From positions 60,920-124,919 of the forward strand of contig JAFYIZ010000012.1 in the NCBI GenBank assembly GCA_017538365.1: a DNA stretch of 64,000 nucleotides, given 5' to 3'. Both the position numbers and the translations under genes were made by a program. The notes under the pieces were generated by a model. The model ran no database searches. It saw only the letters and a list, made by a program, of their open reading frames with translations, and had not been told where the DNA came from. The stretch is from a bacterium (GTDB taxonomy: Bacteria > UBP6 > UBA1177). The number at the start of each line of letters is the position of its first letter. The stretch's first letter is position 1. Of the stretch, positions 1 to 64,000 are shown in pieces.

Positions 1-2
1 AC

Positions 3-119
3 AATTACGAAGAAACCAAAAATCTTACCGTCGCTGAACAAGCGGCTCACTATAAAGCCAAAGCTGAAGCATTCTTAAAAGAAGCTGGCATTACCCCGAA
101 GTCAAAGGCGGAATCATGA
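3..119 (+). CDS. 3' end of an upstream gene truncated by the window start (…NYEETKNLTVAEQAAHYKAKAEAFLKEAGITPKSKAES*). Product unknown.
   Basis: Open frame from the window start to a TGA at 117-119, followed by a hairpin plus T-run. Confidence 0.3.
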   Translation, partial: NYEETKNLTVAEQAAHYKAKAEAFLKEAGITPKSKAES

Positions 120-156
120 TGGCTTCTTAGCCTAAGCAACGGATTCACTTTTTAAA

Positions 157-184
157 GGGGGGCTTATCAGCCCTCTTTTTTTTG
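157..184 (+). terminator. Putative rho-independent terminator (ggggct-tatc-agccc stem followed by a T9 run)
   Basis: GC stem-loop immediately followed by ttttttttt, downstream of the partial + strand CDS. Confidence 0.45.
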
Positions 185-422
185 CCTCGGACTCCCGAAA
201 ATTTGACTCTTTTTGAAAGAAGACTACCATTTTTGAGCCTGCCCGGTGCGTGAGCTTGGGGCGTTAGAAGTTTTTTCCTATTTAAATTTTGGGGTTTGTA
301 CTTACTACCGTGAAAGTTGATCGGTTCGGCTTTCCCCACCTGTGAGCACAGGATAAAGCTTGTTTCGGGCCACGGCTGCGGCGGGTTTCTTCTTTTTTCC
401 TGAAAATTCAGAGATTTTTAGA

Positions 423-2102
423 TTACTGCTTTTTCGAGCCTTTTTTCTGACTTACCAAATGTGTGTAGAGCGTCCTTCTTATCTTTTTAGTAGAAGTTTT
501 CTGGAATTCTTCGGGGTGAATCCTGATTTCCGAAATTTTTGCATACGCAGGAAGTGTTTCGTTAAGTTCCTCGCGGTTCTGCTTCATGATTTCTGCAAGC
601 TGTTCTTCCGTTACGTTTTCAGCTTTCATCTTGTCGTAATCCGGGTGAACAAACGCTATGAGTCTCCCTTTGCCGCCGTCAAGAACGAGCGATTCGCTTA
701 CAAACGGCATGTAGTTGATCTTGAGTTCGATCTCTTCGGGATAGATGTTCTGCCCTGATGCGGAAAGGATCATGTTTTTCAGTCTGCCGCAGATAAAGAG
801 GAATCCGTCTTTGTCGATCCTGCCGAGGTCGCCGGTGTGAAGCCATCCGTCGCTGTCGAGAACTTCGGCGGTTTCCTTCTCCATTTTGTAGTAGCCGCTC
901 ATTATATTTTCACCTTTGACACAGATTTCGCCTATTCCCTTTTTGTCGGGATTGTCGATTTTTGCGGTGAGGTAGGTCATGATTTTTCCGCAGCTGCCGA
1001 TTTTGCGGTTGTCGGCGTAGTCGGTGTATGCGATAAGCGGCGCGCACTCGGTCATGCCGTATCCGGTCGTGAACCTGACACCGGCTTTGAGAAGAAACGA
1101 CTCGATTTTCGGGTTGAAAGCGGCTCCGCCGGAAATGACTTCGTAGCACTTTCCGCCGAAGAAATCGCTGATCCCCTTCCCTATTTTTTTCATTATTATC
1201 TGCCTGATGCCGGGAATCGCCATCAAAATCCTCATTTTCTTGGTTTCAAGCAGCGGACGGATCTTTGAAGTGTAGATTTTTTCAAGGATGAGCGGCACCG
1301 AAATGACTAAAAACGGCTGAACTTCGCTGAAAGCCCTGATGAGAACTTTCGGAGTCGGCGTTTTGCTCATAAAAACGATGTGAAGACCTCTTGCAACCTG
1401 AAGAAGGAAGTCGAAAGCGCAGCCGAAACAGTGAGCCAGCGGCAGAAACGAAACCATTGCGTCGCCGCCTTTCGGAAGCGAATCAATGGCATACTGAATG
1501 TTCGCCATAAGGCAGTTGTGCGAAATCATGACACCTTTTGAAAATCCGGTCGTTCCGGAAGTGTAGACTATTGTTGCGATGTTGGTTTTAGCAGGAATCT
1601 CAAAAACGAGAGTTTCTTTCGTCACGCTCTGCGTTTCAGCAAATTTCTTAACAATTTCCGCAACTTTTTCATTAAGATTTTCTTCTTTTGAAAATGTGAC
1701 CGACATATCTTCGAGTTTGAAAACCGCTTCGACATCAGGAAACTGCGCAAAATCGAGCTTTTCTATGATAAGTTCAGAAACGAAAAAGAGCTTTGAATCG
1801 GAGTGATTGACAAGATGATGAATCTCTTCAGCCGTAAAATCGTTGAGAAGCGGAACAATGACCGCTCCGTAAGTCACGGTTGCCAGATAAGTTACAGCCC
1901 AGTTCGCCGAATTTTTGCCGCAGAGAGCGATTTTGTCGCCTTTTTTTATGCCGAGGCTTTTGAATATTTCATGCAACTCTTTTATTTTATTGGCTGTTTC
2001 ACCGAAAGTAACGGGTTCTGAGCCGTAATCGCTGAAACACGGCTTATCCCAGTTAAGTTTAAAGGAATCTTCAAAAACTTTTACGAGATCTTCTTTCAAC
2101 AT
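423..2102 (-). CDS. AMP-dependent acyl-CoA synthetase/ligase (long-chain-fatty-acid--CoA-ligase-like)
   Basis: AMP-binding signature TSGTTGFSKGVMISH. Size 559 aa. GGAGGGG RBS 5 nt upstream of the second in-frame ATG at 2102. Confidence 0.85.
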   Translation of the reverse strand: MLKEDLVKVFEDSFKLNWDKPCFSDYGSEPVTFGETANKIKELHEIFKSLGIKKGDKIALCGKNSANWAVTYLATVTYGAVIVPLLNDFTAEEIHHLVNHSDSKLFFVSELIIEKLDFAQFPDVEAVFKLEDMSVTFSKEENLNEKVAEIVKKFAETQSVTKETLVFEIPAKTNIATIVYTSGTTGFSKGVMISHNCLMANIQYAIDSLPKGGDAMVSFLPLAHCFGCAFDFLLQVARGLHIVFMSKTPTPKVLIRAFSEVQPFLVISVPLILEKIYTSKIRPLLETKKMRILMAIPGIRQIIMKKIGKGISDFFGGKCYEVISGGAAFNPKIESFLLKAGVRFTTGYGMTECAPLIAYTDYADNRKIGSCGKIMTYLTAKIDNPDKKGIGEICVKGENIMSGYYKMEKETAEVLDSDGWLHTGDLGRIDKDGFLFICGRLKNMILSASGQNIYPEEIELKINYMPFVSESLVLDGGKGRLIAFVHPDYDKMKAENVTEEQLAEIMKQNREELNETLPAYAKISEIRIHPEEFQKTSTKKIRRTLYTHLVSQKKGSKKQ

Positions 2103-2242
2103 TTTCCCCTCCGGAAGCAAAAAACGTGTGAAAAATAGCCTTTTTAAGGCTTCGTGTCAATAAAGTTTCCCTTTTAAAACTGGACAAAAGAGCCTCTTCC
2201 TATATTATGCCGCGTTTTATTAAGTTTTTTTGTCAAAGTGCC

Positions 2243-3589
2243 ATGAAAAAAATTATTTTTTCAGTTTTATCACTGATTTTACTGGTTGTTTTCGTTTCAT
2301 GCGAAGATTCCACCCTTCCAGATCTTCCCGATATGGAAGAATCAATGGATGTCGATGCTTTTGAAATAAGCGATGAAAAAACTGCTGACGATTCAGATCA
2401 GACTCACGCAAACGACAGCGGCGAACCGGCTGATGACGGCAATGAAACAAACCTTCCCGATGACAACCCGACGGAAAATCCCGACGAAACGCCCGATGAA
2501 GAGGAACCCGAACCTGTAATAAAGTCAGCTCACCTTCTTGTCGCGACTGTCGGCGGATATGATGTTCCGATGAGCGGCCACGTTTACTATGCAGAAAACG
2601 AAAGCCTCACTGACGGATTAAAGGAAATACCGGTTGAAGGCGGTATGGGAAGTGATGACGGCGCCGATCTCAACGTCGCAGCTTTTGCAGATGGTTTCAC
2701 TGTCATTGGAAGACACGATTCCTCTTCTCTTTATTTTTTTGACGACAATTTCGAGTTTGAGCAGGAAATAAAAGTAAAACCGGACACTTACATCAACATG
2801 CAGGATATGGTTTTTAACCCGTTCAAGAACGAATTCATCGTTTCTGCTCTAAATTCCGACGCTTTCGATTCCAAAACAACTTTCTCAAATAAGATCTTTA
2901 TTTTCAAAAAAAATTCACCTGAAACCGCCGCAACGCTGGAAATAAGTGACAACGAGTCGGCAAGCCCGGCAAAAATGAAAGTTGTCGGCAAAAAACTGTT
3001 TGTTGCTCTGCAGAACCTCGAGAACAACACTTCGGCAAAAGGCGAGATCGCGGTCGTTGACCTTGAAGATTATTCAGTCGAAAGAATAACTCTTCCGACA
3101 ACCAACCCGACAGGAAAAATCGAATACAACAAAAATGTTGATAAAAACCACATCTATCTTACGACGACCGGCAACTGGAAACAGGGTGACGGTGCACTTT
3201 TGCAAGTAAATATCGACACTTACGAAGTTAAAAAAGTTCTCAGTGAGTCAGAAGAGGAAAACAATATTTTAGACGGCGATTTTGTTGATCTCTCTATTGC
3301 CGATAACGGTAATTTCTTCATAATTTTTTCAAACAACATCCTTTACAACGACAACAGCCTGCTGCTTTACAAACCGAACGAAGGCAAGATTTCAAAAATA
3401 GATTCTGGTATCAACGCCTTTGCGGCAAATCCGATTGACTACAGCTCGGTCAGCGGAAGAGTTTACTACTTTGTCGATGAAAAATCGGACACATATCTGA
3501 AGGCTCTCGACAGCGAAAGTTACGAAGAGATGAAACTCCTTTTAGACTACGGCCCAGCCGCTTTAAGAGTAAAATACGATTACAAGTGA
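2243..3589 (+). CDS. Hypothetical lipoprotein with an acidic D/E/P-rich N-terminal low-complexity region
   Basis: Lipoprotein signal MKKIIFSVLSLILLVVFVSC. Acidic linker PDETPDEEEPEP. Start taken at the internal ATG preceding the signal peptide. Confidence 0.6.
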   Translation: MKKIIFSVLSLILLVVFVSCEDSTLPDLPDMEESMDVDAFEISDEKTADDSDQTHANDSGEPADDGNETNLPDDNPTENPDETPDEEEPEPVIKSAHLLVATVGGYDVPMSGHVYYAENESLTDGLKEIPVEGGMGSDDGADLNVAAFADGFTVIGRHDSSSLYFFDDNFEFEQEIKVKPDTYINMQDMVFNPFKNEFIVSALNSDAFDSKTTFSNKIFIFKKNSPETAATLEISDNESASPAKMKVVGKKLFVALQNLENNTSAKGEIAVVDLEDYSVERITLPTTNPTGKIEYNKNVDKNHIYLTTTGNWKQGDGALLQVNIDTYEVKKVLSESEEENNILDGDFVDLSIADNGNFFIIFSNNILYNDNSLLLYKPNEGKISKIDSGINAFAANPIDYSSVSGRVYYFVDEKSDTYLKALDSESYEEMKLLLDYGPAALRVKYDYK

Positions 3590-3595
3590 GGCAAT

Positions 3596-5170
3596 ATGAA
3601 AACAGTAAACGGAAACGACTTAACGATTGAAGATCTCTGCGCCGTTGCGTGCGGAAACGAAAAAGTTCAACTTCCAGAAGACAAAAAATTCTGGGAAACT
3701 TTGGAAAGATCGCGCAAATTTTTGGAAGATTACGTCAAAACCGGTGTTCCGGTATACGGCGTCACGACTGATTTCGGCGACAGCTGCAACAACCAGATAA
3801 GCGTTGACAAAGCGGGAGAACTTCAGCGGACGATCTGCACTTACCACGGTATCGGCGTAGGCCCGAAATTCGATCACACGACAGGGAGAGCCGTTGTTCT
3901 GGCGCGTCTCAACAGCAACGTGAAAGGCGGGCACTCGGCAATACGTCCCGAACTTGCAAAAATGTTAGTCACTCTGCTCAATAAAGACATAATCCCGGTG
4001 ATCCCGCAGCTCGGTTCTGTCGGTGCATCGGGTGATCTCACACCTTTGAGCTACCTTGCGGCAGTAGTCATGGGAGAGCGCGACGTCTACTACAAAGGAA
4101 AGATCGTTCCCGCTTCTGTTGCTCTTAAAGCAGAAAACATAAAACCGCTTCCTATCGAAGCAAAAGAGGGACTGGCGCTTATGAACGGAACGAGTGTTAT
4201 GACTGCAGTTGCAGCTTTAGCTTGGAAAAAAGCGGAAAGACTCGCTAAAATATCGGATTTTTTGACCTCGGTAACTTCCGAGATAACCCGCGGCAAAGAT
4301 ACTCCTTTCGCAGCAAAAGTAAGCGAAATGAAAAACCACCGCGGACAGTGCGATTCAGCCGCATACATCCGTGAAGTGATCAAAGATTCAAAGCGCGTTT
4401 TCAGATACGAGGATTTCCTCAAAAGCAATATCGATTCGATCGAAAACAAAGGCTTCATCAAGCAGCAGAATAAAATTCAGGACAGATACTCCATCCGCTG
4501 CGCGCCGCAGATTACAGGCGTTTACCGCGACACACTGCGCTTTGCGAGAGACCTGATAACCGAAGAACTCAACTCTTCGAATGACAATCCGCTCGTTGAT
4601 ATCGAAAGCGGACGCATTTTCAATACCGGAAATTTCTACGGCGGCCACATCTGCGCGGCGTGCGATTACCTTAGGACAGCACTTGCCAATATCGCAGACC
4701 TCTCGGACAAACAGGCGGAAGTCATTATCGACGGAAAATTCAACGGGCTCACTGAAAACCTGATCCCGTTCACGCCTGAAGACCATCCTCGGGCAGGCTT
4801 AAGACTCGGCTTTAAGGCAGTCCAGATAACGATAAGCGCGATCCGCGGAGAAGTCGTCACATACTCATTCCCAGTCAGCATCACGAGCGCACCGACCGAA
4901 GCTCTCAATCAGGACAAAGTTTCGATGGGAACGATCTCGGCACGCAAGCTTGCAGAGCAGATAGACCTCGTTTTCCTGCAGTTCGCAGCGCATCTTCTTG
5001 CCGCAATGCAGGCAGTCGACCTTGCCGGAAAGGATGAATTTTCATCATTCACCCGCAAAGTCCATGATGAAGTCCGCAGAATCAGCGCATTCGTTGAAGA
5101 TGACCGCGCTTTGGATAAAGAAGCGGAAGCTCTCGCAGAGTGGTTGAAAACAACTGGGATTTTTGGGTAA
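3596..5170 (+). CDS. Aromatic amino-acid ammonia-lyase family protein (HAL/PAL/TAL/aminomutase family, MIO cofactor)
   Basis: GSVGASGDLTPLSYLA with the Ala-Ser-Gly MIO-forming triad. Full-length 524 aa. YH at the substrate-selectivity switch where HAL has SH. Confidence 0.85.
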   Translation: MKTVNGNDLTIEDLCAVACGNEKVQLPEDKKFWETLERSRKFLEDYVKTGVPVYGVTTDFGDSCNNQISVDKAGELQRTICTYHGIGVGPKFDHTTGRAVVLARLNSNVKGGHSAIRPELAKMLVTLLNKDIIPVIPQLGSVGASGDLTPLSYLAAVVMGERDVYYKGKIVPASVALKAENIKPLPIEAKEGLALMNGTSVMTAVAALAWKKAERLAKISDFLTSVTSEITRGKDTPFAAKVSEMKNHRGQCDSAAYIREVIKDSKRVFRYEDFLKSNIDSIENKGFIKQQNKIQDRYSIRCAPQITGVYRDTLRFARDLITEELNSSNDNPLVDIESGRIFNTGNFYGGHICAACDYLRTALANIADLSDKQAEVIIDGKFNGLTENLIPFTPEDHPRAGLRLGFKAVQITISAIRGEVVTYSFPVSITSAPTEALNQDKVSMGTISARKLAEQIDLVFLQFAAHLLAAMQAVDLAGKDEFSSFTRKVHDEVRRISAFVEDDRALDKEAEALAEWLKTTGIFG

Positions 5171-5396
5171 ACGTAGAGATGTTTCACTAAATGTCTCAAA
5201 ATTTAAAGAATTTATAATTTTTAGTTTGCTTTTAATTAAAAAATGCATACAATGACTAGACGATTTTTTTGATGAGTTTATTAGATGCCTTGGAATTATA
5301 TTGACAAATATCTGAAACATAGAATAGAAAACTTTGATTTTCATAAATCATCAACTATGTCGACAAAAAGAATTAAAACATTAAAGGAATGGGAAA

Positions 5397-6515
5397 ATGC
5401 CCGTAAAAGATTTGCATGCACACCCTTTTGATGAGGGAACTATCACCAAACTCGAAATATTTGAAAATTATGCCAAAGAATGGCTGCCTACTTTTATTAT
5501 GAGTTATCCAAACAAAGATTTATGGATGTTCGACTTTTTTGCTGGAACAGGCAAAGATCAGAATGGAGTTGCCGGCACTCCCATTCGCTTGTTACAACAA
5601 GTTAAAAGCCAGGCTGGCAACATTTTCAATCAAAAATGTAAAATCAATATTTGTTTGAACGAACTCGATGAAAACAAGTTTAATTCTATGCAAATATGCT
5701 GTGACGAGTTTGTACATAGTAATAATGAATTGCTAAGACTCTATGATAAATATTTATTTCTTCACTATCGTAATGGTGATTTTGCCGAACTTTTTCCTAA
5801 GACATTAGATACTATAAAAGAAAACCCTTCCCTGCTGTTTCTTGACCAAAACGGAATGAAATTTCTGGCTGATAAATATATTATGAATTTAGAAAGCTTG
5901 CCACATACAGATTTCTTGTATTTTTTATCTTCCTCATATGTTTTGAGATTTGGGAATACTCCTGAGTTTCAGACAAATTTAAGGTTGGACATGGAAAAAA
6001 TAAAGGAGAATCCATACAAGTATGTTCACAAAAACATTCTTGAGCAACTAAAAAACAAATTACCCAATGATTCTGATCTAAAATTATATCCTTTCACAAT
6101 CAAAAAAGGAGCAAATATTTATGGTATAATTTTTGGAGCAAAACATCCATTGGCAGTTGACAAATTTCTCAAAACTGCTTGGAATAAAAACAACATCAAT
6201 GGAGAAGCCAACTTTGATATTGATGAAGACAATAAAAAATGTCAATTGACTATATTTGGAGAAAAACCTTTGACAAAAATAGAAGGTTTCCAACAGCGGT
6301 TGCGAGAATTGATACTGAACGGAGATATAAAAACCAATCGTGAAGCTTATGATTACACAATTTCTCAAGGACACATTGACAAACATGCGGCTGAAGAAAT
6401 TTCAAAAATGAAAAAAGAAGGACTTATAGATTTTGAAGGAAGAACTCCTTTGGTAAACTATGAACAAACATATAAAAACAAGCGAATAATAACATTCCAG
6501 GTAATAAAAAAATGA
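5397..6515 (+). CDS. Hypothetical protein, putative three-Cys-motif partner protein (TcmP-like). N-terminus carries a DFFAGTG Rossmann-like motif.
   Basis: 372 aa. AT-rich codon usage. ATGA overlap with the downstream DUF5131 gene. The pairing with a Gp37/Gp68 protein is the basis of the TcmP guess. Confidence 0.45.
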   Translation: MPVKDLHAHPFDEGTITKLEIFENYAKEWLPTFIMSYPNKDLWMFDFFAGTGKDQNGVAGTPIRLLQQVKSQAGNIFNQKCKINICLNELDENKFNSMQICCDEFVHSNNELLRLYDKYLFLHYRNGDFAELFPKTLDTIKENPSLLFLDQNGMKFLADKYIMNLESLPHTDFLYFLSSSYVLRFGNTPEFQTNLRLDMEKIKENPYKYVHKNILEQLKNKLPNDSDLKLYPFTIKKGANIYGIIFGAKHPLAVDKFLKTAWNKNNINGEANFDIDEDNKKCQLTIFGEKPLTKIEGFQQRLRELILNGDIKTNREAYDYTISQGHIDKHAAEEISKMKKEGLIDFEGRTPLVNYEQTYKNKRIITFQVIKK

Positions 6516-7237
6516 AAACGACAAAAATAGAATGGACTGATAAAACATGGAATCCTGTTACAGGATGCACCAAGATTTCGCAGGGATGCGTTCATTGCTA
6601 CGCCGAAACGATGACCCGCCGACTTAATGCAATGGGATTGGAGAAATACGCAAACGGATTCAATGTCACTCTGCATGAAGATTGTCTATCCGAACCATTG
6701 GCATGGAAACAACCTCACACCATTTTTGTTTGTTCAATGAGTGACTTGTTTCACAAGGATGTTCCTTTTGAATTTATAAACAAGGTTATGGAAACCATAC
6801 GTATGACACCTCAGCACCGTTATCAGCTATTGACCAAACGGGCGGAACGCATGGCTGAATACTTTCTATCACATGATATTCCGCAGAACGCATGGTTGGG
6901 AGTTACAGTTGAAGTTCAATCCTCTAAATCCAGAATAGAATCTCTGCGCTCACTTGACGCACCTATCCGCTTTCTCTCTTGCGAGCCTTTGATCGAAGAT
7001 TTGGGAACTTTGAATTTGGAGAACATTGACTGGGTTATTGTAGGAGGGGAAAGCGGACCGCAAGCAAGACCTATGAAAGAAGAGTGGGTAAAATCAATAA
7101 AAGAACAAGCCGAACGTCAGGGATCAGCCTTTTTCTTCAAACAATGGGGCACCTGGGGCAGCGACGGTATCAAAAGAAACAAACACAAAAACGGAAAACT
7201 GATTGACGGAAAAATTTTTCAGGCAATGCCGGCTTAA
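6512..7237 (+). CDS. Phage protein Gp37/Gp68 family (DUF5131) three-Cys-motif protein
   Basis: N-terminus MKTTKIEWTDKTWNPVTGCTKISQGCVHCYAE matches the family hallmark (IEWTD..WNP..GC..S.GC..CYA). 241 aa. Confidence 0.7.
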   Translation: MKTTKIEWTDKTWNPVTGCTKISQGCVHCYAETMTRRLNAMGLEKYANGFNVTLHEDCLSEPLAWKQPHTIFVCSMSDLFHKDVPFEFINKVMETIRMTPQHRYQLLTKRAERMAEYFLSHDIPQNAWLGVTVEVQSSKSRIESLRSLDAPIRFLSCEPLIEDLGTLNLENIDWVIVGGESGPQARPMKEEWVKSIKEQAERQGSAFFFKQWGTWGSDGIKRNKHKNGKLIDGKIFQAMPA

Positions 7238-7451
7238 ACTTCATTTCGAATAAATCTTACTGGAATTGACAGATGTTTACACCTCAAAAGCCTTAAAATT
7301 TCTCGCAAGACTTCTTAGCGGTTTCCGCCTCGTTGCTTGGGATTTTCACAAGTAAAACATGACTTTTTAAGTTGTTTTTTAAGAAAAACTAAAGATAATC
7401 TCACGGCGTTTTGTAACGATAGGGTTAAACCAAAAATTTGAGGGGCAAAAC

Positions 7452-9530
7452 ATGGATTTAAAAGACATTTTAAAGGATAGCAACTACAGTCTTGATCAAT
7501 TTGATAAAGAAAAAATCCTGAAATTAGAGCAAAAAATCAAAGAAAAAGAAGTCAAAGGCATAATAACTCCCTATGTCAACTGTATCGTTAGGAATAAAGA
7601 GATAAAACTTACTCCTGAAGAAATTGTCCGCCAACTTTATCTCATGGTTTTAATTGAAAATTTTCATTATCCTGTTTCAAGGATGGATGTTGAATATGTG
7701 GTTACTTTCGGCAGAGATAAAAAGCGTGCCGATATTGTCATTTTCGATAAGGATCAAACCTACACTCCATATATTGTTGTTGAGCTGAAAAGTCCTAAAT
7801 TGAAAGACGGCAAAGAACAGCTTAAAAGCTATTGCAACGCCACAGGCGCACCGATCGGTGTTTGGACAAACGGCAACAGTATTTCTTACTATCACCGCAA
7901 AGACCCGAATTTCTTTGAGGATATTCCGATCATTCCAACAGCCGAAGAAAAGCTTTCGGACATATTGAGCGAGCGTTGGCTTATCGATGATTTGGTGAAG
8001 AAAGACAAACTGGTCAATGAGCGAAAATCGCTGAAAGACTTAATTTTGGAAATGGAAGACGAAGTCCTTGCCAATGCCGGTGTCGATGTCTTTGAAGAGG
8101 TTTTCAAGCTGATTTTCACAAAATTATATGATGAAATGGAAAGTGGTCGAAAGAAAGACCGCCATTTGCAGTTCCGTAATTATGGTGACACTGAAACCGA
8201 ACTGAAAGAGAAGCTTCAAAACCTTTTCAACGAAGCCAAGGAAAAGTGGTCTGGTGTTTTCTCTGACGATGCAAAACTGATGCTCACGCCTTCGCATTTG
8301 TCGGTTTGCGTTAGTTCCCTGCAGGATGTGAAACTTTTCAACTCGAATTTGGATGTGGTCGATGAAGCTTTTGAATACTTGATAAACAAAAGCAGCAAGG
8401 GTGAAAAAGGTCAATATTTTACACCTCGCTATGTTATCGATATGTGTGTGCGGATGCTGAATCCTTCGGAAAAGGAAACAATGATTGATACTGCTGCGGG
8501 CAGTTGCGGTTTTCCTGTACACACAATTTTCTATGTTTGGCAAAAGATTTTAGAAAGCAAGGGACTTAAAAAGAGCCATCTTTTCACTTTGGAACAAAAG
8601 CCGGCAGAATGCACTGATTATGTGCAGAATAAAGTGTTTGCCATTGATTTTGACGAAAAAGCTGTGCGTGTTGCAAGAACCTTAAACCTGATCGCAGGTG
8701 ATGGACAAACTAATGTAATGCATCTCAACACTTTAGATTATGAGCGTTGGGACGAAAATCTGAAAGACGAGAATTGGCAGGAAACTTATATCGATGGTTG
8801 GAATAAATTAAAGAAAATGCGTGCCAACAAAAACAGCAATCGTGATTTTCAATTTGATGTTTTAATGGCGAATCCTCCATTTGCTGGAGATATAAAAGAA
8901 AGCCGCATTTTATCAAAATATGAACTTAGCAAAAATGCAGCAGGTAAAATGGCTAGCAAGGTTGGGCGCGACATTCTTTTCATTGAACGCAATCTTGACT
9001 TCCTGAAACCAGGCGGACGCATGGCTATTGTTTTGCCGCAAGGCCGTTTTAACAACAGCAGTGATAAATACATCCGAGATTATATTGCCGAGCGTTGCCG
9101 CATTTTGGCAGTTGTTGGTTTGCACGGAAATGTGTTCAAACCGCACACTGGAACAAAAACAAGCGTATTGTTTGTGCAGAAATGGGATGAATTGCTTTGC
9201 CCCAAGAAAGATGATTATCCGATTTTCTTTGCCACCATGCAGGAGCCGAGTAAGGATAACAGCGGAGAAAAGATTTTCGTCAAAAAAGGCGATTATCCGC
9301 CAGCACAAAAACCGATTTATGATGTTTATAGCAAAAACCAAGACACCGGTCCTTGCGATCCTCTTCCACGTTATGAGGCCTCGCCCAAAGAAAACAACGA
9401 ATATTTGTTGGATTCACATGGCCATTTGATAGTAAAACACGACCTTTTCAATCACGATGGTTTGACCAAAGACGGAATCGCTGAAGCCTTTGCCGAATTT
9501 GCCAAAAAGGAGGGGCTAAGTTTTTTTTGA
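7452..9530 (+). CDS. Restriction-modification enzyme, BcgI-like A subunit: N-terminal PD-(D/E)xK nuclease domain fused to an N6-adenine DNA methyltransferase
   Basis: N-terminus RADIVIFD…YIVVELKSPK (D…ExK). Methyltransferase motif IV LMANPPFAGDI and a motif I-like DTAAGSCGF. 692 aa. Confidence 0.75.
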   Translation: MDLKDILKDSNYSLDQFDKEKILKLEQKIKEKEVKGIITPYVNCIVRNKEIKLTPEEIVRQLYLMVLIENFHYPVSRMDVEYVVTFGRDKKRADIVIFDKDQTYTPYIVVELKSPKLKDGKEQLKSYCNATGAPIGVWTNGNSISYYHRKDPNFFEDIPIIPTAEEKLSDILSERWLIDDLVKKDKLVNERKSLKDLILEMEDEVLANAGVDVFEEVFKLIFTKLYDEMESGRKKDRHLQFRNYGDTETELKEKLQNLFNEAKEKWSGVFSDDAKLMLTPSHLSVCVSSLQDVKLFNSNLDVVDEAFEYLINKSSKGEKGQYFTPRYVIDMCVRMLNPSEKETMIDTAAGSCGFPVHTIFYVWQKILESKGLKKSHLFTLEQKPAECTDYVQNKVFAIDFDEKAVRVARTLNLIAGDGQTNVMHLNTLDYERWDENLKDENWQETYIDGWNKLKKMRANKNSNRDFQFDVLMANPPFAGDIKESRILSKYELSKNAAGKMASKVGRDILFIERNLDFLKPGGRMAIVLPQGRFNNSSDKYIRDYIAERCRILAVVGLHGNVFKPHTGTKTSVLFVQKWDELLCPKKDDYPIFFATMQEPSKDNSGEKIFVKKGDYPPAQKPIYDVYSKNQDTGPCDPLPRYEASPKENNEYLLDSHGHLIVKHDLFNHDGLTKDGIAEAFAEFAKKEGLSFF

Positions 9531-10951
9531 ATAGCCCTTTCGACGAACTGAAATATAAAGAGCTGTTGAAAGGGCTGGAGGCGAGTGAGATCTTATTTTC
9601 ATATGTAAAAACTCAAACTGACATTTTGCGGTTAGATAGTTTCTATTATTCAAAAGAGTTTTTATCAGATGAAATCATTATCTCAAAAACAACCAATAAA
9701 ACCTTAAAAGAGCTAAATGCAAGTCTTTTAAGTTTTGGTGCATATTCATTGAACAATTTTGTTGAGTATAAGGATTCTGGGATTCCATTTGTTCGTGGAT
9801 TAAATATGAAGAATGGTGTGTTAGATTTTTCTGACACAATTTATATTGATGCGAACGCGCACAAATTGCTTTGGAAATCAGAGGTGAAACCAAACACGAT
9901 TTTGCTTTCTATGTCTGGAACTATTGGCGAAGTTGCTATTGCTGTGCAAGAGTATCAATATCCAATGAATTCGAATCAAGACATCGCAAAAATCAGATTA
10001 AAAAGAGAAAGCATACGACCGTGTTATTTATATGCATTTTTACGTTCCAAATATGGGCAAAACTTTTTAAAAAGAGAAGCGCGTGGTAGTGTGCAACAAC
10101 ATGTGTTTTTATCACAAATAGAAACCATCAGAATTCCTTTACTGCCTGATTCATTTCAATTACAAATAGAACAACTCGTCAAGTCTGCACATTCTAATTT
10201 ATATCAATCAAAAGCTCTTTATTCTGATGCGGAGAATATGCTCTTATCTGAAATTGGCTTGCAAGATTGGCAGCCAAACAATAATCCAGTCAATATTAAG
10301 CAACTAAAAGAATCATTTTGGGCAAGTGGAAGGTTGGATGCTGAGTATTATCAGACAAAATATGATGAAATAGAATCAGTTATTACAAAATACAAATATG
10401 GTTACGACAGAATAGAGAATCTGTTTTCTCAGAACACAGAAGTTTGTGATTACAAAGAGGAAGCTTACAATTACATCGAAATAGGCGATATCAACATAGG
10501 TGACGGCTCAGCTAATTATAATTTAGTATCTACAGAAAATCTGCCTGACAATGCGAAGCGTGTTCTTCACAAGAATGATATATTAGTTTCGAAGGTAAGA
10601 CCTTATCGTGGAGCTGTTTCAATTATTGATTTTGATGATGAAAAATTGATTGGGAGTGGAGCATTTACCGTCTTGCACGAAAAAACATCTTACAAAAAAG
10701 AAGTCTTGCAAATACTTTTACGCACCCAAATATATAAGGATTGGCTGTTAAAATGGAATGTCGGCAGTTCCTATCCTGTTATAAAAGATGAAGATATTAT
10801 GAATTTGCCAATTCCATTATTTCCAAATACAGTTCAAACCAAAATTGCAGAATATGTCCAAAAGAGCATATTTTTGAGAAATGAGGCTAAACACCTTTTG
10901 GAAGAAGCCAAAATGATGGTAGAAAAAGAGATTGAGGAAGGAACTTTTTAA
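9527..10951 (+). CDS. Restriction-modification specificity subunit (HsdS/BcgIB-like, two target-recognition domains)
   Basis: 474 aa with two TRD-like halves separated and terminated by coiled-coil conserved regions. 4-nt overlap with the methyltransferase gene. Confidence 0.7.
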   Translation: MNSPFDELKYKELLKGLEASEILFSYVKTQTDILRLDSFYYSKEFLSDEIIISKTTNKTLKELNASLLSFGAYSLNNFVEYKDSGIPFVRGLNMKNGVLDFSDTIYIDANAHKLLWKSEVKPNTILLSMSGTIGEVAIAVQEYQYPMNSNQDIAKIRLKRESIRPCYLYAFLRSKYGQNFLKREARGSVQQHVFLSQIETIRIPLLPDSFQLQIEQLVKSAHSNLYQSKALYSDAENMLLSEIGLQDWQPNNNPVNIKQLKESFWASGRLDAEYYQTKYDEIESVITKYKYGYDRIENLFSQNTEVCDYKEEAYNYIEIGDINIGDGSANYNLVSTENLPDNAKRVLHKNDILVSKVRPYRGAVSIIDFDDEKLIGSGAFTVLHEKTSYKKEVLQILLRTQIYKDWLLKWNVGSSYPVIKDEDIMNLPIPLFPNTVQTKIAEYVQKSIFLRNEAKHLLEEAKMMVEKEIEEGTF

Positions 10952-10975
10952 TATTTTTGATTTGGGATAAATACC

Positions 10976-11803
10976 ATGGGCAAAACAGTAACAACGTATC
11001 TGATTGACGGAGATCCTAAAGGAACTCAGTATGTGTTCATCAGCAACAAAATTTGCCAGATGTATGTAATTCCGCGTTCAAACCTTTCGATTCTGAATGA
11101 GCGACCGGAATTGCAGACACCGGCATTTTATATTTTGCTGGGAGAAGACGAATCCACAAAACCAAAGGCGTATATCGGTGAGACAGAAAACTTTCGTGAA
11201 CGTGTAAAAGACCACGAAAGCAAGAAGGAATTTTGGCAAAAAGCACTGATTTTCATCGCAAAAGATGCCGCTATGACAAAAGCAGATGTGCAATACTTGG
11301 AACATAAAGCTATTGCAGAGGCAAAAGCATCCAATACTTTTGTGCTGAACGAAAACAAGCAGACGCCGAAAGCACCGAATCTTCCTGAGTACAGAAAAGA
11401 TGACATGGATGGATTCTTTGAAGATGTGAAATTCCTGACATCTTTTATCGGCTGCAATATTTTCGATGTGGTCAGAACGAAAGAAAAACACCTGTTCTAC
11501 ACAAAAGGACGCGGTTGCGATGCTAAAGGCTTTTATGATGCTGACGGCTTTACTGTTCTGAAAGGAAGTATTGTCGCAAAATCATCAACACCGTCGTTTG
11601 CATGGAAAGAAAAACGCGAGCAATTGCTTAAAGAATATACTTCCATGAATGGAGAAAAATTGGTATTGGAATCCGACAAAACCTTTTCCAGTCCAAGTAC
11701 CGCATCCACGTTTGTTTTAGGACGACAATCCAATGGCTGGAGTGATTGGAAAGACAAAGACGGACAAACATTAGACGCTGTCTACAGAAAACAGTTGGAA
11801 TAA
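10976..11803 (+). CDS. GIY-YIG nuclease family / DUF4357 domain protein
   Basis: Motif AYIGETENFRERVKDHESKK (GIY-YIG-like, with Arg and His). C-terminal FTVLKGS…NGWSDW matches DUF4357. Typical location downstream of hsdS. Confidence 0.6.
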   Translation: MGKTVTTYLIDGDPKGTQYVFISNKICQMYVIPRSNLSILNERPELQTPAFYILLGEDESTKPKAYIGETENFRERVKDHESKKEFWQKALIFIAKDAAMTKADVQYLEHKAIAEAKASNTFVLNENKQTPKAPNLPEYRKDDMDGFFEDVKFLTSFIGCNIFDVVRTKEKHLFYTKGRGCDAKGFYDADGFTVLKGSIVAKSSTPSFAWKEKREQLLKEYTSMNGEKLVLESDKTFSSPSTASTFVLGRQSNGWSDWKDKDGQTLDAVYRKQLE

Positions 11804-11829
11804 AACACAAGCGATAACGGAGGCACACC

Positions 11830-12306
11830 ATGAGCAAAAGTTTAGTTATCTATTTTTCGGCTGCCGGACACACGAAACTGAAGGCACTGCAGCTTGCAGA
11901 TGCAATCGGAGCCGACACTTTCGAGATCGAACCGGTGAAAAAGTACACGAAAGCCGATCTTCTGTGGATGAATCCGCTTTCAAGAAGTTTCCGCGAAGTT
12001 GCGACAAGAAAAACCAAACGCCCCGAGATCGTCGACAAAGAGCTTGATTTAACGAGCTACGACAAGATTTTTCTCGGTTTTCCGATCTGGGGCTGGGCGG
12101 CACCTTCTATCGTCAATGCCTTTTTGGAAAAACACGATTTTTCGGGAAAAACCATCATCGTTTTTGTAACGAGCGGCGGCACGACAAAGCTCGACGGCTG
12201 CGTAAAATCACTTATTCCTTCCCTTTCGGAAACAACAATAGTCAAAGAAGGCAAAGTTCTCAACGGAGAGTGGTCTAAAGAAGATTTGGCCGCTTTTGCT
12301 GAATAA
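11830..12306 (+). CDS. Flavodoxin-family protein
   Basis: MSKSLVIYFSAAGHTK…IIVFVTSGG flavodoxin-like fold. GGAGG RBS. Confidence 0.65.
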   Translation: MSKSLVIYFSAAGHTKLKALQLADAIGADTFEIEPVKKYTKADLLWMNPLSRSFREVATRKTKRPEIVDKELDLTSYDKIFLGFPIWGWAAPSIVNAFLEKHDFSGKTIIVFVTSGGTTKLDGCVKSLIPSLSETTIVKEGKVLNGEWSKEDLAAFAE

Positions 12307-12352
12307 CGTCGGCATCGGAATATCGGGATCCCGAAAAAAATCAAGTTGAGAT

Positions 12353-14008
12353 TTAAAGAACTACAGATTCTTTGTGAACGCCGAAAACTTCTTCGAGCGT
12401 GCCAGCGATTTCACCAAGAGTTGCATACTGTTTTACGGCATCGAGGATTTTCGGCATAAGGTTGTCGCTTGTCTGAGCCGTAGCCTTGATGATGGCAAGG
12501 TGTCTTTTGACTGCGTCGTTGTCGCGGGCTTCCTTGACAGCCTTGATCTTTGCGATCTGAGCGACCTGGATCGACGGGTCGACTTTGAGAAGGTTTGCCG
12601 GAGCGGGTTCCTTGATCTGGAACTTGTTGACGCCGACAACGACCTGTTCGCCGCTTTCGACTTCAAGCTGATAGTGGTAAGCGCTGTCCTGAATTTCCTG
12701 CTGGACGAAACCCTTTTCGATCGCTTCGACCATTCCGCCGAGCTCGTCGATTCTTGCGATGTATCCTTTTGCTTTCTCGTAAATGCTGTCGGTGAGAGCT
12801 TCGATGTAGTAACTTCCTGCGAGCGGGTCGATCGTGTCTGCAACACCGCTTTCGTAAGCGACTATCTGCTGCGTTCTGAGTGCGATTCTTACGCTGTCTT
12901 CAGTCGGAAGTGCAAGCGCTTCATCACGGCTGTTGGTGTGGAGCGACTGGGTTCCGCCCAAAACTGCCGCAAGTGTCTGGATCGCAACACGGACGATATT
13001 GTTGTCGGGCTGCTGTGCTGTGAGCGTGCATCCTGCAGTCTGAGTGTGGAAACGGAGCATCTGGGATTTTGCGCTCTTTGAGTTGAAGCGGAATTTCATG
13101 ATCTCAGCCCAAAGTCTTCTTGCAGCGCGGAATTTTGCAACTTCCTCAAGAAGGTTGTTGTTCGCGTTGAAGAAGAAGGAAAGACGCGGCGCGAAAACGT
13201 CGACATCAAGACCTGCCTTGATCGCAGCTTCAACATAAGCGATACCGTCAGCAAGCGTGAAAGCGACTTCCTGAACTGCGTTGGAGCCTGCTTCGCGGAT
13301 GTGGTAACCCGAAATCGAGATCGTGTTCCATTTCGGAACGTTCTGCGCGCAGAAAGCGAAAATATCGGTGATGAGTCTCATCGAAGGTTTCGGCGGGAAG
13401 CGGTAAGTGCCTCTCGCGATGTATTCTTTGAGAATGTCGTTCTGAATGGTTCCCGTGAGTTTGTCAGCCGAGAAACCCTGCTTTTCAGCAACTGCAATAT
13501 ACATAGAAAGGAGAACAGAAGCGGTTCCGTTGATCGTCATTGAGGTTGAAACATCACCCAGCGGAATACCGTCGAAAAGGATTTCCATATCTTTGAGCGA
13601 GTCGATCGCAACACCGACTTTGCCGACTTCACCGTCACTCATCGGATGATCCGAGTCGTAACCGATCTGCGTCGGAAGGTCGAAAGCGACCGAAAGACCG
13701 GTCTGACCGTTGCCGAGAAGGTATTTGTAACGTTTGTTCGATTCTTCTGCCGTACCGAAACCTGCATACTGACGCATCGTCCAGAATCTGCCGCGGTACA
13801 TCGTGGGCTGAACGCCTCTGGTGAACGGATATTCGCCCGGCACGCCGCGTGTTTCAAGGTATTTCTGATCATCTTCCGCCGGAATGTAGAGCGGTTCTAC
13901 CGTCTCACCGAACGAAGTTTTGAAGCGCTGCTTTCTTTCGGGGAACTTCGCGACTGCTTTGCCGTAACTGCCGGCTTTCCAATTCTCGAACGTCTCTTTT
14001 ACTGTCAT
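12353..14008 (-). CDS. Methylmalonyl-CoA mutase family, large (substrate-binding TIM-barrel) subunit. No B12-binding domain.
   Basis: [61 protein letters not shown] is a near-canonical MCM signature. 551 aa. Confidence 0.85.
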
Positions 14009-14179
14009 TTTTAACTCCTAAAATTAAGTGAAAAAACTCAAATCGCGCGATTTTATTTAGAGCGAGGGAAAATGCAAAGAAAAAGTTTGCCTGGAATCGC
14101 GCAAAGAATCCGTGATTTTTTATGCATTCCGCCCTCTCATGCGAGAAGGCGGAATGATGATAAGATTGATTATAAAAAA

Positions 14180-17100
14180 CTAGAGGCTGCTGCAGGTTGC
14201 AAGTTTGCCGTATTCCGCCATGACTTCCTCTGCGGAAAGCGCACTTCCGATGATTCTGACATCATCGACCGAACCGTAGAATTCGCCGTAAGAGCCGCTG
14301 CCGATATTTGTGGGCGAATATACATTTCCATGTGATGCCGCAGAACCCGTTGTGACAAGAACTCCGTCAAGATAGATGGAAGGAGTTTTATTGTTGAAGA
14401 CTACAGCGACATGACGCCAACCGGTACCGATGTCTCCGCTGTAAACAGCAAGACCAGGCATGTAGCCGTCACCGTGTGCTGTTGCAAGAATTCCGTTTGT
14501 TCCAACTGAGAGTCCTGCTCCGGCATTGCCGCCTTCATGGTTAGCACCGAATAGATAATGCTGACCGCTTGTTCCTGCATACTGACCAGTATCCAGAGTG
14601 ATCGTGTAGCCGCTGGTTACCTTTACCCAAGCCATCATCGTGAAACTGTTTGTATATTTGGAAATACCGGTGGAGACGGTGGTGCTTCCGGTGAAATTGT
14701 ATGCCTTACTACGCTTTCCAGAAGAATCCCAAGAACCACCGCTTATCGAATACGATCCGCCCGCTGTTCCACTGTTTGCAGTCGTAGAACCGGAACCTTC
14801 GTTCAGTTTGAGATAAAGAGGAGCACTCTTTAAAGAATCGCTGCAAGAAACATAATCCAAAGTCAAGTTGTCAATGCAGTAACGGTCGGCACTTGTACTT
14901 ACCGATCCATCCTTACGATACTTGAACAGTATTCTGTGTTTTCCCGGTGCGAGGTTTGAAATTGAAACGGGATTCCACGTTAAGTGATCAGAACCGTATG
15001 TGCAAACTATCTGCGTCGCAGAATTACTGCAGGAATTGCTGTTATAGTCTATATCGCTCTGCGTGGGATCGAGATATACATGAAAAACGTCCCAGTTTTT
15101 CTCGGAAGTTCCGGTATAACTGAAACTCAAGGTTCCTTTTTCATACTCACTGGGGATAGTAACTTCCACAATAAGGTTAGCTACAGTGCCATGATAATCT
15201 CCAGTGTTTGTGGAACACATTGCGTAACTTCCCTCTTTCGGTCCTGGCAATGAAGCGGAGTTTAAACCATTACCGAGACCGTAAGAACCCGATGAAGTCC
15301 TACCCCAGTACGTATTACTTACCTGACTTATCCAATCTCCCGGAAGGTTAGATTCAAAACCCCAGCTGTAATGAGTTTTGATGCACTTGTTGTTTTTCCA
15401 ATCATAACCGCTGTTGCACTTGTATTTGCATGTAGATGCGCTTGAAGAAGTGCCATAGCTTGCCGAGCTGTCAGCCGGCGCAAATGTCGAACCGTTCCAA
15501 GTCTGCGTATAAGTCTGAGTGTCGGAATTAGTGTAGGTCCAAACACTGTTTGCAGGTTTTCCTGAGCATGTAAAGGTCTTAGTTTCGGCCTTGCATGTTG
15601 AACTCGAGCTGTCCCAAGGATAGTGAGTCTTGCACTTGAACCTGCAAGATGTCGTGCTTGCAGTATCGTTATGGGTCAGAGTGGAATCAGCCGGATTCCA
15701 AGCCGAACCTGTCCAATTCTGCTGGTATGAACTTACAGAGTTCCATTCAGCATTTGCAGGCAAAGTACCGCAGTTCTGTGTTTTCGTGTTGGAGACACAC
15801 GATACACCGCTGTTTTCGGTATGGAAAGAGTTGATGCACTTGTATCTGCACTCGGTCGAACTTGCAGTCGTGTTGTAAACACTTGTCGCAGAAGGCTGCC
15901 AGCTGGAGCCGTTCCAAGTTTGTGTTATGCTCGAAACTGTGTTCCAATCAGTATTTGCAGGTTTAGCAGAGCAGTCTGCAGAATGAGAGTCGGCTTTGCA
16001 ATATGAATTGTCTGTCCAAGTGTAGTTCGTGTTGCACTTGTAACGGCACTCTGTCGTGCTTCCTGTCGTATTGTACTGCCATGTAGCAGCCGGCTGCCAT
16101 CCGCCTGACGGAGTCCAATTCTGCGTGATACTTGAAACTGTATTTGGAACTGCACCTGACGGAATTGTGCCACAACTTACTGTTTTCTTGTTGATGCAGA
16201 GTCCGCCTTCATAAGTATAACCAGATTTGCATTTGAAGCGGCACTGGTTGGCGTCAGGAGTTGTATTGTAGCTTCCTGTATTTGACGGTGTCCAACCTGA
16301 ACCGTTCCAAGTCTGCTTGATAGTCTGACTGTTGGAGTTGTTGTAAGTCCATTCAGAATTTGTAGGCTTTGTTGTGCACTCAACATACTTTTCATTAATA
16401 CACTGCGAATCTTCATAGGTATAGCCGCTTGCACATTTAAAGTAGCAGGCATCTGCATAAGTGCTTGTGTTGTAACTTCCTGCGTTGTCAGGTGACCAGG
16501 AACCACTGCTGAAACTCTGCGTGATGGTTTTGGATGTTGAATTGTTAGAACTCCATACAGCATTTACTGGCAGACCTGTGCAGGCTATTTTCTTGTTATT
16601 GGGTGCTATAAAATTGGATGTGTTTGTTTCAAACTGACACGAATCGGTGCACGGTGCGTATTTTTCCAATGTTATTGTTACACTTCCGCTACCATCGTTG
16701 GTTGATGTAGTATAACTCCCGCTTACAAAGTAATAATCACTTCCTGAAGTCGTTGGATAATAGTAACTGTAGGAAGAATCGGAATATCTTCCGCCGTTAC
16801 CGCCGTTACCGCCGTCAGCACCATAAGAACCGGCTCCAGAACCGCCTGAGCCTCCGCTAGATCCTGAAGCACCGTCACCGGCGGATGCATCAGAGTACCA
16901 CCAGTATCCGCCTTTTCCGCCGCCGCCGCCGCCGCCGCCGTAGGCTTCGATCAAAGTCTGAGTACCGATTTTAACACATGATGAACCGCCGCCTGCGCCG
17001 CCTGCACCAGATCTATAGCTGCTACTATGCCCTTCTTTGCCGCCGCTGCTGTCTTTTCCTTTGTGGCAACCCGATCCACCAGTTTGAGCATCATATCCTC

Positions 17101-20100
17101 TTGTTCCTACAGAAGCCGCACCGTTTCCTACTCCTCCAAAAATGTAGGAAAGAGTTTGACCTGCTTTTATAAAGTATTTAGCCGTTATTACCAGTCCTGG
17201 AGCTCTGGAACCGCCATCTCCGTCAGCACCATCACCACCGTTTCCCTGAGTGTGATAACCGTGACCGCCTCTTGCACCTTTAACCGTGATTGTATAAATA
17301 CCGGTTACAGGAGTTTTGTAGGTGTAAGTTGTTCCGGCAGTTCCGCTGGAAGTAATAGTTTCGCTTTTGCAATCGAATACTTCATCGCTCTCGAAAACAA
17401 TACCTTCAGTTGTGGCTTCGCAGGCCTCTTTGCCACTGGTAACAACTCCGTCACCGCAGAAACCGCAGGTGTTGTGGCTGACATCTTTAAGTTTGCAAGC
17501 TGTAGTGCAGCCTGGTGACGTAGTCGTTTCATAATACGAACTGCTCGTAGGCTTGTTGTTCATCGTCAGCCAGCGGTCGCAGAGATTCTTTCTGGAATCG
17601 GCTCCGTCACACTGTTCCGATTCAGAGAAGTTGCTGACATCTGCTTTAGGATAGTTTTCTGTCGTTACCATGTTGCAGTTTACGCCGAAACAGGTTTCGC
17701 TGCTCTTATACTGAACGACTCCGTCACCGCAGCTATACTTACCAGCACCGATTCTGCCGTATTGGCCGGCAGCACACGCCGTCTTATAATCCGACGGGTG
17801 GTTTTCGACACAATCAAGGAATGCCTCTTCATCAGAAACACCGCAGTCAGATTTACAGTAGGATGTAGAGCCACTCGTTTTGTATTTTCCGTTGTTATCT
17901 TTGTCTTCACAAAGTTCATGTGCATCCGGAGTGAACCGGCAGCCTCTGCCGCCAGCCATGCCGGTACCGGTAATAAGGTCGCAGTGTTCGCTGTGGATGA
18001 CAGTATTTCCACCGCACTGAGCACCTTCAGTAGCAACAGCAGATACACACGCCGTACCATCATCATTCATTTTATAACCGGATTTACATGTGTAGAAACA
18101 ACGTTTAAGGGTAGAATCAGGATCATCCTCGTTATATACGCCAAGAATATTCAGTTGTTTAATAATACCCTTTTCGCCATCGTTGACCTCTATCGGATCC
18201 AGATCAGGTGTTTCAGACGGTTCATAATAACACTCAACTCCTTCATTTCCGCAACCGCTATTCAAAGTTCTCTGGATCTTAAGAACGGCACCTTCTCCGC
18301 TTTCAGGAAGAGGTTCCATTTTGACATGACCGTTCTCATCCTTCCAGACTTTAACCCATACTCTGTTATCAGTAAATGTATTTGCGTTGGCCGGTGTTTT
18401 GCAGGTATGAAGGATTCCGCCGATATGACATACTTTGTCCGAACCGTAAACAGAATTTGTCGGGCATGTATAGATGCAGTTTTTACCGTTAGCAACACTT
18501 CCGTATTCCGCAACCGGTCCGCTTCCGGAATAATATTCTTTGGTATTTCCGTTTTTGTGGAATGCTTTGATATTACCGTTTCCGTCAATTTCGGTGTAGT
18601 AATCTATCTGCGGATTGGTGGTTCCGCCATAACATTGATCGCTTGAAGGTGAGCCCGCGGTACTTCCGGCCCAAACACCATTGACAGTATCCGGACACGC
18701 AGTAGTTCCACAATCATGAGTCAGTTTTCCGTGACCGTTTTCACCGTCTCTGCCGACACATTTCGTACCGTCCCAAATCAAATCGTCAACACATTCGAAT
18801 GCACAGGTAGCCGCAGCACCTGTGAGAGAGGAACTGTAGTGCTGAACTTTGGTCTCAGCAGTAGGCCAATATCCTGTTTCAAAATCACCGCTCCAAGTTC
18901 TTGTATATTTCGGGACATTATTACCGCTGGCATTTACGTACTTGATATAAGTTGAAGCTTCTTTTTTGTACAATTTGCCGTCACCGAAATTATTGACATA
19001 CATCTCGGCAGTTGAAAGTGCCGGACAGTCGCTCTGAACCTTGCAGACATTATTTACATTCCACTTGCATTTTTCCGCGACACAGTTAGTCTCATTGGAT
19101 TGCAAGTCATTATTGATACCGTCAGCAGGCTTTTTGTTTTTAAACACTGTATCGCAGCCTTCCGTAACAGAGCCCTCACATTCCTCAGGATCCTTCGGTT
19201 TCGCCCTATTGGCCGCCGGTCTGAATTCATATCCGGAGAAATAACTTGTTCCTGCTTTTGACTGAACGTTGCTGTCGCCGCACTTTGTCCACTGACAGTC
19301 ACTGCCGCAGTCGTATTCCGATCCGTTATAGTTTGTACCGTTGTCGCACTTCTCGGATTTGCATGCTTTACCGTTTTCCAAACCGTAACCGGAACACGGT
19401 CTATCATAGAGGTCACTGTCGACACAAACCTTATTGTCTTCCCACGATATGTCTTTATAAGTCGGAGTACCGTCATCATTCGTAGCTTTAATTCTGACTG
19501 TAATGTCGGAACACTTCGAAGTAAATCTGTCGCCGCATGACATAGACATAACAAATGAAGCCTCTCCGAGGAAGACCATTTTGGTAACATCTGTGGCTGT
19601 ATCGCCTCCGGTTTTCTCACCGGAATCAAGCGACCTTGCATAAGCCCTTACAGTATATGGTCCATTTATAAATGTAACACCGGTAGCCTTTGAAGGATTG
19701 AAGAACCAGCCGTGCTTGCTTCCGCCGCCGCATGCTTTGACCGTGAAATTCTGGTCAATTGCGTAGCCGTTGATATCGGTTGCCCCTTTCAGATCCTCGT
19801 CATTTTCACCGAAATTCCAATCTGTTTTAAGAGTAACCGGAGAACCTTCCAGTTCCGTTCCATCTTTGTCAACGAATTTCAGAATTACGAAATTATCCTT
19901 ATGAGTCATCGGATGGTCGGGGTCACATGCCCAGCCGTAAACTCCGAAACTTACAGCCTGAATAAGTCCGCCGATAGCATCGGATTTGCAGCCCGAATAA
20001 CATTTGGTACCCAACGATTTCTCAGTGCAAAGTCCGAAATCCTGATAAGTGCCGTTAGAACTTACTTTGATTGCATCCGAGCACTCAATAGCTCCGTCAT

Positions 20101-23100
20101 TATTGCCAGTTCCGAAATCGCAGCCTTCAAAACGCTGATTGCGCTTTTTGTCGCCGCACGTAAAAGGAACAAGGTCGACTCCGCAGTCGTTGCAGAAATT
20201 GGTTAAACCGGCTTTAGCAAGAGACAGCGACCTTGCATCACCTTTCAATACGCCGCCTTCTTCTTTTAAATCACAGTACTCGGGACCGCTGAGTTCATTA
20301 GGTGATTCAAGAGGATTCAAAGAATCGTACAATTTAAAGCCTTCACCGTGAATTTCTCCGTCACCGCATTTTCCATAAGAGGTTTTGCAGTCTGATGTGC
20401 AGTAATCGCCGTCTTCGGTATTTCCGTCATCGCACTTTTCTATTGATGTCTGAATTACAGTATCACCGCATCTTGCATAAGTTCCGTCAGCTATTGTATT
20501 CTTTTTGCAGGTCGTGCTGCAGTATGCTTCAGATGAGTTGTCACTGTGGGCATCTGCACCGTCATCACACTCTTCCAACTGTGTAATCTCATGGGTAATG
20601 GAATCTTCGTGTATCGCATAAGAATCGATAAGTCCGTCACCGCAGCGTGATGTTCCGGGTGTTATATCGTTATTGTTCCTATGCTGTTTGCGGGCACAGC
20701 CTGACAGCCAGCAATTCAGCTGACCTTCCTCGGTACAGCGTGGTGAAGAGTTACTGCAGGTTCCGCTGCTGCAAAGACCTGTGCAGTATGTGCCGATTCC
20801 GTCGCTGCCGCCGTCACGCTCTTCGCCGTCGAGATCGAAGTATGTTCCGCTATCTCCTTTAACATAGTTATCACACTGCTCACCGGCAATAGTATCAATT
20901 TTACCGTCGCCGCAAGAACCGAAAACGTTCCAGCACCTTTTCTGAGATGATGCATCAAATATACAATACTTGTTGGTTTCCAGACAAGCCTCGTATGCTG
21001 CTCTTTCCGTGGTAGCGCGGTTAGGATATTGTTCAGCGCAGCCGCAGTCTGCATCCTTACAGTATTCGCATCTTTCGATCTGTTCAGCTGAACTGCACCA
21101 TGTGTCAGAAACATCACTGGCAGCTGCATTGTCTTTGCAGAGCTGAACCGCAAGTTCTTTCGGAGAGAGATATCTCGTTGTCATACTCAATCTATCCGCA
21201 TAGGGATACTTGCAGTTTTGGTCGCCTTCGCCGCCCTCTCTGAGTTTGGTATCGTAGCAGCAGTGAAGAACACCGTCGTCAAACTTGTCAGCCACTGCCG
21301 CATTGGTTGTCAAAAGATCTTTAAGAGCCGAGCAAGAGTATGTGTGAGATCCGTCGCAGTCGACAATTCCTTTTTTCGCCATATCCTGCAGCTGAGTCGT
21401 GGTCATACCGACGAGCTCTTCGCAGAGGTACGAACGTGTGAAAGCAAAAACTCCGTCGTTGCATCTGTTGAACGTGCAGTCGTTCTTGCAGGAATCGTGA
21501 TCGTTGTCGTTTCCGTCGTCACACTCTTCATTGGCATCTTTGTCCAAAACGCCGTCGCCGCATCTTGAAACAGTACAGTTCGGACGGCAGACCGCCTTTC
21601 TCTTTTCGGAATTCGTGTTGTAGACCGGATTGCCGCTGTCGTCTTTGCAGATATCGAAAAGCGTTCCGTCTTTCAGTGTGGTCTGATAAGTTCCCGTAAC
21701 CGCCATATCATAGGAACCAGGCGCACCGCAGTCACATCCTTCGAGATAACGTTCGACATCTTTCGTTTTAGGAACTTTATTACCGTTTACGTAAATAAAT
21801 TCACCTGTTTCAGGATTTGTCTCGTAAATAATATTTCCGTCATCATCAGTCAACGGAACCTTGTCAATGGTAAAGGCATCCTTATCCCAAATACCGTCAC
21901 CGCATCTTGAAGGTTTGCAGTTAGTTCTGCATGTTCCGTAGTTGCTGGAAGTAATATCTAAAAGTTTACCGGTCCTCGGCGTGTTGTTGTTGTCATCTCC
22001 GTTATCGCAAAGTTCAGGATCTGCGCCGTCAAAGCTGTTCGGAACATTGCAGTTCGTACTGCCTTCAGCACACGATGTTGTATCGAGTATTCCGTCGCCG
22101 CAGCGCGGTCCGAGTTCAACACATCCGGGTTCGCAGCCGTTGTATACATTTGCTTTATTATTGCTGATATCGTTACTGGAGCCTTTGTCGCATATTTCCT
22201 CAGCACCACCGATACCGTTTACACAGTCGTATCCGTTGTATTTTCCGTTTTCACAACCACTCATTCTCTGGACAACACCGTCACCGCAGTAGTTGATCCA
22301 TTTGCAGCCAGCCTGACAGTCAGTCATGTATGAAGATGACGAATCTTTGAAGAGCGAATTGCCGTTTTCATCGTATCCGGGATCGCACATTTCTTCAGAA
22401 GTATCGTTCGCATTCTTATAAGAAAGATGCTCAATGTCATAAAAACTGAATGCTCTGACACGGAAACGCGTTCCCTCTGCACCTTCCATACGTAATATGA
22501 CTTTACCGGTCTTTGTTTCCGGAGCCCAGTTTCGAGATGTCGTGCCGAGACCTTTAATCGGAGAACTGTTCCTGCCGTGATACCATTTGCCGGAAATATA
22601 TGTTCCTGACGGATTGTTGATATCAACGAAATAGAACGGGCTGGGATTTGAAGACGCTTCGGTAAGCTCACTACCGGACTCGTTGTATTCCCTCATACCG
22701 GCATCAAATGCAACTTCCTCGTCAGCTACCGGAATAAGCATCAGATCGAGTTCCATCAAATATCTTACAGACGGATCGATATCAAAAGATTCTTTGAATG
22801 TCGCTGTTGCCGGATTTTCCGAGGTAGTATCTTCAGTGAGTGTGAAAAGAAGCGCGTAATTGTGAATATCGTATTCAACCGTAACACCGCTCAAATCCCA
22901 TTTTGCCGCGGGGTTATATGTGGTTATAATGCTTCCGCCGCCGGTAGTCACTGTTTTTCCGACCCAGTTTTCAAACTGCTTGTTAAGACCGTTATCAACC
23001 GTGCCGTCACCGCAGTATCTGCCGAAAACACAGCAGCGTTTGTCGCCCCAGGTGGTGTATTCCCCGTCACAGCCTTCTTCTGCGACACATGATTGACCGT

Positions 23101-26100
23101 ATTCAACACTATAAGCCTTATCCAGCGGCTTGTTTCCTTCCATACCGTCACCGCGATCGCACTCTTCGAATTTGCCGGGGTAAATTTCGTTGATTTTCGG
23201 AATTTCTCCGCCGCACTTAGCAATATCCTTACAGCCTTCACAGTGACCGTATGTTCCGTTGTAGCCACCTTCGTCGCAGGTTTCCCAACCGCCGCTGACA
23301 TAAATGACATATCCTTCGGATGCGCTCCAGCTTCCGATGCTCGGACAGTAGTTGTCAACTGTCAGTCCTGTGCAAGATTCTTCTCCTTTTTCAATATACT
23401 CGTTGTTGCACTCATATCTTTCTTTGCAGTCAAGACGGCAGCTGCCGTAAGCCTTGCCGTTGTAGTTTGCAGTTCCTGCAGCAATCGTGTACTTGCCGTT
23501 TTTGTATTCGACATTCGGAAGTCCGTTGTCGCAGTTTTCTCCGGTTGCAAGATCGCCCGGGTTGCTCTCACCTACAGGAATATCACCGCAGTAAGGCGCT
23601 TTAGCAGTTTTGCAGTCGGCAGAACAGCCTGGATTGTCATTAACGAACTGTTTGTATTTGTAGACACATTCCGCAAATTTCTCATGAATTGCGTTAACCG
23701 GGAATTTTACTCCGTTGATTTCCTCATAGCAGTCAGCTCCAGCCGAAGTATTGATGAATTCTTCGAATGTTATCGGTCTGCCGTTCAAGACAGTAACATT
23801 ACCTTCGTCATCTTCAACGACACCGAGGTCGCAGACTTCCTGCGCAGGATTATCACCGCCGAGTTTAGCCTGGCAGTCAGCAACACTCTCGAAACCGTTC
23901 TGTTCAAAGAAATCATCCCGACTTGAATAACCGTTTGCAGCAAGCGTCGATGCATTAGCCGTACAAAGTGTTATATTCTGGATTTTTCCGTCGCCGCAGC
24001 GCGGTCCGAGAGCATCAGTACCGCCAATACCGCAGGTTACACTTGCGCAGCCCGGACACTTTACTTCGTCCGACTGGCAGTGGGTTTCATAGTGGCCGTT
24101 TTTATCTTTGCTGTCGCACTTTTCATCCAGTGCTGACTGAATAAAACCGTCACCGCAGTAAGCACTCGTGCAGTCTTTCTTGCAGGAACCGGTATCGACA
24201 TTGGCTGCTCCGCCATCGTCGCACTCTTCGTTCGCACCGGGGACTTCTTCGCAGTTAGGATCGCCTGTGCAGTCAGAACGCTGAATTTTACCGTCGCCGC
24301 AGTAACCCTTTTCTGTCCTCGTTTTCTGGCAGCCTACACAAATGTAGCAGAAATCGTCTTCGATTGTCGGTTTCCCGAACTCTCTGCTCGAATTGTATTC
24401 AGGGCAGACGCTTCTTTCGAGTTTATGGCTGCAGTTAACACTTACAGAATCATCGTAATAGTAGAAACCTACACCGCAGTCGCACTGTTCCGACAGAGAC
24501 AAAATATTGTTCGTAGAGAAACTGTATTTTTCGCAGGCAAGACCGGCACCTTCATGGCCCTCGGTTACAACGCCGTTTTCGCAGTATTCGCTCTGGATTT
24601 TACTGTCGCCGCATTTCGGCGGATCAGCAGGATATTTCTGGCAGGGCTCGTAGAGCTGTCCGTTCTTCGTGATCTCTTCTCTTGCACAGAGTTCGCAGCT
24701 GGAGTTGTTGTAACCGCATACTCTGTTGAACCAGTCGTTTTCACAGTTTTCCCTAAAATCGCCGTCAAACGTCTGATAACCGTCGCCGCATATATTCGTG
24801 ATGACAAAAGGTCTCTCGGTCGGAGCGATCGCAATTGCCGTAGCAGTTGTCGAAGCCTCGTTTACACCGTAAGCCGTTACGAAATAAGGCGGAAGCGCAC
24901 AATCCGATATATCCGGGAATGTATTCAAGCCCGAATTTACAGCGTTATAGTAAGCCGTAATCTTTTCATCGCTGCACTGAACATTCTCAATGCTCATAAT
25001 AAGAGCGGCAAGATCTTCCTTGCCTGCAGTAACATCACCGTTCCACTTGATTTCAAAAGCGTGCGGAGCCGGATCACTCTTGAAGTTACAGTTGTTGTAG
25101 ATTTCATTTGCCTTGCTTCCGCTTGTCGGCTTGATATCAGTTTGGCCGTACTTTATACCTTTGCTACCGCCGAGTCCCGGAATATTCATAATATAATCTG
25201 AAGCCGGCAGCATCGCGGCAACATTTTTCTTGCTGCCGCTGTTGTCGGTGATTTCGAAGTAGATTGCAAGAGACTGCTCATCGTCATCCTTGTCGCAAGC
25301 CCAGCCTGAGAAAGTCTGTTCAAGCGTTGGAGCATCATTATCGAAAATTCCGGAAAGCGTCGAACCTTTGACACAGATGACACGGTGTCTTCTTGCCGTG
25401 GTGTCGACAGTTTCTGCGCATGCTTCACCGACGCAGCCTTTCAAAGCGCGGTACGAACGACCGTCTTCCATATTGACAGCCCATGTAAACTTAGCACTGT
25501 CCTCTTTTTCGCTTACGACAGTGTTGTATGACCAGAACCAGTTGTTTCTGACGCACTTATTGTCAATACAGAGGAAACTTCCGTCAGCTTTGCACTTCAA
25601 ATCACCGAAAGGATCTATTGAAACACATCTGCCGCCGATACAATCCATATAATCATCATGGCACGGATCGCTGTCTTCCGGATTGCATGTAGCATAAGTA
25701 CTTTCGGTCTTCGAACAGGTCTCGCTGTTCGGCACACCTCTGCTGTATTCAAGATCAGGATATGCCGTTGCAGGATCGTAAAGGTCGAAATCGACAATCG
25801 AATAAAGCTGGTTGATGTTCGGAAGCGTCCAGCCGCCCATCGCCTCGCCGCAAGTCTGACCTTCACTATTGGTAAACGAACAGATTCCGGCGACTTCAAC
25901 GGTTTCACCGTCCAAAATCGTAGTTTTCGGTATTGTGGTGATAGTATAAGTTTTGTTGCAGTATTTCGGGCGATATGGTGTTCCGCCGCAGACAACCCTT
26001 TCGGTATATGTGGTCGGGCAGATTTTCGCATCAGCCAGAGTTATTGAGGAATCTTCGCAGCGGTTGTAGGAACAGTCGCAGTCGTATGAGTTCGGGTTTG

Positions 26101-29100
26101 AAGTGTCGCAGTGTTTACCGTAACCTTCGTCTTTCAAATTACCGTTTACACAGTCGACATTGACAGGACTGCCGCCCGACAACTGAATTTTTCTGCATTT
26201 GTCCGGGTTGTTCGGGTCCTGAATCCAGCCCTCAGCCGTACACTTGTTGACCTTGTCGGCAAAATTCGTGTAGCACTTGAGCGTGGAACCTTCCGTAATC
26301 AGGTAACCTTCAGACGGACATTCCCTTTTGCAGTAATATTCCGGATCAGTTCCGCCTTCTCCGCCTGTGTGACCGAGGGTGTATCCGGTATTACACGTCT
26401 GGCACTTGCCGTTAAAGTATTCTCCGGAAGAGCAACTGTAGCAGTGATATTCCCCGTCATACCAGACAAGGGAACCGTTCTTGCACTTGTAGCATTTTCC
26501 GTCTGATCCTACATAATTGTAACCGTCCGGGCAGATTTTCTCCGGATCTTTCCACTGTGCCGCACTCGCAACCGATCCGTCCGGATTGGTTGCTGTCGCA
26601 TAGTAAAAATTCGAATCAGGTATCGCCCCGATCCATTCGATGAGGTTACCTTCATCATCGAAGACATATTTGTTTACCGTTGCACAGCATGTACCCTCTT
26701 GCGCGTTTTTATTCTTTTGCATACGGCACAGCGGATATTTTGTTGTTCCGGTAGTTCTGACTCTTTTATCAACCCAATAAGTGCCCCATTGCTGAATATC
26801 ACCTTCATAAATATATTTGTAGCAGTTTGAATATTCACACCTTCCGTCATCTTCTTCCAATGTTCTCAACGGCGAAGTCGGGCATCTCTTGTCTGCACTG
26901 TAATAATTGTTTGAAGTCGGATTCTTCTCAACGACATCGTCATAAACATTGTATCCGACTTCGTCGTTGCTCAGGCATCTTCCGTCAGACTGCTCGGTGT
27001 AGCCGGCAGGACATCCCGGTGAAACGATGCCTTCGTTGCAGCCGACTTCCCTGCCGACACATTTCTGTTCATCAGCAGGTTTACATTCCGTGGAAGTGCT
27101 ATACTTGTAACACTTGTTGTCTGCTTCCAGCACGTAACCAGACTTACATGTACAGCAGTATTTAAATGTAAAATTTGCACTACTCAGTTCATTTTTGTAT
27201 GTCCACACATAACCGTCTGGACAATAATACCTATATTTGAGAAGATGACCTTCATAGTAGGATTCGGATACAGCTTTTCTGCATTGCTGATCAGGAGTAT
27301 TGGGACCGTCTGCAATCCCTGTAGTAATCGTGAGGGTATCGTCGCATACACTGCCGTTGTAATAGCATTTTCCCCAGTAATCGGATTCATCCTGATTCAG
27401 AACCGTTCCAGTTGAAGAAACTTTTTTCTGGAGCTCAGAATAATTCGTGCTGCAAACCGGTGGCTGACACTGTATCGCCGCACCTTTGAATCTGCAGAAA
27501 TCACCTCCGGCAATATCGTCGTAGTTGCTTTGCGGAGAAGGACAGATACGTTCAGGACATTTAAGAACGTTGCCTTCACTGCCGCCGACAGAGTATTCAC
27601 GGCACTTGTTGATAGCTTTCTGCCAGCTGTCAACCCACTCGCCCGTATCGGCGAACTGCAGCTGCGTCGCATTATCGGTAACAACTTCATCGCCGCCGAA
27701 CTTGGTTATCTTGAACCTCGTTTTGACGTCTCCGCTCTCTGTGTAATAAGAATAAGTGAGGGTATGACCGTCCGGATTGCAGTCTGAATCAGAAATATAG
27801 ACGCTTATCAAATCCGGTCCGAAAGTACCTTCATCATCGTCGTAATCGTCGGAATTGGCGAAATATGCGAGCTGACCGGTTCCCTGAGCAAGAGTTTTGC
27901 CGCCGCAGCCGTTGCCCTGCCTAATCGTGATGATTGAAGTTGAACTGTTTGACTTGAAAAGGTATTTAGAGCCTCTTTTCAAAGAAAAAGAAGCATATTT
28001 TTTCGAATCAAGATCGATGTGACCACCATCTCCAAAATTATCAGAGCTTTCGTCATCGGAATCGACGATTTCCGCACCGGACTGCATTCCTTCGCAACCC
28101 TGACAGTCATAGCGCTGCCAGTGAAGAGGATATGTGTAAATATAGGACGCAACAACACACGGTGAATCGGCCTGTGCCGGGTTACATGAAGACGATGCAA
28201 CAACCGGGAAACCGTCATCATCAGTAACGACCGTTTTGGAGCCGTCGCCGTTTACTGTCGCCTGATATGTTCCGACAGTCGTGTCGAAACAGCTGAGCCA
28301 GTTGTTGTCACCGGTAACGGGGTTTTTCTGCGGAGCACACTGATAGCAGTTGTACTCGCTGAAAAGAAGCGTTACTTTGCCGTTAAAGTTTGACTGCCAC
28401 TCAAGAACGGTCTGTTTTGTTCCGACAGGGCAGTAAGTATTACCGTTTTCGATGTATGAAACTTCGGAATCATCGCCGTAAGCAAGGAAATCGCCGCATG
28501 CGTCTTCTTCGCCGGCGTTGTTGACTGTGCCTTTGAAAAGAGTGAGCTGAGTATCGTGAATCGCAGATTTGCATGTCGACCATCTGTAAATCTGGTTTTC
28601 CTTGACCTCGAAAGTGATATAGCTTCCGGGTTTGATCCAGCTGTCGAGATCGGCATCAGTGTAATTGGCAGCACCGAACTCCTGAATTGCGGTCCATGAA
28701 GGAGCCGTGGCAACATTGTCTGCCTTCGCCGCATTGCCGCCGGAGAGTTTGAAATCACTGGAAGCACCGCAGACATCGCAGTGTTCCGATGAAGTCCTGC
28801 GCCATTTTACGGTCGTGGTCTGGTTGCCTGTTGTTTTCTGGCACTCCTTGAATTCACCGGTATATGCACCACCGGCTGTTTTCTGAGCTTCGTAGTTCGT
28901 GACAAGAAGAACTACGCTTCCCGTGAAAGTCGCCTTCCATTCAAGCTGCGACTGGTTTCTGTAACCGTCGGAATTGCTGTATGCCAGGAAATTAGCGGTA
29001 GTCGAGCATGCATTACCATCAATAAGAGTAAGCTCTGTATCGAAAGGAAGCAGACAGTAGCCGTCAACACAGCGGAGACCTGTGTCGGATGACAACTCGT

Positions 29101-29446
29101 AACTTACAGCACATTCGTTATCGGAATCACACGGTTTTGCATAGTCACCGGTGAAAGCATCTTCCTTGCCTTCGGTTGACCACTGGTAGATTTCACCTTC
29201 TACAACCGAAAAACGGAGATAATCGCCGCCGTGAACACGTACCGTCGTCGTGACCTCAGTCCATGAAGGAGAGTAAGTCGGATCGTTGAAGGGTGCAACG
29301 TTGTAGCTGTCGCCCGTGCTGCATCCGTTCATTTTGTGACAACCGTCATTCGATGCAGTGGCCGCAAGAAGCTGCGCACTGAAGAGGAAAAACGCACATA
29401 AAGCAAAAATTATCGTTTTTGCCGCGAAATTCTTTGTATTTTTCAT
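14180..29446 (-). CDS. Giant secreted multidomain protein (about 5089 aa): Myxococcus-type cysteine-rich repeats (CGDG…CDDGN), glycine-rich domain, eight tandem W/C repeats, C-terminal LamG/concanavalin-like lectin domain
   Basis: Signal peptide MKNTKNFAAKTIIFALCAFFLFSAQLLA. GGAGGG RBS before the ATG at 29446. Repeats such as RCGDGVLDKDANEECDDGNDNDHDSC. Gly-rich TYTYKTPVTGIYTITVKGARGGHG…GGGGGGGGKGG. Last gene of the minus-strand pilus string. Confidence 0.8.
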   Translation of the reverse strand: MKNTKNFAAKTIIFALCAFFLFSAQLLAATASNDGCHKMNGCSTGDSYNVAPFNDPTYSPSWTEVTTTVRVHGGDYLRFSVVEGEIYQWSTEGKEDAFTGDYAKPCDSDNECAVSYELSSDTGLRCVDGYCLLPFDTELTLIDGNACSTTANFLAYSNSDGYRNQSQLEWKATFTGSVVLLVTNYEAQKTAGGAYTGEFKECQKTTGNQTTTVKWRRTSSEHCDVCGASSDFKLSGGNAAKADNVATAPSWTAIQEFGAANYTDADLDSWIKPGSYITFEVKENQIYRWSTCKSAIHDTQLTLFKGTVNNAGEEDACGDFLAYGDDSEVSYIENGNTYCPVGTKQTVLEWQSNFNGKVTLLFSEYNCYQCAPQKNPVTGDNNWLSCFDTTVGTYQATVNGDGSKTVVTDDDGFPVVASSSCNPAQADSPCVVASYIYTYPLHWQRYDCQGCEGMQSGAEIVDSDDESSDNFGDGGHIDLDSKKYASFSLKRGSKYLFKSNSSTSIITIRQGNGCGGKTLAQGTGQLAYFANSDDYDDDEGTFGPDLISVYISDSDCNPDGHTLTYSYYTESGDVKTRFKITKFGGDEVVTDNATQLQFADTGEWVDSWQKAINKCREYSVGGSEGNVLKCPERICPSPQSNYDDIAGGDFCRFKGAAIQCQPPVCSTNYSELQKKVSSTGTVLNQDESDYWGKCYYNGSVCDDTLTITTGIADGPNTPDQQCRKAVSESYYEGHLLKYRYYCPDGYVWTYKNELSSANFTFKYCCTCKSGYVLEADNKCYKYSTSTECKPADEQKCVGREVGCNEGIVSPGCPAGYTEQSDGRCLSNDEVGYNVYDDVVEKNPTSNNYYSADKRCPTSPLRTLEEDDGRCEYSNCYKYIYEGDIQQWGTYWVDKRVRTTGTTKYPLCRMQKNKNAQEGTCCATVNKYVFDDEGNLIEWIGAIPDSNFYYATATNPDGSVASAAQWKDPEKICPDGYNYVGSDGKCYKCKNGSLVWYDGEYHCYSCSSGEYFNGKCQTCNTGYTLGHTGGEGGTDPEYYCKRECPSEGYLITEGSTLKCYTNFADKVNKCTAEGWIQDPNNPDKCRKIQLSGGSPVNVDCVNGNLKDEGYGKHCDTSNPNSYDCDCSYNRCEDSSITLADAKICPTTYTERVVCGGTPYRPKYCNKTYTITTIPKTTILDGETVEVAGICSFTNSEGQTCGEAMGGWTLPNINQLYSIVDFDLYDPATAYPDLEYSRGVPNSETCSKTESTYATCNPEDSDPCHDDYMDCIGGRCVSIDPFGDLKCKADGSFLCIDNKCVRNNWFWSYNTVVSEKEDSAKFTWAVNMEDGRSYRALKGCVGEACAETVDTTARRHRVICVKGSTLSGIFDNDAPTLEQTFSGWACDKDDDEQSLAIYFEITDNSGSKKNVAAMLPASDYIMNIPGLGGSKGIKYGQTDIKPTSGSKANEIYNNCNFKSDPAPHAFEIKWNGDVTAGKEDLAALIMSIENVQCSDEKITAYYNAVNSGLNTFPDISDCALPPYFVTAYGVNEASTTATAIAIAPTERPFVITNICGDGYQTFDGDFRENCENDWFNRVCGYNNSSCELCAREEITKNGQLYEPCQKYPADPPKCGDSKIQSEYCENGVVTEGHEGAGLACEKYSFSTNNILSLSEQCDCGVGFYYYDDSVSVNCSHKLERSVCPEYNSSREFGKPTIEDDFCYICVGCQKTRTEKGYCGDGKIQRSDCTGDPNCEEVPGANEECDDGGAANVDTGSCKKDCTSAYCGDGFIQSALDEKCDSKDKNGHYETHCQSDEVKCPGCASVTCGIGGTDALGPRCGDGKIQNITLCTANASTLAANGYSSRDDFFEQNGFESVADCQAKLGGDNPAQEVCDLGVVEDDEGNVTVLNGRPITFEEFINTSAGADCYEEINGVKFPVNAIHEKFAECVYKYKQFVNDNPGCSADCKTAKAPYCGDIPVGESNPGDLATGENCDNGLPNVEYKNGKYTIAAGTANYNGKAYGSCRLDCKERYECNNEYIEKGEESCTGLTVDNYCPSIGSWSASEGYVIYVSGGWETCDEGGYNGTYGHCEGCKDIAKCGGEIPKINEIYPGKFEECDRGDGMEGNKPLDKAYSVEYGQSCVAEEGCDGEYTTWGDKRCCVFGRYCGDGTVDNGLNKQFENWVGKTVTTGGGSIITTYNPAAKWDLSGVTVEYDIHNYALLFTLTEDTTSENPATATFKESFDIDPSVRYLMELDLMLIPVADEEVAFDAGMREYNESGSELTEASSNPSPFYFVDINNPSGTYISGKWYHGRNSSPIKGLGTTSRNWAPETKTGKVILRMEGAEGTRFRVRAFSFYDIEHLSYKNANDTSEEMCDPGYDENGNSLFKDSSSSYMTDCQAGCKWINYCGDGVVQRMSGCENGKYNGYDCVNGIGGAEEICDKGSSNDISNNKANVYNGCEPGCVELGPRCGDGILDTTSCAEGSTNCNVPNSFDGADPELCDNGDDNNNTPRTGKLLDITSSNYGTCRTNCKPSRCGDGIWDKDAFTIDKVPLTDDDGNIIYETNPETGEFIYVNGNKVPKTKDVERYLEGCDCGAPGSYDMAVTGTYQTTLKDGTLFDICKDDSGNPVYNTNSEKRKAVCRPNCTVSRCGDGVLDKDANEECDDGNDNDHDSCKNDCTFNRCNDGVFAFTRSYLCEELVGMTTTQLQDMAKKGIVDCDGSHTYSCSALKDLLTTNAAVADKFDDGVLHCCYDTKLREGGEGDQNCKYPYADRLSMTTRYLSPKELAVQLCKDNAAASDVSDTWCSSAEQIERCEYCKDADCGCAEQYPNRATTERAAYEACLETNKYCIFDASSQKRCWNVFGSCGDGKIDTIAGEQCDNYVKGDSGTYFDLDGEERDGGSDGIGTYCTGLCSSGTCSNSSPRCTEEGQLNCWLSGCARKQHRNNNDITPGTSRCGDGLIDSYAIHEDSITHEITQLEECDDGADAHSDNSSEAYCSTTCKKNTIADGTYARCGDTVIQTSIEKCDDGNTEDGDYCTSDCKTSYGKCGDGEIHGEGFKLYDSLNPLESPNELSGPEYCDLKEEGGVLKGDARSLSLAKAGLTNFCNDCGVDLVPFTCGDKKRNQRFEGCDFGTGNNDGAIECSDAIKVSSNGTYQDFGLCTEKSLGTKCYSGCKSDAIGGLIQAVSFGVYGWACDPDHPMTHKDNFVILKFVDKDGTELEGSPVTLKTDWNFGENDEDLKGATDINGYAIDQNFTVKACGGGSKHGWFFNPSKATGVTFINGPYTVRAYARSLDSGEKTGGDTATDVTKMVFLGEASFVMSMSCGDRFTSKCSDITVRIKATNDDGTPTYKDISWEDNKVCVDSDLYDRPCSGYGLENGKACKSEKCDNGTNYNGSEYDCGSDCQWTKCGDSNVQSKAGTSYFSGYEFRPAANRAKPKDPEECEGSVTEGCDTVFKNKKPADGINNDLQSNETNCVAEKCKWNVNNVCKVQSDCPALSTAEMYVNNFGDGKLYKKEASTYIKYVNASGNNVPKYTRTWSGDFETGYWPTAETKVQHYSSSLTGAAATCAFECVDDLIWDGTKCVGRDGENGHGKLTHDCGTTACPDTVNGVWAGSTAGSPSSDQCYGGTTNPQIDYYTEIDGNGNIKAFHKNGNTKEYYSGSGPVAEYGSVANGKNCIYTCPTNSVYGSDKVCHIGGILHTCKTPANANTFTDNRVWVKVWKDENGHVKMEPLPESGEGAVLKIQRTLNSGCGNEGVECYYEPSETPDLDPIEVNDGEKGIIKQLNILGVYNEDDPDSTLKRCFYTCKSGYKMNDDGTACVSAVATEGAQCGGNTVIHSEHCDLITGTGMAGGRGCRFTPDAHELCEDKDNNGKYKTSGSTSYCKSDCGVSDEEAFLDCVENHPSDYKTACAAGQYGRIGAGKYSCGDGVVQYKSSETCFGVNCNMVTTENYPKADVSNFSESEQCDGADSRKNLCDRWLTMNNKPTSSSYYETTTSPGCTTACKLKDVSHNTCGFCGDGVVTSGKEACEATTEGIVFESDEVFDCKSETITSSGTAGTTYTYKTPVTGIYTITVKGARGGHGYHTQGNGGDGADGDGGSRAPGLVITAKYFIKAGQTLSYIFGGVGNGAASVGTRGYDAQTGGSGCHKGKDSSGGKEGHSSSYRSGAGGAGGGSSCVKIGTQTLIEAYGGGGGGGGKGGYWWYSDASAGDGASGSSGGSGGSGAGSYGADGGNGGNGGRYSDSSYSYYYPTTSGSDYYFVSGSYTTSTNDGSGSVTITLEKYAPCTDSCQFETNTSNFIAPNNKKIACTGLPVNAVWSSNNSTSKTITQSFSSGSWSPDNAGSYNTSTYADACYFKCASGYTYEDSQCINEKYVECTTKPTNSEWTYNNSNSQTIKQTWNGSGWTPSNTGSYNTTPDANQCRFKCKSGYTYEGGLCINKKTVSCGTIPSGAVPNTVSSITQNWTPSGGWQPAATWQYNTTGSTTECRYKCNTNYTWTDNSYCKADSHSADCSAKPANTDWNTVSSITQTWNGSSWQPSATSVYNTTASSTECRYKCINSFHTENSGVSCVSNTKTQNCGTLPANAEWNSVSSYQQNWTGSAWNPADSTLTHNDTASTTSCRFKCKTHYPWDSSSSTCKAETKTFTCSGKPANSVWTYTNSDTQTYTQTWNGSTFAPADSSASYGTSSSASTCKYKCNSGYDWKNNKCIKTHYSWGFESNLPGDWISQVSNTYWGRTSSGSYGLGNGLNSASLPGPKEGSYAMCSTNTGDYHGTVANLIVEVTIPSEYEKGTLSFSYTGTSEKNWDVFHVYLDPTQSDIDYNSNSCSNSATQIVCTYGSDHLTWNPVSISNLAPGKHRILFKYRKDGSVSTSADRYCIDNLTLDYVSCSDSLKSAPLYLKLNEGSGSTTANSGTAGGSYSISGGSWDSSGKRSKAYNFTGSTTVSTGISKYTNSFTMMAWVKVTSGYTITLDTGQYAGTSGQHYLFGANHEGGNAGAGLSVGTNGILATAHGDGYMPGLAVYSGDIGTGWRHVAVVFNNKTPSIYLDGVLVTTGSAASHGNVYSPTNIGSGSYGEFYGSVDDVRIIGSALSAEEVMAEYGKLATCSSL
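15380..16900 (-). repeat. Eight tandem ~62-aa intragenic repeats (C-x-LPANAxW…QxWxGSxWxP…YNT…C-x-FKC-x-GY) within the giant gene
   Basis: Seen in the translated protein just upstream of the LamG domain. Coordinates are approximate. Confidence 0.6.
16916..16941. repeat. In-frame (CCG)n trinucleotide tract (about 8 units) encoding poly-Gly in the giant protein
   Basis: ccgccgccgccgccgccgccgccg on the + strand = GGC codons on the coding strand. Confidence 0.6.
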
Positions 29447-29460
29447 TTTTCCCTCCACCG

Positions 29461-30219
29461 TTAGTTAGCCGAAACGCAGCGCACGCTGTATCTGTTGTAG
29501 CGCGAAGTATATTCAATAAAACCGTCGTAAAAATTGATTATCCATGAAGAAGCAAGCTTCGTGTTGTCTTCGTTTTCAGAATCGAAATGAACGTGTCTGG
29601 TAGCCCAGAACCAGGTAAGAAGCTGTTCTTTGAGCTCGAGTGCCGCATCCGACTCGGTCGCACCGTTTGCATCTTCATAAAAAACAGCGTCAAGCGCCGG
29701 AGCGACTTTTCCGTAGTTTACGATCGAACGGAGCTCGGCAGTCGTAGGAAGACGCCATTTTTTGTTGTTGAGCTTCAGACTTTCGCAGTAAGACTTCGCC
29801 TCATACCAGTTGAGGTCTGAGCTTACCCTTTTCGTCCAGCGGAGATTGGTAACGTTGTCATAAACGATTTCGTTATTGTTTTCTTTGACAAGAGAACGTG
29901 TTCCGTAACGTTTCTGGCCGTCCTGACCTTCATACTCAGCAGGAACCTCGGAACAATCGATCTCTTTCTCGCTGTCGAAACATTTCGTAAGACCGGTCGC
30001 AACAAGCGGCCATCTCTGGGTATTGACTGGAGGAAGTTCAGTTTTTTTCAGAATCGGCAGTTTGACCGCGCTTTCCGGACGGACAACTACTGTGCGGTTC
30101 AGAACCGTTCCGTTCGGCTGCTTGCCGTACCTGGCAGTACTTTCAGAAGTCTCTTCTCCGCACGAAACGAAACAAAAGGCTGAAAACAAAACCGCAATTA
30201 AAAGGATTGTGTTTTTCAT
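29461..30219 (-). CDS. DUF1566 (Lcl C-terminal domain-like) lipoprotein
   Basis: Lipoprotein signal MKNTILLIAVLFSAFCFVSC. Motif KWRLPTTAELRSIVNYG. C-terminal …YSVRCVS. GGGAGGA RBS. Confidence 0.65.
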   Translation of the reverse strand: MKNTILLIAVLFSAFCFVSCGEETSESTARYGKQPNGTVLNRTVVVRPESAVKLPILKKTELPPVNTQRWPLVATGLTKCFDSEKEIDCSEVPAEYEGQDGQKRYGTRSLVKENNNEIVYDNVTNLRWTKRVSSDLNWYEAKSYCESLKLNNKKWRLPTTAELRSIVNYGKVAPALDAVFYEDANGATESDAALELKEQLLTWFWATRHVHFDSENEDNTKLASSWIINFYDGFIEYTSRYNRYSVRCVSAN

Positions 30220-30234
30220 CTTATCCTCCCTACA

Positions 30235-30651
30235 TCAATTATTTTCACATATTGAAGAATGTTCTGTGTTGGAAACCCTGCATTTGACATTGTACGTGGA
30301 TTCAGTACAGCCTGTTCCCTGATTTGTGAAACAGACATAAGCAAAAGCCTGGTATGTTGCCGCGCCGCCTGAGCCTTCTCCTTCGAATTTTATAAGATAA
30401 TGCTTATTGCCTGCACCGCCGAACTCAACACCGTAATACTTCGTCAAAACCGTCTTATCCTTAGTGTACTGGCGGTATGTGTTGAAATAATCTTCTTCGG
30501 CTGCGGCAAGAGTCATCAGCTGTTCTTCAGCCTCGACTCTCTTTGCGCGGTTTGTGTAACCGTTGTAAAGAGGAATCGCTACAGCAGCCAGAACACCAAT
30601 GATTGCAACAACTATCATAAGCTCAATAAGCGTGAAACCTTTTTTTCTCAT
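30235..30651 (-). CDS. Type IV pilin (major-pilin-like prepilin)
   Basis: MRKKG|[22 protein letters not shown] prepilin leader with Glu at +5. C-terminal Cys pairs. Start taken at the internal ATG with an RBS. Confidence 0.75.
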
Positions 30652-30742
30652 TTGAATCTCCAACAAAACAACCTTTCTATTATAATGTTTTCTCCATAAA
30701 ATCAAACATTTTTTTACCTCCGGATTGACCGGACACCGTCAT

Positions 30743-31204
30743 CTACCATGAGCAGCTCACTCCGTTGTACAGATTGGATTCTCCGCTCTTAAACTCCTTA
30801 AAATTCGTAGTTTCTGTGGTATCCATAAAAGACGAGGTATAAAGCCAGCAGTGCAGATCGCTGCGGATTTTGCGCACACCGCTTACCCAGTAACCCATTC
30901 CTACGCCGTCTTTTATAATAATTCCCGTTTTCAGCTTCATCTGCTCGGTGTCTCTCGGAAAAGCATATTTTGAAACCAGTGCATTTTTATCTGTTCCGGT
31001 ATTTCCGTATCTTCCCTCAGAAAGATAGAACTTTTCCTGAGATGCCGCAGCGACAAGCATCTGCGATTTCAACTCGTCAATTTTGGAATCATCCGAAAAA
31101 GAGTCAAATATCGGGACTGCAAGCGCTGCCAGAATACCGACAATCGCGACTACGATCGCCAGCTCAATCAGCGTAAAGCCTTTTTTGTCCGAAAAAATCA
31201 TCAT
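30743..31204 (-). CDS. Type IV pilin / pseudopilin (prepilin-type N-terminal cleavage/methylation domain)
   Basis: MMIFSDKKG|FTLIELAIVVAIVGILAALAVP. Confidence 0.75.
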   Translation of the reverse strand: MMIFSDKKGFTLIELAIVVAIVGILAALAVPIFDSFSDDSKIDELKSQMLVAAASQEKFYLSEGRYGNTGTDKNALVSKYAFPRDTEQMKLKTGIIIKDGVGMGYWVSGVRKIRSDLHCWLYTSSFMDTTETTNFKEFKSGESNLYNGVSCSW

Positions 31205-31205
31205 A

Positions 31206-32006
31206 CTACTTCTCCCGGCCTACAGGCGTACCTTTACCGTTGTCGAACTTATTCTTATTCTGTTTTCCGCTTTTCTTCTTGTAGAAATCGTTCAGGTTCA
31301 CATCTTCAAGAGAACCGTCTTCGGATTCGTGTCCGATATAGATGGCCTTCGTCATCGAAACCGTCATGCCGGCTTTCACAATATCGGGAATCCTGTATTC
31401 ACGCGCCCATTCACTTGTATTGAGTTCGTCAAAGTTGTTGAAAAAACGACCTGTTTTGAAGGTCAGCTTGTCGTTGGAAGGGTTGATTATGAAAACTGCG
31501 GCAAGCCACGAATTCTGCATGAGTTCCTGAGCCATCGGCAGAGAAATGTAGTAGTCAAGCGACTGCTTTTTCAAAGATTCCATCGTCGCTTCAGGGAGTT
31601 TGAAATCTTCGATATTGTTGCGGAAAAGATAGTAAAGCGGAAGGTATTTCATGTAGGTTGAAACATTGTCGTCGAAAATCTTCAGAATGTTGTCGATGTA
31701 GAAATTGAGTCTCATTTTTCCGTTGTTAACGCTTGCCGCGCGGAGAGCGTTTGCCATTCCGTGAGCCCTGAAATCGGTATCGCGGTTGAAAGTATTGCTG
31801 AGAGCCATGATTCTGTCCTCGGTGGCACGGGTTTCATAGGCCGTGTTCTCAAAAATGATGGAAAACGGGGTGATTTCGACAACCTGACCAACCATAACGA
31901 TATAGGAGTATTCAGAATACGAGTTGCCATCGCCGACCGTTCTTTCGACTGCGAAAAGCATCGAAGTCAGCACAATAATGAAAGAGATTGCAAAAATTTT
32001 TCTCAT
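31206..32006 (-). CDS. Hypothetical secreted protein encoded within the pilus operon
   Basis: Signal peptide MRKIFAISFIIVLTSMLFA. No recognisable domain. 1-bp gap to the downstream pilin gene. Confidence 0.5.
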   Translation of the reverse strand: MRKIFAISFIIVLTSMLFAVERTVGDGNSYSEYSYIVMVGQVVEITPFSIIFENTAYETRATEDRIMALSNTFNRDTDFRAHGMANALRAASVNNGKMRLNFYIDNILKIFDDNVSTYMKYLPLYYLFRNNIEDFKLPEATMESLKKQSLDYYISLPMAQELMQNSWLAAVFIINPSNDKLTFKTGRFFNNFDELNTSEWAREYRIPDIVKAGMTVSMTKAIYIGHESEDGSLEDVNLNDFYKKKSGKQNKNKFDNGKGTPVGREK

Positions 32007-32015
32007 ATCGTCCTC

Positions 32016-35000
32016 CTAGTAAAGTTCATACCACTTGATAATATAAGTTTTGTTCGTCTTAACAGTGAGCTGAGTCTTTCTGAAAATATCGGCTCCGGCA
32101 CCGAATGTAAGATCGTAACCTTTGTCTGAAGCGATTACTCCGACTCCGGTTGCAAGGCTTATGTTCTTTGCTTTTGACGTATCGGTTATACACTGGTTGT
32201 CTTCATCAGCCGATACACTCCATTCACCGTTGCTTCCCGTCATGTTCGTATCGGTGAAATACTGGTTGCCGTCGAGGATGTATCTTTCGTAGTTGCTGCT
32301 TGATCCGAAAGATCTGCACTCGGTAAGCTTCATCGGGGTAAAGGTGTTCCACGCAATGGTGTAGCTGTTGGAATTTTCGGCTTTGCCGCCGTAGATATCG
32401 TAAACAACAAGAGGTTCAGTAATGCCCTTTTCACCGCCGTCCCTGTTGAATACGACTCGCCATCCGTGTTTGCCCTCAATGATCGTGTTCTGTTGATCGT
32501 GAGCGTTGCCTCGACCGTTGAGCTGGTATTCACCCAAATATACGGTATCGGAATCAAATTCATCGTAAGCGCCGCCTTTCTTGTCGTAGAAAACCGTCAT
32601 TGCCTCAGCACTTCCGACATATCTCGGGTTAGCCGCGTTTCCTGTAACGATAGGAACAGGAATAAGCCAATCCTCCACACTTGTGTCGTCAACAGATCTC
32701 TTTACAGGATTATATCTTTCAAGCGGCGGGAAGAAGTTCGACGAAACGTAACTCTTACTCGTGATAGCCCACGGAACCGACTTGATAGCCTCGCTCGTAC
32801 CGCCGTTTCTTTCAGTGTAGACGACCTTTGCAGTCCAATCGGACGGGCTGGCAGAGGTGACATCGACTCTGAAAACAGTTCCTGAAAGATCGTTGAAATA
32901 AACATATTCAGTGTCAACTGCTGCCTTTCCTGCCGTATTGACTACAAACGGAACCGATGTGAACGAAGTTACGAGCCACGATTTCGTAAAGGTGGTCATT
33001 TTCGTTGTAGGCGTATTCATATCGAAAATAGCCGCCTCTTCGAATTTACCTTTGGTTTTGTTCAGCTTGTAGATCAAGAACTTGTTGCCGTCAAGCTCGC
33101 TTACAGTGCAGGAGATGTTGTTGTCGGTATCCGACGAAGTCAAAGCTGTCGGATCGTGACACGTAGCATCGTAACCGCCGGGAACTGCAAGGTAATATTC
33201 CAGATCGTTGGCAAAAGAACAGGTTCCAGAGCACTTTCTGAATACTGCCGCCTTTCCGAAACTGAGACCGCCGTCAATATTGATATTCTGGATAAATTTC
33301 GGCTCGTCCTTGTCGGAAACATCGATAACGGTGTAACCTTTAGCGCCTCGTCTGTAGCCGAAAATAAGGTATGCCTTTTCGCCGCCGTTTATGATTCCGT
33401 CGTGGCTCTGGTCAATGTGGAGCAGTGTGATCGGACCGTCAACTGTAGCATTGAAAAAGATGTTGGATTCGGTTTCCTTGAAGCTCGTGATTGACGGAAT
33501 CGCGAGAGTCGGCATGTATGCATATACTTCATTACCGCTGCCGTCAAACGCATGGAGCATTCCGTCATTTGCTCCGGCATAGATTCTCGTGGTGGTATCG
33601 TTTTCATAAAGAACAGCTACCGGTTTAGAGTGGACAATTGCACCGAGAAGCAGCGGACGAAGCGTAAGTTTAGTGCTTTTGTTGAAGTCGATATTGAACG
33701 GATCGTCAACAGAGAAAGTCTTCTTCGTAGTGGTATAGCGGACATTCGTGCTCAAACCGTCCTTATCGTCATCAAAGCTGTCGTAACCTGCCATATAGTC
33801 AAGGATCTGTCCTATCTGAGCAGAAGTTATCGAAGGATCTGCTTCACGGAATTTGTTATAGAGATAGTTGCCTGAAGAGATATCTGCGCTTTTAAGCTCA
33901 GAAATGCTGCCTTTTGTGTTCGTGTCATAGTAAATTTTTCTCTTTGTCTTTTTATAGCACTCGCCAGCCGAGCTGCATGTATCTGCAGATTCTATCAACT
34001 GTCTGAGTTTGTATGCCGCACCGCCGACCATAAGTTTTTTGTACTGTTCAACGCTTGTGGAATCATCGCCGACGAAATCCGTGCCGCTGTCGGTTGCAAA
34101 ACAGTCGCTGGAACTGAAGGTCTGTTTCTTCCATTCGCCGCAGTTGGCATCGGTATCGTCCGTGATAGGACAATCAGTACCGCCGTCAACATTGTATTTT
34201 TTGAGGTTTCCGAACCAGAAACGGCTTACCGAACCGTCTATCGGAACGGTTCCCGCTACGTAAGCATCCGGACCGCGGTATTTTTCCTCGACATCGTAAG
34301 GCTGGACAAGAGAAGAAGTCCAGTGAGGACGGCCTACGACGACATCGGAATCTTTCGATTTCGATACAAACGCCGCAAAAAGACTCGTTAAATCGTTGAA
34401 GTTTCCGCCTTCCTCCGATCCGCCGCCGGCAGTCGATGCTGTAAGACCGAAATATCTGCCCTTAATGTTGTCAAATCCTTTCGTCTGGGTAGCGACACGC
34501 TCCATAAAGCTCTCGTCCATGAAACTTCCTGTTGAACCGCCTGTTCCAGAAGCTTTCAAAGTATCGTACATCGCCGAAAGCCCCCATTCGCCGATTGCTA
34601 TGGAGTGGACGCGGTCGATTCTCGGGATGTTCGCTCCGGTGAGGTGCACTTCCGACGGATCGCAGCCTTTTGCATTCTGACTGACAAGCAGGTTCCGGCA
34701 TTCTCTGGTACCCCAGAAAGAATGGCTCGTGCTGTTTACAAACGCCGCAACATTCAAAAGCGAACTGTTGTACCAGTCCTCTGTTTCATAAGGTTCGAGC
34801 TGGCTCGGCTGCGTATCGACAGGCGTTACGCACGGGTTTTCAGGATCGGCGGTAGTATCGCTGAACTTCTTGCAGGTTATTTTGTCTAATGAGTTGTCAG
34901 ACGATACAGTTCCCATGCCGTTCAATTTGTCGTTGTGGTCGAACTGCGGCTGACCGCCTGAAATAATAATAGCTTCATTGGTATTGCATTCAGGCGAACC

Positions 35001-38000
35001 GTTTTCATAAGGTGAATCGTATTTTTTGGTTTTGTATTCCTGATCGTGGAGAGCATACATTCCGCCAAGATAACGCCAAGCATCGTAAAGAGTCTCACCA
35101 AGCGTGGAACCGCCAAGCGCCTTCAAACCTTTGAGCTGTTTTTGGAATTCTCCAATATTAGTAACATTGGTTAAATCACTCGCCGGCATAAGAAGTTTTC
35201 CGCCCTCTCCTTTGGGTATTTTCATCCAGAATGTAGGATAATCGCAGTCGTTGCTGTCCTGACTCAAATCTATGGAACAGCATCCCGATGTGCAGGACGA
35301 GTCGCAATCGGTACCGGTCCAGCCCCAGAGAACATCATAGACGCATGTCGGAGTTCTCGCAGCCGCTTCGTTCGTCGTAAAGAGAGAGGTCAGAGAATCT
35401 CTGAGATATTTGGAACCGTTTTCGGAATAAAGCAGACTGAAATCTCTATACCATCCGTCATAAGGTGAATCGCTGTTGGTATCTTTAAATACTTTGTACG
35501 GAACAAGATTGTAATATCCTGGAGTTGAGCCCTCGTTTATGTGACCGTTTACAATTTCAGCCTGATATCCGCTTGACTCGGTTCGTCCTCCGTCACTTGT
35601 TGTAGCGTATTGATAAGTACTGACAGCACAGATACAGTGGTTATTTTTACATGGTCCCGGTTTTGTAGGCGGAGTCTTGCTTACTTTCGACGACATATTG
35701 ACGCCTTCCGGGGTCTGGTGATGGTAGTACAAGCCCTGCTCGCTGTTGATACAACGGCAGCAGTCCTCGATGTTATTGACACTGTCCAGAGTACACTCAC
35801 CTGCTGCACAACTGCCTATACCGTTAAATTCTTTTGTATCAGTCATATAGAAGAAAGACTGGCATTTCCACGGATCGTCATAAACCTGACCGGCCCTGCA
35901 CAACCATGAGCAGGCAACTTTTGTCGGAGTAAACCACTGGTCTCTCGCCAGAACCTCTCTTTCCGCAGTTCTCGCTTCACAGTATTCGACTTTCGAACCC
36001 TGACGTCCCTGGTTAAGATAGGTCGGTGCCTGAGAAGCACTCGGACACGAACTTCCGTTGATAACCGCAACTTCTCTGTTATAGAAAGAAGCCTTGCACT
36101 CGTATTCAAAAACCTTTTTGCTGCCGGAAGATGTCTGATACTGGAATACCTGATACAATTCTTTCTCCGGATCAAAAATAGTTTTCGGATTGACTTGCTG
36201 CTTTTTGTATCCTTCGTCAAAGTAATATTTCAGAGTGAACGAAGTATTTGCATCACCCAGTTTGCAGCCGTTACGCGTAACAGTCGCTACCGCACGCATA
36301 TGGTAACCTGACTCGCTGCATCCGCTGAGAGTTCCCGATATTGACGGACAGTCTGATGCATTGCACGTAGCCGAACCGAGCGTAACCGAAGGCTTACCCG
36401 TTTCTCCGATACAACCGTAGTAAACAGTAACTTTTATCTCGTCCAAAGGCGTATAGTCAATCGAACCTTCAACATTGACCGTTATTCCGATGCCGGTACA
36501 GGTATCGCTGTCGCTGTCCGATCCGCAGTAAACGTCAGCTCCCGGATCTTCCAGAATATCAACAACGTCAGATTCTTTAGTTCCAGTAGTCTCTCCCAAA
36601 ACGCTGCCACTGTCACATTTCTGGCATATATCTCCGTTCAAATCGGTATAGTTCGACATATTGCCTTCTTCCGCACATTCCAATTCCTGACAGCAGTGGT
36701 TCGGATCCTGGTCGAATTCGCTGTAGTGATCGAGAACGCATTCGTAACTCGGGTTGCAGCAGCTCGGATCGGTGTTGGGCCTGCCGAGATATTCGCAAGT
36801 CTCTTCAAAAGAAGAGCACTTGCCGATTTCATTGCCTCCGATCGTTCCCTGATCCGTTTTGCAGTTGATATCGTTGTCTCTGCAGTGCGGGTTTGCACAT
36901 TCGGTTGCCTTGCAGCATATTTTTTTCATATCGAAAGAGAAGCTGGCAAGAGTCTTAGGATCAGGATTTAGAGTCGAACCGCTGTAGCTCGAGCATTTCG
37001 TTTCTTCAAAAGAACCTGTTCCATCGCCGTTGGACTTCCACATCATACATTTGTCGCAGTCTGACGAAGCTGTCTTTGTCAAATTTGTATAGGATGTTCC
37101 AACGTCACAGCCGGCAGCTGAATCGTCCATTCCGCAGGAATACTGCTCGTCGGAATAGATGGAAAAACCTTCTGCACCGACATCCTCTATATTAAAGTTC
37201 TCACATTTAGACGCATTGAATGCTTTGGGATCGTCGTCATCATGAGCAGATTCACCATTTGACGGCGTTTTCAGTTCGGACGCCCAGAGTGAATCTATAG
37301 CTTCCTGAATAGCCTCAAGCTCCTTCTCACGGACCGTACCAGTGAGATTCGACCGGGACGGATCAAAAGCAACGAAACAGATATTCTTCTCGTCTATTAC
37401 CGGCACAGGCGGATCGTCTGTTGTCATAACAGGCTTTCCGTCCTCATCAAACCGCTGTTCATCATACGAACTCTTTGGTCTGTAGGTAGTTTTATGACAC
37501 CTATTCTCTCCGCGGGTTCTCGGCTGTACAGAGAAAGAGTGAACGTTGCCGAGGATTATTTTCAAAGCATCAAGAGATGTAGAGTATTTCCAGTTGAGCC
37601 AGAGTCCGCTTACAGGGTTAGCCTGGAGACTTTTGCCGTTCGTCATCTTGTCGCTGCCGTCAGTCAGGCAGTCCCAGTCGCTTCTGTCGGCGATAAAACC
37701 ACCGCTTGATTCCTTGAAACTTTCGAACTGTTCATCCGTCATACCAAGTTTTTCTTTGTTGTACTGGTCTGCTGAAGAAGTTCCTTCAAGAACGTCGCCG
37801 TGAGTATCGGCAGTCCAGTCGTAGAAACAGATGTCTTCTTTATATGTTTTATTCGGATTCCACGGACCGACATATTTTTTTGCCGCATTGCTGGTTGCTG
37901 AAACCGTTGTGGAGCGGTCCGGTTCCGGATAGTAGCTGTCTTTGATCGTTTTGCAGTGAATAGAGAGTTTGTCTTTTACATTACTGATTTTCGAACATTT

Positions 38001-38345
38001 GGTACGTACGTCTCCGCAGTTCAAATCGACTGAACACATCGCGTTGCTTTCAACGTTACGGCACTGCTGGTAGGCGTTGTTGCAAAGCGCAAGCGCTTTC
38101 TCCAAGTTTGCCTCACCGTCCTTGCAGGTATCGGTATAGTCGCTGTACGCGAAAGAATTCATACTGTCTGACGAATCAACGATGAAAATCTGGTGGGGCA
38201 TTTTCTTCGCACTTGTTATCATCGCCGCGACATCATCCTTGAGAGAGTCTGAAATCGTAACACCTTCTGCTGTGAAACAAAAACACAACAGAAAATTAAC
38301 AAAAAAGGCTACAAAAAGTTTGTTTGAAAATGTGCTTTTTCTCAT
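32016..38345 (-). CDS. PilY1/PilC-like type IV pilus tip adhesin, giant variant (2109 aa), with an N-terminal vWA domain and a large Cys-rich insertion
   Basis: vWA MIDAS motif IFIVDSSDSM. C-terminal beta-propeller signature IYAGANDGMLHAFDGSGNEVYAYMP. DDDKDG Ca-site-like motif. Located after the pilV/W/X-like genes, as in the fimU-pilVWXY1E arrangement. Confidence 0.75.
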   Translation of the reverse strand: MRKSTFSNKLFVAFFVNFLLCFCFTAEGVTISDSLKDDVAAMITSAKKMPHQIFIVDSSDSMNSFAYSDYTDTCKDGEANLEKALALCNNAYQQCRNVESNAMCSVDLNCGDVRTKCSKISNVKDKLSIHCKTIKDSYYPEPDRSTTVSATSNAAKKYVGPWNPNKTYKEDICFYDWTADTHGDVLEGTSSADQYNKEKLGMTDEQFESFKESSGGFIADRSDWDCLTDGSDKMTNGKSLQANPVSGLWLNWKYSTSLDALKIILGNVHSFSVQPRTRGENRCHKTTYRPKSSYDEQRFDEDGKPVMTTDDPPVPVIDEKNICFVAFDPSRSNLTGTVREKELEAIQEAIDSLWASELKTPSNGESAHDDDDPKAFNASKCENFNIEDVGAEGFSIYSDEQYSCGMDDSAAGCDVGTSYTNLTKTASSDCDKCMMWKSNGDGTGSFEETKCSSYSGSTLNPDPKTLASFSFDMKKICCKATECANPHCRDNDINCKTDQGTIGGNEIGKCSSFEETCEYLGRPNTDPSCCNPSYECVLDHYSEFDQDPNHCCQELECAEEGNMSNYTDLNGDICQKCDSGSVLGETTGTKESDVVDILEDPGADVYCGSDSDSDTCTGIGITVNVEGSIDYTPLDEIKVTVYYGCIGETGKPSVTLGSATCNASDCPSISGTLSGCSESGYHMRAVATVTRNGCKLGDANTSFTLKYYFDEGYKKQQVNPKTIFDPEKELYQVFQYQTSSGSKKVFEYECKASFYNREVAVINGSSCPSASQAPTYLNQGRQGSKVEYCEARTAEREVLARDQWFTPTKVACSWLCRAGQVYDDPWKCQSFFYMTDTKEFNGIGSCAAGECTLDSVNNIEDCCRCINSEQGLYYHHQTPEGVNMSSKVSKTPPTKPGPCKNNHCICAVSTYQYATTSDGGRTESSGYQAEIVNGHINEGSTPGYYNLVPYKVFKDTNSDSPYDGWYRDFSLLYSENGSKYLRDSLTSLFTTNEAAARTPTCVYDVLWGWTGTDCDSSCTSGCCSIDLSQDSNDCDYPTFWMKIPKGEGGKLLMPASDLTNVTNIGEFQKQLKGLKALGGSTLGETLYDAWRYLGGMYALHDQEYKTKKYDSPYENGSPECNTNEAIIISGGQPQFDHNDKLNGMGTVSSDNSLDKITCKKFSDTTADPENPCVTPVDTQPSQLEPYETEDWYNSSLLNVAAFVNSTSHSFWGTRECRNLLVSQNAKGCDPSEVHLTGANIPRIDRVHSIAIGEWGLSAMYDTLKASGTGGSTGSFMDESFMERVATQTKGFDNIKGRYFGLTASTAGGGSEEGGNFNDLTSLFAAFVSKSKDSDVVVGRPHWTSSLVQPYDVEEKYRGPDAYVAGTVPIDGSVSRFWFGNLKKYNVDGGTDCPITDDTDANCGEWKKQTFSSSDCFATDSGTDFVGDDSTSVEQYKKLMVGGAAYKLRQLIESADTCSSAGECYKKTKRKIYYDTNTKGSISELKSADISSGNYLYNKFREADPSITSAQIGQILDYMAGYDSFDDDKDGLSTNVRYTTTKKTFSVDDPFNIDFNKSTKLTLRPLLLGAIVHSKPVAVLYENDTTTRIYAGANDGMLHAFDGSGNEVYAYMPTLAIPSITSFKETESNIFFNATVDGPITLLHIDQSHDGIINGGEKAYLIFGYRRGAKGYTVIDVSDKDEPKFIQNINIDGGLSFGKAAVFRKCSGTCSFANDLEYYLAVPGGYDATCHDPTALTSSDTDNNISCTVSELDGNKFLIYKLNKTKGKFEEAAIFDMNTPTTKMTTFTKSWLVTSFTSVPFVVNTAGKAAVDTEYVYFNDLSGTVFRVDVTSASPSDWTAKVVYTERNGGTSEAIKSVPWAITSKSYVSSNFFPPLERYNPVKRSVDDTSVEDWLIPVPIVTGNAANPRYVGSAEAMTVFYDKKGGAYDEFDSDTVYLGEYQLNGRGNAHDQQNTIIEGKHGWRVVFNRDGGEKGITEPLVVYDIYGGKAENSNSYTIAWNTFTPMKLTECRSFGSSSNYERYILDGNQYFTDTNMTGSNGEWSVSADEDNQCITDTSKAKNISLATGVGVIASDKGYDLTFGAGADIFRKTQLTVKTNKTYIIKWYELY

Positions 38346-38356
38346 CTTTCACCCCT

Positions 38357-38983
38357 CTATTCCCTGTTTTCGCCGTCTCTTGAAAAACAGCTGATCAAAC
38401 CTATCGTCTTCATTTTTCCGAGCGAGAAGTTCGGCTTGTTCGCGATTTTGTTGCTGTCATCCCTGAAAGTTACGTAATTGCTCGATCCGACATAAATAAC
38501 CTCTCTGACATCGACCGTGATGTCGTAGCAGGCGTTCTTGTCTCTGCCGTAAACTGCCGTTGCATCCGGATTCAGCCCGTAAACCTGTGCGGTTTCGCTT
38601 GTCGTCAGCCTTCTCGCAACAGCTCTATAAGCAAATTGGATATCACTGGCTATTGCTGCCGTAGAAATATCACGCGGATAGTATCTGAAAGTTCCGTCAT
38701 TCGATGTCGTGCTGCCGCCCAAACCGTTACCTATAGAATAGGAGTCTTCGAACTGGAAAGTCGAATCAATAAGAGAACGCATCTCGCCGTTCACGATATT
38801 CACGGCTGAATATGCGTAGGCAAGCAGCCTTCTGTCCTGAAGATCCTTGCCTGTCGTATGAGCTGTTTCCGAAAGTCTCGCCATGGTCGCAAGCGCAATG
38901 ATCGAAAGGCTCATAGTCATCAGAACGCTGATGAAAAGTGCGACGCCGCAGTGCTTTTTAACAATAAAATCAAACATTTGCAC
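38357..38983 (-). CDS. PilX-like minor pilin / pilus assembly protein
   Basis: Hydrophobic N-terminus VALFISVLMTMSLSIIALATMARL. Position between the pilW-like and pilY1-like genes. Confidence 0.5.
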   Translation of the reverse strand: MQMFDFIVKKHCGVALFISVLMTMSLSIIALATMARLSETAHTTGKDLQDRRLLAYAYSAVNIVNGEMRSLIDSTFQFEDSYSIGNGLGGSTTSNDGTFRYYPRDISTAAIASDIQFAYRAVARRLTTSETAQVYGLNPDATAVYGRDKNACYDITVDVREVIYVGSSNYVTFRDDSNKIANKPNFSLGKMKTIGLISCFSRDGENRE

Positions 38984-38989
38984 CTCCAG

Positions 38990-40054
38990 CTAATTGCCTG
39001 ACTGATCTTTGAGATAACGGTAGTTCGAAAGATAAACAACCCTGCTGAAAACTGAAGCAGTGTAGTTCAAATCCTCCAAATCATAACAGTATTTATTAGT
39101 CGATCCCGTATCGGCACTGAAAATACAGTATCTCGGCAAAGTTCCGGCACCGCCGGGTTTTCCTTGGGTTATTCTTTCTTTTTTGGAAAGAAGAACAAAA
39201 CCGAACCTGATTGCAGTAATTTCTTTAATATGGTTTTTCGGATATTCAGTACCGTTCGGAAGCCATTTTCTGCATTTGTCGGTGCCACATTTCCACTCGG
39301 CAAGGAATTCTATTACAAACTTGGGCATTATATAAAAATTATCCGTTTTAGAGGATTTGTAGCTGAAATTTATCAGATTTCCTCCGCCGGTACCGTCTTC
39401 TTTCGTATAGTCAAGTGTGAGATAGTTGTCAGAGAGAGCCGGACTGTATTTTAACGTATAAATAAAATCCTCACCCGTAACAAGCGAACCTACAGGAAAA
39501 ACATCCTTGCACTCGTCACCGTCACTCCCAGGAGTACCGTTAAAACCATTGGTCTTCAAAGAAACGCCGTTATCCCCATATTCGATATCCGAAATAGAGG
39601 ATTCTCCATCGGCAGTCTTGAAAAAGCCGTTCTGGTTATGGAAATAGAGTTTGCTGATATTTGTATAAAACGACGCGCTGTTGAAAAGTGTGAATTCGCA
39701 GTTTGGATAAGTTTCCGAAACCGATGCAACTTTCGTGATCGGAGAACCGTAAGGTGAAAGATATACAAATGTTGTAGGAGATGTTTCCGTATTAATTTGA
39801 CGGAAAATACCAGTTCCGTCGTCTCTCAAATCGGTTTTCACACTGTTCAGACCTATCAGGCGGAAAGATTCTGAAAGAGTATCGAGCATCTGCTCGCCCA
39901 TCAGGTTTTCCGCGACCCGTATTGATGCTGAACGCTCTGTTTTGAGCGATGCCTCATACAATTTATAGAAAGAAGCAATAATGGTTATGGTTATAAAAAT
40001 GCTGACCATCAGCTCGATAATGGTAAAAGCCTTGAAAACACTAAATTTCTTCAT
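38990..40054 (-). CDS. PilW-like minor pilin (prepilin-type N-terminal domain)
   Basis: MKKFSVFKA|FTIIELMVSIFITITIIASF. 354 aa. Confidence 0.6.
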   Translation of the reverse strand: MKKFSVFKAFTIIELMVSIFITITIIASFYKLYEASLKTERSASIRVAENLMGEQMLDTLSESFRLIGLNSVKTDLRDDGTGIFRQINTETSPTTFVYLSPYGSPITKVASVSETYPNCEFTLFNSASFYTNISKLYFHNQNGFFKTADGESSISDIEYGDNGVSLKTNGFNGTPGSDGDECKDVFPVGSLVTGEDFIYTLKYSPALSDNYLTLDYTKEDGTGGGNLINFSYKSSKTDNFYIMPKFVIEFLAEWKCGTDKCRKWLPNGTEYPKNHIKEITAIRFGFVLLSKKERITQGKPGGAGTLPRYCIFSADTGSTNKYCYDLEDLNYTASVFSRVVYLSNYRYLKDQSGN

Positions 40055-40063
40055 GCCAGCCTC

Positions 40064-40600
40064 CTAATAAGCCCTGTTGGAGCGCACAAGCGGAATCGTC
40101 AGAGCGTTGCAGTTATCATCGAAACCTGCACTGCTGCTGTTAGTGCATGGATATTCACCGTGTCCCATTTTGGGCCAGTAAACGGAAACCTCGATCTGAT
40201 AAAGAGTCGAAAGATAAGTTCCCGGCTGCACATAAGTTCCTGTCGCCATTGAATAAGGCGCTATAACAATGTTTCTGTAAAATGCGTAACTTGCCGAACC
40301 GGTCATATAGAAAGGACTTATCCTGTAATTTGCTCCTAAATACTTGTCATTCTGCAGAGTGCTTTCCTGAAGATTGACAACGGAACCTGTTCCTGCCAGT
40401 TCTTTAAACGAATCATAGGACATCGAATTGAATTCCTCAACAAGGTTAAAAGCAAGCGCGTGGGCAAACTGAGCTGATTCGTTTTCAAATAGAACTGACA
40501 TCGAATGAGCATGAAACGCCATATAGCCGAGCATCGAAGTCGTGAAAATGAAAATCGAAACCATAACTTCTATCAGTGTAAAAGCTCTGTTTTTTCGCAT
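40064..40600 (-). CDS. PilV-like minor pilin
   Basis: MRKNRA|FTLIEVMVSIFIFTTSMLGYMAF. 178 aa. Confidence 0.6.
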   Translation of the reverse strand: MRKNRAFTLIEVMVSIFIFTTSMLGYMAFHAHSMSVLFENESAQFAHALAFNLVEEFNSMSYDSFKELAGTGSVVNLQESTLQNDKYLGANYRISPFYMTGSASYAFYRNIVIAPYSMATGTYVQPGTYLSTLYQIEVSVYWPKMGHGEYPCTNSSSAGFDDNCNALTIPLVRSNRAY

Positions 40601-40608
40601 ATTCCCTC

Positions 40609-41373
40609 CTACATATCAAGCAGCACTGCACTTGAACCGGCAAAATCGCTGTAATCGACCGAAGTTTTGTCGGAAAAAAGAGTACATATCGAATACTCGC
40701 CTCTCTGGTCTATATCGAGACGATACCAAATCGAATCATTGGAACCTGACGAAACTTTCGAACGGACAATGGCTGAAAAAACAATATTAGGAAGAGTATT
40801 TTTTGCAACTGCGCTACCGCACTTGCCATACTCAGAATCGGCACCACTAACGAAGTATCCGCCTTTAGTTTTTACCTTTCCGTTTGAATTGAAGTTCAGA
40901 AGATTACCGAAATTGGTCGTCGAAGCCGACACATCGGTACCATTGACCTTTTCTATCGTAATCGTGTTCAAGAGGTTGTTTTTTTTCAGCATGAGCGCGC
41001 TAGCATCCCATGTCGAAGTATCCATCGACTGCTTCTGATAAATCGCATACTCCGATTTTCTGAAGACCATTGCCGTCTGACGGCGGACACCCATGTAAAC
41101 AGGCATTGTAGCAGCACCTTCCGAATCGTCATCGACATTTACCGGAATATTGATGCTGTTGTTTCCGGTACCAACGACCGTGTAACCTGCAACCGATCTC
41201 GCCTTGGAAAAATCGGAAAGGAGCTCCATAACCGTCTGCAAACCGCGGTTTCTGGCATTCCAGACCTGAACCCTGGGAACCGAGACAGTTGCGATTATCG
41301 TCATAATTCCCAAAGCAATCATCAACTCAATCAGTGAAAAACCGTTTGTCTTTCTCACGTCAGCCTCCGTCAA
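40609..41373 (-). CDS. FimT/FimU (GspH-like) minor pilin
   Basis: NG|FSLIELMIALGIMTIIATVSVP prepilin motif. First gene of the minus-strand pilus string. Confidence 0.6.
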   Translation of the reverse strand: MTEADVRKTNGFSLIELMIALGIMTIIATVSVPRVQVWNARNRGLQTVMELLSDFSKARSVAGYTVVGTGNNSINIPVNVDDDSEGAATMPVYMGVRRQTAMVFRKSEYAIYQKQSMDTSTWDASALMLKKNNLLNTITIEKVNGTDVSASTTNFGNLLNFNSNGKVKTKGGYFVSGADSEYGKCGSAVAKNTLPNIVFSAIVRSKVSSGSNDSIWYRLDIDQRGEYSICTLFSDKTSVDYSDFAGSSAVLLDM

Positions 41374-41573
41374 ATATCACTTAATTTTTTTATTAAATAA
41401 CAAAATAATTGTCGTCCGCCTGTGTAGAAAAGAACCATAAAAAACAGCCGAAAAAGTACGTCTGTGTAGATTCGTACCATGTTTTTAAAATAAAATCAAG
41501 AATTTAAGTGATTTTTTATTTTTTTGCTTTTCGGCATATTTTTTTGCTGTTTTTTTATGATTTTTTGTTGATT

Positions 41574-44168
41574 TTATCTTTTTTCCTGAATTTCCTTCCG
41601 GTATTCGCTTGGAGTTTTTCCGGTCCATTTCTTGAAAATCGGATTGAATGTGCTCTTCGATTTGAAACCGGCTTCGTAAAGAAGTTCAAGAACGCTTTTA
41701 TCGTCGAATTTGGGATCGCGCATCATCGCAACGACATCTTCCAATCGGTATGAATTGACGAAACTATAAAAACTCTGACCGAGGTATCCGTTCAAAACAT
41801 AAGAAAGAGTATTTGCCGAAAGTTTCAGTTTTTTTGCAAGCATCGGAAGCGTAAGGTCAGGATTTTTATAAAGTTTTTCTTTTTCCATCAGATCAGCAGC
41901 CTCTTTCGCATAGACCGCCGCAATCTCGTCGTCAAGCTGATAACCTTCATACTTCTGCTTTTCTTCCGTCTCATCTACCACCGGATCAAAAAGATCCTGG
42001 TCTCCTTCCCCTCGCCACTCTGGAGAGGGGTCAGGGGTGAGGTCTTCTCCCCTCGCCGCACCGGAGAGGGGTTCGGGGTCAGGTTCTTCCTCACCTTGCC
42101 ACTCTGGAGAGGGGTCTGGGGTGAGGTCTTCTCCCCTCGCCGCACCGAAGAGGGGTTCGGAGTGAGGTCTGCGAGGTCTCTTAACCACAAAAACCGCAAT
42201 AAGCGCCGCCGAAACGGCCAAAATCACAAAAATCCAGGAATAATTTGATTTTTCTTCGTTTTTCACAATAATAGCTGCACTTTCTTCAGGTGCAACCGAA
42301 TCGAATCTGACAGATTTTCTTCCCTCTTTCTTTAAAACCGCAATTCCTTCGAGAGTCGGAAACCACAAATCGCCGTTTCTGCGCTTCAAAACCGAAGGCT
42401 GCACACCGCCAGTCGACTCAGGTCTGCGAATTCCGTCAGCAGCTCCTGAAAGATTGCAGAAAACCGATTCATTTTCAGCAGTTGCAGCTTTCAAAACAAG
42501 TGATTGAGGCAGAGAAAAAAGCCCTTTCGTACTTGAAAACCAGAGATTTCCGTCGTCATCCGGAACTATTCCCAGAACCGTGTCGCTGCACAAACCTTTC
42601 CTTGAATCGATGCGGAAAATTTTCTGATTTTTGTCAATCAGAATAAGCCCGCTGTTCATCGTGCCGAACAAAACATTTCCGTTTCCCGCAGGATAGACCG
42701 AAACAGGCATATCTGAGGCAAGTTCCCGATTTATTTCATGAAATTCATCATTTTCATCAAGCTGCCAAATTCCTTTTGAAGAGGCGAACCAAAGGTTTCC
42801 GGCATCATCTTCGGCAATGGAAGAGACAAAATCTGAATCGTCACCGAATTTGCGCAGAAGATGCCACCCTTTAGCCGTGTTCAGGTATATAGCTCCTCCC
42901 CCGCCGCCAGCCCACAGACGCGATTTTCTGTCGAGGAAAATGACACCGGCTGCGTTAACAGGGAGATTGTTTTCGCTTTTCATCTTCTTGAAAACATTGG
43001 GTTTTTCAGGCGAGAAAGAAATTATTCCGCTTGGAGTTCCGACAAGAATCCGGCCGTCTTCATTCTGGAAGAGTCCGCCGACAAAACGCCCGATATCCCC
43101 TTTTCTGTCACGGAGATATTTGAATCTGCCGTTTTCGTAATAAAAAAGACCGCCGCCGCGCGTTCCGGCCCAGACTCTGCCCGAATCATCTTCAAGAAGA
43201 GCATAGACTTTTTCCGAAAAAAGCCCCGATTCGCGCCCCAAAGTTATGAATTTTCCAGGATAAAACAGCTTTATTCCGCGGCTTCCGGCCAACCAGAGAA
43301 AATCGCCGTCAATCTTCACTTTGGCGACATTTTCGGAATCGCGGCACAACTCTCCGCAGGGTGTCACGACACCGTTTTCGGCAAAAAAGAGTTTTCCGCC
43401 GGCCGCAAAAGCTATTGTTTTTGAATTGAAATCAAGCGAAACAACTGCATCACGAGTTTGAATCTGAAATAATTTCGAGCACTTGCCGTTTCCAACCTGA
43501 AAAATTGCCCCGTCTTTAGTGCCGACAAGAATTCTGCCGTTTCCTGCAGCTCCGCTTTTGATTTCAGAGCGGTTCGCGGAACATAAATTTTCAGAAAAAG
43601 TGCCGTCCGAATAAGATCTGACAGATCCGTCTGAAAAACCTGCGAAAAGTGTCTGACCGTCTGAAAAAAGTAGCGAAACAGATGCGTTTTCCGTTTGCAA
43701 CCTGCTTATTTTATTATCTTTTATCAAATAAATTCCTTTTTCATCCGCTGCAAAAAGAGTACAGTCATCAAGAGATTCGACATCAAAAAAAGCATGTGAT
43801 TTTGCAACCGGTTTCGAAGAGATTCCCGAACCTGATATTTCAGAAATTCCTGTGGCGGTAGCAACGAAAACTTTGCCGTTACAACCTGACAAATCATTAA
43901 TTTTATTGTTCAAAATCGACGGTTTCGTATTTGTTGCAAAAAATTTCGAAGAGTTTGAATCGATTCTCGCAAGACCTTCCGCACTTCCAGCCCAGACCAG
44001 ACCGGATTCATCGCGGTAAAACGAAGTTACATTGCCGTGCGGCAGATCGGCTGGCGCATTCCAGGAACGTGAGGCGAAATGGGAAAAATCGGAAAACGAA
44101 AATTCATCCGCCGAAATTTCCGACGGAATCAAAAACAAAAATATGAAGCATAAAAAAAGCACAAACAT
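41574..44168 (-). CDS. Periplasmic ligand-binding beta-propeller (two-component-regulator-propeller / Y_Y_Y-like) sensor fused through one TM helix to an AraC-family HTH DNA-binding domain
   Basis: N-terminal signal. Repeated WAG/WFA propeller blades. TM helix YSWIFVILAVSAALIAVFVV. C-terminal AraC HTH (…SYRLEDVVAMM…GFKSKSTFNPIFKKWTGKTPSEYRK). Confidence 0.75.
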   Translation of the reverse strand: MFVLFLCFIFLFLIPSEISADEFSFSDFSHFASRSWNAPADLPHGNVTSFYRDESGLVWAGSAEGLARIDSNSSKFFATNTKPSILNNKINDLSGCNGKVFVATATGISEISGSGISSKPVAKSHAFFDVESLDDCTLFAADEKGIYLIKDNKISRLQTENASVSLLFSDGQTLFAGFSDGSVRSYSDGTFSENLCSANRSEIKSGAAGNGRILVGTKDGAIFQVGNGKCSKLFQIQTRDAVVSLDFNSKTIAFAAGGKLFFAENGVVTPCGELCRDSENVAKVKIDGDFLWLAGSRGIKLFYPGKFITLGRESGLFSEKVYALLEDDSGRVWAGTRGGGLFYYENGRFKYLRDRKGDIGRFVGGLFQNEDGRILVGTPSGIISFSPEKPNVFKKMKSENNLPVNAAGVIFLDRKSRLWAGGGGGAIYLNTAKGWHLLRKFGDDSDFVSSIAEDDAGNLWFASSKGIWQLDENDEFHEINRELASDMPVSVYPAGNGNVLFGTMNSGLILIDKNQKIFRIDSRKGLCSDTVLGIVPDDDGNLWFSSTKGLFSLPQSLVLKAATAENESVFCNLSGAADGIRRPESTGGVQPSVLKRRNGDLWFPTLEGIAVLKKEGRKSVRFDSVAPEESAAIIVKNEEKSNYSWIFVILAVSAALIAVFVVKRPRRPHSEPLFGAARGEDLTPDPSPEWQGEEEPDPEPLSGAARGEDLTPDPSPEWRGEGDQDLFDPVVDETEEKQKYEGYQLDDEIAAVYAKEAADLMEKEKLYKNPDLTLPMLAKKLKLSANTLSYVLNGYLGQSFYSFVNSYRLEDVVAMMRDPKFDDKSVLELLYEAGFKSKSTFNPIFKKWTGKTPSEYRKEIQEKR
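42005..42170. repeat. In-frame tandem duplication (2 x ~80 bp) within the regulator gene. Each unit contains two cccctcgcc…ggagagggg hairpin-capable inverted repeats.
   Basis: Direct DNA repeat. Encodes PLFGAARGEDLTPDPSPEWQGEE / PLSGAARGEDLTPDPSPEWRGEG in the linker between the TM helix and the AraC domain. Confidence 0.7.
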
Positions 44169-44238
44169 GGCGGCATTGTAAAAATCTGATTTTTTTTGGC
44201 AAGTTTTGTTTCCGCCTTTCTGCCGCCGTTGATCTTGT

Positions 44239-44312
44239 CGGAATCACGGGATTTAGGAATTCCGGTTGCCGCCGTCGGGATCACGGAATATCGGGATCTC
44301 GGAATCACGGTA
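44239..44312. promoter_or_regulatory. Cluster of direct repeats (TCACGG / CGGGATC / GGAAT units) in the divergent intergenic region between the AraC-type regulator and the lipoprotein operon. Candidate operator.
   Basis: ggaatcacggg … cgggatcacggaatatcgggatctcggaatcacgg. The 14-mer ggaatatcgggatc also occurs at 12317-12330. Confidence 0.35.
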
Positions 44313-44413
44313 TTATTGCGGCGGCACAAATGAAAAAAATTGGACAACCCAATTTTTTTCACTAAAATCTGTTGGTTTTTTAAAATTTAATTGGTTTTTT
44401 ATAGGAGTTTCCG

Positions 44414-47400
44414 ATGAAGATTTTCAAAATTTTGATTTGTGTTGCGTTTGTTCTTGTTGTTTCAGCGTGTCACGACAAAGACAAAACCATTTACGTGTAT
44501 CCCGATGACGACCCTACAACTGCTGAAAAAGGGAATATCGGTGATCCGTGCGAAAAAAACGACGACTGCAAAGACGGTCTTCTCTGCATTGACAAAGTGT
44601 GCAGCGAACCTGTCAAAGATGAAGACTCCACCGACGATTCAGACGAAAATCCCGTCGATGATAAAGACGATACAGACACCACTCCGACGGATGATGCCGA
44701 TTCGGATACGAACGATCCTGACATCACTCCGACTGATGATGATGCCGATACAGACTCAACCGATGAAGACGAACCTGAAGACTCCGACACTCAGCCTGAT
44801 GAAGACAAAGACATTCCGGAATACATTCCCGAATGCGGCAACGGTCTCCGAGATCCGGGAGAAGAGTGCGACAACGGTCTTGAAAACAGCGACGAACCCG
44901 GAATTCCGGGAATCACCTGCCGAACCACATGTCTTCTTGCAAGATGCCAGGATGGAATCGTCGATACCGGTGAAATCTGCGACGACGGAAATGCGTCTGT
45001 AGGCGACTACTGCACTCCTGACTGCCAGGCCGTAACGGGTTACTGCGGCGACGGTATTCAACAAGCGAATGAAACATGCGATCCTGGTATCGACCCGTAC
45101 TGTAACGACAACTGTTCAGGAATCGCAGGATACTGCGGCGACGGCATAAAACAGCCGCATGAGATATGCGACAAAGCCGAACCGGGAGAACTCGGCGGCG
45201 AAGGCATCGGACCTTATTACTGCAGCGTAAACTGTAAAAATATAATAGGCTCGTGTGGTGACGGAGAACTTCAGCTCAACGAAGCATGCGACAACGGCAG
45301 CAACAACGGCCGTTATGGTTACTGCAACTCGACATGTACCGGCAAAGGTCCGCGCTGCGGAGACGGAAGAATCGACATCGGACATGAAACATGCGATGAC
45401 GGAAATACCAGGGACGGAGATTACTGCTCAGCCGACTGCAAGACTTCATTCGGTTCATGCGGCGACGGCAAAATACTGCAGGGTTTCGAAGCATGCGACA
45501 AAGCAAATTACGGCGACGGCGTCGGTGCGTACTGCTCAGCCGACTGCAGACAACTTTACGGAAAATGCGGCGACGGAACCATCAATCCTGAAGCCGGCGA
45601 AGAATGCGACGATGGAGCGAACAACAACCAGACATACTGTCCTTACGGTCAGGAAAGCTGTACTCTCTGCTCTCCGGTATGCAGACATACTCCCGGAAAC
45701 CCGAGATACTGCGGAGACGGCGTTGTCAGCACACAGGCTGGCGAAGCATGCGACAAGGCTACATTCGGTGCCGGAACCGGACCTTACTATTGCTCTGCAA
45801 ACTGCACTGAAGTCATCGGCTATTGCGGCGACGGTATAAAACAGCCCAACGAGACGTGTGACCCGGGTATAGATCCTTACTGCTCCTCTGACTGCAAAAA
45901 ATCGGAAGGTTCATGCGGCGACGGAATAAAAAACGGCAATGAAGACTGCGATTCAGGCGCTGAAAACGGAAACCCGGACTGCGCTTACGGACTTAAAAGC
46001 TGCCAAGTCTGCACAACTTCATGTACTCTCAAAGACGGAATTCCGCATTATTGCGGCAACAAAAAAATAGATGAAGGTGAAGCATGTGACGACGGCAGCG
46101 AAAACGGACAATACGGCAAATGCAAAACAGGCTGCTTAGCTTTGGGACCGCGCTGCGGAGACGGTATAACCCAGAGTGAGTACGGCGAAATCTGTGACAA
46201 CGGCTTATATAACGGAACTTACTATGATTATTCGCCTGGATACTGCAACAGCGACTGCAAAGGACAGGGAGAAGGCGGTTACTGCGGCGATGGAATACAG
46301 CAGCTTCCGGAAGAATCATGCGATGATGGTCCTGAAAACGGACAATACGGCAAATGTCAGGCGGGTTGCCATGATATCGGTCCGCATTGCGGTGACGGAC
46401 ATATTGACGAAAGCGAAGGAGAAGTTTGCGACGACGGCGAACTTAACGGACAATACGGCAAATGCAAAACAAACTGCTCAGGGTTGGGACCGCGTTGCGG
46501 CGACGGTATAATAAACGGTTCTTCCGAAACATGCGACAACGGCGATGACAACGGAAAAACAGAATGTGATTACGGCGAAACAAGCTGCCAAGTCTGCACA
46601 AACGAGTGTAAACTGGCTGACGGAACAACAGCTTACTGCGGTGACGGAATAAGAAACGGAACTGAAGCATGCGACGAAGGTGACGACAACGGTCAGATTC
46701 CATGCGCTTACGGGCAAACAAGCTGCAAGGTATGTTCTACAAGATGCCGCCTTGTAAACGGAAATACTTCATACTGCGGCGATGGAAACCGAGACCCAGA
46801 ACACGAAGCATGCGACGAAGGGGCAAACAATGGAAGCTACAATGCGCCGTGCGATCTGGAATGTGCTGGCGTTCCGCCGAAATGCGGTGACGAAAATATT
46901 GATACAGCATTCGGCGAAATCTGCGACGACAAAGAAAACAACGGAAAATACAAATTCTCAGAGCCTGGATACTGCAACGGCAACTGCCAAGGCTACGGCG
47001 AAGGCGGTTACTGCGGCGACGGCATAAGAAACGGCACCGAAATCTGTGATGCCGGCACACTCAACGATGACTACAACGCTACATGTGACACAAGCTGCAG
47101 CGGAACTCCGGCATACTGCGGTGACGGAAATATCGATACAGAATACGGTGAAACCTGCGATGACGGTGAACTTAACGGACAATACGGCAAATGCAATTTA
47201 ACATGTTCCGCTATATCCGAATGCGGTGACGGAATACAACAACTGCCGGAAGAATCATGCGATGACGGCGAAGAAAACGGGCAATACGGCAAATGCAAAA
47301 CTGATTGTTCAGGTTTAACTGCATACTGCGGAGACGGAACAATAGATGCAGGACACGAAGCCTGCGATGACGGTGAACTTAACGGAAGCTACGGACACTG

Positions 47401-49594
47401 CAAATTAGACTGTGAGGGATCTATGCCGAAGTGCGGTGACGGAAATATCGACGGCATATACGGCGAAATCTGCGACGACGGCGAAGAAAACGGGCAATAC
47501 GGCAAATGCAATTTAAGATGTTCCGCTATATCCGAATGCGGTGACGGAATACAACAGCTGCCGGAAGAATCATGTGATAACGGTCCTTTAAACGGCACTT
47601 ATCAAAACTGCAGAGAAGACTGTTTAGGAATTACAGGCTATTGCGGCGACGGACATCTGCAGAAAGAATCATGCGGCGACGAAGCAGGCTGCGAAGAAAT
47701 CCGCGAAGCTGATGAAGAGTGCGATAGAGGATATTTGAACGGCAACACATCATGCGAATACGGAGAAGAAAGCTGCTATGTCTGCACAAACAACTGCAAA
47801 ATAACCACGGGAACGACAACTTCATACTGCGGTGACGGAAGCATTGACAGCGAACACGGTGAGCTCTGCGACGACGGTGAAGAAAACGGACAATTCGGCA
47901 AATGTGACGAAAACTGCCGGGAAACGGTAACTTGGAAATGCGGCGACGGAAACACTGATTATCTTCATGACGAAATCTGCGATGAAGGTACCGGTGTAAA
48001 CGGAACCTATCAGATGTCTGCTCCCGGTCACTGCAATTCAAACTGCAAAGGATACGGAGAAGGCGGTTACTGCGGCGATGGAATACAACAGCTTCCGGAA
48101 GAAACATGTGATGACGGCAGCGATAACGGAACACCCGGTTTCTGCAACGAAACATGTGACGCTCTGGTCCCTGCATGCGGTAACGGAATTGTTGAAGAAG
48201 GCGAATATTGCGACGAAGGTGACGACAACGGTCTATATTATGGTCACTGCGACTCGTTCTGCTCGTCTACAACTTGGAACGGATCTTGCGGCGACGGAAT
48301 TGTACAGAAGGCAACCGATGAAGAGTGTGCCGCCTTTGTTGCGGCAAACGGTATCGCCCCTGAACTCTGCAAAGTCGTAAGTTTCAAGCTTGGAGAGCCA
48401 TCCGAGGTCTGCGATGAAGGCGAAGACAACAACGGCTATCACGGTCACTGCAACACAACATGTGATGGCACTTCTTCATGCGGAGACGGAGTTATCGGCA
48501 AAGACGAACTCTGTGATATAGACAGTAGTCCTACCCCTACGGTAAAATTCTTTACAGAAGAATCTTCTATCTCATGCAACACTTTCGCGCAGTTCTCAAG
48601 CGGCACAATAACTGAATGCAACAGCGAATGTATGCCAGTCTTCTCAGTGTGTACCTACACAACTTCCTATACAAGTCCTTTCTTCGAAACAGGGCAGACA
48701 AAGCGCTACAACAATTCAGGTGAACTGCAGACAATTCCTGACGAAAGCGATAACTTCTACGGTCAGGAGCCGGATTTCCACTACACCGCACATGAATTTG
48801 TACCTATCGCCGGAGGAGCTGTAGTAAGAGAAAATGTTTCAGGACTTATGTGGCAGGCTGACACTCCTGAGTATTACGGATTTGAGAAGGATGTTGATTA
48901 TATCGTTTATTCCTGCGCTCTTCCCGGCGCATGCACATTAAATGAAGCAAAGACCTACTGCGCCGACTCATATATCGGTGAATACAACAGCTGGAGACTG
49001 CCGACCGTTTCCGAACTCTCGACTATCGTAGACTACTCTGACAGTAAGCATATTTATTCCGACTTCTTCACGCGTACAGACGGCAACTACTGGACACAAG
49101 AGGGACTTCTCTTCTCGTCAGACGACGGAACATTCTCTGTTGCATCCCCTGACACGCCGGCAGAGATAAAATGTGTCCGTTCTAAAGATGCACACTGTCC
49201 TATATGCAGCCACGACTTTACTGTTCTGGACTACTCTCATGCACTTATCACCACTTTAAACGAAGAAGAATTTGTATTCTGGTATTTTGACAATGCGGCA
49301 AGTGCAGTCACATGGGAAGACGCTCTTGTATTCTGCAAAGAACTCGGCAACAACGAATATGGCAACAACAACGGCATAAACAATATGAGACTGCCGACTG
49401 TAAACGAGCTTATATCGCTGTATGACGGAGAAAACGGCATTTCTCTGATACCTGGATTCGCAGAAAAGGCTTGGACTTCGACGACTTTGAGCACAGATTT
49501 TACTCAGGCTTATGTTGTTGACTTCTCGAATGGAAGTGTTGTAACAGACACAAAAACAAACGCTAGCAACAATCATGTAATTTGTGTTGAATAG
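44414..49594 (+). CDS. Giant lipoprotein (1726 aa): acidic disordered linker, about 27 Myxococcus-type cysteine-rich repeats (TIGR02232-like), two C-terminal DUF1566 domains
   Basis: Lipobox MKIFKILICVAFVLVVSAC. Repeats …YCGDGI…E.CDDG.ENGQYGKC. Motifs SWRLPTVSELSTIVDYSD and MRLPTVNELISLYDG. Ends …HVICVE. Confidence 0.8.
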   Translation: MKIFKILICVAFVLVVSACHDKDKTIYVYPDDDPTTAEKGNIGDPCEKNDDCKDGLLCIDKVCSEPVKDEDSTDDSDENPVDDKDDTDTTPTDDADSDTNDPDITPTDDDADTDSTDEDEPEDSDTQPDEDKDIPEYIPECGNGLRDPGEECDNGLENSDEPGIPGITCRTTCLLARCQDGIVDTGEICDDGNASVGDYCTPDCQAVTGYCGDGIQQANETCDPGIDPYCNDNCSGIAGYCGDGIKQPHEICDKAEPGELGGEGIGPYYCSVNCKNIIGSCGDGELQLNEACDNGSNNGRYGYCNSTCTGKGPRCGDGRIDIGHETCDDGNTRDGDYCSADCKTSFGSCGDGKILQGFEACDKANYGDGVGAYCSADCRQLYGKCGDGTINPEAGEECDDGANNNQTYCPYGQESCTLCSPVCRHTPGNPRYCGDGVVSTQAGEACDKATFGAGTGPYYCSANCTEVIGYCGDGIKQPNETCDPGIDPYCSSDCKKSEGSCGDGIKNGNEDCDSGAENGNPDCAYGLKSCQVCTTSCTLKDGIPHYCGNKKIDEGEACDDGSENGQYGKCKTGCLALGPRCGDGITQSEYGEICDNGLYNGTYYDYSPGYCNSDCKGQGEGGYCGDGIQQLPEESCDDGPENGQYGKCQAGCHDIGPHCGDGHIDESEGEVCDDGELNGQYGKCKTNCSGLGPRCGDGIINGSSETCDNGDDNGKTECDYGETSCQVCTNECKLADGTTAYCGDGIRNGTEACDEGDDNGQIPCAYGQTSCKVCSTRCRLVNGNTSYCGDGNRDPEHEACDEGANNGSYNAPCDLECAGVPPKCGDENIDTAFGEICDDKENNGKYKFSEPGYCNGNCQGYGEGGYCGDGIRNGTEICDAGTLNDDYNATCDTSCSGTPAYCGDGNIDTEYGETCDDGELNGQYGKCNLTCSAISECGDGIQQLPEESCDDGEENGQYGKCKTDCSGLTAYCGDGTIDAGHEACDDGELNGSYGHCKLDCEGSMPKCGDGNIDGIYGEICDDGEENGQYGKCNLRCSAISECGDGIQQLPEESCDNGPLNGTYQNCREDCLGITGYCGDGHLQKESCGDEAGCEEIREADEECDRGYLNGNTSCEYGEESCYVCTNNCKITTGTTTSYCGDGSIDSEHGELCDDGEENGQFGKCDENCRETVTWKCGDGNTDYLHDEICDEGTGVNGTYQMSAPGHCNSNCKGYGEGGYCGDGIQQLPEETCDDGSDNGTPGFCNETCDALVPACGNGIVEEGEYCDEGDDNGLYYGHCDSFCSSTTWNGSCGDGIVQKATDEECAAFVAANGIAPELCKVVSFKLGEPSEVCDEGEDNNGYHGHCNTTCDGTSSCGDGVIGKDELCDIDSSPTPTVKFFTEESSISCNTFAQFSSGTITECNSECMPVFSVCTYTTSYTSPFFETGQTKRYNNSGELQTIPDESDNFYGQEPDFHYTAHEFVPIAGGAVVRENVSGLMWQADTPEYYGFEKDVDYIVYSCALPGACTLNEAKTYCADSYIGEYNSWRLPTVSELSTIVDYSDSKHIYSDFFTRTDGNYWTQEGLLFSSDDGTFSVASPDTPAEIKCVRSKDAHCPICSHDFTVLDYSHALITTLNEEEFVFWYFDNAASAVTWEDALVFCKELGNNEYGNNNGINNMRLPTVNELISLYDGENGISLIPGFAEKAWTSTTLSTDFTQAYVVDFSNGSVVTDTKTNASNNHVICVE

Positions 49595-49604
49595 GAGATT
49601 TACC

Positions 49605-50906
49605 ATGAAATTAGAAAAGACTTTCGCTTTTTTTCTTCTTATTGCGGCATTAGTCTTCTGTGTAAGCTGCGGCGGCAAAGGCAACAAATACGATGATTTG
49701 GATGATTATGATGCCGTTGACAACGATTCGGAAAAAGAAGATGAGGACAAACCGGTTCCAGTTACGGATGAAGATAGCGATGACAACGGCGATACCGAAG
49801 CTGACGATTCCGATACCGAAACTGACGATTCCGATACCGAAGCGGATGATTCCGATACAGATTCCGATGCTGACGAAATTTCCGATGATACAGATGATGA
49901 TACAAATGAACCCCGCCCTGACAATGATCCGAACGATGATGAACCTGTTTCCGATGAAGACAACACTATCGAACCTTCAGACACAGATTCAATTTCACAC
50001 AAAGAGAACTCCGAAATCATCTGCACAGGCCAGACCAAATGTTATAATTCGATCGAGGAAATCACCTGCCCTCCACAGCCAGACGATGACTTCTTCGGTC
50101 AGGATGCGCAATATGCAGGTAAAGGCTACTGCTTCCCCAAGAGTTGGGATTCAACTAATCAGCAAATCGTTACAGACTACAATACAGGATTAGTATGGCA
50201 GAGAAAGCAGCCTTCAACCTACGAAGGCTGCACAGGCAACAGCGGCGCTTTGTGTCTTTACGAACAGGCAACAAATTACTGTGAAAACTTAGAACTTGAA
50301 AACTTCAGCGACTGGCGTCTTCCCACCCCTGAAGAATTTGCGACAATCATTGATTACGGCAGAACACCGGCAATAAACACCGATATTTTCTCTGTTCCGA
50401 AATCATTGGTCAGAAATTTCTGGACTCAGACAGCTTCCGCATCCGGAGGAAAAATATGGTATGTCGATTTTACGAAAGGAAGCACTGAACTTGACGATGA
50501 CAATGCAAAACTTGTCAGATGCGTCAGAGGGAACTATCAACTTTCAAGTGCAGATTTCGAAATCGAAAACGAAGGAAGCGAAGATGAAATCGTTGTGGAT
50601 TCCGTCCACAACCTTTATTGGAAAATAATTGAAAGCGAAGAAGGATTCAAATGGAAAAAGTCTCTGGAGCAATGCAAAGAGCTCGGTACCGGCTGGAGAC
50701 TTCCAAGCATCAACGAACTTGCTTCACTTCTTGATTACTCACTCTCGCAACCGGCTTCAAAATTTCCGACACTCCCGTCAGACGCTTTCTGGTCATCAAC
50801 TTCTTACAATGAAAGTCCGGACTACGCATGGAGAATCAATTCTTCAAACGGTATCATAGAAACCGGCAAAAAGACCAAAACCGCCGCAGTCATCTGCGTC
50901 AAATAG
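49605..50906 (+). CDS. Lipoprotein with an acidic DDSDTE-repeat linker and two DUF1566 domains
   Basis: MKLEKTFAFFLLIAALVFCVSC. Motifs DWRLPTPEEFATIIDYG and GWRLPSINELASLLDYS. Ends …AVICVK. Overlaps the upstream gene's stop. Confidence 0.7.
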   Translation: MKLEKTFAFFLLIAALVFCVSCGGKGNKYDDLDDYDAVDNDSEKEDEDKPVPVTDEDSDDNGDTEADDSDTETDDSDTEADDSDTDSDADEISDDTDDDTNEPRPDNDPNDDEPVSDEDNTIEPSDTDSISHKENSEIICTGQTKCYNSIEEITCPPQPDDDFFGQDAQYAGKGYCFPKSWDSTNQQIVTDYNTGLVWQRKQPSTYEGCTGNSGALCLYEQATNYCENLELENFSDWRLPTPEEFATIIDYGRTPAINTDIFSVPKSLVRNFWTQTASASGGKIWYVDFTKGSTELDDDNAKLVRCVRGNYQLSSADFEIENEGSEDEIVVDSVHNLYWKIIESEEGFKWKKSLEQCKELGTGWRLPSINELASLLDYSLSQPASKFPTLPSDAFWSSTSYNESPDYAWRINSSNGIIETGKKTKTAAVICVK

Positions 50907-51773
50907 CTACTTAACTTTTTTCTCTGTTTTCGTTTTCTGAAAAAGTTTCCAGCCGCCGATAAAAAGAAAAATCGAAATCCACTGGCTTGTGGAAAAAATC
51001 AAGAAACTTCCCCTTGTGTCGAAACGCAGAAATTCGATCAGAAAGCGTGTCACGGAATATGAAAGAAGAAAAACCGCCGAAATATATCCGGGATTTTTCT
51101 GATTCTTGGAAAAGGCAAGTTTCAAAAGAACCGCAAATATTACAAAGTTGCTGAAAGAATGTATCAGCTGCGTCGGAATTATCGGCTGGGTATCGGTCAA
51201 AAGGCTTGTATGCTCAGGATCGAGGTGATAGAGCGCAAACATCGTCCTTGACCCCTGCGGAAAGCGTATCCCGAAAAGTTCCGACGGTCTTCCGAAACAG
51301 CACCCTTCAAGAAAACAGCCGATTCTCGTCAGCCAGAGCCCGTTTGCAACACAAATTGAAGCAACGTCGGCGGTTTTGAGAAACGATTTTCCATCGTGAG
51401 GATAGGCAATCAGAGTAAAAAGTGCGCCGGCAATAAAACCGCCTAAAAGCCCGCCGTAAAAAACATGCCCCGGAGTAAAAGGATTAAGCATCGAAGTAAA
51501 AAGATAGGAGATTCCGTTCACTCTCAATCCTTCAAGATAAAGCGAAAGCCTGCCTTCGAACAAAATATGGAAAATCTTTGAAACAACAAGGGCGGACGGT
51601 ACAATGACAAGAGGCATAAAAATCATCTTTTTCAGACTCAGACTGAATTGTTTCGACGAAAAAATCATTATCGGAACAGTCATGAAAAACGAAAAAAAGA
51701 GGATCGTCATATACGCGCCTGGATAAGCGAAACCGAAATAGTCAAAAATCGGCTTGAAAAAATTAATATTCAT
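50907..51773 (-). CDS. lgt: Prolipoprotein diacylglyceryl transferase
   Basis: Polytopic membrane protein. GLWLTRIGCFLEGCCFGRP aligns with the Lgt GRLGNFINGELWGR region. VFLLSYSVTRFLIEFLRFD aligns with the Lgt signature [20 protein letters not shown]. Confidence 0.7.
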   Translation of the reverse strand: MNINFFKPIFDYFGFAYPGAYMTILFFSFFMTVPIMIFSSKQFSLSLKKMIFMPLVIVPSALVVSKIFHILFEGRLSLYLEGLRVNGISYLFTSMLNPFTPGHVFYGGLLGGFIAGALFTLIAYPHDGKSFLKTADVASICVANGLWLTRIGCFLEGCCFGRPSELFGIRFPQGSRTMFALYHLDPEHTSLLTDTQPIIPTQLIHSFSNFVIFAVLLKLAFSKNQKNPGYISAVFLLSYSVTRFLIEFLRFDTRGSFLIFSTSQWISIFLFIGGWKLFQKTKTEKKVK

Positions 51774-53389
51774 CGTTTCTCCTGATTATTTTCAACATTT
51801 TCGGCAACTTCTGCCAAAGGCACATTCTTCGATTTTATGTAACCGTAAGCGATGAGTTCGGTATTCGCCGCATTCATTTTCAATGTCTTGCAGTACTGCT
51901 GAACGAAATTCCTGACGTAAAGATCCGCCGGAAGCTGGGCATATTTGTCATTTTCTATCGCATCGAGAACCATCTTCGATATTTTAGTGCGTGAAATGAT
52001 GAGTTCGTAAGATATTCCGACTTCCTCTCTGATTTTTCTCAAGAGATCACCCGTCACAGGCAAGTCACGGTATTTATTAAAGATTTCATTAGCATCCACA
52101 AAATCACTGCTGGAAGACGCAACAACTTTCTTTTCGGCACTGCGCCCGAAAACGTCCTTTTTGACTAAAACTTCACGCTTCTTTACGCGGTTATACTTTT
52201 TGATGACTTCGCCTATCATGAAAATATCGGGGAATGAAGTCTCGAGCGACATAAGATGGCTGTTGATATCCATATCGTACTCGCGCCTTATTTCCGAGTC
52301 GTTAAGCTCTTTGAAAATCGTATCAATGAGAGAATTAAGTATAAAAAGATCGCTGTCGCTGTAAACGTCACGCATCATCGGATTCTCGCCGACATAAAGT
52401 TTTTTAAGCTTTTCATACTGGTTGTTGATGTCAAAAGTCGAACAGCCGCGGTCAAGACCGAACCATTCATAGTAGTTGAACGGCGTGATTTTAAGTTTTT
52501 TCTTTACTGAACTCTGCTGGAAAAGGTTGGCGGAAAGCGTGCTTGCGAATTTATCGAGAGCATCTACAAATTCGGCGTTTTTCTCAAGAGTTACGACAGG
52601 TTTCATCGTAGCTACCGATGTCGGAACCAGATCGGAATAGGCTATTTCCGCTATGGAATCAGTCTCGATGCCGAAACTGTTGCTGATCAAGAACCGGTAA
52701 GGCTGCACGAGTTCTTTGTCCGCCGAGTTGCGCACACCGTTGTAAACAATCCCTATTTTCAGGTCGTTCACAACATTTGCAATCTGATTGGCGGTTTTCG
52801 GAATCGCCTGAGAAAGCAGGACGAGAAGGTTTCGCGAAGTGAAAAGATAATCGTTTTTAGCACGTCTTATATTCTGCGTTTCGAGCTGGATATCGTATTT
52901 AAGCTCTACATTGCGAAGCCTGTAATTGAAAAGTTCCCTGAAAAAATAGTTGCTTTTTTCAAACGAAATGAAATCGGGGGAAAGGAACATGAGCGAATAG
53001 TCGGCAATCCCGACAACATCCATAAGATCGTGATTTATTACCGAACCCATGTCGATAAAAACGAAATCGAACTGAACCTGCCCCATCTCGCCGCGCCAGC
53101 GTGTAAGAAGTTCGCTGATTTTCGAATCCTGATGTTTCAAGTTACTGAAAAAACTAAGATTCTGGTAATCAGTCGAAATAAGCGGCAGCACTGAAAAATG
53201 CTCTGCGACTTCATCGGAAACGGCTATCGTCGGAAGGTTGAGATATGAATGAAGTGTTCCGCCGTTCGGAGCCGCATCGATCAGAAGAACCTTTTTCCCT
53301 TTCTGGGCAAGATAAATCGAAAGATTTGCGATTATCATCGAAGTTCCCGCACCGCCTTTCGGAGAAAATGCCGCAATCAGCTTTACCAT
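51770..53389 (-). CDS. MinD/ParA-family P-loop ATPase with a C-terminal helix-turn-helix (RodZ/XRE-like) domain
   Basis: Deviant Walker A KGGAGTSMIIANLSIYLAQKGKKVLLIDA. C-terminal LLRKIREEVGISYELIISRTKISKMVLDAIEND. Confidence 0.55.
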   Translation of the reverse strand: MVKLIAAFSPKGGAGTSMIIANLSIYLAQKGKKVLLIDAAPNGGTLHSYLNLPTIAVSDEVAEHFSVLPLISTDYQNLSFFSNLKHQDSKISELLTRWRGEMGQVQFDFVFIDMGSVINHDLMDVVGIADYSLMFLSPDFISFEKSNYFFRELFNYRLRNVELKYDIQLETQNIRRAKNDYLFTSRNLLVLLSQAIPKTANQIANVVNDLKIGIVYNGVRNSADKELVQPYRFLISNSFGIETDSIAEIAYSDLVPTSVATMKPVVTLEKNAEFVDALDKFASTLSANLFQQSSVKKKLKITPFNYYEWFGLDRGCSTFDINNQYEKLKKLYVGENPMMRDVYSDSDLFILNSLIDTIFKELNDSEIRREYDMDINSHLMSLETSFPDIFMIGEVIKKYNRVKKREVLVKKDVFGRSAEKKVVASSSSDFVDANEIFNKYRDLPVTGDLLRKIREEVGISYELIISRTKISKMVLDAIENDKYAQLPADLYVRNFVQQYCKTLKMNAANTELIAYGYIKSKNVPLAEVAENVENNQEKR

Positions 53390-53404
53390 TCAGTTCACCT
53401 CGTA

Positions 53405-54142
53405 TTACAGTTTTTCCTTTATTTTCTGAGTGTAGACCGCGATTTCGTCAAACGTTCCGCTGTCAAGCCGCCCCGCTTCAAGCGATTCCGCAGCATAGTC
53501 AAGCGCCGTTTTTCCGCTGAAATCCTTCGAAAGAGGCGAAACATTCAACGACATGAGAATTTTTGCATAACCGGCATATCCTTTTTCGGCTGCGATTATA
53601 AAAAGAGTTTTTTTCTCTTTGTCGCGCCTTTCGATATCGCTCGATTTTTCTATAAGCACTTTGAATAATTCGACATTTTCTTCTTTAGCAAGACTTATCA
53701 GAGTATTTGCCGCATCGCGCCCGAAGTTATCCTGAAGATTGGCGTCGGCACCGTTTTCAAGCAGGAACTCGGCACATTCCGAAGAGTTTCCCGCAGCGGC
53801 GTAGTGAAGCGGAGTTTTTTCAGAATTATCCATTATTTTGAGATTCGCACCTGCTGCAACTAGCTTTTTCAGCATCGTGCACTCTTTTTTAGCCGAAGCA
53901 AGCATGACTGCGTTTCTTCCCGATTTGTCGGCATAATTAAGAAGTTCCGGCATTGTGAGAAAAATATCGAGCGCCTTTTCGTCGTCATTTCGAACCGCTT
54001 CCAAAAGTCCGGTACCGTCGGCCTCGTAACCCGCTTTTTTAAGCAGAGAAGCACTATCGTTTGAGCATGAAACTGAAAGAAAAACAGCAAAAAAGACGAA
54101 TAAAACCGATGATTTCATTGGCAAAACTTCTTTAAGGCGCAT
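53405..54142 (-). CDS. Ankyrin-repeat protein with a signal peptide
   Basis: Ankyrin repeats GRNAVMLASAKKECTMLKKLVAAGANL… and TPLHYAAAGNSSECAEFLLENGADANL. Confidence 0.7.
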   Translation of the reverse strand: MRLKEVLPMKSSVLFVFFAVFLSVSCSNDSASLLKKAGYEADGTGLLEAVRNDDEKALDIFLTMPELLNYADKSGRNAVMLASAKKECTMLKKLVAAGANLKIMDNSEKTPLHYAAAGNSSECAEFLLENGADANLQDNFGRDAANTLISLAKEENVELFKVLIEKSSDIERRDKEKKTLFIIAAEKGYAGYAKILMSLNVSPLSKDFSGKTALDYAAESLEAGRLDSGTFDEIAVYTQKIKEKL

Positions 54143-55029
54143 TAAAGAACAAAAAAGAATATCGCGCCGGCGGCAGCGGCAGCAACGGCAAGAATAATCA
54201 GGATAATTGCGATTTTTTTGCCCGTTCCCGATTTGTTTACGCGGGTGATTTCGGTTTTTTCATCCTGATCCTCATCGTTGATGCTTTTTATTTTCTTCCC
54301 TTTTATATCTTTTCTGAGTTTTTCCTTTCTCGATTTTTCTGCCTCGAGCTGATAAGGCTGCGGGTCGTAAGCCTCTCCTTTTTCGATGAATTCGAAGATG
54401 AAGTCGCCGACTCTGATTTCGTCGCCGTTTCTCATATCGACTGAGTTGACCACGGTATCGTTAACGATAAGCGGATAATCAGCATTGTAATCGCCTTTCA
54501 CCAGCAGATAAATGTTGCCGTCGAAAACGATTTTCGAGTGGATCGGCGGAATATCGTCTGCCGAAAGATAGACATCGGCGCTGGCGTGGGTTCCGATAAC
54601 GGTTTCACGTCCTGCAAGCGGAAAAATCTTTCCTCCGAGATAGCCGTTCTTTGCAAGAAGAAGGTTGTCGGTAGCGATTTTTTTCGAGTCGGATTCAATT
54701 GCCGGCTGCACTGTCTTGAGAAGCAGATCTTCGTCCTGTTCGAGATAGATGTTGTAATCACCGACAGTGATAACGTTCCCGACAAAAATTTCGAGCTTTT
54801 CATCAACAAGTTCGCGCTCGTCGACATAAGTGTGGTTGTAGCTTCCGCGGTCGCAGATGATGATTCTTCCGTCTACGATCTCAAGCTGAAAATGGTATCT
54901 CGACACGTTTCTTTCATCGAGGACAAGGTCGTTTTTCGGACTTCGCCCGACGGTGATAAGATTGCCGTTGAATTCAAAAATATTAAGTTCGTTTCTGTCG
55001 TTTTCGACTATGAGTTTCAGCAGAGCCAT
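54142..55029 (-). CDS. Double FHA-domain protein with a C-terminal TM anchor
   Basis: FHA motifs ITVGRSPKNDLVLDERNVSRYHFQLEI and RETVIGTHASADVYLSADD…HSKIVFDG. C-terminal KIAIILIILAVAAAAAGAIFFFVL. Confidence 0.65.
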   Translation of the reverse strand: MALLKLIVENDRNELNIFEFNGNLITVGRSPKNDLVLDERNVSRYHFQLEIVDGRIIICDRGSYNHTYVDERELVDEKLEIFVGNVITVGDYNIYLEQDEDLLLKTVQPAIESDSKKIATDNLLLAKNGYLGGKIFPLAGRETVIGTHASADVYLSADDIPPIHSKIVFDGNIYLLVKGDYNADYPLIVNDTVVNSVDMRNGDEIRVGDFIFEFIEKGEAYDPQPYQLEAEKSRKEKLRKDIKGKKIKSINDEDQDEKTEITRVNKSGTGKKIAIILIILAVAAAAAGAIFFFVL

Positions 55030-55046
55030 TCCAACCTCAAAAAACG

Positions 55047-56117
55047 TTACCGCAGAATTTTCAACAATTTATCGAATCTGTCAAACATTCCTGAAAAATC
55101 TTTGTTTTCTTCCTCGAATCTGCGGATTTTTTCGCCGATATCCATGGCGAGCAGCCGCTTTTTTCCTGAAGAAAGCACCGATGCGGAAGTTTTCAGCAGC
55201 AGATAAAGTATCTCGTCAAGATACCTGTGATACTCGCCGAATCGGTATTCAACGGCAACAGACTTCCTTTCGTCAAGCATACTCTCCCAGTTCACGCTCA
55301 TTGTTTCAGTTGAAAAAGAAAGTTTTGAATAAAACTGCGGATACCTGCCGCGAAGATATGAAAAAAGTTTTTCAGAAAGTTCTTTCAATTTTTCAGCCGG
55401 CATAACCTTGGCAAAAACGTCGAAAACGAGTTTGAAACAGCCGAAATAAAGTTCCGATTCTGTCTGAACGGGATCGTTTTCAAGAAAATCAAGACCGCTG
55501 CTGAAAAAAGATGAAGCCAGAATTTTTTCCGACACTTTTTTGCATAGAACTGCCGGCTTTGAAACATCAAGCGAACCTAAATACGAGCCGAATTTCACCG
55601 CGTTTTTCTCAAAAACATAGCGTTTTTTCTCAGGATCAAACCAGGCGAACCCTTTGAAATTCCCTTTTTCAAAAGAGACTACATTCATCGCTGATCCGTG
55701 TTTGAAGCAGAGGAGCGCATTTTCCTTGTTTTCCGCAAATGACGAAACGAGCTTCATAACGTCAACAAAACGGCCAGACGCATAAAGCGAAACCGGATAA
55801 GTGAAAAAATCTGTCAACCACGTGAAAACCGTGTCGTTGCTTAAGCTGAAAAGATAAAGATCAACCGATTTTTCAGCCATGATTTCATTGATCGGAACAT
55901 CGGTCACCAGATCTTCTTCATCGGAAAAAGCAAGCACTTTCGAAATGACCGCACGACCGTCGGAAATCAGCACATAAAGCGTTTTATTGCCGGCTTGAGC
56001 AAGCACCAAACCGCGGCTGAGACTGCTTTCGCGCGCCAAATCGTTGACAAAAGACGGAATATATTTTCCTTCAAAATCAGCAATATAAAGTTTTAATTCA
56101 GAAAAAGGAATGATCAT
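55047..56117 (-). CDS. Hypothetical cytoplasmic protein (no recognised domain), co-directional with the FHA / ankyrin / MinD-like genes
   Basis: 356-aa ORF with the same orientation and a short gap. Confidence 0.45.
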   Translation of the reverse strand: MIIPFSELKLYIADFEGKYIPSFVNDLARESSLSRGLVLAQAGNKTLYVLISDGRAVISKVLAFSDEEDLVTDVPINEIMAEKSVDLYLFSLSNDTVFTWLTDFFTYPVSLYASGRFVDVMKLVSSFAENKENALLCFKHGSAMNVVSFEKGNFKGFAWFDPEKKRYVFEKNAVKFGSYLGSLDVSKPAVLCKKVSEKILASSFFSSGLDFLENDPVQTESELYFGCFKLVFDVFAKVMPAEKLKELSEKLFSYLRGRYPQFYSKLSFSTETMSVNWESMLDERKSVAVEYRFGEYHRYLDEILYLLLKTSASVLSSGKKRLLAMDIGEKIRRFEEENKDFSGMFDRFDKLLKILR

Positions 56118-56246
56118 GCAGCCCCCAACAAGTCCTTTCCTTATAGCACAGACGATTTTTTTTGCAAAATGAAATTTGCCTTATTCCGGCCTCTCTGTAT
56201 AATCATTCGCTTTTTTGCTTTCATTTTTCATTGAGAGAGGTGAATT

Positions 56247-58013
56247 ATGGATAATCGCTGGAATCTTGATGCTCTTTATACAGGTTTTGATTCGCCGGAA
56301 TTTATAGGCGACTGCAAAAAACTCGATTCAAAAAATGAAGAATACGAACATTTTGCGAACACACTTTCCAAAAGCGGCGACATCTCCCAAATTCTGAAAA
56401 AATACGTTGAGTTGAAATCTGAAATCTCCGCGCTGACCGAAAAACTTCTCTGCTTTGCAAACCTCTCTTTCTGTGCCAATACAAACAATACGAAAGCAAA
56501 CTCCTACATCGAATTGATTTCTGTCAGAGAGAACAGGACTACACTCACCGATGTCAGATTCATAAAATGGCTTGCCTCCAGCGGGTTCGATCCGGAAACT
56601 TTGAAGGGAACAGACCTTGAAGAGTGCATTTTTCACTTTGAAGAGCTCATCACAAAAGGGCGTCACATTCTCGATGACCAGACAGAGCAGATCATTTCCA
56701 ACCTCAAGCTGGTCGGTTCTTCGGCATGGATGAATCTCCACAATGTCCTTACCGGCTCTCTCACAGGCAAAATTTCAATTGTAGAGGGAAGAAGCGAGGT
56801 AAAACCGATTTCGCAGATTCGCGCGATGGCGTATTCCGAAAGTGCAGACACCAGAAAAAAGGCTTACGAAGCGGAAATCAGGGCTTACAAAAAAGTCGAA
56901 AAGGCAGTGGCTGCCTGCATCAACTCGATCAAGGGAGAATCAATCATTCTGGCGAGAATGCGCGGCTACGCTTCGCCGCTCGAGATGGTTCTCACCAAAA
57001 ACAGAATGGAAAAAAGCATCATTGACACGATGTTCGCCGCGATAAGAGAGTATCTTCCGTGCTTCAGGGCTTACTATAAAAAGAAAGCAAAAATGCTCGG
57101 GCTCAGCGGTTCACTTCCGTTTTACGACATTTTCGCCCCCGTAACAGCCAAGGCGCAGTCAAACTTCACTTATGAAGAAGCTGCGAAATTCATTGTTGAA
57201 AAATTTTCGACTTTCAGCAGAAAACTCGGCGATTTCGCAAAAAACGCCTTCGATAAAAACTGGATCGATTCAGAAATCAGACCGGGAAAAGTGGGCGGTG
57301 CCTTCTGCGAAAACCTTTTTTCGATTTCGCAGAGCAGGATCCTCGCCAATTTCGGCGGCTCGTACAACGATGTCACGACTATCGCTCACGAACTCGGCCA
57401 CGCATTCCACGGTCACTGCCTTTCAAACAACGTGATTTTGAATACCGGCTACCCTTCTCCGCTTGCCGAAACCGCTTCTATTTTCTGTGAAACGATAATC
57501 AACAAGGCGGCACTGAAAGAGGCTGACAAAGAAACTAAACTGGCCATTCTCGAATCCGAGATCTCCTCTGCAGGACAGGTCATAGTCGATATTTACAGCA
57601 GATATCTTTTCGAAACGGCGCTTTTCAAAGCACGCGAAATCGCACCGCTTTCACCTGAACAGCTCTGTGAAGAAATGACAAAAGCACAGATCGAATCTTA
57701 CGGCGACGGGCTTGATGAAAATGTTCTCCACCCCTATCTCTGGCTCATCAAACCGCACTACTACAACCCGGAGTGGAACTTCTACAACTTCCCGTATGCG
57801 TTTGGTCTCCTCTTTGCAAAAGGACTTTACGCAAAGTACACCGAAACGGGAAGCAGTTTCGCCGAAAAGTATGAATATCTACTTTCGGAAACGGGCAAAC
57901 GCAGCGTAACCGATGTTGCCAAAATAGTTGACGTCGATCTCAACGACATAAACTTCTGGAAAAACTCTCTCGAACTCATCAAAGAAGATATCTCGAAATT
58001 CCTCGATTTATGA
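56247..58013 (+). CDS. pepF: Oligoendopeptidase F (M3B metallopeptidase)
   Basis: Zinc motif HELGHAFHG (HExxH). Size 588 aa, typical of M3B. GAGGTG RBS. Confidence 0.8.
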   Translation: MDNRWNLDALYTGFDSPEFIGDCKKLDSKNEEYEHFANTLSKSGDISQILKKYVELKSEISALTEKLLCFANLSFCANTNNTKANSYIELISVRENRTTLTDVRFIKWLASSGFDPETLKGTDLEECIFHFEELITKGRHILDDQTEQIISNLKLVGSSAWMNLHNVLTGSLTGKISIVEGRSEVKPISQIRAMAYSESADTRKKAYEAEIRAYKKVEKAVAACINSIKGESIILARMRGYASPLEMVLTKNRMEKSIIDTMFAAIREYLPCFRAYYKKKAKMLGLSGSLPFYDIFAPVTAKAQSNFTYEEAAKFIVEKFSTFSRKLGDFAKNAFDKNWIDSEIRPGKVGGAFCENLFSISQSRILANFGGSYNDVTTIAHELGHAFHGHCLSNNVILNTGYPSPLAETASIFCETIINKAALKEADKETKLAILESEISSAGQVIVDIYSRYLFETALFKAREIAPLSPEQLCEEMTKAQIESYGDGLDENVLHPYLWLIKPHYYNPEWNFYNFPYAFGLLFAKGLYAKYTETGSSFAEKYEYLLSETGKRSVTDVAKIVDVDLNDINFWKNSLELIKEDISKFLDL

Positions 58014-59794
58014 ACACAAAACTTAAAAGAATAATTGCGGCAGTCATTTTCCTGCTCTTTTCGGCGGCACTCGTTATTTTTGCGCTTGAAAAAGTTTCAA
58101 AAGGAAAAATTGACGGATTTTCATCTAAGGCGACTGCTCTGATAAAGGCCAAATACGGCGTTGATACAGAAATTTCGGGGCTTGATGTCTCCTTTTTTCC
58201 GCCGCGGATATTTGTCAAAAAAGCTGTTTTTTCGCTCAACGGAAGTGAACTCGCCGCATTGGAAAAATGTTCTTTGGGAAATCTTCAGAAAATGCTTTTT
58301 TCAGACGAAAAAAAGCTGAAGATGAACTGCGCGAACTCAAGGATTCATGCGGACAAAGCCCTGAAAGCGCCGCTTCTGCCGGACGAAGAAAAAGACAAGG
58401 AAAAAGAGAAAAATGAAAACCGCAGAAACATCGATTTTTCGATAGATTTTTCAACTGACGCAGACTTTATTTTCGGCAGCGTAACGCAGAGTTTTTCCAC
58501 CGAGCTTACCGTTTCTCGCTCAGGCGGAAAGGCGCTTTTCAAAGAACTCGGCAAAGATGGCGGCGGAACAGGAGAAATTCTGTTTTCGCTCAAAGAAAAA
58601 AGTGCTTCAGTGCGCCTCGACGGTATCGATTTGAACGATTTTCACGAAATAATAAAAAGCAAAACATCGTTCGACGTTTCAGCGGGAAAAATCAGCTCTT
58701 TTTCTGAAATTTCGGAAGAAAAAGGGATTTTTCTTATCAAAAGCGACATGACTATCCACGACCTGACCTTTTTTCATCCACTCATCGATTCCCAGCCGTT
58801 CACTCTGCCGCTTTTCAGGTTCACTGGCGTTGTAACTTTCGACAAAAACGAAAAATCTGCGGAAACGAAAGACGCAGAGCTCTCACTCGGCGGCATAAAC
58901 GCAACACTTTCTGCATCTTACAGCAAGACATCCAAAGAGTTTTCGATAAAAACCGAATCGGCGAAACTCAACAAACTCGAAACCCTGATACATGACGAAG
59001 CGTTTGAAGGCTACCTTTTCGGCGGAACACTCGAACTTTTGGCAGAATACTCGCAGGAAGGCGACGAACCTCCGGTTTTTTCAGTCGTCGGCAACCTTGT
59101 CGAGCCTAAACAGCTTTCGGAGCGCATGGACTACCTCAAACTGCCTTTTGAATACATCTGGACAAACGAAGACGGAACCGAGAGAAAGATCTTCGTCGGC
59201 GAGCGCAACCACGATTTCACGCCGATATCTCTTATTCCCGACCATCTCATCTGGGCAGTCGTCGTTTCGGAAGACGCCGGATTTTTTGTCCACAAAGGAG
59301 TCGATTTTCAGGAGCTTGACGCGGCAGTAAAAGACAACATCAAAAAACACAAACTGCGCGGCGGCTCAACGATACCGCAGCAGCTTGCGAAAAACCTCTT
59401 CCTCAACCGCGACAAAACCCTTCTTCGCAAATTCCGCGAAGTGTTGCTCGCGATAGAACTTGACGCCGCCCTTTCAAAAGAGCGCCTTCTTGAGATATAT
59501 TTCAACATAATCGAGTGGGCGCCCGGCATTTTCGGAATCTCGCAGGCAGCTTACTACTACTTCGGAAAGCAGCCTTTCGAACTCACCCCGCTCGAATCAG
59601 CATACCTCGCTTCCGTAATCCCCGGACCAGCAAAATACCACTTCATGTTCCTCACCAAAAACGTGACCGAAAACTGGTACAAAAGCCTTTACAGAATCCT
59701 CAACATCATGAATGAGACAGGTCACCTCTCGACCGACGACTACTTCGAAGCGCTGGAACAGTCGATAGTTTTCAGGGAAAACGAGGAAGAATAA
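58010..59794 (+). CDS. Membrane-anchored protein with a C-terminal GT51 peptidoglycan glycosyltransferase (transglycosylase) domain and a long N-terminal domain of unknown function
   Basis: VVSEDAGFFVHKGVDFQELDAAVKDN…RGGSTIPQQLAKNLFL…EIYFNIIEWAPGIFGI matches the monofunctional transglycosylase domain. 4-nt overlap with pepF. Confidence 0.7.
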   Translation: MNTKLKRIIAAVIFLLFSAALVIFALEKVSKGKIDGFSSKATALIKAKYGVDTEISGLDVSFFPPRIFVKKAVFSLNGSELAALEKCSLGNLQKMLFSDEKKLKMNCANSRIHADKALKAPLLPDEEKDKEKEKNENRRNIDFSIDFSTDADFIFGSVTQSFSTELTVSRSGGKALFKELGKDGGGTGEILFSLKEKSASVRLDGIDLNDFHEIIKSKTSFDVSAGKISSFSEISEEKGIFLIKSDMTIHDLTFFHPLIDSQPFTLPLFRFTGVVTFDKNEKSAETKDAELSLGGINATLSASYSKTSKEFSIKTESAKLNKLETLIHDEAFEGYLFGGTLELLAEYSQEGDEPPVFSVVGNLVEPKQLSERMDYLKLPFEYIWTNEDGTERKIFVGERNHDFTPISLIPDHLIWAVVVSEDAGFFVHKGVDFQELDAAVKDNIKKHKLRGGSTIPQQLAKNLFLNRDKTLLRKFREVLLAIELDAALSKERLLEIYFNIIEWAPGIFGISQAAYYYFGKQPFELTPLESAYLASVIPGPAKYHFMFLTKNVTENWYKSLYRILNIMNETGHLSTDDYFEALEQSIVFRENEEE

Positions 59795-59824
59795 AAATCC
59801 CGTTGCAGGCTGTTTCCAAGAGTT
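59795..59824. repeat. Intergenic repeat A, copy 1 (aaatcccgttgcaggctgtttccaagagtt)
   Basis: Near-identical to 62102-62132. Confidence 0.6.
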
Positions 59825-59932
59825 CAATATTAGCTAAATCAAAGCGACAAATCGCTAACCACGGTTAGCGAAATTGACACGCTTCAATTAGTTAAATGCA
59901 GAGAAACGCAAAGTAAAAATTTTGACCTTGAA

Positions 59933-60661
59933 TTGTTCCTTTCGCTTGGTTTTACACATCATATGATAATTATTCGAAAAGCCAAAACGCTGTCTGAGCG
60001 GATTTTTTACATACGGCAGGCGCTGGAAAACAAATGGAATAAAGATATTCTTGCAGAACAAATAGATGCAGATCTTTTTAATCAAACAGGTGCTCTTCCC
60101 AACAATTTCGCGAAAACGATTCCGAAAGCTGTATCGGCTGTTAGGGCTCTCGAGATGTTTAAAGATGAATATCTCCTTGATTTTATAAATGTTGAGGAAA
60201 TCGGAGAACGCGACAAGGAAGATATTGACGAGCGAGAGGTCGAGAAGACGATAATTCACAATGTGAAGAATTTTATTATGACTTTCGGTCATGACTTTAC
60301 ATTCGTCGGGAATCAGTATCATCTAGAAAAATTCGGACATACAGCTTATCCCGATTTGCTTTTTTATAACAGAGAACTTGCAGCACTGGTTGCTGTTGAA
60401 TTGAAGCGCGGTGAATTTAAACCTGCATATTTAGGGCAGTTGAGTGCCTATTTGCGTATCCTTGACAATGAAGTGAAGAAGCCTTTTGAAAATCCGAGCA
60501 TCGGAATCGTGCTTTGCAAAAAAGCAGATAAGAATTTTGTCGAATTTCTTATTCAGGGATACGACAATCCGATGGGGGTAGCCACCTATAAAACAGCAGA
60601 AGATGTGCGGAAAGTGCTACCGTCAGAAAATGATCTGCTTAGAGTCATGGATGAAAAATAG
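59933..60661 (+). pseudogene. DUF1016/YhcG-family PDDEXK nuclease, apparently N-terminally truncated (C-terminal about 240 aa only)
   Basis: C-terminal PDDEXK region …LVAVELKRGEFKPAYLGQLSAYLRILD… present. The family's N-terminal about 100 aa is absent. Repeat element A1 lies immediately upstream. Confidence 0.45.
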
Positions 60662-60733
60662 AAAGATTTCACAACCGCGCTTTGGGATTTTTTAGAAAAG
60701 CTTTTTGTTGAAAATATATTGAAAAATCAAGAT

Positions 60734-60749
60734 GTTGTTTTCTGAAACC
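60734..60749. repeat. Intergenic repeat B, copy 1 (gttgttttctgaaacc), followed by gagcgcgggtgactcgcc
   Basis: Shared with 62164-62179 and 63688-63703. Confidence 0.55.
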
Positions 60750-60847
60750 CTCTGGGAGCGCGGGTGACTCGCCAGCTCGTCATTCTGAGCTTTAGCGTTG
60801 AATCTCTGTTTCCGGTTGCTGAGCTAAATATTTTCGATTTCCAAGAT

Positions 60848-60881
60848 GCAATTTTTGCACCTCGATCCAGGTGAAAGGTGT
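60848..60881. repeat. Intergenic repeat C, copy 1 (gcaatttttgcacctcgatccaggtgaaaggtgt)
   Basis: About 85% identical to 61995-62029. Confidence 0.6.
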
Positions 60882-60918
60882 GGACAGGTGCGATTCCGAA
60901 TGAAGTCGGGGCCTTTAA

Positions 60919-61740
60919 TCATTCCTTATTTTCAATCAAAAGTTTTCTGTTTTCTATATTTTCCAGAACTTCCATCTGCTGTATTGCAATTTGGTTCAGT
61001 CTTTCTAGGCGTTCCGGCTGCGGAAGTCCGTCATTTATGAATACTGCATTCAGGTTTTCCATGTTTGAAAGGCAGATAAGTTGGTTTATTGAGGCATAAT
61101 CTCGGATATTGCCTTTTAAATCAGGGTTCGAATCTCTCCATTCCTGAGCAGTCATGCCGAACATTGCCACATTAAGCAGATCAGCTTCGTCGGCATAAAC
61201 AAACGATTTTTGCCTGGCTGTAAGTTTCGGCGGAATAAGATTGTGGCTGACTGCGCTCGTATGAATGTGATAGTTTATCTTTGCCAACTCGCGTTTCGCA
61301 CTCCAACCTATTTGTTTCTGTTCATCTTCTTTCAAGCGTTGGAATTCTTTTATCAAATACAGCTCAAACTCCGGTGATACCCAACTGGCGAATTTAAAAG
61401 CTATATCTTTTTGAGCATAAGTGCCACCATTTACACCGTTTTTTGAGATAAGTCCTTTTGCATTTGTAATTTCAACCCAACGGCTTGGACTCATTGTAAA
61501 AGCGTTACTTCCGACTTCTTTTAAAAAGGGGTCGAATTCGACCCCTTTGAAATCCGGGTTGTTAAGCATTTCCCATAACCCCAGATATTCCAAAGTGTTT
61601 TTCGAACGCATCCAGTTCTTTATCACATCCTTAGGTTCAACAGGATTTTTCAGTCTGGCGATGTCCGTAATAGATAAATAATCATCGCCGTTAAATTTGA
61701 TAGTTTTAATGATGGTTTCTTTTACTGTAATTTTTGTCAT
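60919..61740 (-). CDS. KilA-N domain protein
   Basis: MTKITVKETIIKTIKFNGDDYLSITDIARLKN…NWMRSKNTLEYLGLWE matches the KilA-N / Bro-N-like DNA-binding domain. AGGAGG RBS before the ATG at 61740. Confidence 0.6.
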   Translation of the reverse strand: MTKITVKETIIKTIKFNGDDYLSITDIARLKNPVEPKDVIKNWMRSKNTLEYLGLWEMLNNPDFKGVEFDPFLKEVGSNAFTMSPSRWVEITNAKGLISKNGVNGGTYAQKDIAFKFASWVSPEFELYLIKEFQRLKEDEQKQIGWSAKRELAKINYHIHTSAVSHNLIPPKLTARQKSFVYADEADLLNVAMFGMTAQEWRDSNPDLKGNIRDYASINQLICLSNMENLNAVFINDGLPQPERLERLNQIAIQQMEVLENIENRKLLIENKE

Positions 61741-61994
61741 GCAGTCCTCCTCAAATAAAACAAAAATTTCAGAATATAACAATAACAAATTTAAGAAATA
61801 AAAGCAAGAATATTTGAACTACAATATTGAATAAAGTTTCAAATGCGTCTTAATTTTTAGAATAATAATAAAAATATTTTCTATTAATTGTAATCGGTCG
61901 CCAAATTCAGTTGAAGCAAACGCAGGCTTGCGAGCCTGACTCACGACAACATTTTCAATAATAAATTCAGCCAGTTTTCACTTGATTTTGAGGT

Positions 61995-62029
61995 GCAATT
62001 TTTTCAACCTCGATCCAGTTAAAAGGTGT
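61995..62029. repeat. Intergenic repeat C, copy 2 (gcaattttttcaacctcgatccagttaaaaggtgt), followed by gagcgcgggcggctcgcc
   Basis: The gagcgcggg.g.ctcgcc segment is also found after repeat B copy 1 (60756-60773). Confidence 0.6.
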
Positions 62030-62101
62030 AAAATGAGCGCGGGCGGCTCGCCTATCAGTCATCTTGAACGAATGTGAAAGATCTCAAAAATCATTCCCTC
62101 G

Positions 62102-62132
62102 AAATCCCGTTGCAGGTTGTTTCGGAAGAGTT
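62102..62132. repeat. Intergenic repeat A, copy 2 (aaatcccgttgcaggttgtttcggaagagtt)
   Basis: Near-identical to 59795-59824. Confidence 0.6.
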
Positions 62133-62163
62133 TTGTTTGAGGAAAATCTTGAGAAATCGAGCC

Positions 62164-62238
62164 CTTGTTTTCTGAAACCGTGAGCTGACAGGTGTTTCCA
62201 GACATATGTTTTTACTGCTGTTCTTAGCATGGTTTCAG
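62164..62238. repeat. Intergenic repeat B, copy 2, with an 8-bp terminal inverted repeat (ctgaaacc … ggtttcag) bounding about 68 bp
   Basis: cttgttttctgaaaccgtgagctgacaggtgtttcc…catggtttcag. Confidence 0.55.
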
Positions 62239-62274
62239 TTTTGTTTTTAAAATATTTATTTAATATAAAAAACA

Positions 62275-62299
62275 AAACTTGATTTTTTATCAAAATTAT
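62275..62299. promoter_or_regulatory. Palindromic motif aaaacTTGATtttttATCAAaatta upstream of the AAA/DUF4143 gene. Candidate operator/promoter element.
   Basis: Identical 25-mer at 63797-63821, upstream of the DUF1016 gene. Confidence 0.45.
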
Positions 62300-62482
62300 T
62301 GTTTTTATCTTGTGAAAATTTTTCTTTGTTGTTTGAAAATTATAAAAAAATGCGGTGGTGTAAGAAAAAATTGCAGCAGTATTACAAAAATTTCCAGATT
62401 TTGAAAAAATTCGCAATAGCATTGCAATTTTTTACCAAATGCGTTATTGTTTGAAATAAGTTCTTTCCCAAAGAGGTGAAAA

Positions 62483-63667
62483 ATGATAAAAAGAGAAAAA
62501 TATCTTAGTGAAATAAGAGGTTTTTATGACAGCGACCTCATAAAAATCATTACCGGAGTCCGCAGGTGCGGAAAGTCGGTCATACTCGAACAGATCATGG
62601 AAGAGGTGCGGCTGAAATCAGAAAACGTTGTTTATCTAGATTTTGACGACAGGGCTGTGACTTCTTCGATTGAAAGCTGGAAGGAGATCGTTGATTATGT
62701 GAACAGCCGCAGAAAAGAAGGTTTGTGCTATGTTTTTCTTGACGAAATTCAGGAAATAAACGACTGGGCTTTAGCCTGCAGATCGCTGAGACGGGAAAAC
62801 TGTTCCGTTTTTATCACCGGTTCAAATTCCAAACTTCTTTCAAAAGAGTTCACAAAAGAGCTTTCTGGCAGATATGTTGCATTCAGAATCCGTCCTTTTG
62901 TCTACAAAGAGCTGCTTGAATACGCGAAAGAACTCAAAAAAGATGTTTCGATCTCCGATTATCTTGTCTGGGGCGGCTTCCCGAAACGGCTCGAACTGAA
63001 CGGAACCGGCGAAATCAGAAGATATATCTCTGAACTTGACGAGACGATAGTGTCTAACGACATAATCAACCGCTACGGAATAAGAAAAAATGCGGAATTT
63101 AAGAAATTAGCGAACTTTATTTTGCGGTCAAATGCGCGGATTTATTCGGCAAAATCCATTTCTGACTATATGAAAAGCAACGGCATTCCGTGCACTCCGA
63201 ACACCATCGGAAAATGGATAGGCTATCTCTCCGAAGCGTATATAATCGACGAAATCCCCCGATATTCGAAAAAAGCGAAGAAAGAACTCGAACAAAGCAA
63301 GAAAATCTACAACAGCGATGTCGCTCTCAACTCAATACGATGCCTTGACAACCGCTTTGACATGACTCACAATCTGGAAAATGCCATCTACAACGAACTG
63401 GTTTTTATGGGGTATAATTTGTCAGTTTACGACAACAACGGCAGAGAAATCGATTTCATTGCTGAAAAAGATAACCAGAGATTTTACATTCAGGTAGCCT
63501 TCAGCATCGCGGAAGAAAAAGCTTACGAAAGAGAATTGACGGCTTTCAATTCACTGACTCAGCGCGACAGGAAAATAATCATTACGAATGACGACATCGA
63601 CTACTCCACAAGCAACATCGACCATATCAAACTTAAAGATTTCCTTATGATGGAAAGTTTGGGGTGA
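62483..63667 (+). CDS. AAA-superfamily ATPase with a DUF4143 C-terminal domain
   Basis: Walker A ITGVRRCGKSVILEQ. Walker B-like VFLDEIQEI. Family commonly found in mobile/accessory regions. Confidence 0.65.
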   Translation: MIKREKYLSEIRGFYDSDLIKIITGVRRCGKSVILEQIMEEVRLKSENVVYLDFDDRAVTSSIESWKEIVDYVNSRRKEGLCYVFLDEIQEINDWALACRSLRRENCSVFITGSNSKLLSKEFTKELSGRYVAFRIRPFVYKELLEYAKELKKDVSISDYLVWGGFPKRLELNGTGEIRRYISELDETIVSNDIINRYGIRKNAEFKKLANFILRSNARIYSAKSISDYMKSNGIPCTPNTIGKWIGYLSEAYIIDEIPRYSKKAKKELEQSKKIYNSDVALNSIRCLDNRFDMTHNLENAIYNELVFMGYNLSVYDNNGREIDFIAEKDNQRFYIQVAFSIAEEKAYERELTAFNSLTQRDRKIIITNDDIDYSTSNIDHIKLKDFLMMESLG

Positions 63668-63687
63668 TTTAATGTGAACCGCAAGAT

Positions 63688-63703
63688 CTTGTTTTGTGAA
63701 ACC
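63688..63703. repeat. Intergenic repeat B, copy 3 (cttgttttgtgaaacc)
   Basis: Shared with 60734 and 62164. Confidence 0.5.
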
Positions 63704-63796
63704 GTGCGCTAATCGGCGTTTCGGGCACAGTATTTTTTGTCTGTTTTAGATATTTTTTTAGATGTATTTTTGATAAATTTCTTAAAATGTAAAAAT

Positions 63797-63821
63797 AAAA
63801 CTTGATTTTTTATCAAAATTA
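63797..63821. promoter_or_regulatory. Second copy of the palindromic TTGATtttttATCAA motif upstream of the partial DUF1016 gene
   Basis: Identical to 62275-62299. Confidence 0.45.
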
Positions 63822-63867
63822 AGATGCGATAATTCGATAAAATTTCTTTTAAATTGGAGAAAAGAAG

Positions 63868-64000
63868 ATGGAAACAACGATGATCGCGATTGCAAATGCT
63901 GTGAAAACAATAAAATCAGCGATTTTGAAGAGCCAGAGTCAAGTCGCTTTGGACGGCAACAGAATCCAGCTTTCACTGTATTTCGGAATAGGAAAATATA
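63868..64000 (+). CDS. N-terminus of a second DUF1016/YhcG-family nuclease gene (runs off the window end)
   Basis: METTMIAIANAVKTIKSAILKSQSQVALDGNRIQLSLYFGIGKY resembles the YhcG N-terminal region. GGAGAAAAG RBS. Confidence 0.4.
   Translation, partial: METTMIAIANAVKTIKSAILKSQSQVALDGNRIQLSLYFGIGKY

Follow-up and report, generated by a model that had tools for sequence, protein, structure and literature searches.

Effector genes may be carried inside restriction-modification (RM) operons, as is the case for PrrC in EcoprrI and for RloC. Among the RM enzymes themselves, those of Type IIB are defined by cleavage on both sides of the recognition site (PMC3592470), and the assemblies described are A2B for BcgI (PMC3592470) and (RM)2S for BsaXI (PMC11997821). 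In the multi-gene system MADS (mad1-8), MAD2 is a predicted methyltransferase, mad2-4 and mad6-8 are needed for protection, and the detection model treats MAD6, MAD7 and MAD8 as mandatory (bioRxiv 10.1101/2023.03.30.534895). Fusions of the RAMA domain, a predicted m6A discriminator, to URI/GIY-YIG nucleases are known from N6A RM systems (PMC4738411). Those with GIY-YIG nucleases have been put forward as candidate 6mA-dependent Type IV enzymes (PMC11037411). Biochemical work on MPND did not confirm that its RAMA domain prefers methylated adenine (cited in PMC11037411). The DUF5131 family falls in radical-SAM megacluster 5-2 (RadicalSAM.org), next to spore photoproduct lyase (PMC9477430). In a panel of P. 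aeruginosa strains, roughly one in three is reported to carry the PADLOC candidate PDC-M30, whose published record consists of prediction counts, with no defence phenotype (PMC10855318); the literature holds no experimental support for a defence role of either PDC-M30 or PDC-S14. The locus analysed here is an ordinary defence hotspot, in which two such already catalogued candidate modules accompany an RM system of Type IIB style.

Organisation and composition of the locus

Five co-directional ORFs occupy positions 5172-11795 on the + strand of the window (the whole 64-kb stretch of DNA that was analysed). These code for a TcmP protein (g1, 5397-6515, 372 aa), a DUF5131 protein (g2, 6512-7237, 241 aa), a fused restriction-modification subunit (g3, 7452-9530, 692 aa), a specificity (S) subunit (g4, 9527-10951, 474 aa) and a GIY-YIG nuclease-DUF4357/RAMA protein (g5, 10976-11803, 275 aa), which starts 24 nt after g4. 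The conserved anchors of the slot are an aromatic-amino-acid/HAL-type lyase (3596-5170, + strand; PF00221, 510 bits) upstream and a flavodoxin (11830-12306, + strand; PF12682, 147 bits) downstream, with a methylmalonyl-CoA mutase (12353-14008, - strand) beyond the latter. ORF calls and profile searches agree with the gene order and flanks given in the first-pass annotation, and its domain calls for all five island genes hold. Of the two ATGA overlaps that it listed, the one at 6512 between g1 and g2 is present, but the overlap at 9527 between g3 and g4 is TTGA; g4 starts with TTG and AAGGAGG is found 13 nt upstream of this codon.

The five genes fall into two transcription units, g1-g2 and g3-g4-g5, between which lies a 214-bp intergenic gap (7238-7451) that is probably the promoter region of the second unit. 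An AT-rich spacer of 226 bp (5171-5396; GC 0.243) at the left island junction is the probable promoter region of g1-g2, and a sigma-70 consensus scan of this spacer gave matches no better than those in shuffles. The GC content of the genes is 0.324 (g1), 0.431 (g2), 0.400 (g3), 0.338 (g4) and 0.411 (g5), against 0.448 for the whole window and 0.46-0.52 for the flanking genes. The AT-richness previously ascribed to the entire island is thus real (GC 0.24-0.43), but it is strong only in g1, g4 and the spacer. Profile searches of the five island ORFs returned no integrase or transposase match, the repeats flanking the island are short and at chance level, and no tRNA genes occur in the window.

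Occupancy of the slot in related genomes

Homology to island-free relatives stops at 5171 and restarts at 11796, and the island limits proposed earlier lie within ~35 bases of this variable segment. The relatives share the flanks (AMP-ligase, an unknown gene, lyase, flavodoxin and mutase), and their slot holds either Fic and HTH genes only (L189-192) or SIMPL and Fic genes (L188). The presence of other genes in the same slot indicates that the segment is accessory and, together with its deviant composition, supports the view that it was acquired. The synteny of the five-gene island is conserved as a block in two close lineages, so that its acquisition does not date from very recent times; its accessory status nonetheless stands through the alternative occupancy.

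A natural deletion of ~4 kb (7473-11508) in a sister lineage (L001-L006) has removed g3 and g4 together with the region of g5 that codes for GIY-YIG. At the junction in L001, codons 1-7 of g3 are fused directly to approximately codon 178 of g5; g3 is reduced to its initial 21 nt, and a non-homologous 135-nt spacer is found in place of the gap between g2 and g3. Both g1 (94% aa identity) and g2 are full-length in this lineage, with intact frames on at least six contigs, and the AT-rich spacer upstream of g1 is likewise kept, within a 90%-identical block (2172-7241). A copy of g3 with at least 90% identity occurs with an S gene in another genome (L183), where g5 and the TcmP/DUF5131 pair are absent. 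The first recognition domain of g4 (~9580-10205) forms a homology gap relative to a further sister lineage (L184).

The restriction-modification unit

Profile searches place an HSDR_N_2 domain at 55-162 and an N6_Mtase domain at 301-607 of g3, and the motifs D94 and E111-x-K113 (PD-(D/E)xK), DTAAGSCGF (346-354) and NPPF (474-477) are intact. Judged by its sequence, g3 is thus predicted to be an N-terminal PD-(D/E)xK nuclease joined to a gamma-class N6-adenine methyltransferase, the architecture of Type IIB. Its best solved relative is RM.BsaXI (8w0p; E 9.7e-25), with a match that covers the methyltransferase region (residues 212-578) only. Methylase_S matches g4 in two stretches, corresponding to two target-recognition domains, and no ResIII or helicase ORF that could supply an ATP motor subunit was found within 5171-11829. 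The locus thus resembles BcgI and BsaXI in that the nuclease and the NPPF methyltransferase are joined in one polypeptide, with a separate HsdS-like subunit carrying two recognition domains and no ATP motor in the locus. The nuclease-methyltransferase plus S system recognised in the first-pass annotation is therefore borne out by the domains and the BsaXI match. Two-sided cutting and a two-site requirement characterise BcgI and BsaXI and may extend to g3-g4, whose operon, unlike theirs, ends in an extra GIY-YIG-RAMA gene. By analogy with these two enzymes, g3 and g4 would form an (RM)2S complex. Recognition of a bipartite site would fall to the two recognition domains of the S subunit, marking of host adenines to the NPPF methyltransferase and cutting of unmarked DNA to the N-terminal PD-ExK domain.

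Both proteins are also homologous to MADS components along nearly their full length, g3 to MAD2 and g4 to MAD5 (PADLOC mad2 and mad5), with scores of 313 bits against an equivalog cut-off of 720 for MAD2 and 193 bits against 400 for MAD5. An identity with MADS was rejected, as the mandatory MAD6-8 as well as MAD3-4 are absent from the island and g1, g2 and g5 match no mad model in PADLOC.

The GIY-YIG-DUF4357/RAMA gene

The g5 protein scores above the cut-off for DUF4357 (65.7 bits against 38.4) and for GIY-YIG (23.2 against 22.6 bits), and carries the motifs FYILL (51-55), AYIGE (65-69), FRERV (73-77) and YLEHK (107-111), whereas its RAMA match of 25.2 bits lies below the cut-off of 35.2. PADLOC assigns it to PDC-S14 (289 bits). 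It is like the PDC-S14/GIY-YIG-RAMA fusions, for which a Type IV role is a proposal, in having the same two domains and the same association with N6A RM systems, and differs from them in that the Pfam RAMA match is sub-cut-off while DUF4357 passes.

Fifty loci with at least 5 kb of upstream sequence were surveyed for the neighbours of g5 homologues. An N6A methyltransferase (Type IIB-like, IIG-like or III) is encoded at most four genes upstream in 31 of these, and nine more contain an S subunit, an AAA_15 gene or HsdR only, in line with the earlier observation that GIY-YIG-DUF4357 proteins recur next to RM loci. The homologue usually comes last, at the 3' end, in an adenine-methylase RM operon, whether of Type I, IIB-like, IIG-like or III; complete examples were found in Prevotella (Type I) and Treponema (IIB-like). 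Identity between homologues is 79% or more, both across RM types and across two or more bacterial phyla, and the sequence hardly varies with RM specificity. The usual 3'-end position and this degree of identity across RM types are what the present survey adds to the picture of GIY-YIG-RAMA proteins. A variable cargo gene typically lies before the g5 homologue, and the effectors observed in the surveyed RM operons include AAA_13, AAA_15/21, SIR2, AbiH, GmrSD, TIR and Schlafen proteins. As in the PrrC and RloC operons, RM genes are followed by a variable effector in one co-directional operon. The TcmP/DUF5131 pair occupies this effector position in two Bacteroidales MAGs, in the orders IIB-like RM, S, TIR, TcmP, DUF5131, g5 (L038) and IIB-like RM, S, a 197-aa gene, AAA_15/21, TcmP, DUF5131, g5 (L040). 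The present locus is unlike the PrrC-type layout in that the pair forms its own unit upstream of the RM genes.

The RAMA-type domain of g5 is a predicted reader of the adenine-methylation state, and g5 may add a modification-sensing (Type IV-like) cut, travelling as the last gene of adenine-methylase RM operons whatever their type. Alternatively, g3 and g4 could act as a methyltransferase only, the N-terminal nuclease domain of g3 being inactive or put to other uses, and g5 could be the real nuclease, giving a three-gene RM system in which a RAMA-guided GIY-YIG domain cuts unmethylated DNA. The best PADLOC models for g3 and g4, a Type I methyltransferase and a Type I specificity subunit, would suit such an arrangement, as would the description of the homologous MAD2 as a predicted methyltransferase (bioRxiv 10.1101/2023.03.30.534895), the short distance between g4 and g5 and the usual 3'-terminal place of the homologues in N6A-methylase operons. 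This alternative is nevertheless unlikely, given that D94 and E111-x-K113 of g3 are intact, that the best solved relative of g3 is the Type IIB enzyme BsaXI, that a g3 copy at least 90% identical exists with S and without g5, and that g5, near-constant in sequence, also trails Type I, IIG-like and III systems with nucleases of their own.

The TcmP/DUF5131 pair

The identities proposed for the first two ORFs were both recovered above cut-off, g1 matching TIGR04474 (TcmP, three-Cys-motif partner protein) with 123 bits against 53 and g2 matching PF07505 (DUF5131, 'phage Gp37/Gp68') with 356 bits against 28.9. PADLOC gives full-length matches to PDC-M30A for g1 (458 bits) and to PDC-M30B for g2 (387 bits), the latter fitting PDC-M41B equally well. 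As the two genes are adjacent and ATGA-overlapped and match the A and B profiles, with no sequence-level difference from PDC-M30, their sequences identify them as this PADLOC candidate. The model for radical SAM mobile pair protein A (TIGR04471) was rejected at 100 bits, under its equivalog cut-off of 355 bits.

Structural models suggest that g1 has an RlmJ-like class-I methyltransferase fold with a C-terminal winged helix and, weakly, that g2 has a spore-photoproduct-lyase-like fold. The g2 model has a pLDDT of 66.6, with core beta/alpha repeats at 80-94 and a poor N-terminus, and at this moderate confidence the six top Foldseek matches are all weak hits to spore photoproduct lyase (E 6e-3 to 2e-2), with NifB also among the weak top structural matches. 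No sequence similarity is detectable between g2 and spore photoproduct lyase or between g1 and RlmJ. The cysteine motif of g2 is C19-x6-C26-x2-C29, in contrast to the canonical radical SAM motif C-x3-C-x2-C that is found in the lyase, while g1 has D-Q-N-G at the site where RlmJ, the 23S rRNA m6A2030 methyltransferase, has its D-P-P-Y motif. The g2 protein, as a spore-photoproduct-lyase-like radical-SAM enzyme, would work with the RlmJ-like SAM-binding winged-helix g1, and the two would carry out chemistry on nucleic acid, with DNA bases as the most likely target.

Eighty species-level TcmP loci were surveyed, and DUF5131 lies directly downstream of TcmP in 78 of them. Seventy-eight of the 80 likewise contain neither a GIY-YIG-DUF4357 homologue nor a close RM/S homologue; a g5 homologue adjoins the pair in only two, with no close g3 or g4 homologue present. 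The neighbours of the pair are diverse, with 130 Pfam families among 135 downstream genes and 136 families among 143 upstream genes, and include Type I, IIG and III RM genes, McrBC, D12 and C5 methylases, and the AAA_15/21, KAP, PIN and Schlafen families. Restriction or abortive-infection genes occur beside the pair in at least 15 of the 80 loci by seed search, and in more by Pfam tallies. This defence-rich neighbourhood substantiates the earlier statement that the pair recurs beside RM genes.

A role outside defence is a doubtful but appreciable possibility, in which the pair would be a mobile DNA/RNA-modification or repair module hitch-hiking in variable regions, for example one that reverses lesions as spore photoproduct lyase does or one with an epigenetic function derived from phage. 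The occurrence of DUF5131 in 180 phage records and of TcmP partners in Gordonia phage Jablanski and Synechococcus phage Ssp-JY39 would fit such a role, and the commonest upstream neighbours in the 80 loci are Radical_SAM (11 hits) and 2'-5' RNA-ligase-like (7 hits) genes. In Jablanski, however, the pair adjoins the integrase in the lysogeny region, a common place for prophage defence genes. The enrichment of the pair beside restriction and abortive-infection genes, its insertion as cargo inside the RM operons of the two Bacteroidales MAGs and its status as a PADLOC candidate also argue for defence, whereas a published record of prediction counts only (PMC10855318) leaves room for the non-defence role.

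Independent modules or a single system

The sequence evidence suggests three separable, catalogued modules: the TcmP/DUF5131 pair, the BcgI/BsaXI-style RM enzyme and the GIY-YIG nuclease. The island is thus likely to be an accessory, variable slot with two units as independent, stacked defence layers, rather than five genes of one obligate system. Unit 1 (g1-g2) would be the autonomous two-gene module PDC-M30, and unit 2 (g3-g4-g5) a Type IIB-architecture RM enzyme followed by a nuclease. The first-pass annotation had instead raised the possibility that all five make up a single system, composite or novel. In an integrated system of this kind, resembling MADS or BREX, the pair would make or read a DNA mark used by the methylase, the S subunit and the RAMA nuclease. 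The genes are indeed co-directional and tightly packed and their block is conserved in two lineages, the same five component types recur in another order in the two Bacteroidales MAGs, and the homologues of g3 and g4 in MADS, MAD2 and MAD5, belong to a multi-gene system. Furthermore, TcmP/DUF5131 lies directly after g5 in two loci (L119 and L148), so that some functional interplay is possible. Such integration is nonetheless very unlikely, as the sister lineage with the ~4-kb deletion has kept the pair with intact frames on at least six contigs, 78 of the 80 TcmP loci are without g5 and close RM/S relatives, and RM and S occur alone in L183. In addition, g5 attaches to four RM types and accompanies many other cargo genes, the two units are separated by the 214-bp gap, and PDC-M30 and PDC-S14 are already separate PADLOC candidates.

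A broader reading concerns the adenine-methylase restriction operons of gut and rumen bacteria, which may be modular platforms that begin with RM genes (5' end), continue with an exchangeable cargo effector and are capped at the 3' end by a near-invariant GIY-YIG-RAMA nuclease. The nuclease gene may double as a recombination anchor for cassette swapping, and TcmP/DUF5131 may be one such cargo, a DNA-directed spore-photoproduct-lyase-like radical-SAM enzyme guided by its RlmJ-like winged-helix partner, whose DNA chemistry may interact functionally with the m6A mark read by the RAMA nuclease. Taken jointly, these proposals are improbable.

With the two units read as stacked, independent layers, the relatives provide a natural genetic series, consisting of the full island, an S-domain-swapped island, a pair-only deletion and Fic-filled slots, which can guide the comparison of constructs. 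As TcmP/DUF5131 stands alone in nature, PDC-M30 can be dissected as a two-gene unit, for which a concrete hypothesis is that a radical-SAM enzyme and its RlmJ-like partner act on DNA. The usual 3' place of the GIY-YIG-RAMA gene, irrespective of the type of adenine methylase, similarly offers a handle on whether RAMA reads m6A in DNA.

Gene content and composition of the island

Five genes on the forward strand, g1 to g5, lie between a HAL-type aromatic-amino-acid lyase gene (3596-5170) and a flavodoxin gene (11830-12306), which is followed by a methylmalonyl-CoA mutase gene on the reverse strand, and the open reading frames and domain matches bear out the first-pass annotation on this arrangement. 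The overlap between g1 (5397-6515) and g2 (6512-7237) is ATGA, as that annotation had it at 6512. It had also placed an ATGA overlap at 9527, between g3 (7452-9530) and g4 (9527-10951), and this was slightly wrong, as the junction reads TTGA and g4 starts with a TTG located 13 nt 3' of an AAGGAGG motif. A distance of 24 nt separates g4 from g5 (10976-11803). Together with the overlaps, this short distance and the 214 bp gap between g2 and g3 suggest a layout of two units, g1-g2 and g3-g4-g5. A promoter and terminator scan of the sequence gave counts that were not above those of shuffled sequences.

The island is AT-rich, as was originally described, and this is clearest in g1 (GC 0.324), g4 (0.338) and the leading spacer (226 bp, 0.243); g2, g3 and g5 have GC contents of 0.431, 0.400 and 0.411, respectively, compared to 0.448 for the whole window and 0.46-0.52 for the flanking genes. 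Further afield, a 5092-aa giant ORF (14180-29458, reverse strand), with Laminin_G_3 as its sole recorded domain, directly follows the mutase gene, and other very large ORFs occur at 32016-38345 (reverse strand, 2109 aa) and 44414-49594 (forward strand, 1726 aa).

Domain identities of the encoded proteins

The TcmP and DUF5131 identities first proposed for g1 and g2 held up in profile searches. The g1 product matches TIGR04474 (TcmP) at 123 bits, against a cut-off of 53, carries a GMT-wHTH domain at its C-terminus and matches the PADLOC model PDC-M30A over its full length (458 bits). That of g2 matches PF07505 (DUF5131, 356 bits), PDC-M30B (387 bits) and PDC-M41B (383 bits), and contains the three-Cys motif C19-x6-C26-x2-C29. 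Neither protein had a match at E <= 1 in a PDB sequence search, and the same search with g5 returned a chance match only.

The proposed Type IIB-like restriction-modification (RM) system with its specificity (S) subunit was likewise recovered. The fused g3 protein combines an HSDR_N_2 domain (residues 55-162, including D94 and E111-x-K113) with a gamma-class N6-adenine methyltransferase (DTAAGSCGF at 346-354, NPPF at 474-477), its best solved relative being RM.BsaXI (E 9.7e-25), and the g4 protein is HsdS-like with two Methylase_S stretches. Although g3 and g4 resemble MAD2 and MAD5 of MADS, membership of that system was rejected because the scores fall far under the equivalog cut-offs and the mandatory MAD6-8 genes are absent. 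The g5 protein contains GIY-YIG (52-112) and DUF4357 (214-266) domains, as well as a sub-threshold RAMA match, and corresponds to PADLOC PDC-S14 (289 bits). An overlap between PDC-S14 and GAO_29 has been published, yet no GAO_29 model matched g5, and this assignment was set aside. In the deposited NCBI annotation of the metagenome-assembled genome, the proteins are named TcmP, phage Gp37/Gp68 family, N-6 DNA methylase and GIY-YIG nuclease.

A variable slot in related lineages

Contigs from three other samples match the window at 99.97% identity or more and carry the same island. In a sister lineage (L184-187) the order is lyase, g1, g2, g3, g4, g5, an extra 324-aa gene and flavodoxin, and the first recognition domain of the S protein (window 9580-10205) is replaced. 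This is the sole stretch of g1-g4 without nucleotide homology to L184, with both sides being 82-89% identical, and it looks like a recognition-domain swap by which the specificity of the RM system would change.

In another lineage (L001-006), where g1 is 94% identical at the amino acid and ~90% at the nucleotide level, window positions 2172-7241 and 11510-12292 are shared and the intervening stretch is missing, with the first seven codons of g3 joined to approximately codon 178 of g5. This ~4-kb deletion has removed the GIY-YIG domain along with the RM and S genes and has left g1 and g2 at full length. In L001 (7864-8180), window 7452-7472 is joined to ~11509-11803, such that the g3 start is out of frame with the g5 tail and a new ATG at the junction opens a 98-aa ORF with DUF4357 only. 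The junction is seen in five of the six contigs, from different samples, these being the five that reach it.

The view that the island was acquired is upheld by further relatives, in which the same slot contains a single Fic + HTH gene (L189-192) or SIMPL and Fic (L188) between the same flanks as in the window, namely an AMP-ligase, a gene without assigned function, the lyase, flavodoxin and mutase. Nucleotide homology between the window and L189 stops at 5171 and restarts at 11796. As no integrase, transposase, flanking direct repeats or tRNA were found in the island, it was likely exchanged through its conserved flanks. A 460-aa ORF without Pfam or NCBIfam match (2207-3589, forward strand) has a counterpart (447-468 aa, no Pfam match) 5' of the lyase gene in most relatives, even where the genes further upstream differ; the exception is L184-187, where a 655-aa FG-GAP protein takes its place.

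Occurrence of the TcmP/DUF5131 pair

With each GTDB species represented by one genome, a scan yielded 80 loci with g1 homologues (48-70% identity), mostly in Bacteroidota, with some in Acidobacteriota, Spirochaetota and others. A g2 gene lies directly 3' of g1 in 78 of these, a close g3 or g4 homologue occurs in none, and g5 is adjacent in two. Within two genes on each side, the Pfam diversity is extreme, with 130 families among 135 proteins downstream and 136 among 143 upstream. Prominent among them are methylase (D12, C5, N6, N6_N4), restriction (ResIII, HsdR, HsdS, Eco57I, McrB) and other defence families (AAA_14/15/21, KAP, PIN, Schlafen, YhcG). According to a seed search, at least 15 of these loci have RM or McrBC genes no further than 10 kb away. 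McrBC lies 3' of one pair that is 69% identical.

DUF5131 was also found in 180 phage records, and in Gordonia phage Jablanski and Synechococcus phage Ssp-JY39 profile scoring identified its convergent neighbour as a TIGR04474 TcmP; the Jablanski locus adjoins an integrase. A tblastn search with g1 against 50,697 phage records gave no match, and gp38 of phiE125, upstream of gp37, was ruled out as a TcmP. The near-constant pairing, the diverse and defence-rich neighbours and the phage occurrences make the pair look like an autonomous mobile two-gene module of variable, defence-rich regions, which fits its listing as the candidate PDC-M30. No functional study emerged from literature searches on DUF5131, TcmP (TIGR04474), Gp37/Gp68 and PDC-M30, the PDC-M30 literature being confined to prediction counts (PMC10855318).

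Several loci contain further associations. L007 (8068-9378) contains an additional DUF5131 gene that is longer (267 aa) and has a PEMT/ICMT-family methyltransferase as its partner, as do L008-L010, L012 and L026. These two genes lie ~2 kb 5' of the TcmP/DUF5131 pair, with McrBC, Vsr and NUDIX downstream; this methyltransferase may represent a different partner class for DUF5131. In Chitinophagaceae-type loci (L055, L056, L060, L071, L072, L076 and L090), ORFs of 365-385 aa lie 5' of the pair, in most cases along with ORFs of 204-206 aa. Judging by their sizes, these would be the Radical_SAM and 2'-5' RNA-ligase-like families, counted 11 and seven times upstream over all 80 loci, and the pattern may be due to vertically inherited gene order or to a functional connection with DNA repair. 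Flavodoxin_4 homologues occur within 10 kb in two of the 80 loci (L027 and L026, the latter being the same locus as L007), plus the window lineage. This co-occurrence is about that expected by chance by rough estimate, and the flavodoxin was dropped as a dedicated reductant of the radical-SAM protein.

Occurrence of g5 and the RM genes

Homologues of g5 (275 aa, at least 79% identical) form more than 120 clusters, those of Prevotella and Treponema among them. In Prevotella sp. E13-17, g5 is the end of a Type I operon (HsdR, S, S, AAA_13, HsdM, AbiH, g5, Schlafen), and the order in Treponema is HSDR_N_2-N6_Mtase, S, AAA_15, g5. Among 80 metagenome loci, the 50 with at least 5 kb upstream were used for counts; 31 of them have an N6A methyltransferase (IIB-like, Type III Mod + Res or ~1300-aa IIG-like) within four co-directional genes 5' of g5, and a further nine have an S subunit, an AAA_15 gene or HsdR only. 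Recurrence beside RM loci, suggested from the outset for both extra modules, was thus found for g5 as well as for the pair. A variable cargo gene is usual between the RM genes and g5 (AAA_15/21, SIR2, GmrSD + AAA_13, AbiH, Schlafen or YgjP). A TcmP/DUF5131 pair forms part of the cargo in L038, together with TIR, and in L040, together with a 197-aa gene and AAA_15/21; a more distantly related pair lies 3' of g5 in L119 and L148.

The window copy of g5 (10976-11803) shares 90.5% nucleotide identity with that of a Treponema sp. metagenome-assembled genome (L097, 8001-8828) and 84.9% with that of the sister lineage (L184, 13580-14407), to which g1-g3 are 89% identical. This closer relationship to the Treponema copy hints that the g5 end of the island has undergone recombination or transfer.

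A copy of g3 + S that is at least 90% identical occurs without g5 and without the pair in L183 (8001-16326). There, the next genes are one encoding 248 aa, one with a RelA_SpoT domain, an acetyltransferase and RhuM, with an Anti-Pycsar-like metallo-beta-lactamase gene convergent to these and an integrase 4 kb upstream. The same RM is thus present in a different defence/anti-defence setting.

Predicted activities and modularity

BcgI forms an A2B assembly (PMC3592470) and BsaXI an (RM)2S assembly (PMC11997821), and by analogy g3 and g4 would form a complex, with recognition of a bipartite site by the S subunit, adenine methylation by the NPPF domain of g3 and cleavage of unmodified DNA by its PD-ExK domain. 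The sequence shows the domains and motifs, and the assembly and cut positions are predicted by this analogy.

The RAMA domain was originally described from its fusions to nucleases of N6A RM systems, URI/GIY-YIG among them, and is predicted to discriminate m6A (PMC4738411); GIY-YIG-RAMA fusions have been put forward as candidates for 6mA-dependent Type IV enzymes (PMC11037411). The near-unchanged state of g5 while the adjoining RM type and specificity vary favours a putative role in reading the state of adenine methylation, either independently of sequence or in a fixed context, through which g5 would add a second cut to a methylated or unmethylated target.

The structure model of g2 is of moderate confidence overall (pLDDT 66.6) with a good core, and its top six Foldseek matches are all spore photoproduct lyase (E 6e-3 to 2e-2), in agreement with RadicalSAM.org, which places DUF5131 beside this enzyme (PMC9477430). 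In a working model, the pair may act on nucleic-acid bases through SAM-dependent radical chemistry, with the winged-helix protein providing the targeting and DNA marking, damage or repair as possible outcomes.

The first-pass annotation had further raised the possibility of a composite five-gene defence system. This reading is unsupported, as each module is seen without the others and a natural deletion separates them. All five component types recur in other orders, so a small probability of functional interplay among the modules is retained. The island as a whole falls within known kinds, comprising an RM system of known type and two extra modules that are both catalogued candidates.

What the first reader, a model, noticed from the sequence alone, without database searches (positions are those of the whole stretch)
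14180..29446. 5089-aa protein with an unusual domain combination: TIGR02232-like Cys repeats, ALK/Gly_rich-type glycine-rich domain, novel W/C tandem repeats and a LamG domain
The CGDG…E.CDDGN repeat is the Myxococcus cysteine-rich repeat. The segment TYTYKTPVTGIYTITVKGARGGHG…GGGGGGGGKGGYWWY looks like the bacterial/protist glycine-rich domain that is homologous to the ALK receptor Gly-rich region. Eight consecutive ~62-aa repeats (LPANAxW…TQxWNGSxWxPA…YNTT…C-x-FKC-x-GY) do not match any repeat family I recognise. The C-terminus is a concanavalin/LamG-type jelly roll (…FTMMAWVKV…SIYLDGVLV…). Together this predicts a carbohydrate-binding surface megaprotein. The W/C repeat may be a new fold.
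Basis: partly seen in the sequence, partly recalled or inferred. Interest (0 to 1): 0.6.

Follow-up and report, generated by a model that had tools for sequence, protein, structure and literature searches.

The report
Giant pilus-operon adhesin, rumen bacterium
A real 5,088-residue, cysteine-rich secreted protein of an uncultured rumen bacterium is the last gene of a conserved type IV pilus tip operon; it carries a bacterial version of the human ALK receptor's glycine-rich domain and an uncharacterised repeat, so it is most likely a pilus-linked adhesin.

Summary
The ORF is real: ATG 29446 to stop 14180, minus strand, 5,088 aa, about 546 kDa. Four independent metagenome assemblies reproduce its 3' 3.8-9.8 kb at 99.97-99.99% identity, and the sister protein P0209 shares its architecture.

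Confirmed claims:
- Cys-rich CGDG repeats (14 observed, 0.26 expected).
- A C-terminal LamG domain.
- An ALK/LTK-type glycine-rich domain. A family profile hits ALK/LTK chains at E 2e-8, and Foldseek's top 21 PDB hits are ALK/LTK. The window copy itself misses the Pfam model.

Corrected claim:
- There are six W/C repeats of 67-68 aa, not eight of about 62.
- The repeat is widespread (937 units in 120 homologs, usually with DUF1566).
- Pfam DUF5874 partly catches homolog copies but not the window's copies.
- A pLDDT-94 model has no Foldseek match in PDB or BFVD.

New findings:
- The organism is a UBP6/UBA1177-like rumen bacterium.
- The gene starts 14 nt after a DUF1566 lipoprotein gene, at the end of a minor-pilin/PilY1 operon.
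- This gene order is kept in four related loci, down to 35% identity.
- Only the N-terminal ~600 aa is conserved; homolog lengths run from 881 to 5,173 aa.

Best reading: a pilus-linked modular adhesin with an N-terminal docking module, a Cys-rich stalk and a variable binding head. The ligand is unknown.

The parts
14180..29446 (-). Megaprotein gene, ATG to stop: 5,088 aa, about 546 kDa mature, pI 4.6, 289 Cys in the mature chain. Residue numbers in this report count from the upstream GTG at 29458; subtract 4 to count from the ATG.
   Evidence: The 3' 3.8-9.8 kb is identical at 99.97-99.99% in L001-L004.
29452..29456 (-). GGAGG Shine-Dalgarno, 5 nt before the ATG. Only 14 nt separate the stop of the upstream Lcl_C gene from this ATG.
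   Evidence: No promoter- or terminator-like site lies in the junction.
29360..29446 (-). Sec-type signal peptide (MKNTKNFAAK-TIIFALCAFFLFSAQLLA|A). It has no prepilin G/FTLIE motif and no lipobox.
   Evidence: Read from the sequence; inference, as no signal-peptide predictor was available.
27539..29326 (-). Conserved N-terminal core, aa ~45-640, with three similar units. It is the only part shared by all operon-linked homologs and is the proposed docking module.
   Evidence: No Pfam or PDB match.
25703..25834 (-). Partial Lcl_C/DUF1566 motif (GGWTLPNINQLYSIVD...), aa 1209-1252.
   Evidence: Pfam Lcl_C, 25.7 bits, below the threshold of 34.9.
17369..24790 (-). Cys-rich acidic stalk, aa ~1557-4030, with CGDG...CDDG (TIGR02232/DUF4215-like) repeats and interspersed non-Cys domains.
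18755..18925 (-). Degenerate W/C-like unit, aa 3512-3568.
   Evidence: An HMM of the six clean units scores it at iE 1.3e-5.
16649..17341 (-). ALK/LTK-type glycine-rich domain, aa ~4040-4270. The poly-Gly run at window 16941 has 8 Gly here and 9 in sister assemblies.
15365..16582 (-). Six tandem W/C repeats of 67-68 aa, aa 4293-4698. Pattern: C-x2-(L)P-x-NA-x-W ... TQ-x-W-NGS-x-W-x-P ... YN ... C-x-[FY]-x-C-x2-x-Y-x5-7-C.
14855..15364 (-). MAM-like jelly-roll domain, aa 4699-4868 (tentative).
   Evidence: Pfam MAM 25.0-25.5 bits against a threshold of 26.4; 3 of 9 homolog copies hit MAM; the profile finds no MAM chain in PDB.
14222..14665 (-). LamG / concanavalin-A-like domain (Laminin_G_3), aa 4932-5079.
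   Evidence: 54.9 bits against a threshold of 27.6; also present in homologs.
14183..14194 (-). Extreme C-terminal C-S-S-L. The C-S-x-L ending is kept in 5 of 7 complete LamG-ending homologs; its meaning is unknown.
29461..30219 (-). 252-aa Lcl_C/DUF1566 lipoprotein gene immediately upstream (lipobox ...FVSC).
   Evidence: Pfam Lcl_C 75.3 bits; N-terminus read; conserved upstream of every megaprotein homolog examined.
30235..31204 (-). Two prepilin-type genes: 156 aa (N_methyl + ComP_DUS) and 153 aa (N_methyl).
31206..32006 (-). Conserved 266-aa gene with no family match.
32016..38345 (-). 2,109-aa PilY1-like protein.
   Evidence: Its C-terminal part matches the P. aeruginosa PilY1 C-terminal domain 3hx6 at E 1.4e-9; weak Pfam T4P_PilY1 hit.
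38357..41373 (-). Four upstream genes: 208 aa; 354 aa with a prepilin-like N-terminus (KAFTIIELMVS); 178 aa, PilV-like N_methyl; 254 aa, N_methyl. Together they resemble a minor-pilin set.

Best explanation
The gene encodes a genuine, roughly 546-kDa, Sec-exported, disulfide-rich modular protein of an uncultured rumen bacterium of candidate phylum UBP6 (genus UBA1177-like). It is the terminal gene of a type IV pilus tip operon (minor pilins, PilY1-like protein, 266-aa protein, two pilins, DUF1566 lipoprotein, then the megaprotein).

Proposed mechanism:
1. The protein crosses the inner membrane by Sec. This is inferred from the signal peptide.
2. Its conserved N-terminal ~600 residues dock it to a product of the same operon: the minor-pilin/PilY1 tip complex, the pilus export machinery, or the DUF1566 lipoprotein. 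This is inferred from conserved gene order and from this being the only conserved part of the protein.
3. A ~3,400-residue Cys-rich acidic stalk projects a variable C-terminal head. In this strain the head is an ALK-type glycine-rich domain, six W/C repeats, a MAM-like domain and a LamG domain. The head binds a ligand on particles or other cells. The domain identities are shown; binding and the ligand are inferred.

It therefore works like a pilus-associated adhesin or cargo protein, not like a pilin.
For: Real gene:
- Four assemblies from different samples match the window at 99.97-99.99%.
- Internal repeats are at most 75% identical at the DNA level.
- The 5,173-aa sister protein P0209 is collinear over aa 36-4116 at 39% identity.

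Operon membership:
- A 14-nt gap with GGAGG follows the Lcl_C gene stop, with no promoter or terminator between.
- Four upstream genes carry N_methyl/TIGR02532 above threshold.
- The 2,109-aa neighbour matches PilY1 structure 3hx6 at E 1.4e-9.

Conserved synteny:
- The order PilY1-like, ~260 aa, pilin, pilin, Lcl_C, megaprotein homolog is kept in L009-L011 (~88% nt) and in L093, L094 and L095 (megaprotein N-terminus 35-45% aa).

Modular, fast-evolving payload:
- Operon-linked homologs are 881, 892, 2,227, 4,227 and 5,088 aa and share only aa ~45-640.
- In L094 the megaprotein N-terminus is the most diverged gene of the operon: 45%, against 50-74% for the others.
- The C-terminal head also occurs as a separate 989-aa ORF.

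Binding-type modules:
- LamG.
- GRD with ALK/LTK profile and fold matches. Foldseek also finds a cyanophage fiber and a mycobacteriophage tail-tip protein.
- W/C repeats elsewhere are combined with DUF1566, EGF, C-type lectin and Sushi domains.

Precedents:
- PilY1 and the minor pilins form the pilus tip and priming complex (PMC7541494).
- Non-pilin cargo encoded in pilus operons docks on tip minor pilins through its N-terminus: CofJ (PMC6048534) and TcpF (PMC9565799, PMC10120004).
- Routes of pilus-tip functionalisation are reviewed in bioRxiv 10.64898/2026.09.18.752573.
Against: - No physical or expression evidence exists; gene order is the only link to the pilus.
- The operon already encodes a PilY1-like tip adhesin, so a second tip protein is not required.
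- The megaprotein has no prepilin signal and no PilY1 propeller.
- A 546-kDa folded protein is far larger than any known pilus cargo, and may be too large for a secretin channel.
- 289 cysteines imply about 144 disulfides in a strongly reducing habitat. This is unexplained.
- The N-terminal core has no detectable relative of known function.
- No pilus motor or secretin genes lie in the window.
- In most UBA1177-like reference genomes the gene is absent from the methylmalonyl-CoA mutase locus that flanks it here. Its genomic position therefore varies between strains.
Confidence: 0.5

Rival explanations
1. It is an autonomous cell-surface or secreted fibre-binding protein: a carbohydrate-binding megaprotein that sticks cells to plant particles. 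It is exported and anchored independently of pili, perhaps held by the DUF1566 lipoprotein, and is merely co-regulated with the pilus genes.
For: LamG, MAM-like and DUF1566 modules are typical of glycan-binding proteins. The Lcl C-terminal (DUF1566) domain binds sulphated glycosaminoglycans and forms trimers (PMC11162425). The habitat is the rumen. The adjacent lipoprotein is conserved with the megaprotein.
Against: It does not explain why the gene stays at the end of the minor-pilin/PilY1 operon down to 35% identity. No CBM, cohesin/dockerin, T9SS, LPXTG or other anchoring domain was detected. No glycan specificity was tested.
Confidence: 0.3
2. It is an adhesin aimed at eukaryotic or other microbial cells (rumen protozoa, fungi, host epithelium or prey bacteria). 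It would use animal-like modules (ALK-type GRD, MAM-like, LamG, EGF-like ends of the W/C repeats) to bind protein or proteoglycan ligands.
For: GRD and MAM-like domains co-occur here, as GRD and MAM domains do in ALK (the ALK architecture is from general knowledge). The GRD fold also appears in phage receptor-binding fibres. W/C arrays are abundant in Gracilibacteria and Absconditabacteria MAG proteins; that these are episymbionts is general knowledge. The C-terminal head varies between strains.
Against: This rests purely on domain resemblance. The GRD family is tiny, with 8 clusters in 1.84 billion representatives, and there is no ALKAL-like ligand or target information. This reading overlaps with the best explanation, differing only in the ligand.
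Confidence: 0.15
3. It is an assembly chimera, a pseudogene fusion, or a polymorphic-toxin-type (Rhs/CDI-like) protein with an exchangeable C-terminal effector.
For: The C-terminal ~1,000 aa exists as a stand-alone ORF 4 kb downstream of a 4,079-aa paralogue in L008. Gene length varies between strains.
Against: Four independent assemblies give the same sequence from within the stalk (aa ~1819) through the GRD/W/C/MAM/LamG head to the stop codon, and P0209 has the same N-terminus-to-GRD-to-W/C layout. The 15.3-kb reading frame is intact. There are no Rhs/YD repeats, toxin domains or immunity-like small ORFs downstream; the next gene is methylmalonyl-CoA mutase.
Confidence: 0.03

Closest known systems
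PilC/PilY1 type IVa pilus tip adhesins with the minor-pilin priming complex (PMC7541494; bioRxiv 10.64898/2026.09.18.752573)
   Same: A large non-pilin, Sec-exported protein encoded inside a minor-pilin operon, with variable ligand-binding modules and a faster-evolving exposed part.
   Different: The megaprotein has no PilY1 beta-propeller, and a separate 2,109-aa PilY1 homolog sits in the same operon. Its conserved part is N-terminal, whereas PilC/PilY1 dock through a C-terminal plug. It is 2.4-fold larger than that neighbour.
Type IVb pilus cargo proteins CofJ and TcpF (PMC6048534, PMC9565799, PMC10120004)
   Same: A non-pilin protein with an ordinary signal peptide, encoded in the pilus operon. 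The interaction determinant is at the N-terminus, and the protein is exported or displayed through the pilus tip minor pilin.
   Different: CofJ and TcpF are far smaller single proteins (general knowledge) of type IVb systems that lack PilY1. This protein is 546 kDa, and the operon looks like type IVa. No interaction has been shown.
ALK/LTK glycine-rich (TNF-like + Gly-rich) domain, Pfam PF12810 (PDB 7nwz, 7lrz, 7nx0, 7n00)
   Same: Profile-level sequence match over ~180 positions, including the strand motifs YtvPisGiYeItvkGAkGGkGg and GGGGGGGG-x-V...AyGGGGG. The top 21 Foldseek hits are ALK/LTK.
   Different: The window copy misses the Pfam model. The model is only moderately confident (pLDDT 69, TM ~0.4), so polyglycine-II packing is not verified. 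There is no kinase and no known ALKAL-type ligand. It belongs to a tiny bacterial subfamily of 8 clusters.
W/C-repeat proteins annotated 'DUF1566 domain-containing protein [bacterium]' and Pfam DUF5874
   Same: The same 65-68-aa four-Cys repeat: 937 units in 120 homologs. DUF5874 matches the C-terminal two-thirds of consensus-like units above threshold.
   Different: In those proteins the array usually ends in Lcl_C, EGF or C-type lectin domains; here it sits between a GRD and MAM-like/LamG domains. The window's units are below the DUF5874 threshold.
Giant bacterial adhesins with a stalk and a ligand-binding head (RTX/Bap-type such as LapA, SiiE, MpIBP; from general knowledge)
   Same: Half-megadalton size, an acidic repetitive stalk, a C-terminal cluster of binding domains and variable length between strains.
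   Different: No RTX nonapeptides, no type I secretion signal or genes, and no Ig-like repeats. The stalk is Cys-rich, the signal peptide is N-terminal, and the linkage is to a pilus operon.
Myxococcus cysteine-rich acidic repeat proteins (TIGR02232 / DUF4215)
   Same: The CGDG...E-x-CDDGN repeat.
   Different: Only a few of the ~14-20 copies reach model thresholds, and the repeats are interspersed with other modules.

Membership tests
ALK/LTK glycine-rich domain (Pfam PF12810 ALK_LTK_GRD) | Match to the curated Pfam model | tested here: not met
   No hit on the window copy at E<=5 to 10. One of 10 family members hits at 6.5e-6.
ALK/LTK glycine-rich domain (Pfam PF12810 ALK_LTK_GRD) | Sequence homology to experimentally defined ALK/LTK GRDs | tested here: met
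   The profile of alignment A1 hits 8 distinct ALK/LTK chain sequences at E 2.4e-8 to 1.5e-6 over profile positions 13-195.
ALK/LTK glycine-rich domain (Pfam PF12810 ALK_LTK_GRD) | Fold: TNF-like beta-sandwich interwoven with glycine-rich stretches | tested here: met
   The AF2 model (pLDDT 68.9, pTM 0.73) has an 8-strand sandwich. The Foldseek PDB top 21 are all ALK/LTK, with probability 1.0 and E from 1e-5 to 8e-4.
ALK/LTK glycine-rich domain (Pfam PF12810 ALK_LTK_GRD) | Hexagonally packed polyglycine-II helices | tested here: inconclusive
   The Gly-rich loops have pLDDT below 50 in the model, and TM is only ~0.4.
Cys-rich acidic repeat (TIGR02232 / Pfam DUF4215) | Match to the curated model, with repeated CGDG...CDDG motifs | tested here: met
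   TIGR02232 scores 23.7 bits against a cutoff of 20.8, with 2 stretches. DUF4215 scores 24.3, below 27. CGDG occurs 14 times against 0.26 expected.
LamG / concanavalin-A-like (Pfam PF13385 Laminin_G_3) | Match above the gathering score over the full profile | tested here: met
   54.9 bits against 27.6, profile positions 12-150 of 151.
MAM domain (Pfam PF00629) | Match above the gathering score | tested here: not met
   25.0-25.5 bits against 26.4, although nearly the full profile is covered. Three of 9 homolog copies hit, best at 2e-6. The profile finds no MAM chain in PDB.
Established small repeat families for the W/C unit (Sushi/CCP, EGF, FN3, PKD) | Model match or fold match | tested here: not met
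   Best Sushi score is 16.4 bits against 20.7. There is no FN3 or PKD hit. Foldseek PDB best E is 3.7, and BFVD best E is 1.1. The repeat profile gives no PDB sequence hit.
Pfam DUF5874 (PF19202, unknown function) | Match above the gathering score | tested here: not met
   The best window unit scores 14.3 bits against 27.1. Homologs do pass: P0012 scores 40.9 bits, and 32 of 45 repeat pairs hit.
Type IV pilus minor-pilin/PilY1 operon component | Encoded within, and co-oriented with, prepilin-type genes and a PilY1 homolog, with conserved synteny | tested here: met
Type IV pilus minor-pilin/PilY1 operon component | Prepilin (class III) signal peptide or PilY1 C-terminal propeller on the protein itself | tested here: not met
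   The signal peptide is Sec-type. There is no N_methyl or T4P_PilY1 hit on the megaprotein.
Type IV pilus minor-pilin/PilY1 operon component | Physical association with, or export by, the pilus | not testable with these tools
   This needs complex modelling, proteomics or genetics.
RTX/Bap-type giant adhesins (type I secretion) | RTX nonapeptide repeats, a C-terminal secretion signal and adjacent ABC/MFP/TolC genes | tested here: not met
   There are no such Pfam or NCBIfam hits on the protein or on the neighbours scanned.
Polymorphic toxins (Rhs/CDI) | Rhs/YD or filamentous-haemagglutinin repeats, a C-terminal toxin and a downstream immunity gene | tested here: not met
   No such domains were found. 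The C-terminus is LamG, and the next gene is methylmalonyl-CoA mutase.

The most novel reading that the evidence does not exclude
A third way of arming a type IVa pilus. A half-megadalton protein that is neither a pilin nor a PilY1 homolog would be recruited to the pilus, or exported by it, through a conserved ~600-residue N-terminal module of unknown fold. It would carry exchangeable heads built from an ALK-type glycine-rich domain and from a widespread four-cysteine W/C repeat, and that repeat would prove to be a new fold. This would occur in a candidate phylum with no cultured member.
Probability: 0.22. Interest if true: 0.8.

Novelty: new variant of a known kind. Interest (0 to 1): 0.55.

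Why it matters
If the pilus link is functional, it extends the known ways of functionalising type IV pilus tips (PilY1 plug, modular pilins, type IVb cargo) to a giant modular cargo or adhesin.

It also gives a first handle on how uncultured UBP6 rumen bacteria attach to particles or cells.

Independently, it places the rare ALK/LTK glycine-rich fold in a bacterial surface protein, next to a MAM-like domain. ALK also combines MAM and GRD domains, so this bears on where that animal receptor module came from.

Finally, the W/C repeat is abundant in uncultured bacteria: 937 units in the 120 best of 298 homologs. It has no structure or function assigned, and a confident model is now available for it.

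Tried and rejected
Searches that found nothing:
- Single-sequence searches of the GRD and W/C segments, the N-terminal 600 aa, aa 1200-1560 and the MAM/LamG tail against PDB sequences.
- A word-indexed homolog search with the GRD alone, probably because glycine words saturated the candidate list.
- The exhaustive HMMER search did work, and gave only 8 clusters.
- A scan of the GTDB species-representative genomes with aa 3100-5092 found no close relative.
- A profile of the MAM-like domain against PDB found only chance-level hits.
- A profile of the N-terminal core against PDB found nothing.
- tblastn for an orphan C-terminal cassette elsewhere in the window found only DUF4215 repeats of the 1,726-aa neighbour.
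- Literature searches for bacterial ALK-type GRDs and for DUF1566-pilus links found nothing specific.

Libraries that were unavailable:

Ideas rejected:
- My initial guess that the organism is Fibrobacter. Methylmalonyl-CoA mutase identity points to UBP6/UBA1177 MAGs (PMC7820578).
- Mis-assembly.
- RTX/type I, T9SS, LPXTG, Rhs or toxin readings, because no supporting domains were found.
- The C-terminal C-S-x-L as a CaaX prenylation box. The middle residues are not aliphatic and the protein is exported, so the motif remains unexplained.
Full report

A single ORF spans 14180..29458 on the minus strand, 5,092 codons from a GTG. The junction sequence reads TAA-CGGTGGAGGGAAAA-ATG. It is the likely start. 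The product is 5,088 aa, with a mature mass of about 546 kDa, pI 4.6 and 289 Cys.

An exact-protein look-up with the neighbouring methylmalonyl-CoA mutase returned contigs from four different samples (ERZ28653752, ERZ27256923, ERZ28653899, SRR12529211). They are 99.97-99.99% identical to the window and include between 3.8 and 9.8 kb of the 3' part of the gene. The only difference inside the gene is one extra GGC codon in a poly-Gly run at window 16941.

Internal repeats are at most 75% identical at the DNA level. Assembly collapse or chimerism is therefore very unlikely.

The window corresponds to a GenBank MAG labelled only 'bacterium' (locus tags IKS86_, proteins MBR64214xx). There the gene's neighbours are annotated but unstudied.

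**2. Which organism?**

The mutase is 99-100% identical to those of rumen MAGs, including 'bacterium UBP6_UBA1177' and yak, reindeer and red-deer MAGs. The study that produced the deer MAGs reports three UBP6 MAGs, all of genus UBA1177 (PMC7820578). A review lists UBP6 as 'Candidatus Asafiota' (PMC11382960). My first guess of Fibrobacter was wrong.

**3. Domain claims**

*Cys-rich repeat.* CGDG occurs 14 times against 0.26 expected. TIGR02232 passes its cutoff. DUF4215 is just below its cutoff. This claim is confirmed.

*LamG.* Laminin_G_3 scores 54.9 bits against a cutoff of 27.6. This claim is confirmed.

*Glycine-rich domain.*
- The window copy has no Pfam ALK_LTK_GRD hit and no single-sequence PDB hit.
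- An exhaustive HMMER search of 1.84 billion representatives found only 8 related clusters.
- A profile of 10 such domains (A1) hits human ALK and LTK ectodomain chains at E 2.4e-8 to 1.5e-6. The strand motifs are aligned, not only the glycines.
- An AF2 model (pLDDT 69) retrieves ALK/LTK GRD structures as the top 21 Foldseek hits in PDB. A cyanophage fiber and a mycobacteriophage tail-tip protein follow.
Formal Pfam membership is not met, and polyglycine-II packing could not be verified.

*W/C repeats.*
- There are six clean tandem units of 67-68 aa (aa 4293-4698), not eight of ~62. Only degenerate fragments lie upstream.
- The repeat is not peculiar to this protein. A search with the C-terminal 823 aa gave 298 hits, and the repeat HMM finds 937 units in the best 120.
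- Those proteins are mostly annotated 'DUF1566 domain-containing protein' or carry EGF, C-type lectin or Sushi domains.
- Pfam DUF5874 matches the C-terminal two-thirds of consensus-like units above threshold in homologs, in 32 of 45 repeat pairs. The best window unit scores 14.3 bits against 27.1.
- A two-repeat AF2 model is very confident (pLDDT 94.3).
- Foldseek finds nothing significant in PDB (best E 3.7) or BFVD (best E 1.1). The repeat profile hits no PDB sequence.

*Additional modules.* There is a borderline MAM-like domain at aa 4699-4868. There is also a partial Lcl_C motif at aa 1209-1252.

**4. Context: the key new finding**

The gene starts 14 nt after a 252-aa Lcl_C/DUF1566 lipoprotein gene, with no promoter- or terminator-like site between them.

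Upstream, on the same strand and tightly packed, lie these genes:
- Two prepilin-type genes of 156 and 153 aa.
- A 266-aa gene with no family match.
- A 2,109-aa protein whose C-terminal part matches the P. aeruginosa PilY1 C-terminal domain 3hx6 at E 1.4e-9.
- Four more genes, three of which have prepilin-type N-termini and one of which is PilV-like.

This is the layout of a minor-pilin/PilY1 operon, whose products form the pilus priming and tip complex (PMC7541494).

**5. Is the linkage conserved?**

Sister strains (L009-L011, ~88% nt identity) keep the order. Their giant gene, however, is 4,227 aa long and only 73% identical over aa 1-3344.

A search with the N-terminal 1,556 aa found only four homologs. 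Three could be placed on contigs (L093, L094, L095). All show the order PilY1-like, ~260 aa, pilin, pilin, Lcl_C, megaprotein homolog.

Reciprocal tblastn confirms orthology of every gene. It also shows a divergence gradient. In L094 the identities are: orf266 74%, pilins 73% and 64%, Lcl_C 57%, PilY1-like 50%, megaprotein N-terminus 45%.

The homologs are 881, 892 and 2,227 aa long, and they share only aa ~45-640 with the window protein. P0209 (5,173 aa) is collinear to aa 4116 but ends in more W/C repeats and lacks the MAM-like and LamG domains.

In another relative, the GRD, W/C, MAM-like and LamG head is a separate 989-aa ORF. It lies 4 kb downstream of a 4,079-aa paralogue.

The family therefore has a conserved N-terminal module tied to the pilus operon, followed by a plastic stalk and head.

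**6. Mechanism**

*Shown:*
- The gene exists.
- The modules listed above are present.
- It belongs to the operon by spacing.
- The gene order is conserved.
- The N-terminus is conserved while the C-terminus varies.

*Inferred:*
- Sec export.
- Docking of the N-terminal module to an operon product: the tip complex, the export machinery or the lipoprotein.
- Display of a variable binding head.

Precedents exist for non-pilin proteins encoded in pilus operons that use their N-terminus to bind tip minor pilins (CofJ and TcpF: PMC6048534, PMC9565799, PMC10120004). PilC/PilY1 docks by a C-terminal plug (bioRxiv 10.64898/2026.09.18.752573).

The main difficulties are:
- The size of the protein relative to any known pilus cargo.
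- The presence of a bona fide PilY1 homolog in the same operon.
- About 144 presumptive disulfides in a reducing habitat.
- The complete lack of experimental data.

The ligand is unknown.

**7. Comparison and novelty**

It works most like a pilus-associated adhesin or cargo, and like giant stalk-and-head adhesins. It is a member of neither PilY1, the pilins nor the RTX adhesins, because defining features were tested and not met.

The GRD is a divergent bacterial relative of the ALK/LTK domain. The W/C repeat belongs to a large family that is catalogued only in part (DUF5874) and is uncharacterised.

I rate the whole as a new variant of a known kind, of moderate interest. A more novel reading remains open: a new mode of pilus functionalisation plus a new small fold. 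I put its probability at about 0.2.

Noticed in passing
L096 3001-4686 (GCA_021734475.1, 'Candidatus Gracilibacteria'; protein P0111): This W/C-repeat homolog has 44 in-frame TGA codons (genetic code 25). It shows Arg at the repeat's two invariant Trp columns (QTRNGTxRTP against QTWNGSxWxP), and in every matched motif those Arg are CGA codons; CGA makes up 23 of the gene's 30 Arg codons. This fits the CGA/CGG-to-Trp reassignment reported for Absconditabacteria, with CGG reassignment suspected in some Gracilibacteria (PMC8629427). The repeat could serve as an independent marker of that recoding.
   Followed up: partly
window 16941 (aa ~4173, inside the glycine-rich domain): A 3-bp length polymorphism in a poly-Gly run: 8 Gly in the window and 9 Gly in all four sister assemblies (L001-L004).
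   Followed up: yes
window 14183-14194; C-termini of P0002, P0003, P0015, P0028: The last four residues are C-S-x-L (CSSL, CSGL, CSSL, CSDL, CSNL) in 5 of 7 complete LamG-ending homologs. The meaning is unknown, and the motif is a poor CaaX box.
   Followed up: partly
L008 1-5967 and 10001-12970; also L007: In a relative, the GRD/W/C/MAM-like/LamG head is a stand-alone 989-aa ORF (P0003). It has no signal peptide, and similarity to the megaprotein extends upstream of its start codon. It lies 4 kb downstream of a 4,079-aa paralogue, separated by LGT, an oxidoreductase and a 487-aa gene. It is 55-61% identical to the window's head, while the large paralogue is only 36% identical to the stalk. 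It may be an orphan or exchangeable cassette. P0211 (297 aa) starts with the same peptide.
   Followed up: partly
window 41574-50906: Next to the operon lies an 864-aa regulator with Reg_prop and AraC HTH domains. Divergent from it are a 1,726-aa lipoprotein with DUF4215 repeats and Lcl_C, and an overlapping 440-aa Lcl_C lipoprotein. The region is therefore a cluster of DUF1566 and Cys-repeat surface proteins.
   Followed up: partly
window 7452-11803 against L005: The window carries type I restriction-modification genes (N6_Mtase, Methylase_S, a DUF4357/RAMA protein) and, just upstream at 5397-7237, two further genes (a GMT-wHTH protein and DUF5131). All are absent between the flavodoxin and the aromatic-amino-acid lyase genes in a related strain (L005). 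In that strain, and in L006, the mutase also has different upstream neighbours: arylsulfotransferases in L005 and Lcl_C proteins in L006. The megagene's position next to the mutase is strain-specific.
   Followed up: partly
window 51770-56117: A minus-strand run of genes unrelated to the finding: a ParA/MinD-type ATPase fused to an HTH_25 domain (539 aa), an ankyrin-repeat protein (245 aa), a double-FHA protein (295 aa) and a 356-aa protein with no family match.
   Followed up: no
window 31206-32006 and orthologs in L009, L093-L095: The 266-aa protein between the PilY1-like gene and the pilin genes is the best-conserved gene of the operon (60-94% identity). It has no Pfam or NCBIfam match, so it may be an unrecognised pilus-tip component.
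   Followed up: partly

What the first reader, a model, noticed from the sequence alone, without database searches (positions are those of the whole stretch)
32016..38345. Giant (2109 aa) PilY1-like adhesin with an about 800-aa cysteine-dense insertion between the vWA domain and the beta-propeller
The N-terminal DxSxS MIDAS motif (IVDSSDSM) and the C-terminal AGANDGMLHAFDG propeller signature bracket a long region rich in paired cysteines (CCKATECANPHC…CCNPSYEC…CCQELEC…). Typical PilY1/PilC proteins are 1000-1600 aa. The extra module may be a novel host- or substrate-binding domain.
Basis: partly seen in the sequence, partly recalled or inferred. Interest (0 to 1): 0.55.

Follow-up and report, generated by a model that had tools for sequence, protein, structure and literature searches.

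The report
Giant cysteine-rich PilY1-type pilus tip protein
This is a real 2109-residue pilus tip protein of the PilY1 type from an uncultured rumen bacterium, and its adhesion (vWA) domain is interrupted by a roughly 765-residue cysteine-rich module found only in this small protein family, which makes it an extreme variant of a known kind of protein.

Summary
The ORF is real. It lies on the minus strand (38345 to 32016), encodes 2109 aa with 77 Cys, and every quoted motif is present. It is not a fusion artefact. 52 full-length homologs (1892-2186 aa) are collinear, and the identical protein sits on 7 contigs. It follows four minor-pilin genes, and two more pilin genes follow it. Its C-terminus folds as a PilY1 beta-propeller (Foldseek to 3hx6, E 1.5e-14). 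The PilY1-like call is therefore right.

The placement is wrong. The Cys-dense module is not between the vWA domain and the propeller. It interrupts the vWA domain. The DxSxS strand is at residues 49-61. The MIDAS-Thr/betaD block is at 1066-1136, and hhalign matches it to the GGT...TDGD block of a shorter PilY1-like protein.

The module is family-restricted. An exhaustive profile search of 1.84 billion proteins found only this family. The confident AF2 model (pLDDT 82) has no significant match in PDB or BFVD. 45 Cys columns are conserved, and variable Cys are gained and lost in pairs, which suggests disulfides.

The most likely function is a disulfide-stapled adhesive head at a type IV pilus tip; the ligand is unknown. 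Long, Cys-rich vWA-type PilY1 proteins are already described in Myxococcota, so this is a new variant of a known kind.

The parts
32016..38345 (-). Whole PilY1-like ORF, 2109 aa plus stop codon
38268..38345 (-). Residues 1-26: Sec-type signal peptide (MRKSTFSNKLFVAFFVNFLLCFCFTA; cleavage site inferred)
   Evidence: sequence; inference
38160..38201 (-). Residues 49-62: vWA strand betaA plus MIDAS DxSxS (D57 and S59 in 53/53, S61 in 41/53)
   Evidence: AF2 strand 49-56 with pLDDT about 90; conservation; matches NIMFLLDDSGSMN of a canonical PilY1
37608..38159 (-). Residues 63-246: insertion 1. Two long helices (68-101, 110-138) carry 6 invariant Cys (74, 88, 95, 110, 117, 131), followed by a mixed region. 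A canonical 1183-aa PilY1 has about 190 aa at the same position.
37542..37607 (-). Residues 247-268: putative vWA helix alpha1 (LWLNWKYSTSLDALKIIL; compare NYLNWKY of P0096 and FANWFTYY of P0098). Assigned by motif and secondary structure only.
   Evidence: pairwise alignment not significant
35241..37541 (-). Residues 269-1035: insertion 2, the Cys-dense family-specific module (about 765 aa, 7% Cys). Mostly beta between 423-764, mixed alpha/beta between 773-1001. Low-confidence loops at 501-508 and 1004-1030. Boundaries are approximate.
34341..35240 (-). Residues 1036-1335: C-terminal half of the vWA fold. It holds the betaB/betaC hairpin 1040-1056, alpha 1061-1072, GGST (T1081), alpha 1082-1094, betaD 1121-1129 ending in S-G-G instead of T-D-G, a Cys-containing loop 1137-1240, betaE 1245-1250, and a last helix 1319-1328.
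33714..34340 (-). Residues 1336-1544: neck between the vWA domain and the propeller (GRPHWTSS, WFGNLKKY, DYMAGYD motifs; collinear with PilY1-like P0094)
32055..33713 (-). Residues 1545-2097: PilY1-type beta-propeller (AGANDGMLHAFDG at 1590-1602)
32019..32054 (-). Residues 2098-2109: C-terminal tail ending in K-W-Y-E-L-Y (five of the six residues 53/53, L2108 51/53), with pLDDT below 50 in the monomer model
38357..41373 (-). Four upstream pilin-like genes in FimU/PilV/PilW/PilX order (254, 178, 354, 208 aa). Two have a prepilin N-methylation motif above threshold, the 354-aa one only a sub-threshold match (E 0.014), and the 208-aa one no hit.
   Evidence: conserved in L007 and L012
29461..32006 (-). 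Downstream genes of the same operon: conserved 266-aa secreted ORF without Cys, two pilins (153 and 156 aa), and a 252-aa Lcl_C-domain lipoprotein-like ORF
41574..44168 (-). Upstream Reg_prop plus AraC-HTH regulator, conserved at this position in related loci

Best explanation
The gene encodes the PilY1-type tip protein of a type IV pilus in an uncultured rumen bacterium of the UBP6/UBA1177 lineage. The C-terminal beta-propeller, with the neck and the invariant KWYELY tail, would dock onto the four minor pilins encoded just upstream. Together they would form the complex that primes pilus assembly and ends up at the tip. This step is inferred from what is established for P. aeruginosa and M. 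xanthus PilY1. The N-terminal 1335 residues are a vWA (Rossmann-type) scaffold interrupted at two points. About 185 aa follow the DxSxS loop, at a position that is also occupied in ordinary PilY1. About 765 aa lie between helix alpha1 and strand betaB, and this insertion is unique to the family. The two insertions carry 58 of the 77 cysteines. Most of these are conserved or are gained and lost in pairs, so they most likely form many disulfides. The disulfides would staple a helical hairpin and several beta-rich subdomains into a rigid head at the distal end of the pilus. That head is the most likely adhesive surface, and the cross-links would let it withstand retraction force. The ligand is unknown. 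The MIDAS site is non-canonical (D57, S59, S61 and T1081 are kept; the betaD Asp is Gly), and the propeller calcium switch motif is absent. Metal-dependent ligand binding and calcium control as in P. aeruginosa are therefore probably not conserved.
For: The propeller is shown by phmmer to 3hx6 (E 1.8e-8), by AF2 of 1036-2109 (pLDDT 84.4, pTM 0.81) and by Foldseek top hit 3hx6 (E 1.5e-14, TMt 0.55). The operon has four pilin-like genes upstream and two pilins downstream, and the order is conserved in L007 and L012. The split vWA rests on several results. The DxSxS strand is at 49-61. hhalign aligns 1066-1136 with ELQELIVGLKAEGGTGIVDTLYEA...NHIIVLTDGDATVN of P0094 (85.5%, E 5.7e-6) and with the equivalent block of P0096. 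BLAST is collinear from 1066 to 1874 with P0094. P0094, P0095 and P0097 have weak Pfam VWA_2 hits at their N-terminal DxSxS strand, and P0098 has one at 274-352, after a gap of about 200 aa from its DxSxS. Strands 1040-1056 are beta with pLDDT above 90 when the N-terminal part is modelled, but coil with lower pLDDT when it is left out. The module is family-restricted: hmmsearch of a 896-position profile against 1.84e9 representatives gave 24 hits, all same-family proteins or fragments. No close relative lacks it; scores drop from 1839 to 70 bits. No fold match reached E 1e-3 in PDB or BFVD. Disulfide evidence: 45 conserved Cys columns, and co-varying pairs 477/577, 846/865, 1158/1172, 1299/1314, 1457/1463, 1705/1709. 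Published work places the PilY1 vWA domain at the pilus tip and shows its cysteines matter for force response (PMC8806160).
Against: No Pfam, NCBIfam or PDB sequence model of vWA matches. This holds even for a spliced construct with the insertions removed and for a profile comparison with an integrin I domain. Foldseek found no vWA structure for the N-terminal model. I could not inspect model coordinates, so neither the pairing of betaA with the C-terminal half nor any disulfide is directly seen. The alpha1 assignment rests on a motif only. Cysteine co-occurrence is confounded by phylogeny, and many members have an odd Cys count. No pilus motor, secretin or prepilin peptidase gene is in the window. 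The rumen is anoxic and no Dsb-type gene was seen here. Adhesion and the ligand are pure inference.
Confidence: 0.7

Rival explanations
1. The Cys-rich region is an independent domain block placed after a short, degenerate N-terminal remnant. The protein then has no functional vWA fold. The DxSxS is a relic or a coincidence, and 1036-1335 is a different alpha/beta domain.
For: No vWA model matches by sequence or by Foldseek. The MIDAS Asp is missing in all 53 members.
Against: D57 and S59 are invariant and T1081 is present in 50/53. The 1066-1136 block is homologous to a GGT...TDGD block in P0094 and a ...SDGG block in P0096. Canonical PilY1 P0098 shows the same order, DxSxS, then about 190 aa, then GGGT...ILTDG. 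The secondary-structure order alpha-alpha-beta-alpha-beta-alpha-beta-alpha fits the second half of a vWA fold.
Confidence: 0.15
2. The cysteines bind metal (zinc knuckles or clusters) rather than forming disulfides, as might be expected for an exported protein of a strict anaerobe.
For: There are many short-spaced motifs: CC five times, CxxC three times, CxxxC four times. The habitat is the anoxic rumen. Many family members have odd Cys totals.
Against: Variable cysteines are gained and lost in pairs, often far apart in sequence, such as 477/577 and 846/865. There is no CxxCH motif. His is scarce (1.3%). Two neighbouring secreted proteins have 5.7% and 9.2% Cys with DUF4215 cysteine-rich repeats, which points to a general capacity for oxidative folding of exported proteins.
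Confidence: 0.1
3. The module is mainly a mechanosensor or regulator rather than the adhesive surface. In this view it transmits tension through disulfide-gated unfolding, as proposed for the P. aeruginosa PilY1 vWA domain.
For: In P. aeruginosa the vWA cysteines, Cys152 above all, control force-induced conformational change and c-di-GMP signalling (PMC8806160). Here the Cys enrichment is in the same domain.
Against: No signalling partner is evident in the window. The scale of about 950 inserted residues with beta-sandwich-like subdomains is more typical of binding heads. Nothing here separates sensing from binding.
Confidence: 0.05

Closest known systems
Pseudomonas aeruginosa PilY1 (1161-1163 aa; C-terminal domain structure 3hx6)
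   Same: Same C-terminal beta-propeller fold and signature. Same N-terminal DxSxS-type vWA region with an insertion after the DxSxS loop. Same position in a fimU-pilVWXY1E-like operon. Cysteines are enriched in the vWA region in both (7 of 11 in PA14, PMC8806160).
   Different: The protein here is almost twice as long. It has an extra insertion of about 765 aa between alpha1 and betaB, and 77 Cys instead of 11. The MIDAS Asp is replaced by Gly. The calcium motif Dx(D/N)xDGxxD of the propeller and the RGD motif are absent. Identity is only about 16-22%.
Myxobacterial vWFA-type PilY1 proteins (M. xanthus PilY1.3 and clades 1.5-1.7 of PMC13190605)
   Same: vWFA plus propeller architecture, increased length, and progressive cysteine enrichment (median up to 41 Cys, up to 20 predicted disulfides), read as stabilisation of extended extracellular domains.
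   Different: No sequence relationship of the inserted module to any myxobacterial protein was found in an exhaustive profile search. The Cys count here is 57-82 per protein. The lineage (UBP6 and relatives) and the habitat (rumen, sediments) differ.
Other giant PilY1-like proteins found here: P0096 (2343 aa, 58 Cys) and P0097 (2065 aa, Laminin_G_3 module)
   Same: The same design principle applies: a vWA scaffold carries a large inserted module upstream of the MIDAS-Thr/betaD block, followed by a neck and a propeller.
   Different: The inserted modules are unrelated. P0096 has a Cys-rich repeat array of about 1100 aa placed before alpha1. P0097 has a concanavalin-like lectin domain. Similarity to the family studied here is confined to the vWA C-terminal half and the propeller (46-70 bits).
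Neisseria and Kingella PilC1/PilC2
   Same: Tip-associated adhesins and assembly factors with the same propeller family (PF05567).
   Different: They are about 1000 aa long with non-vWA N-terminal domains, and they have a calcium motif 1 that is absent here (PMC13190605).

Membership tests
PilY1/PilC family (PF05567, T4P tip protein) | C-terminal modified beta-propeller homologous to P. aeruginosa PilY1 C-terminal domain | tested here: met
   phmmer to 3hx6 gives E 1.8e-8. The AF2 model has pLDDT 84.4. The Foldseek top hit is 3hx6, E 1.5e-14, prob 1.00, TMt 0.55 over 585 columns. The Pfam PF05567 hit on the window protein itself is below the gathering score (20.2 against 28.1 bits), but precomputed PF05567 hits exist for 12 family clusters.
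PilY1/PilC family (PF05567, T4P tip protein) | Encoded in a minor-pilin operon (four minor pilins upstream, PilE-like pilin downstream) | tested here: met
   Pilin-like ORFs of 254, 178, 354 and 208 aa lie upstream and pilins of 153 and 156 aa lie downstream. Four of the six pass the prepilin N-terminal models. The 354-aa ORF has only a sub-threshold N_methyl match, and the 208-aa ORF is assigned by position and its hydrophobic N-terminus only. The order is conserved in L007 and L012.
PilY1/PilC family (PF05567, T4P tip protein) | EF-hand-like calcium site in the propeller (motif 1, Dx(D/N)xDGxxD; D851-D859 in P. aeruginosa) | tested here: not met
   No motif 1 occurs in the protein, and it is present in only 3 of 53 family members. 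The equivalent site 1803-1811 reads N-T-x-G-K-A-A-V-D/N. The motif is not universal among accepted PilY1 proteins (PMC13190605), so this does not exclude membership.
PilY1/PilC family (PF05567, T4P tip protein) | Physical location at the pilus tip and requirement for pilus assembly | not testable with these tools
   This needs a cultured host or heterologous expression.
von Willebrand A (vWA) domain with MIDAS | Recognition by vWA sequence models (Pfam VWA, VWA_2 and others) | tested here: not met
   No hit for the full protein or for five spliced constructs at E up to 10. The PDB profile search gave no vWA chain.
von Willebrand A (vWA) domain with MIDAS | MIDAS residues DxSxS ... T ... D | tested here: inconclusive
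   D57 and S59 are 53/53, S61 is 41/53 and T1081 is 50/53. The betaD position is S1129-G1130-G1131 where relatives have T/S-D-G, so the Asp is absent in all 53 members. Invariant D1136 and N1138 nearby might substitute (inference).
von Willebrand A (vWA) domain with MIDAS | Rossmann-like alpha/beta fold with a central sheet that includes betaA and betaD | tested here: inconclusive

The most novel reading that the evidence does not exclude
Insertions 1 and 2 (about 950 residues in all) may form a multi-domain, disulfide-knotted head built from folds with no solved or described relatives. In this reading the head evolved once in the UBP6-related lineage as a new class of pilus-tip binding module. 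It would work together with the co-conserved giant (about 5000 aa) cysteine-rich secreted protein encoded at the end of the same operon, for example as its receptor or anchor.
Probability: 0.15. Interest if true: 0.6.

Novelty: new variant of a known kind. Interest (0 to 1): 0.35.

Why it matters
PilY1 proteins decide what a type IV pilus sticks to and how the cell senses a surface. This family shows how far the vWA scaffold can be loaded: about 950 inserted residues and roughly 60-80 cysteines, in an uncultured rumen lineage about which almost nothing is known functionally. If the head binds plant fibre or other microbes, it would mark a lineage-specific colonisation device. It is also a test case for disulfide-based mechanical reinforcement of pilus tips. 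The finding corrects the domain map and gives a name to a protein that NCBI lists as hypothetical. It does not overturn current understanding, because modular and cysteine-rich PilY1 N-termini are already documented.

Tried and rejected
- Assembly or fusion artefact: rejected. All homologs are collinear and the identical protein is on 7 contigs.
- Extra propeller blades in the insertion: rejected. There are no propeller hits among the listed top 50 PDB matches for the model of residues 45-1244, and the region has mixed helical and beta secondary structure.
- Known domain in the insertion: none found in Pfam or NCBIfam.
- Internal repeats in the insertion: none by self-BLAST.
- Similarity between the insertion and the neighbouring Cys-rich giant proteins: none.
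- Multihaem or CxxCH motifs: none.
- vWA detection with a spliced construct against Pfam and PDB, and against an integrin I domain: no hits.
- Pairwise alignment of the putative alpha1 helix to outsider proteins: not significant. Local hhalign with alternative alignments added nothing beyond the betaC-to-betaD block.
I used full-length database proteins instead.
- The weak Foldseek hits to jelly-roll capsid, lectin and CBM folds (E at least 0.005) show at most a generic beta-sandwich. I did not use them to assign function.
Full report
**Observation**

The ORF at 32016-38345 is real, but it is read on the minus strand (38345 down to 32016). It starts with ATG, has a GAGGGG ribosome-binding site upstream, and encodes 2109 aa.

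The protein has 77 cysteines (3.7%). Residues 361-1040 hold 48 of them (7.1%). The ordinary ORFs of the window average 1.1%.

**Not an artefact**

A search of 5.8 billion proteins returned 47 clusters of 1892-2186 aa, 43 of which cover at least 98% of the query. In a 34-sequence alignment every segment of the protein is present in every member.

The window protein is identical to NCBI MBR6421471.1, which is listed as 'hypothetical protein [bacterium]'. It is encoded on 7 contigs, one of them from a separate Logan assembly.

Genome hits are rumen and environmental MAGs labelled UBP6 (UBA1177, UBA1209). Some carry inconsistent labels such as Spirochaetales, Bacteroidales or Sumerlaeota.

**Identity of the protein**

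The gene sits in a tightly packed minus-strand operon. In order, the operon contains:
- a Reg_prop/AraC regulator;
- four pilin-like genes of 254, 178, 354 and 208 aa;
- this gene;
- a 266-aa secreted ORF;
- two pilins of 153 and 156 aa;
- an Lcl_C-domain ORF;
- a 5092-aa ORF.

The same order is found in related loci. This is the fimU-pilVWXY1E layout.

The C-terminal part matches the crystal structure of the P. aeruginosa PilY1 C-terminal domain by sequence (3hx6, E 1.8e-8). An AF2 model of residues 1036-2109 has pLDDT 84.4 and pTM 0.81. Its best PDB match is 3hx6 at Foldseek E 1.5e-14, probability 1.00, TM 0.55 over 585 columns, followed by generic propellers. Membership in the PilY1/PilC family is therefore supported.

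Two features known from P. aeruginosa are missing:
- The propeller calcium motif Dx(D/N)xDGxxD is absent. The equivalent site reads N-T-x-G-K-A-A-V-D/N (motif definition from PMC13190605).
- There is no RGD motif.

**Where the cysteine-rich region lies**

The evidence puts it inside the vWA domain.

The strand plus DxSxS motif is at residues 49-61, with D57 and S59 invariant.

The next recognisable vWA elements are about 1000 residues downstream. Profile comparison aligns IGEFQKQLKGLKALGGSTLGETLYDAWRY...NEAIIISGGQPQFD (1066-1136) with ELQELIVGLKAEGGTGIVDTLYEA...NHIIVLTDGDATVN of P0094. P0094 is the nearest protein outside the family and is 1444 aa long (85.5% probability, E 5.7e-6). The same block aligns with the equivalent block ending in IVLISDGG in the 2343-aa P0096.

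BLAST with P0094 stays collinear from residue 1066 through the neck into the propeller.

P0094, P0095 and P0097 have weak Pfam VWA_2 hits on their N-terminal DxSxS strand. P0098 has a weak VWA_2 hit at 274-352.

A canonical 1183-aa PilY1 (P0098) shows the order NIMFLLDDSGSMN, about 190 aa, FANWFTYYRR...VRVGIYG, GGGTPL, IILTDG. An insertion after the DxSxS loop is therefore normal for PilY1.

In the protein studied here that first insertion is residues 63-246. A second one of about 765 aa (about 269-1035) lies between the putative alpha1 helix (247-268, LWLNWKYSTSLDALKIIL) and the betaB/betaC hairpin (1040-1056).

The AF2 models give indirect structural support. In the model of residues 45-1244 (pLDDT 82.3, pTM 0.71), residues 1040-1056 are strands and the 1045-1144 block has pLDDT 92-97. 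In the model that starts at 1036 the same residues are coil and confidence is lower. This is what one expects if they pack against N-terminal elements.

**Caveats on the vWA assignment**

- No vWA sequence model matches, even when the insertions are spliced out.
- Foldseek found no vWA structure.
- The alpha1 assignment rests on a motif only.
- The MIDAS aspartate is replaced in all 53 members, which have S-G-G where relatives have T/S-D-G.

I put the nested-vWA reading at about 0.75-0.8.

**What the inserted module is**

A 896-position profile of residues 63-1050 was searched with HMMER against all 1.84 billion representative proteins. It found 24 proteins. All are full-length family members with the module at the same position, or fragments of such proteins.

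A full-length profile search shows the family is sharply isolated. Scores are 1839 bits or more, and the next best is 70 bits. No close relative lacks the module, and no other protein type carries it.

The AF2 model is confident. It shows:
- two long helices (68-101 and 110-138) that carry 6 invariant cysteines;
- a mainly beta region (423-764);
- a mixed region (773-1001);
- two low-confidence Cys-rich loops.

Foldseek against PDB and BFVD gave no hit at E of 1e-3 or better. The best hits are weak jelly-roll, lectin or CBM-like matches of about 170-200 columns. There are no propeller hits among the listed matches, no internal repeats, and no similarity to the neighbouring Cys-rich proteins.

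**The cysteines**

45 Cys columns are at least 95% conserved in 53 sequences. Among the variable columns, several pairs are gained and lost together: 477/577, 846/865, 1158/1172, 1299/1314, 1457/1463, 1705/1709 and 607/616.

This is the pattern expected for disulfide partners, although shared ancestry can inflate it. There is no CxxCH motif and histidine is scarce.

Two neighbouring secreted proteins have 5.7% and 9.2% Cys with DUF4215 repeats. The organism therefore seems to export many cysteine-rich proteins.

**Mechanism**

The shown steps are PilY1 family membership, the operon context, the position of the module relative to vWA motifs, its restriction to the family, and the conservation and pairing pattern of the cysteines.

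The inferred steps are as follows:
- The propeller, the neck and possibly the invariant KWYELY tail (disordered in the monomer model) dock on the four minor pilins and place the protein at the pilus tip. This follows what is known for P. aeruginosa and M. xanthus (PMC8806160, PMC13190605).
- The vWA scaffold presents the inserted, disulfide-stapled head as the distal adhesive surface.
- The cross-links protect the head against retraction forces.

The ligand is unknown. Binding to plant fibre or other cells in the rumen is speculation.

**Comparison with known proteins, and novelty**

PilY1 N-termini are known to be modular (vWFA, DUF4114). A 2026 survey describes long, cysteine-rich vWFA-type PilY1 clades in Myxococcota, with a median of up to 41 Cys and up to 20 predicted disulfides (PMC13190605). 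In P. aeruginosa PA14, 7 of 11 cysteines lie in the vWA domain and Cys152 tunes force response (PMC8806160).

I also found unrelated giant PilY1-like proteins of 2065 and 2343 aa with other modules loaded into the vWA region.

The present family is an extreme case, with 57-82 Cys and about 950 inserted residues. It is lineage-restricted and its module has no detectable relatives. This makes it a new variant of a known kind, of moderate interest.

Noticed in passing
window 14180-29458 (-); also L001, L003, L005, L007-L010, L012, L017 downstream of the pilY1-like gene: A 5092-aa secreted ORF with 290 Cys (5.7%), DUF4215 and a C-terminal Laminin_G_3 domain starts 2 nt after the Lcl_C ORF at the end of the same operon. 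In 9 of 10 related loci a Cys-rich ORF (4.9-6.7% Cys) of more than 2275 aa, still open at the locus end, starts about 2.4-2.6 kb downstream of the pilY1-like gene. It is therefore a conserved partner of the pilus tip operon.
   Followed up: partly
window 44414-49594 (+) and 49584-50906 (+): A 1726-aa ORF has 158 Cys (9.2%), DUF4215 cysteine-rich repeats and two Lcl_C domains. A 440-aa ORF with two Lcl_C domains follows it. Both are transcribed divergently from the Reg_prop/AraC regulator.
   Followed up: no
window 32019-32036 (-), residues 2104-2109: The C-terminal hexapeptide K-W-Y-E-L-Y is essentially invariant in 53 homologs that go down to 28% identity (five residues 53/53, L2108 51/53). 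The last 12 residues have pLDDT below 50 in the monomer model. It is a candidate strand for docking onto a minor pilin.
   Followed up: partly
window 34947-34961 (-), residues 1129-1133: The vWA betaD strand ends in S-G-G-Q-P in the whole family, where relatives have T/S-D-G. The MIDAS aspartate is thus lost, while D57, S59 and T1081 are kept. D1136 and N1138 just downstream are invariant.
   Followed up: yes
window 31206-32006 (-): A 266-aa ORF with a signal peptide, no cysteine and no Pfam or NCBIfam match lies between the pilY1-like gene and the pilE-like pilin. This is the position of pilY2 in Pseudomonas. It is conserved (271-276 aa) in L007 and L012.
   Followed up: partly
window about 5400-12300: A low-GC stretch (0.37-0.39 against about 0.46) carries a type I restriction-modification methylase and specificity subunit, a GIY-YIG/DUF4357 protein, DUF5131 and a GMT-wHTH protein. 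It is probably an acquired defence island.
   Followed up: no
window 51770-55029 (-): A cluster of a ParA/MinD-like ATPase fused to an HTH_25 domain, an ankyrin-repeat protein and a double-FHA protein lies next to the lgt gene.
   Followed up: no
L001-L023 record titles: MAGs that carry this family have inconsistent taxonomic labels: UBP6, 'uncultured Spirochaetales', Bacteroidales, Candidatus Sumerlaeota, or plain 'bacterium'. This suggests mislabelled bins of one poorly classified lineage.
   Followed up: no
window 30235-30705 (-): The listed TTG start of the 156-aa pilin gives an 18-residue extension before [11 protein letters not shown]. The real start is probably the internal ATG near 30651.
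   Followed up: no
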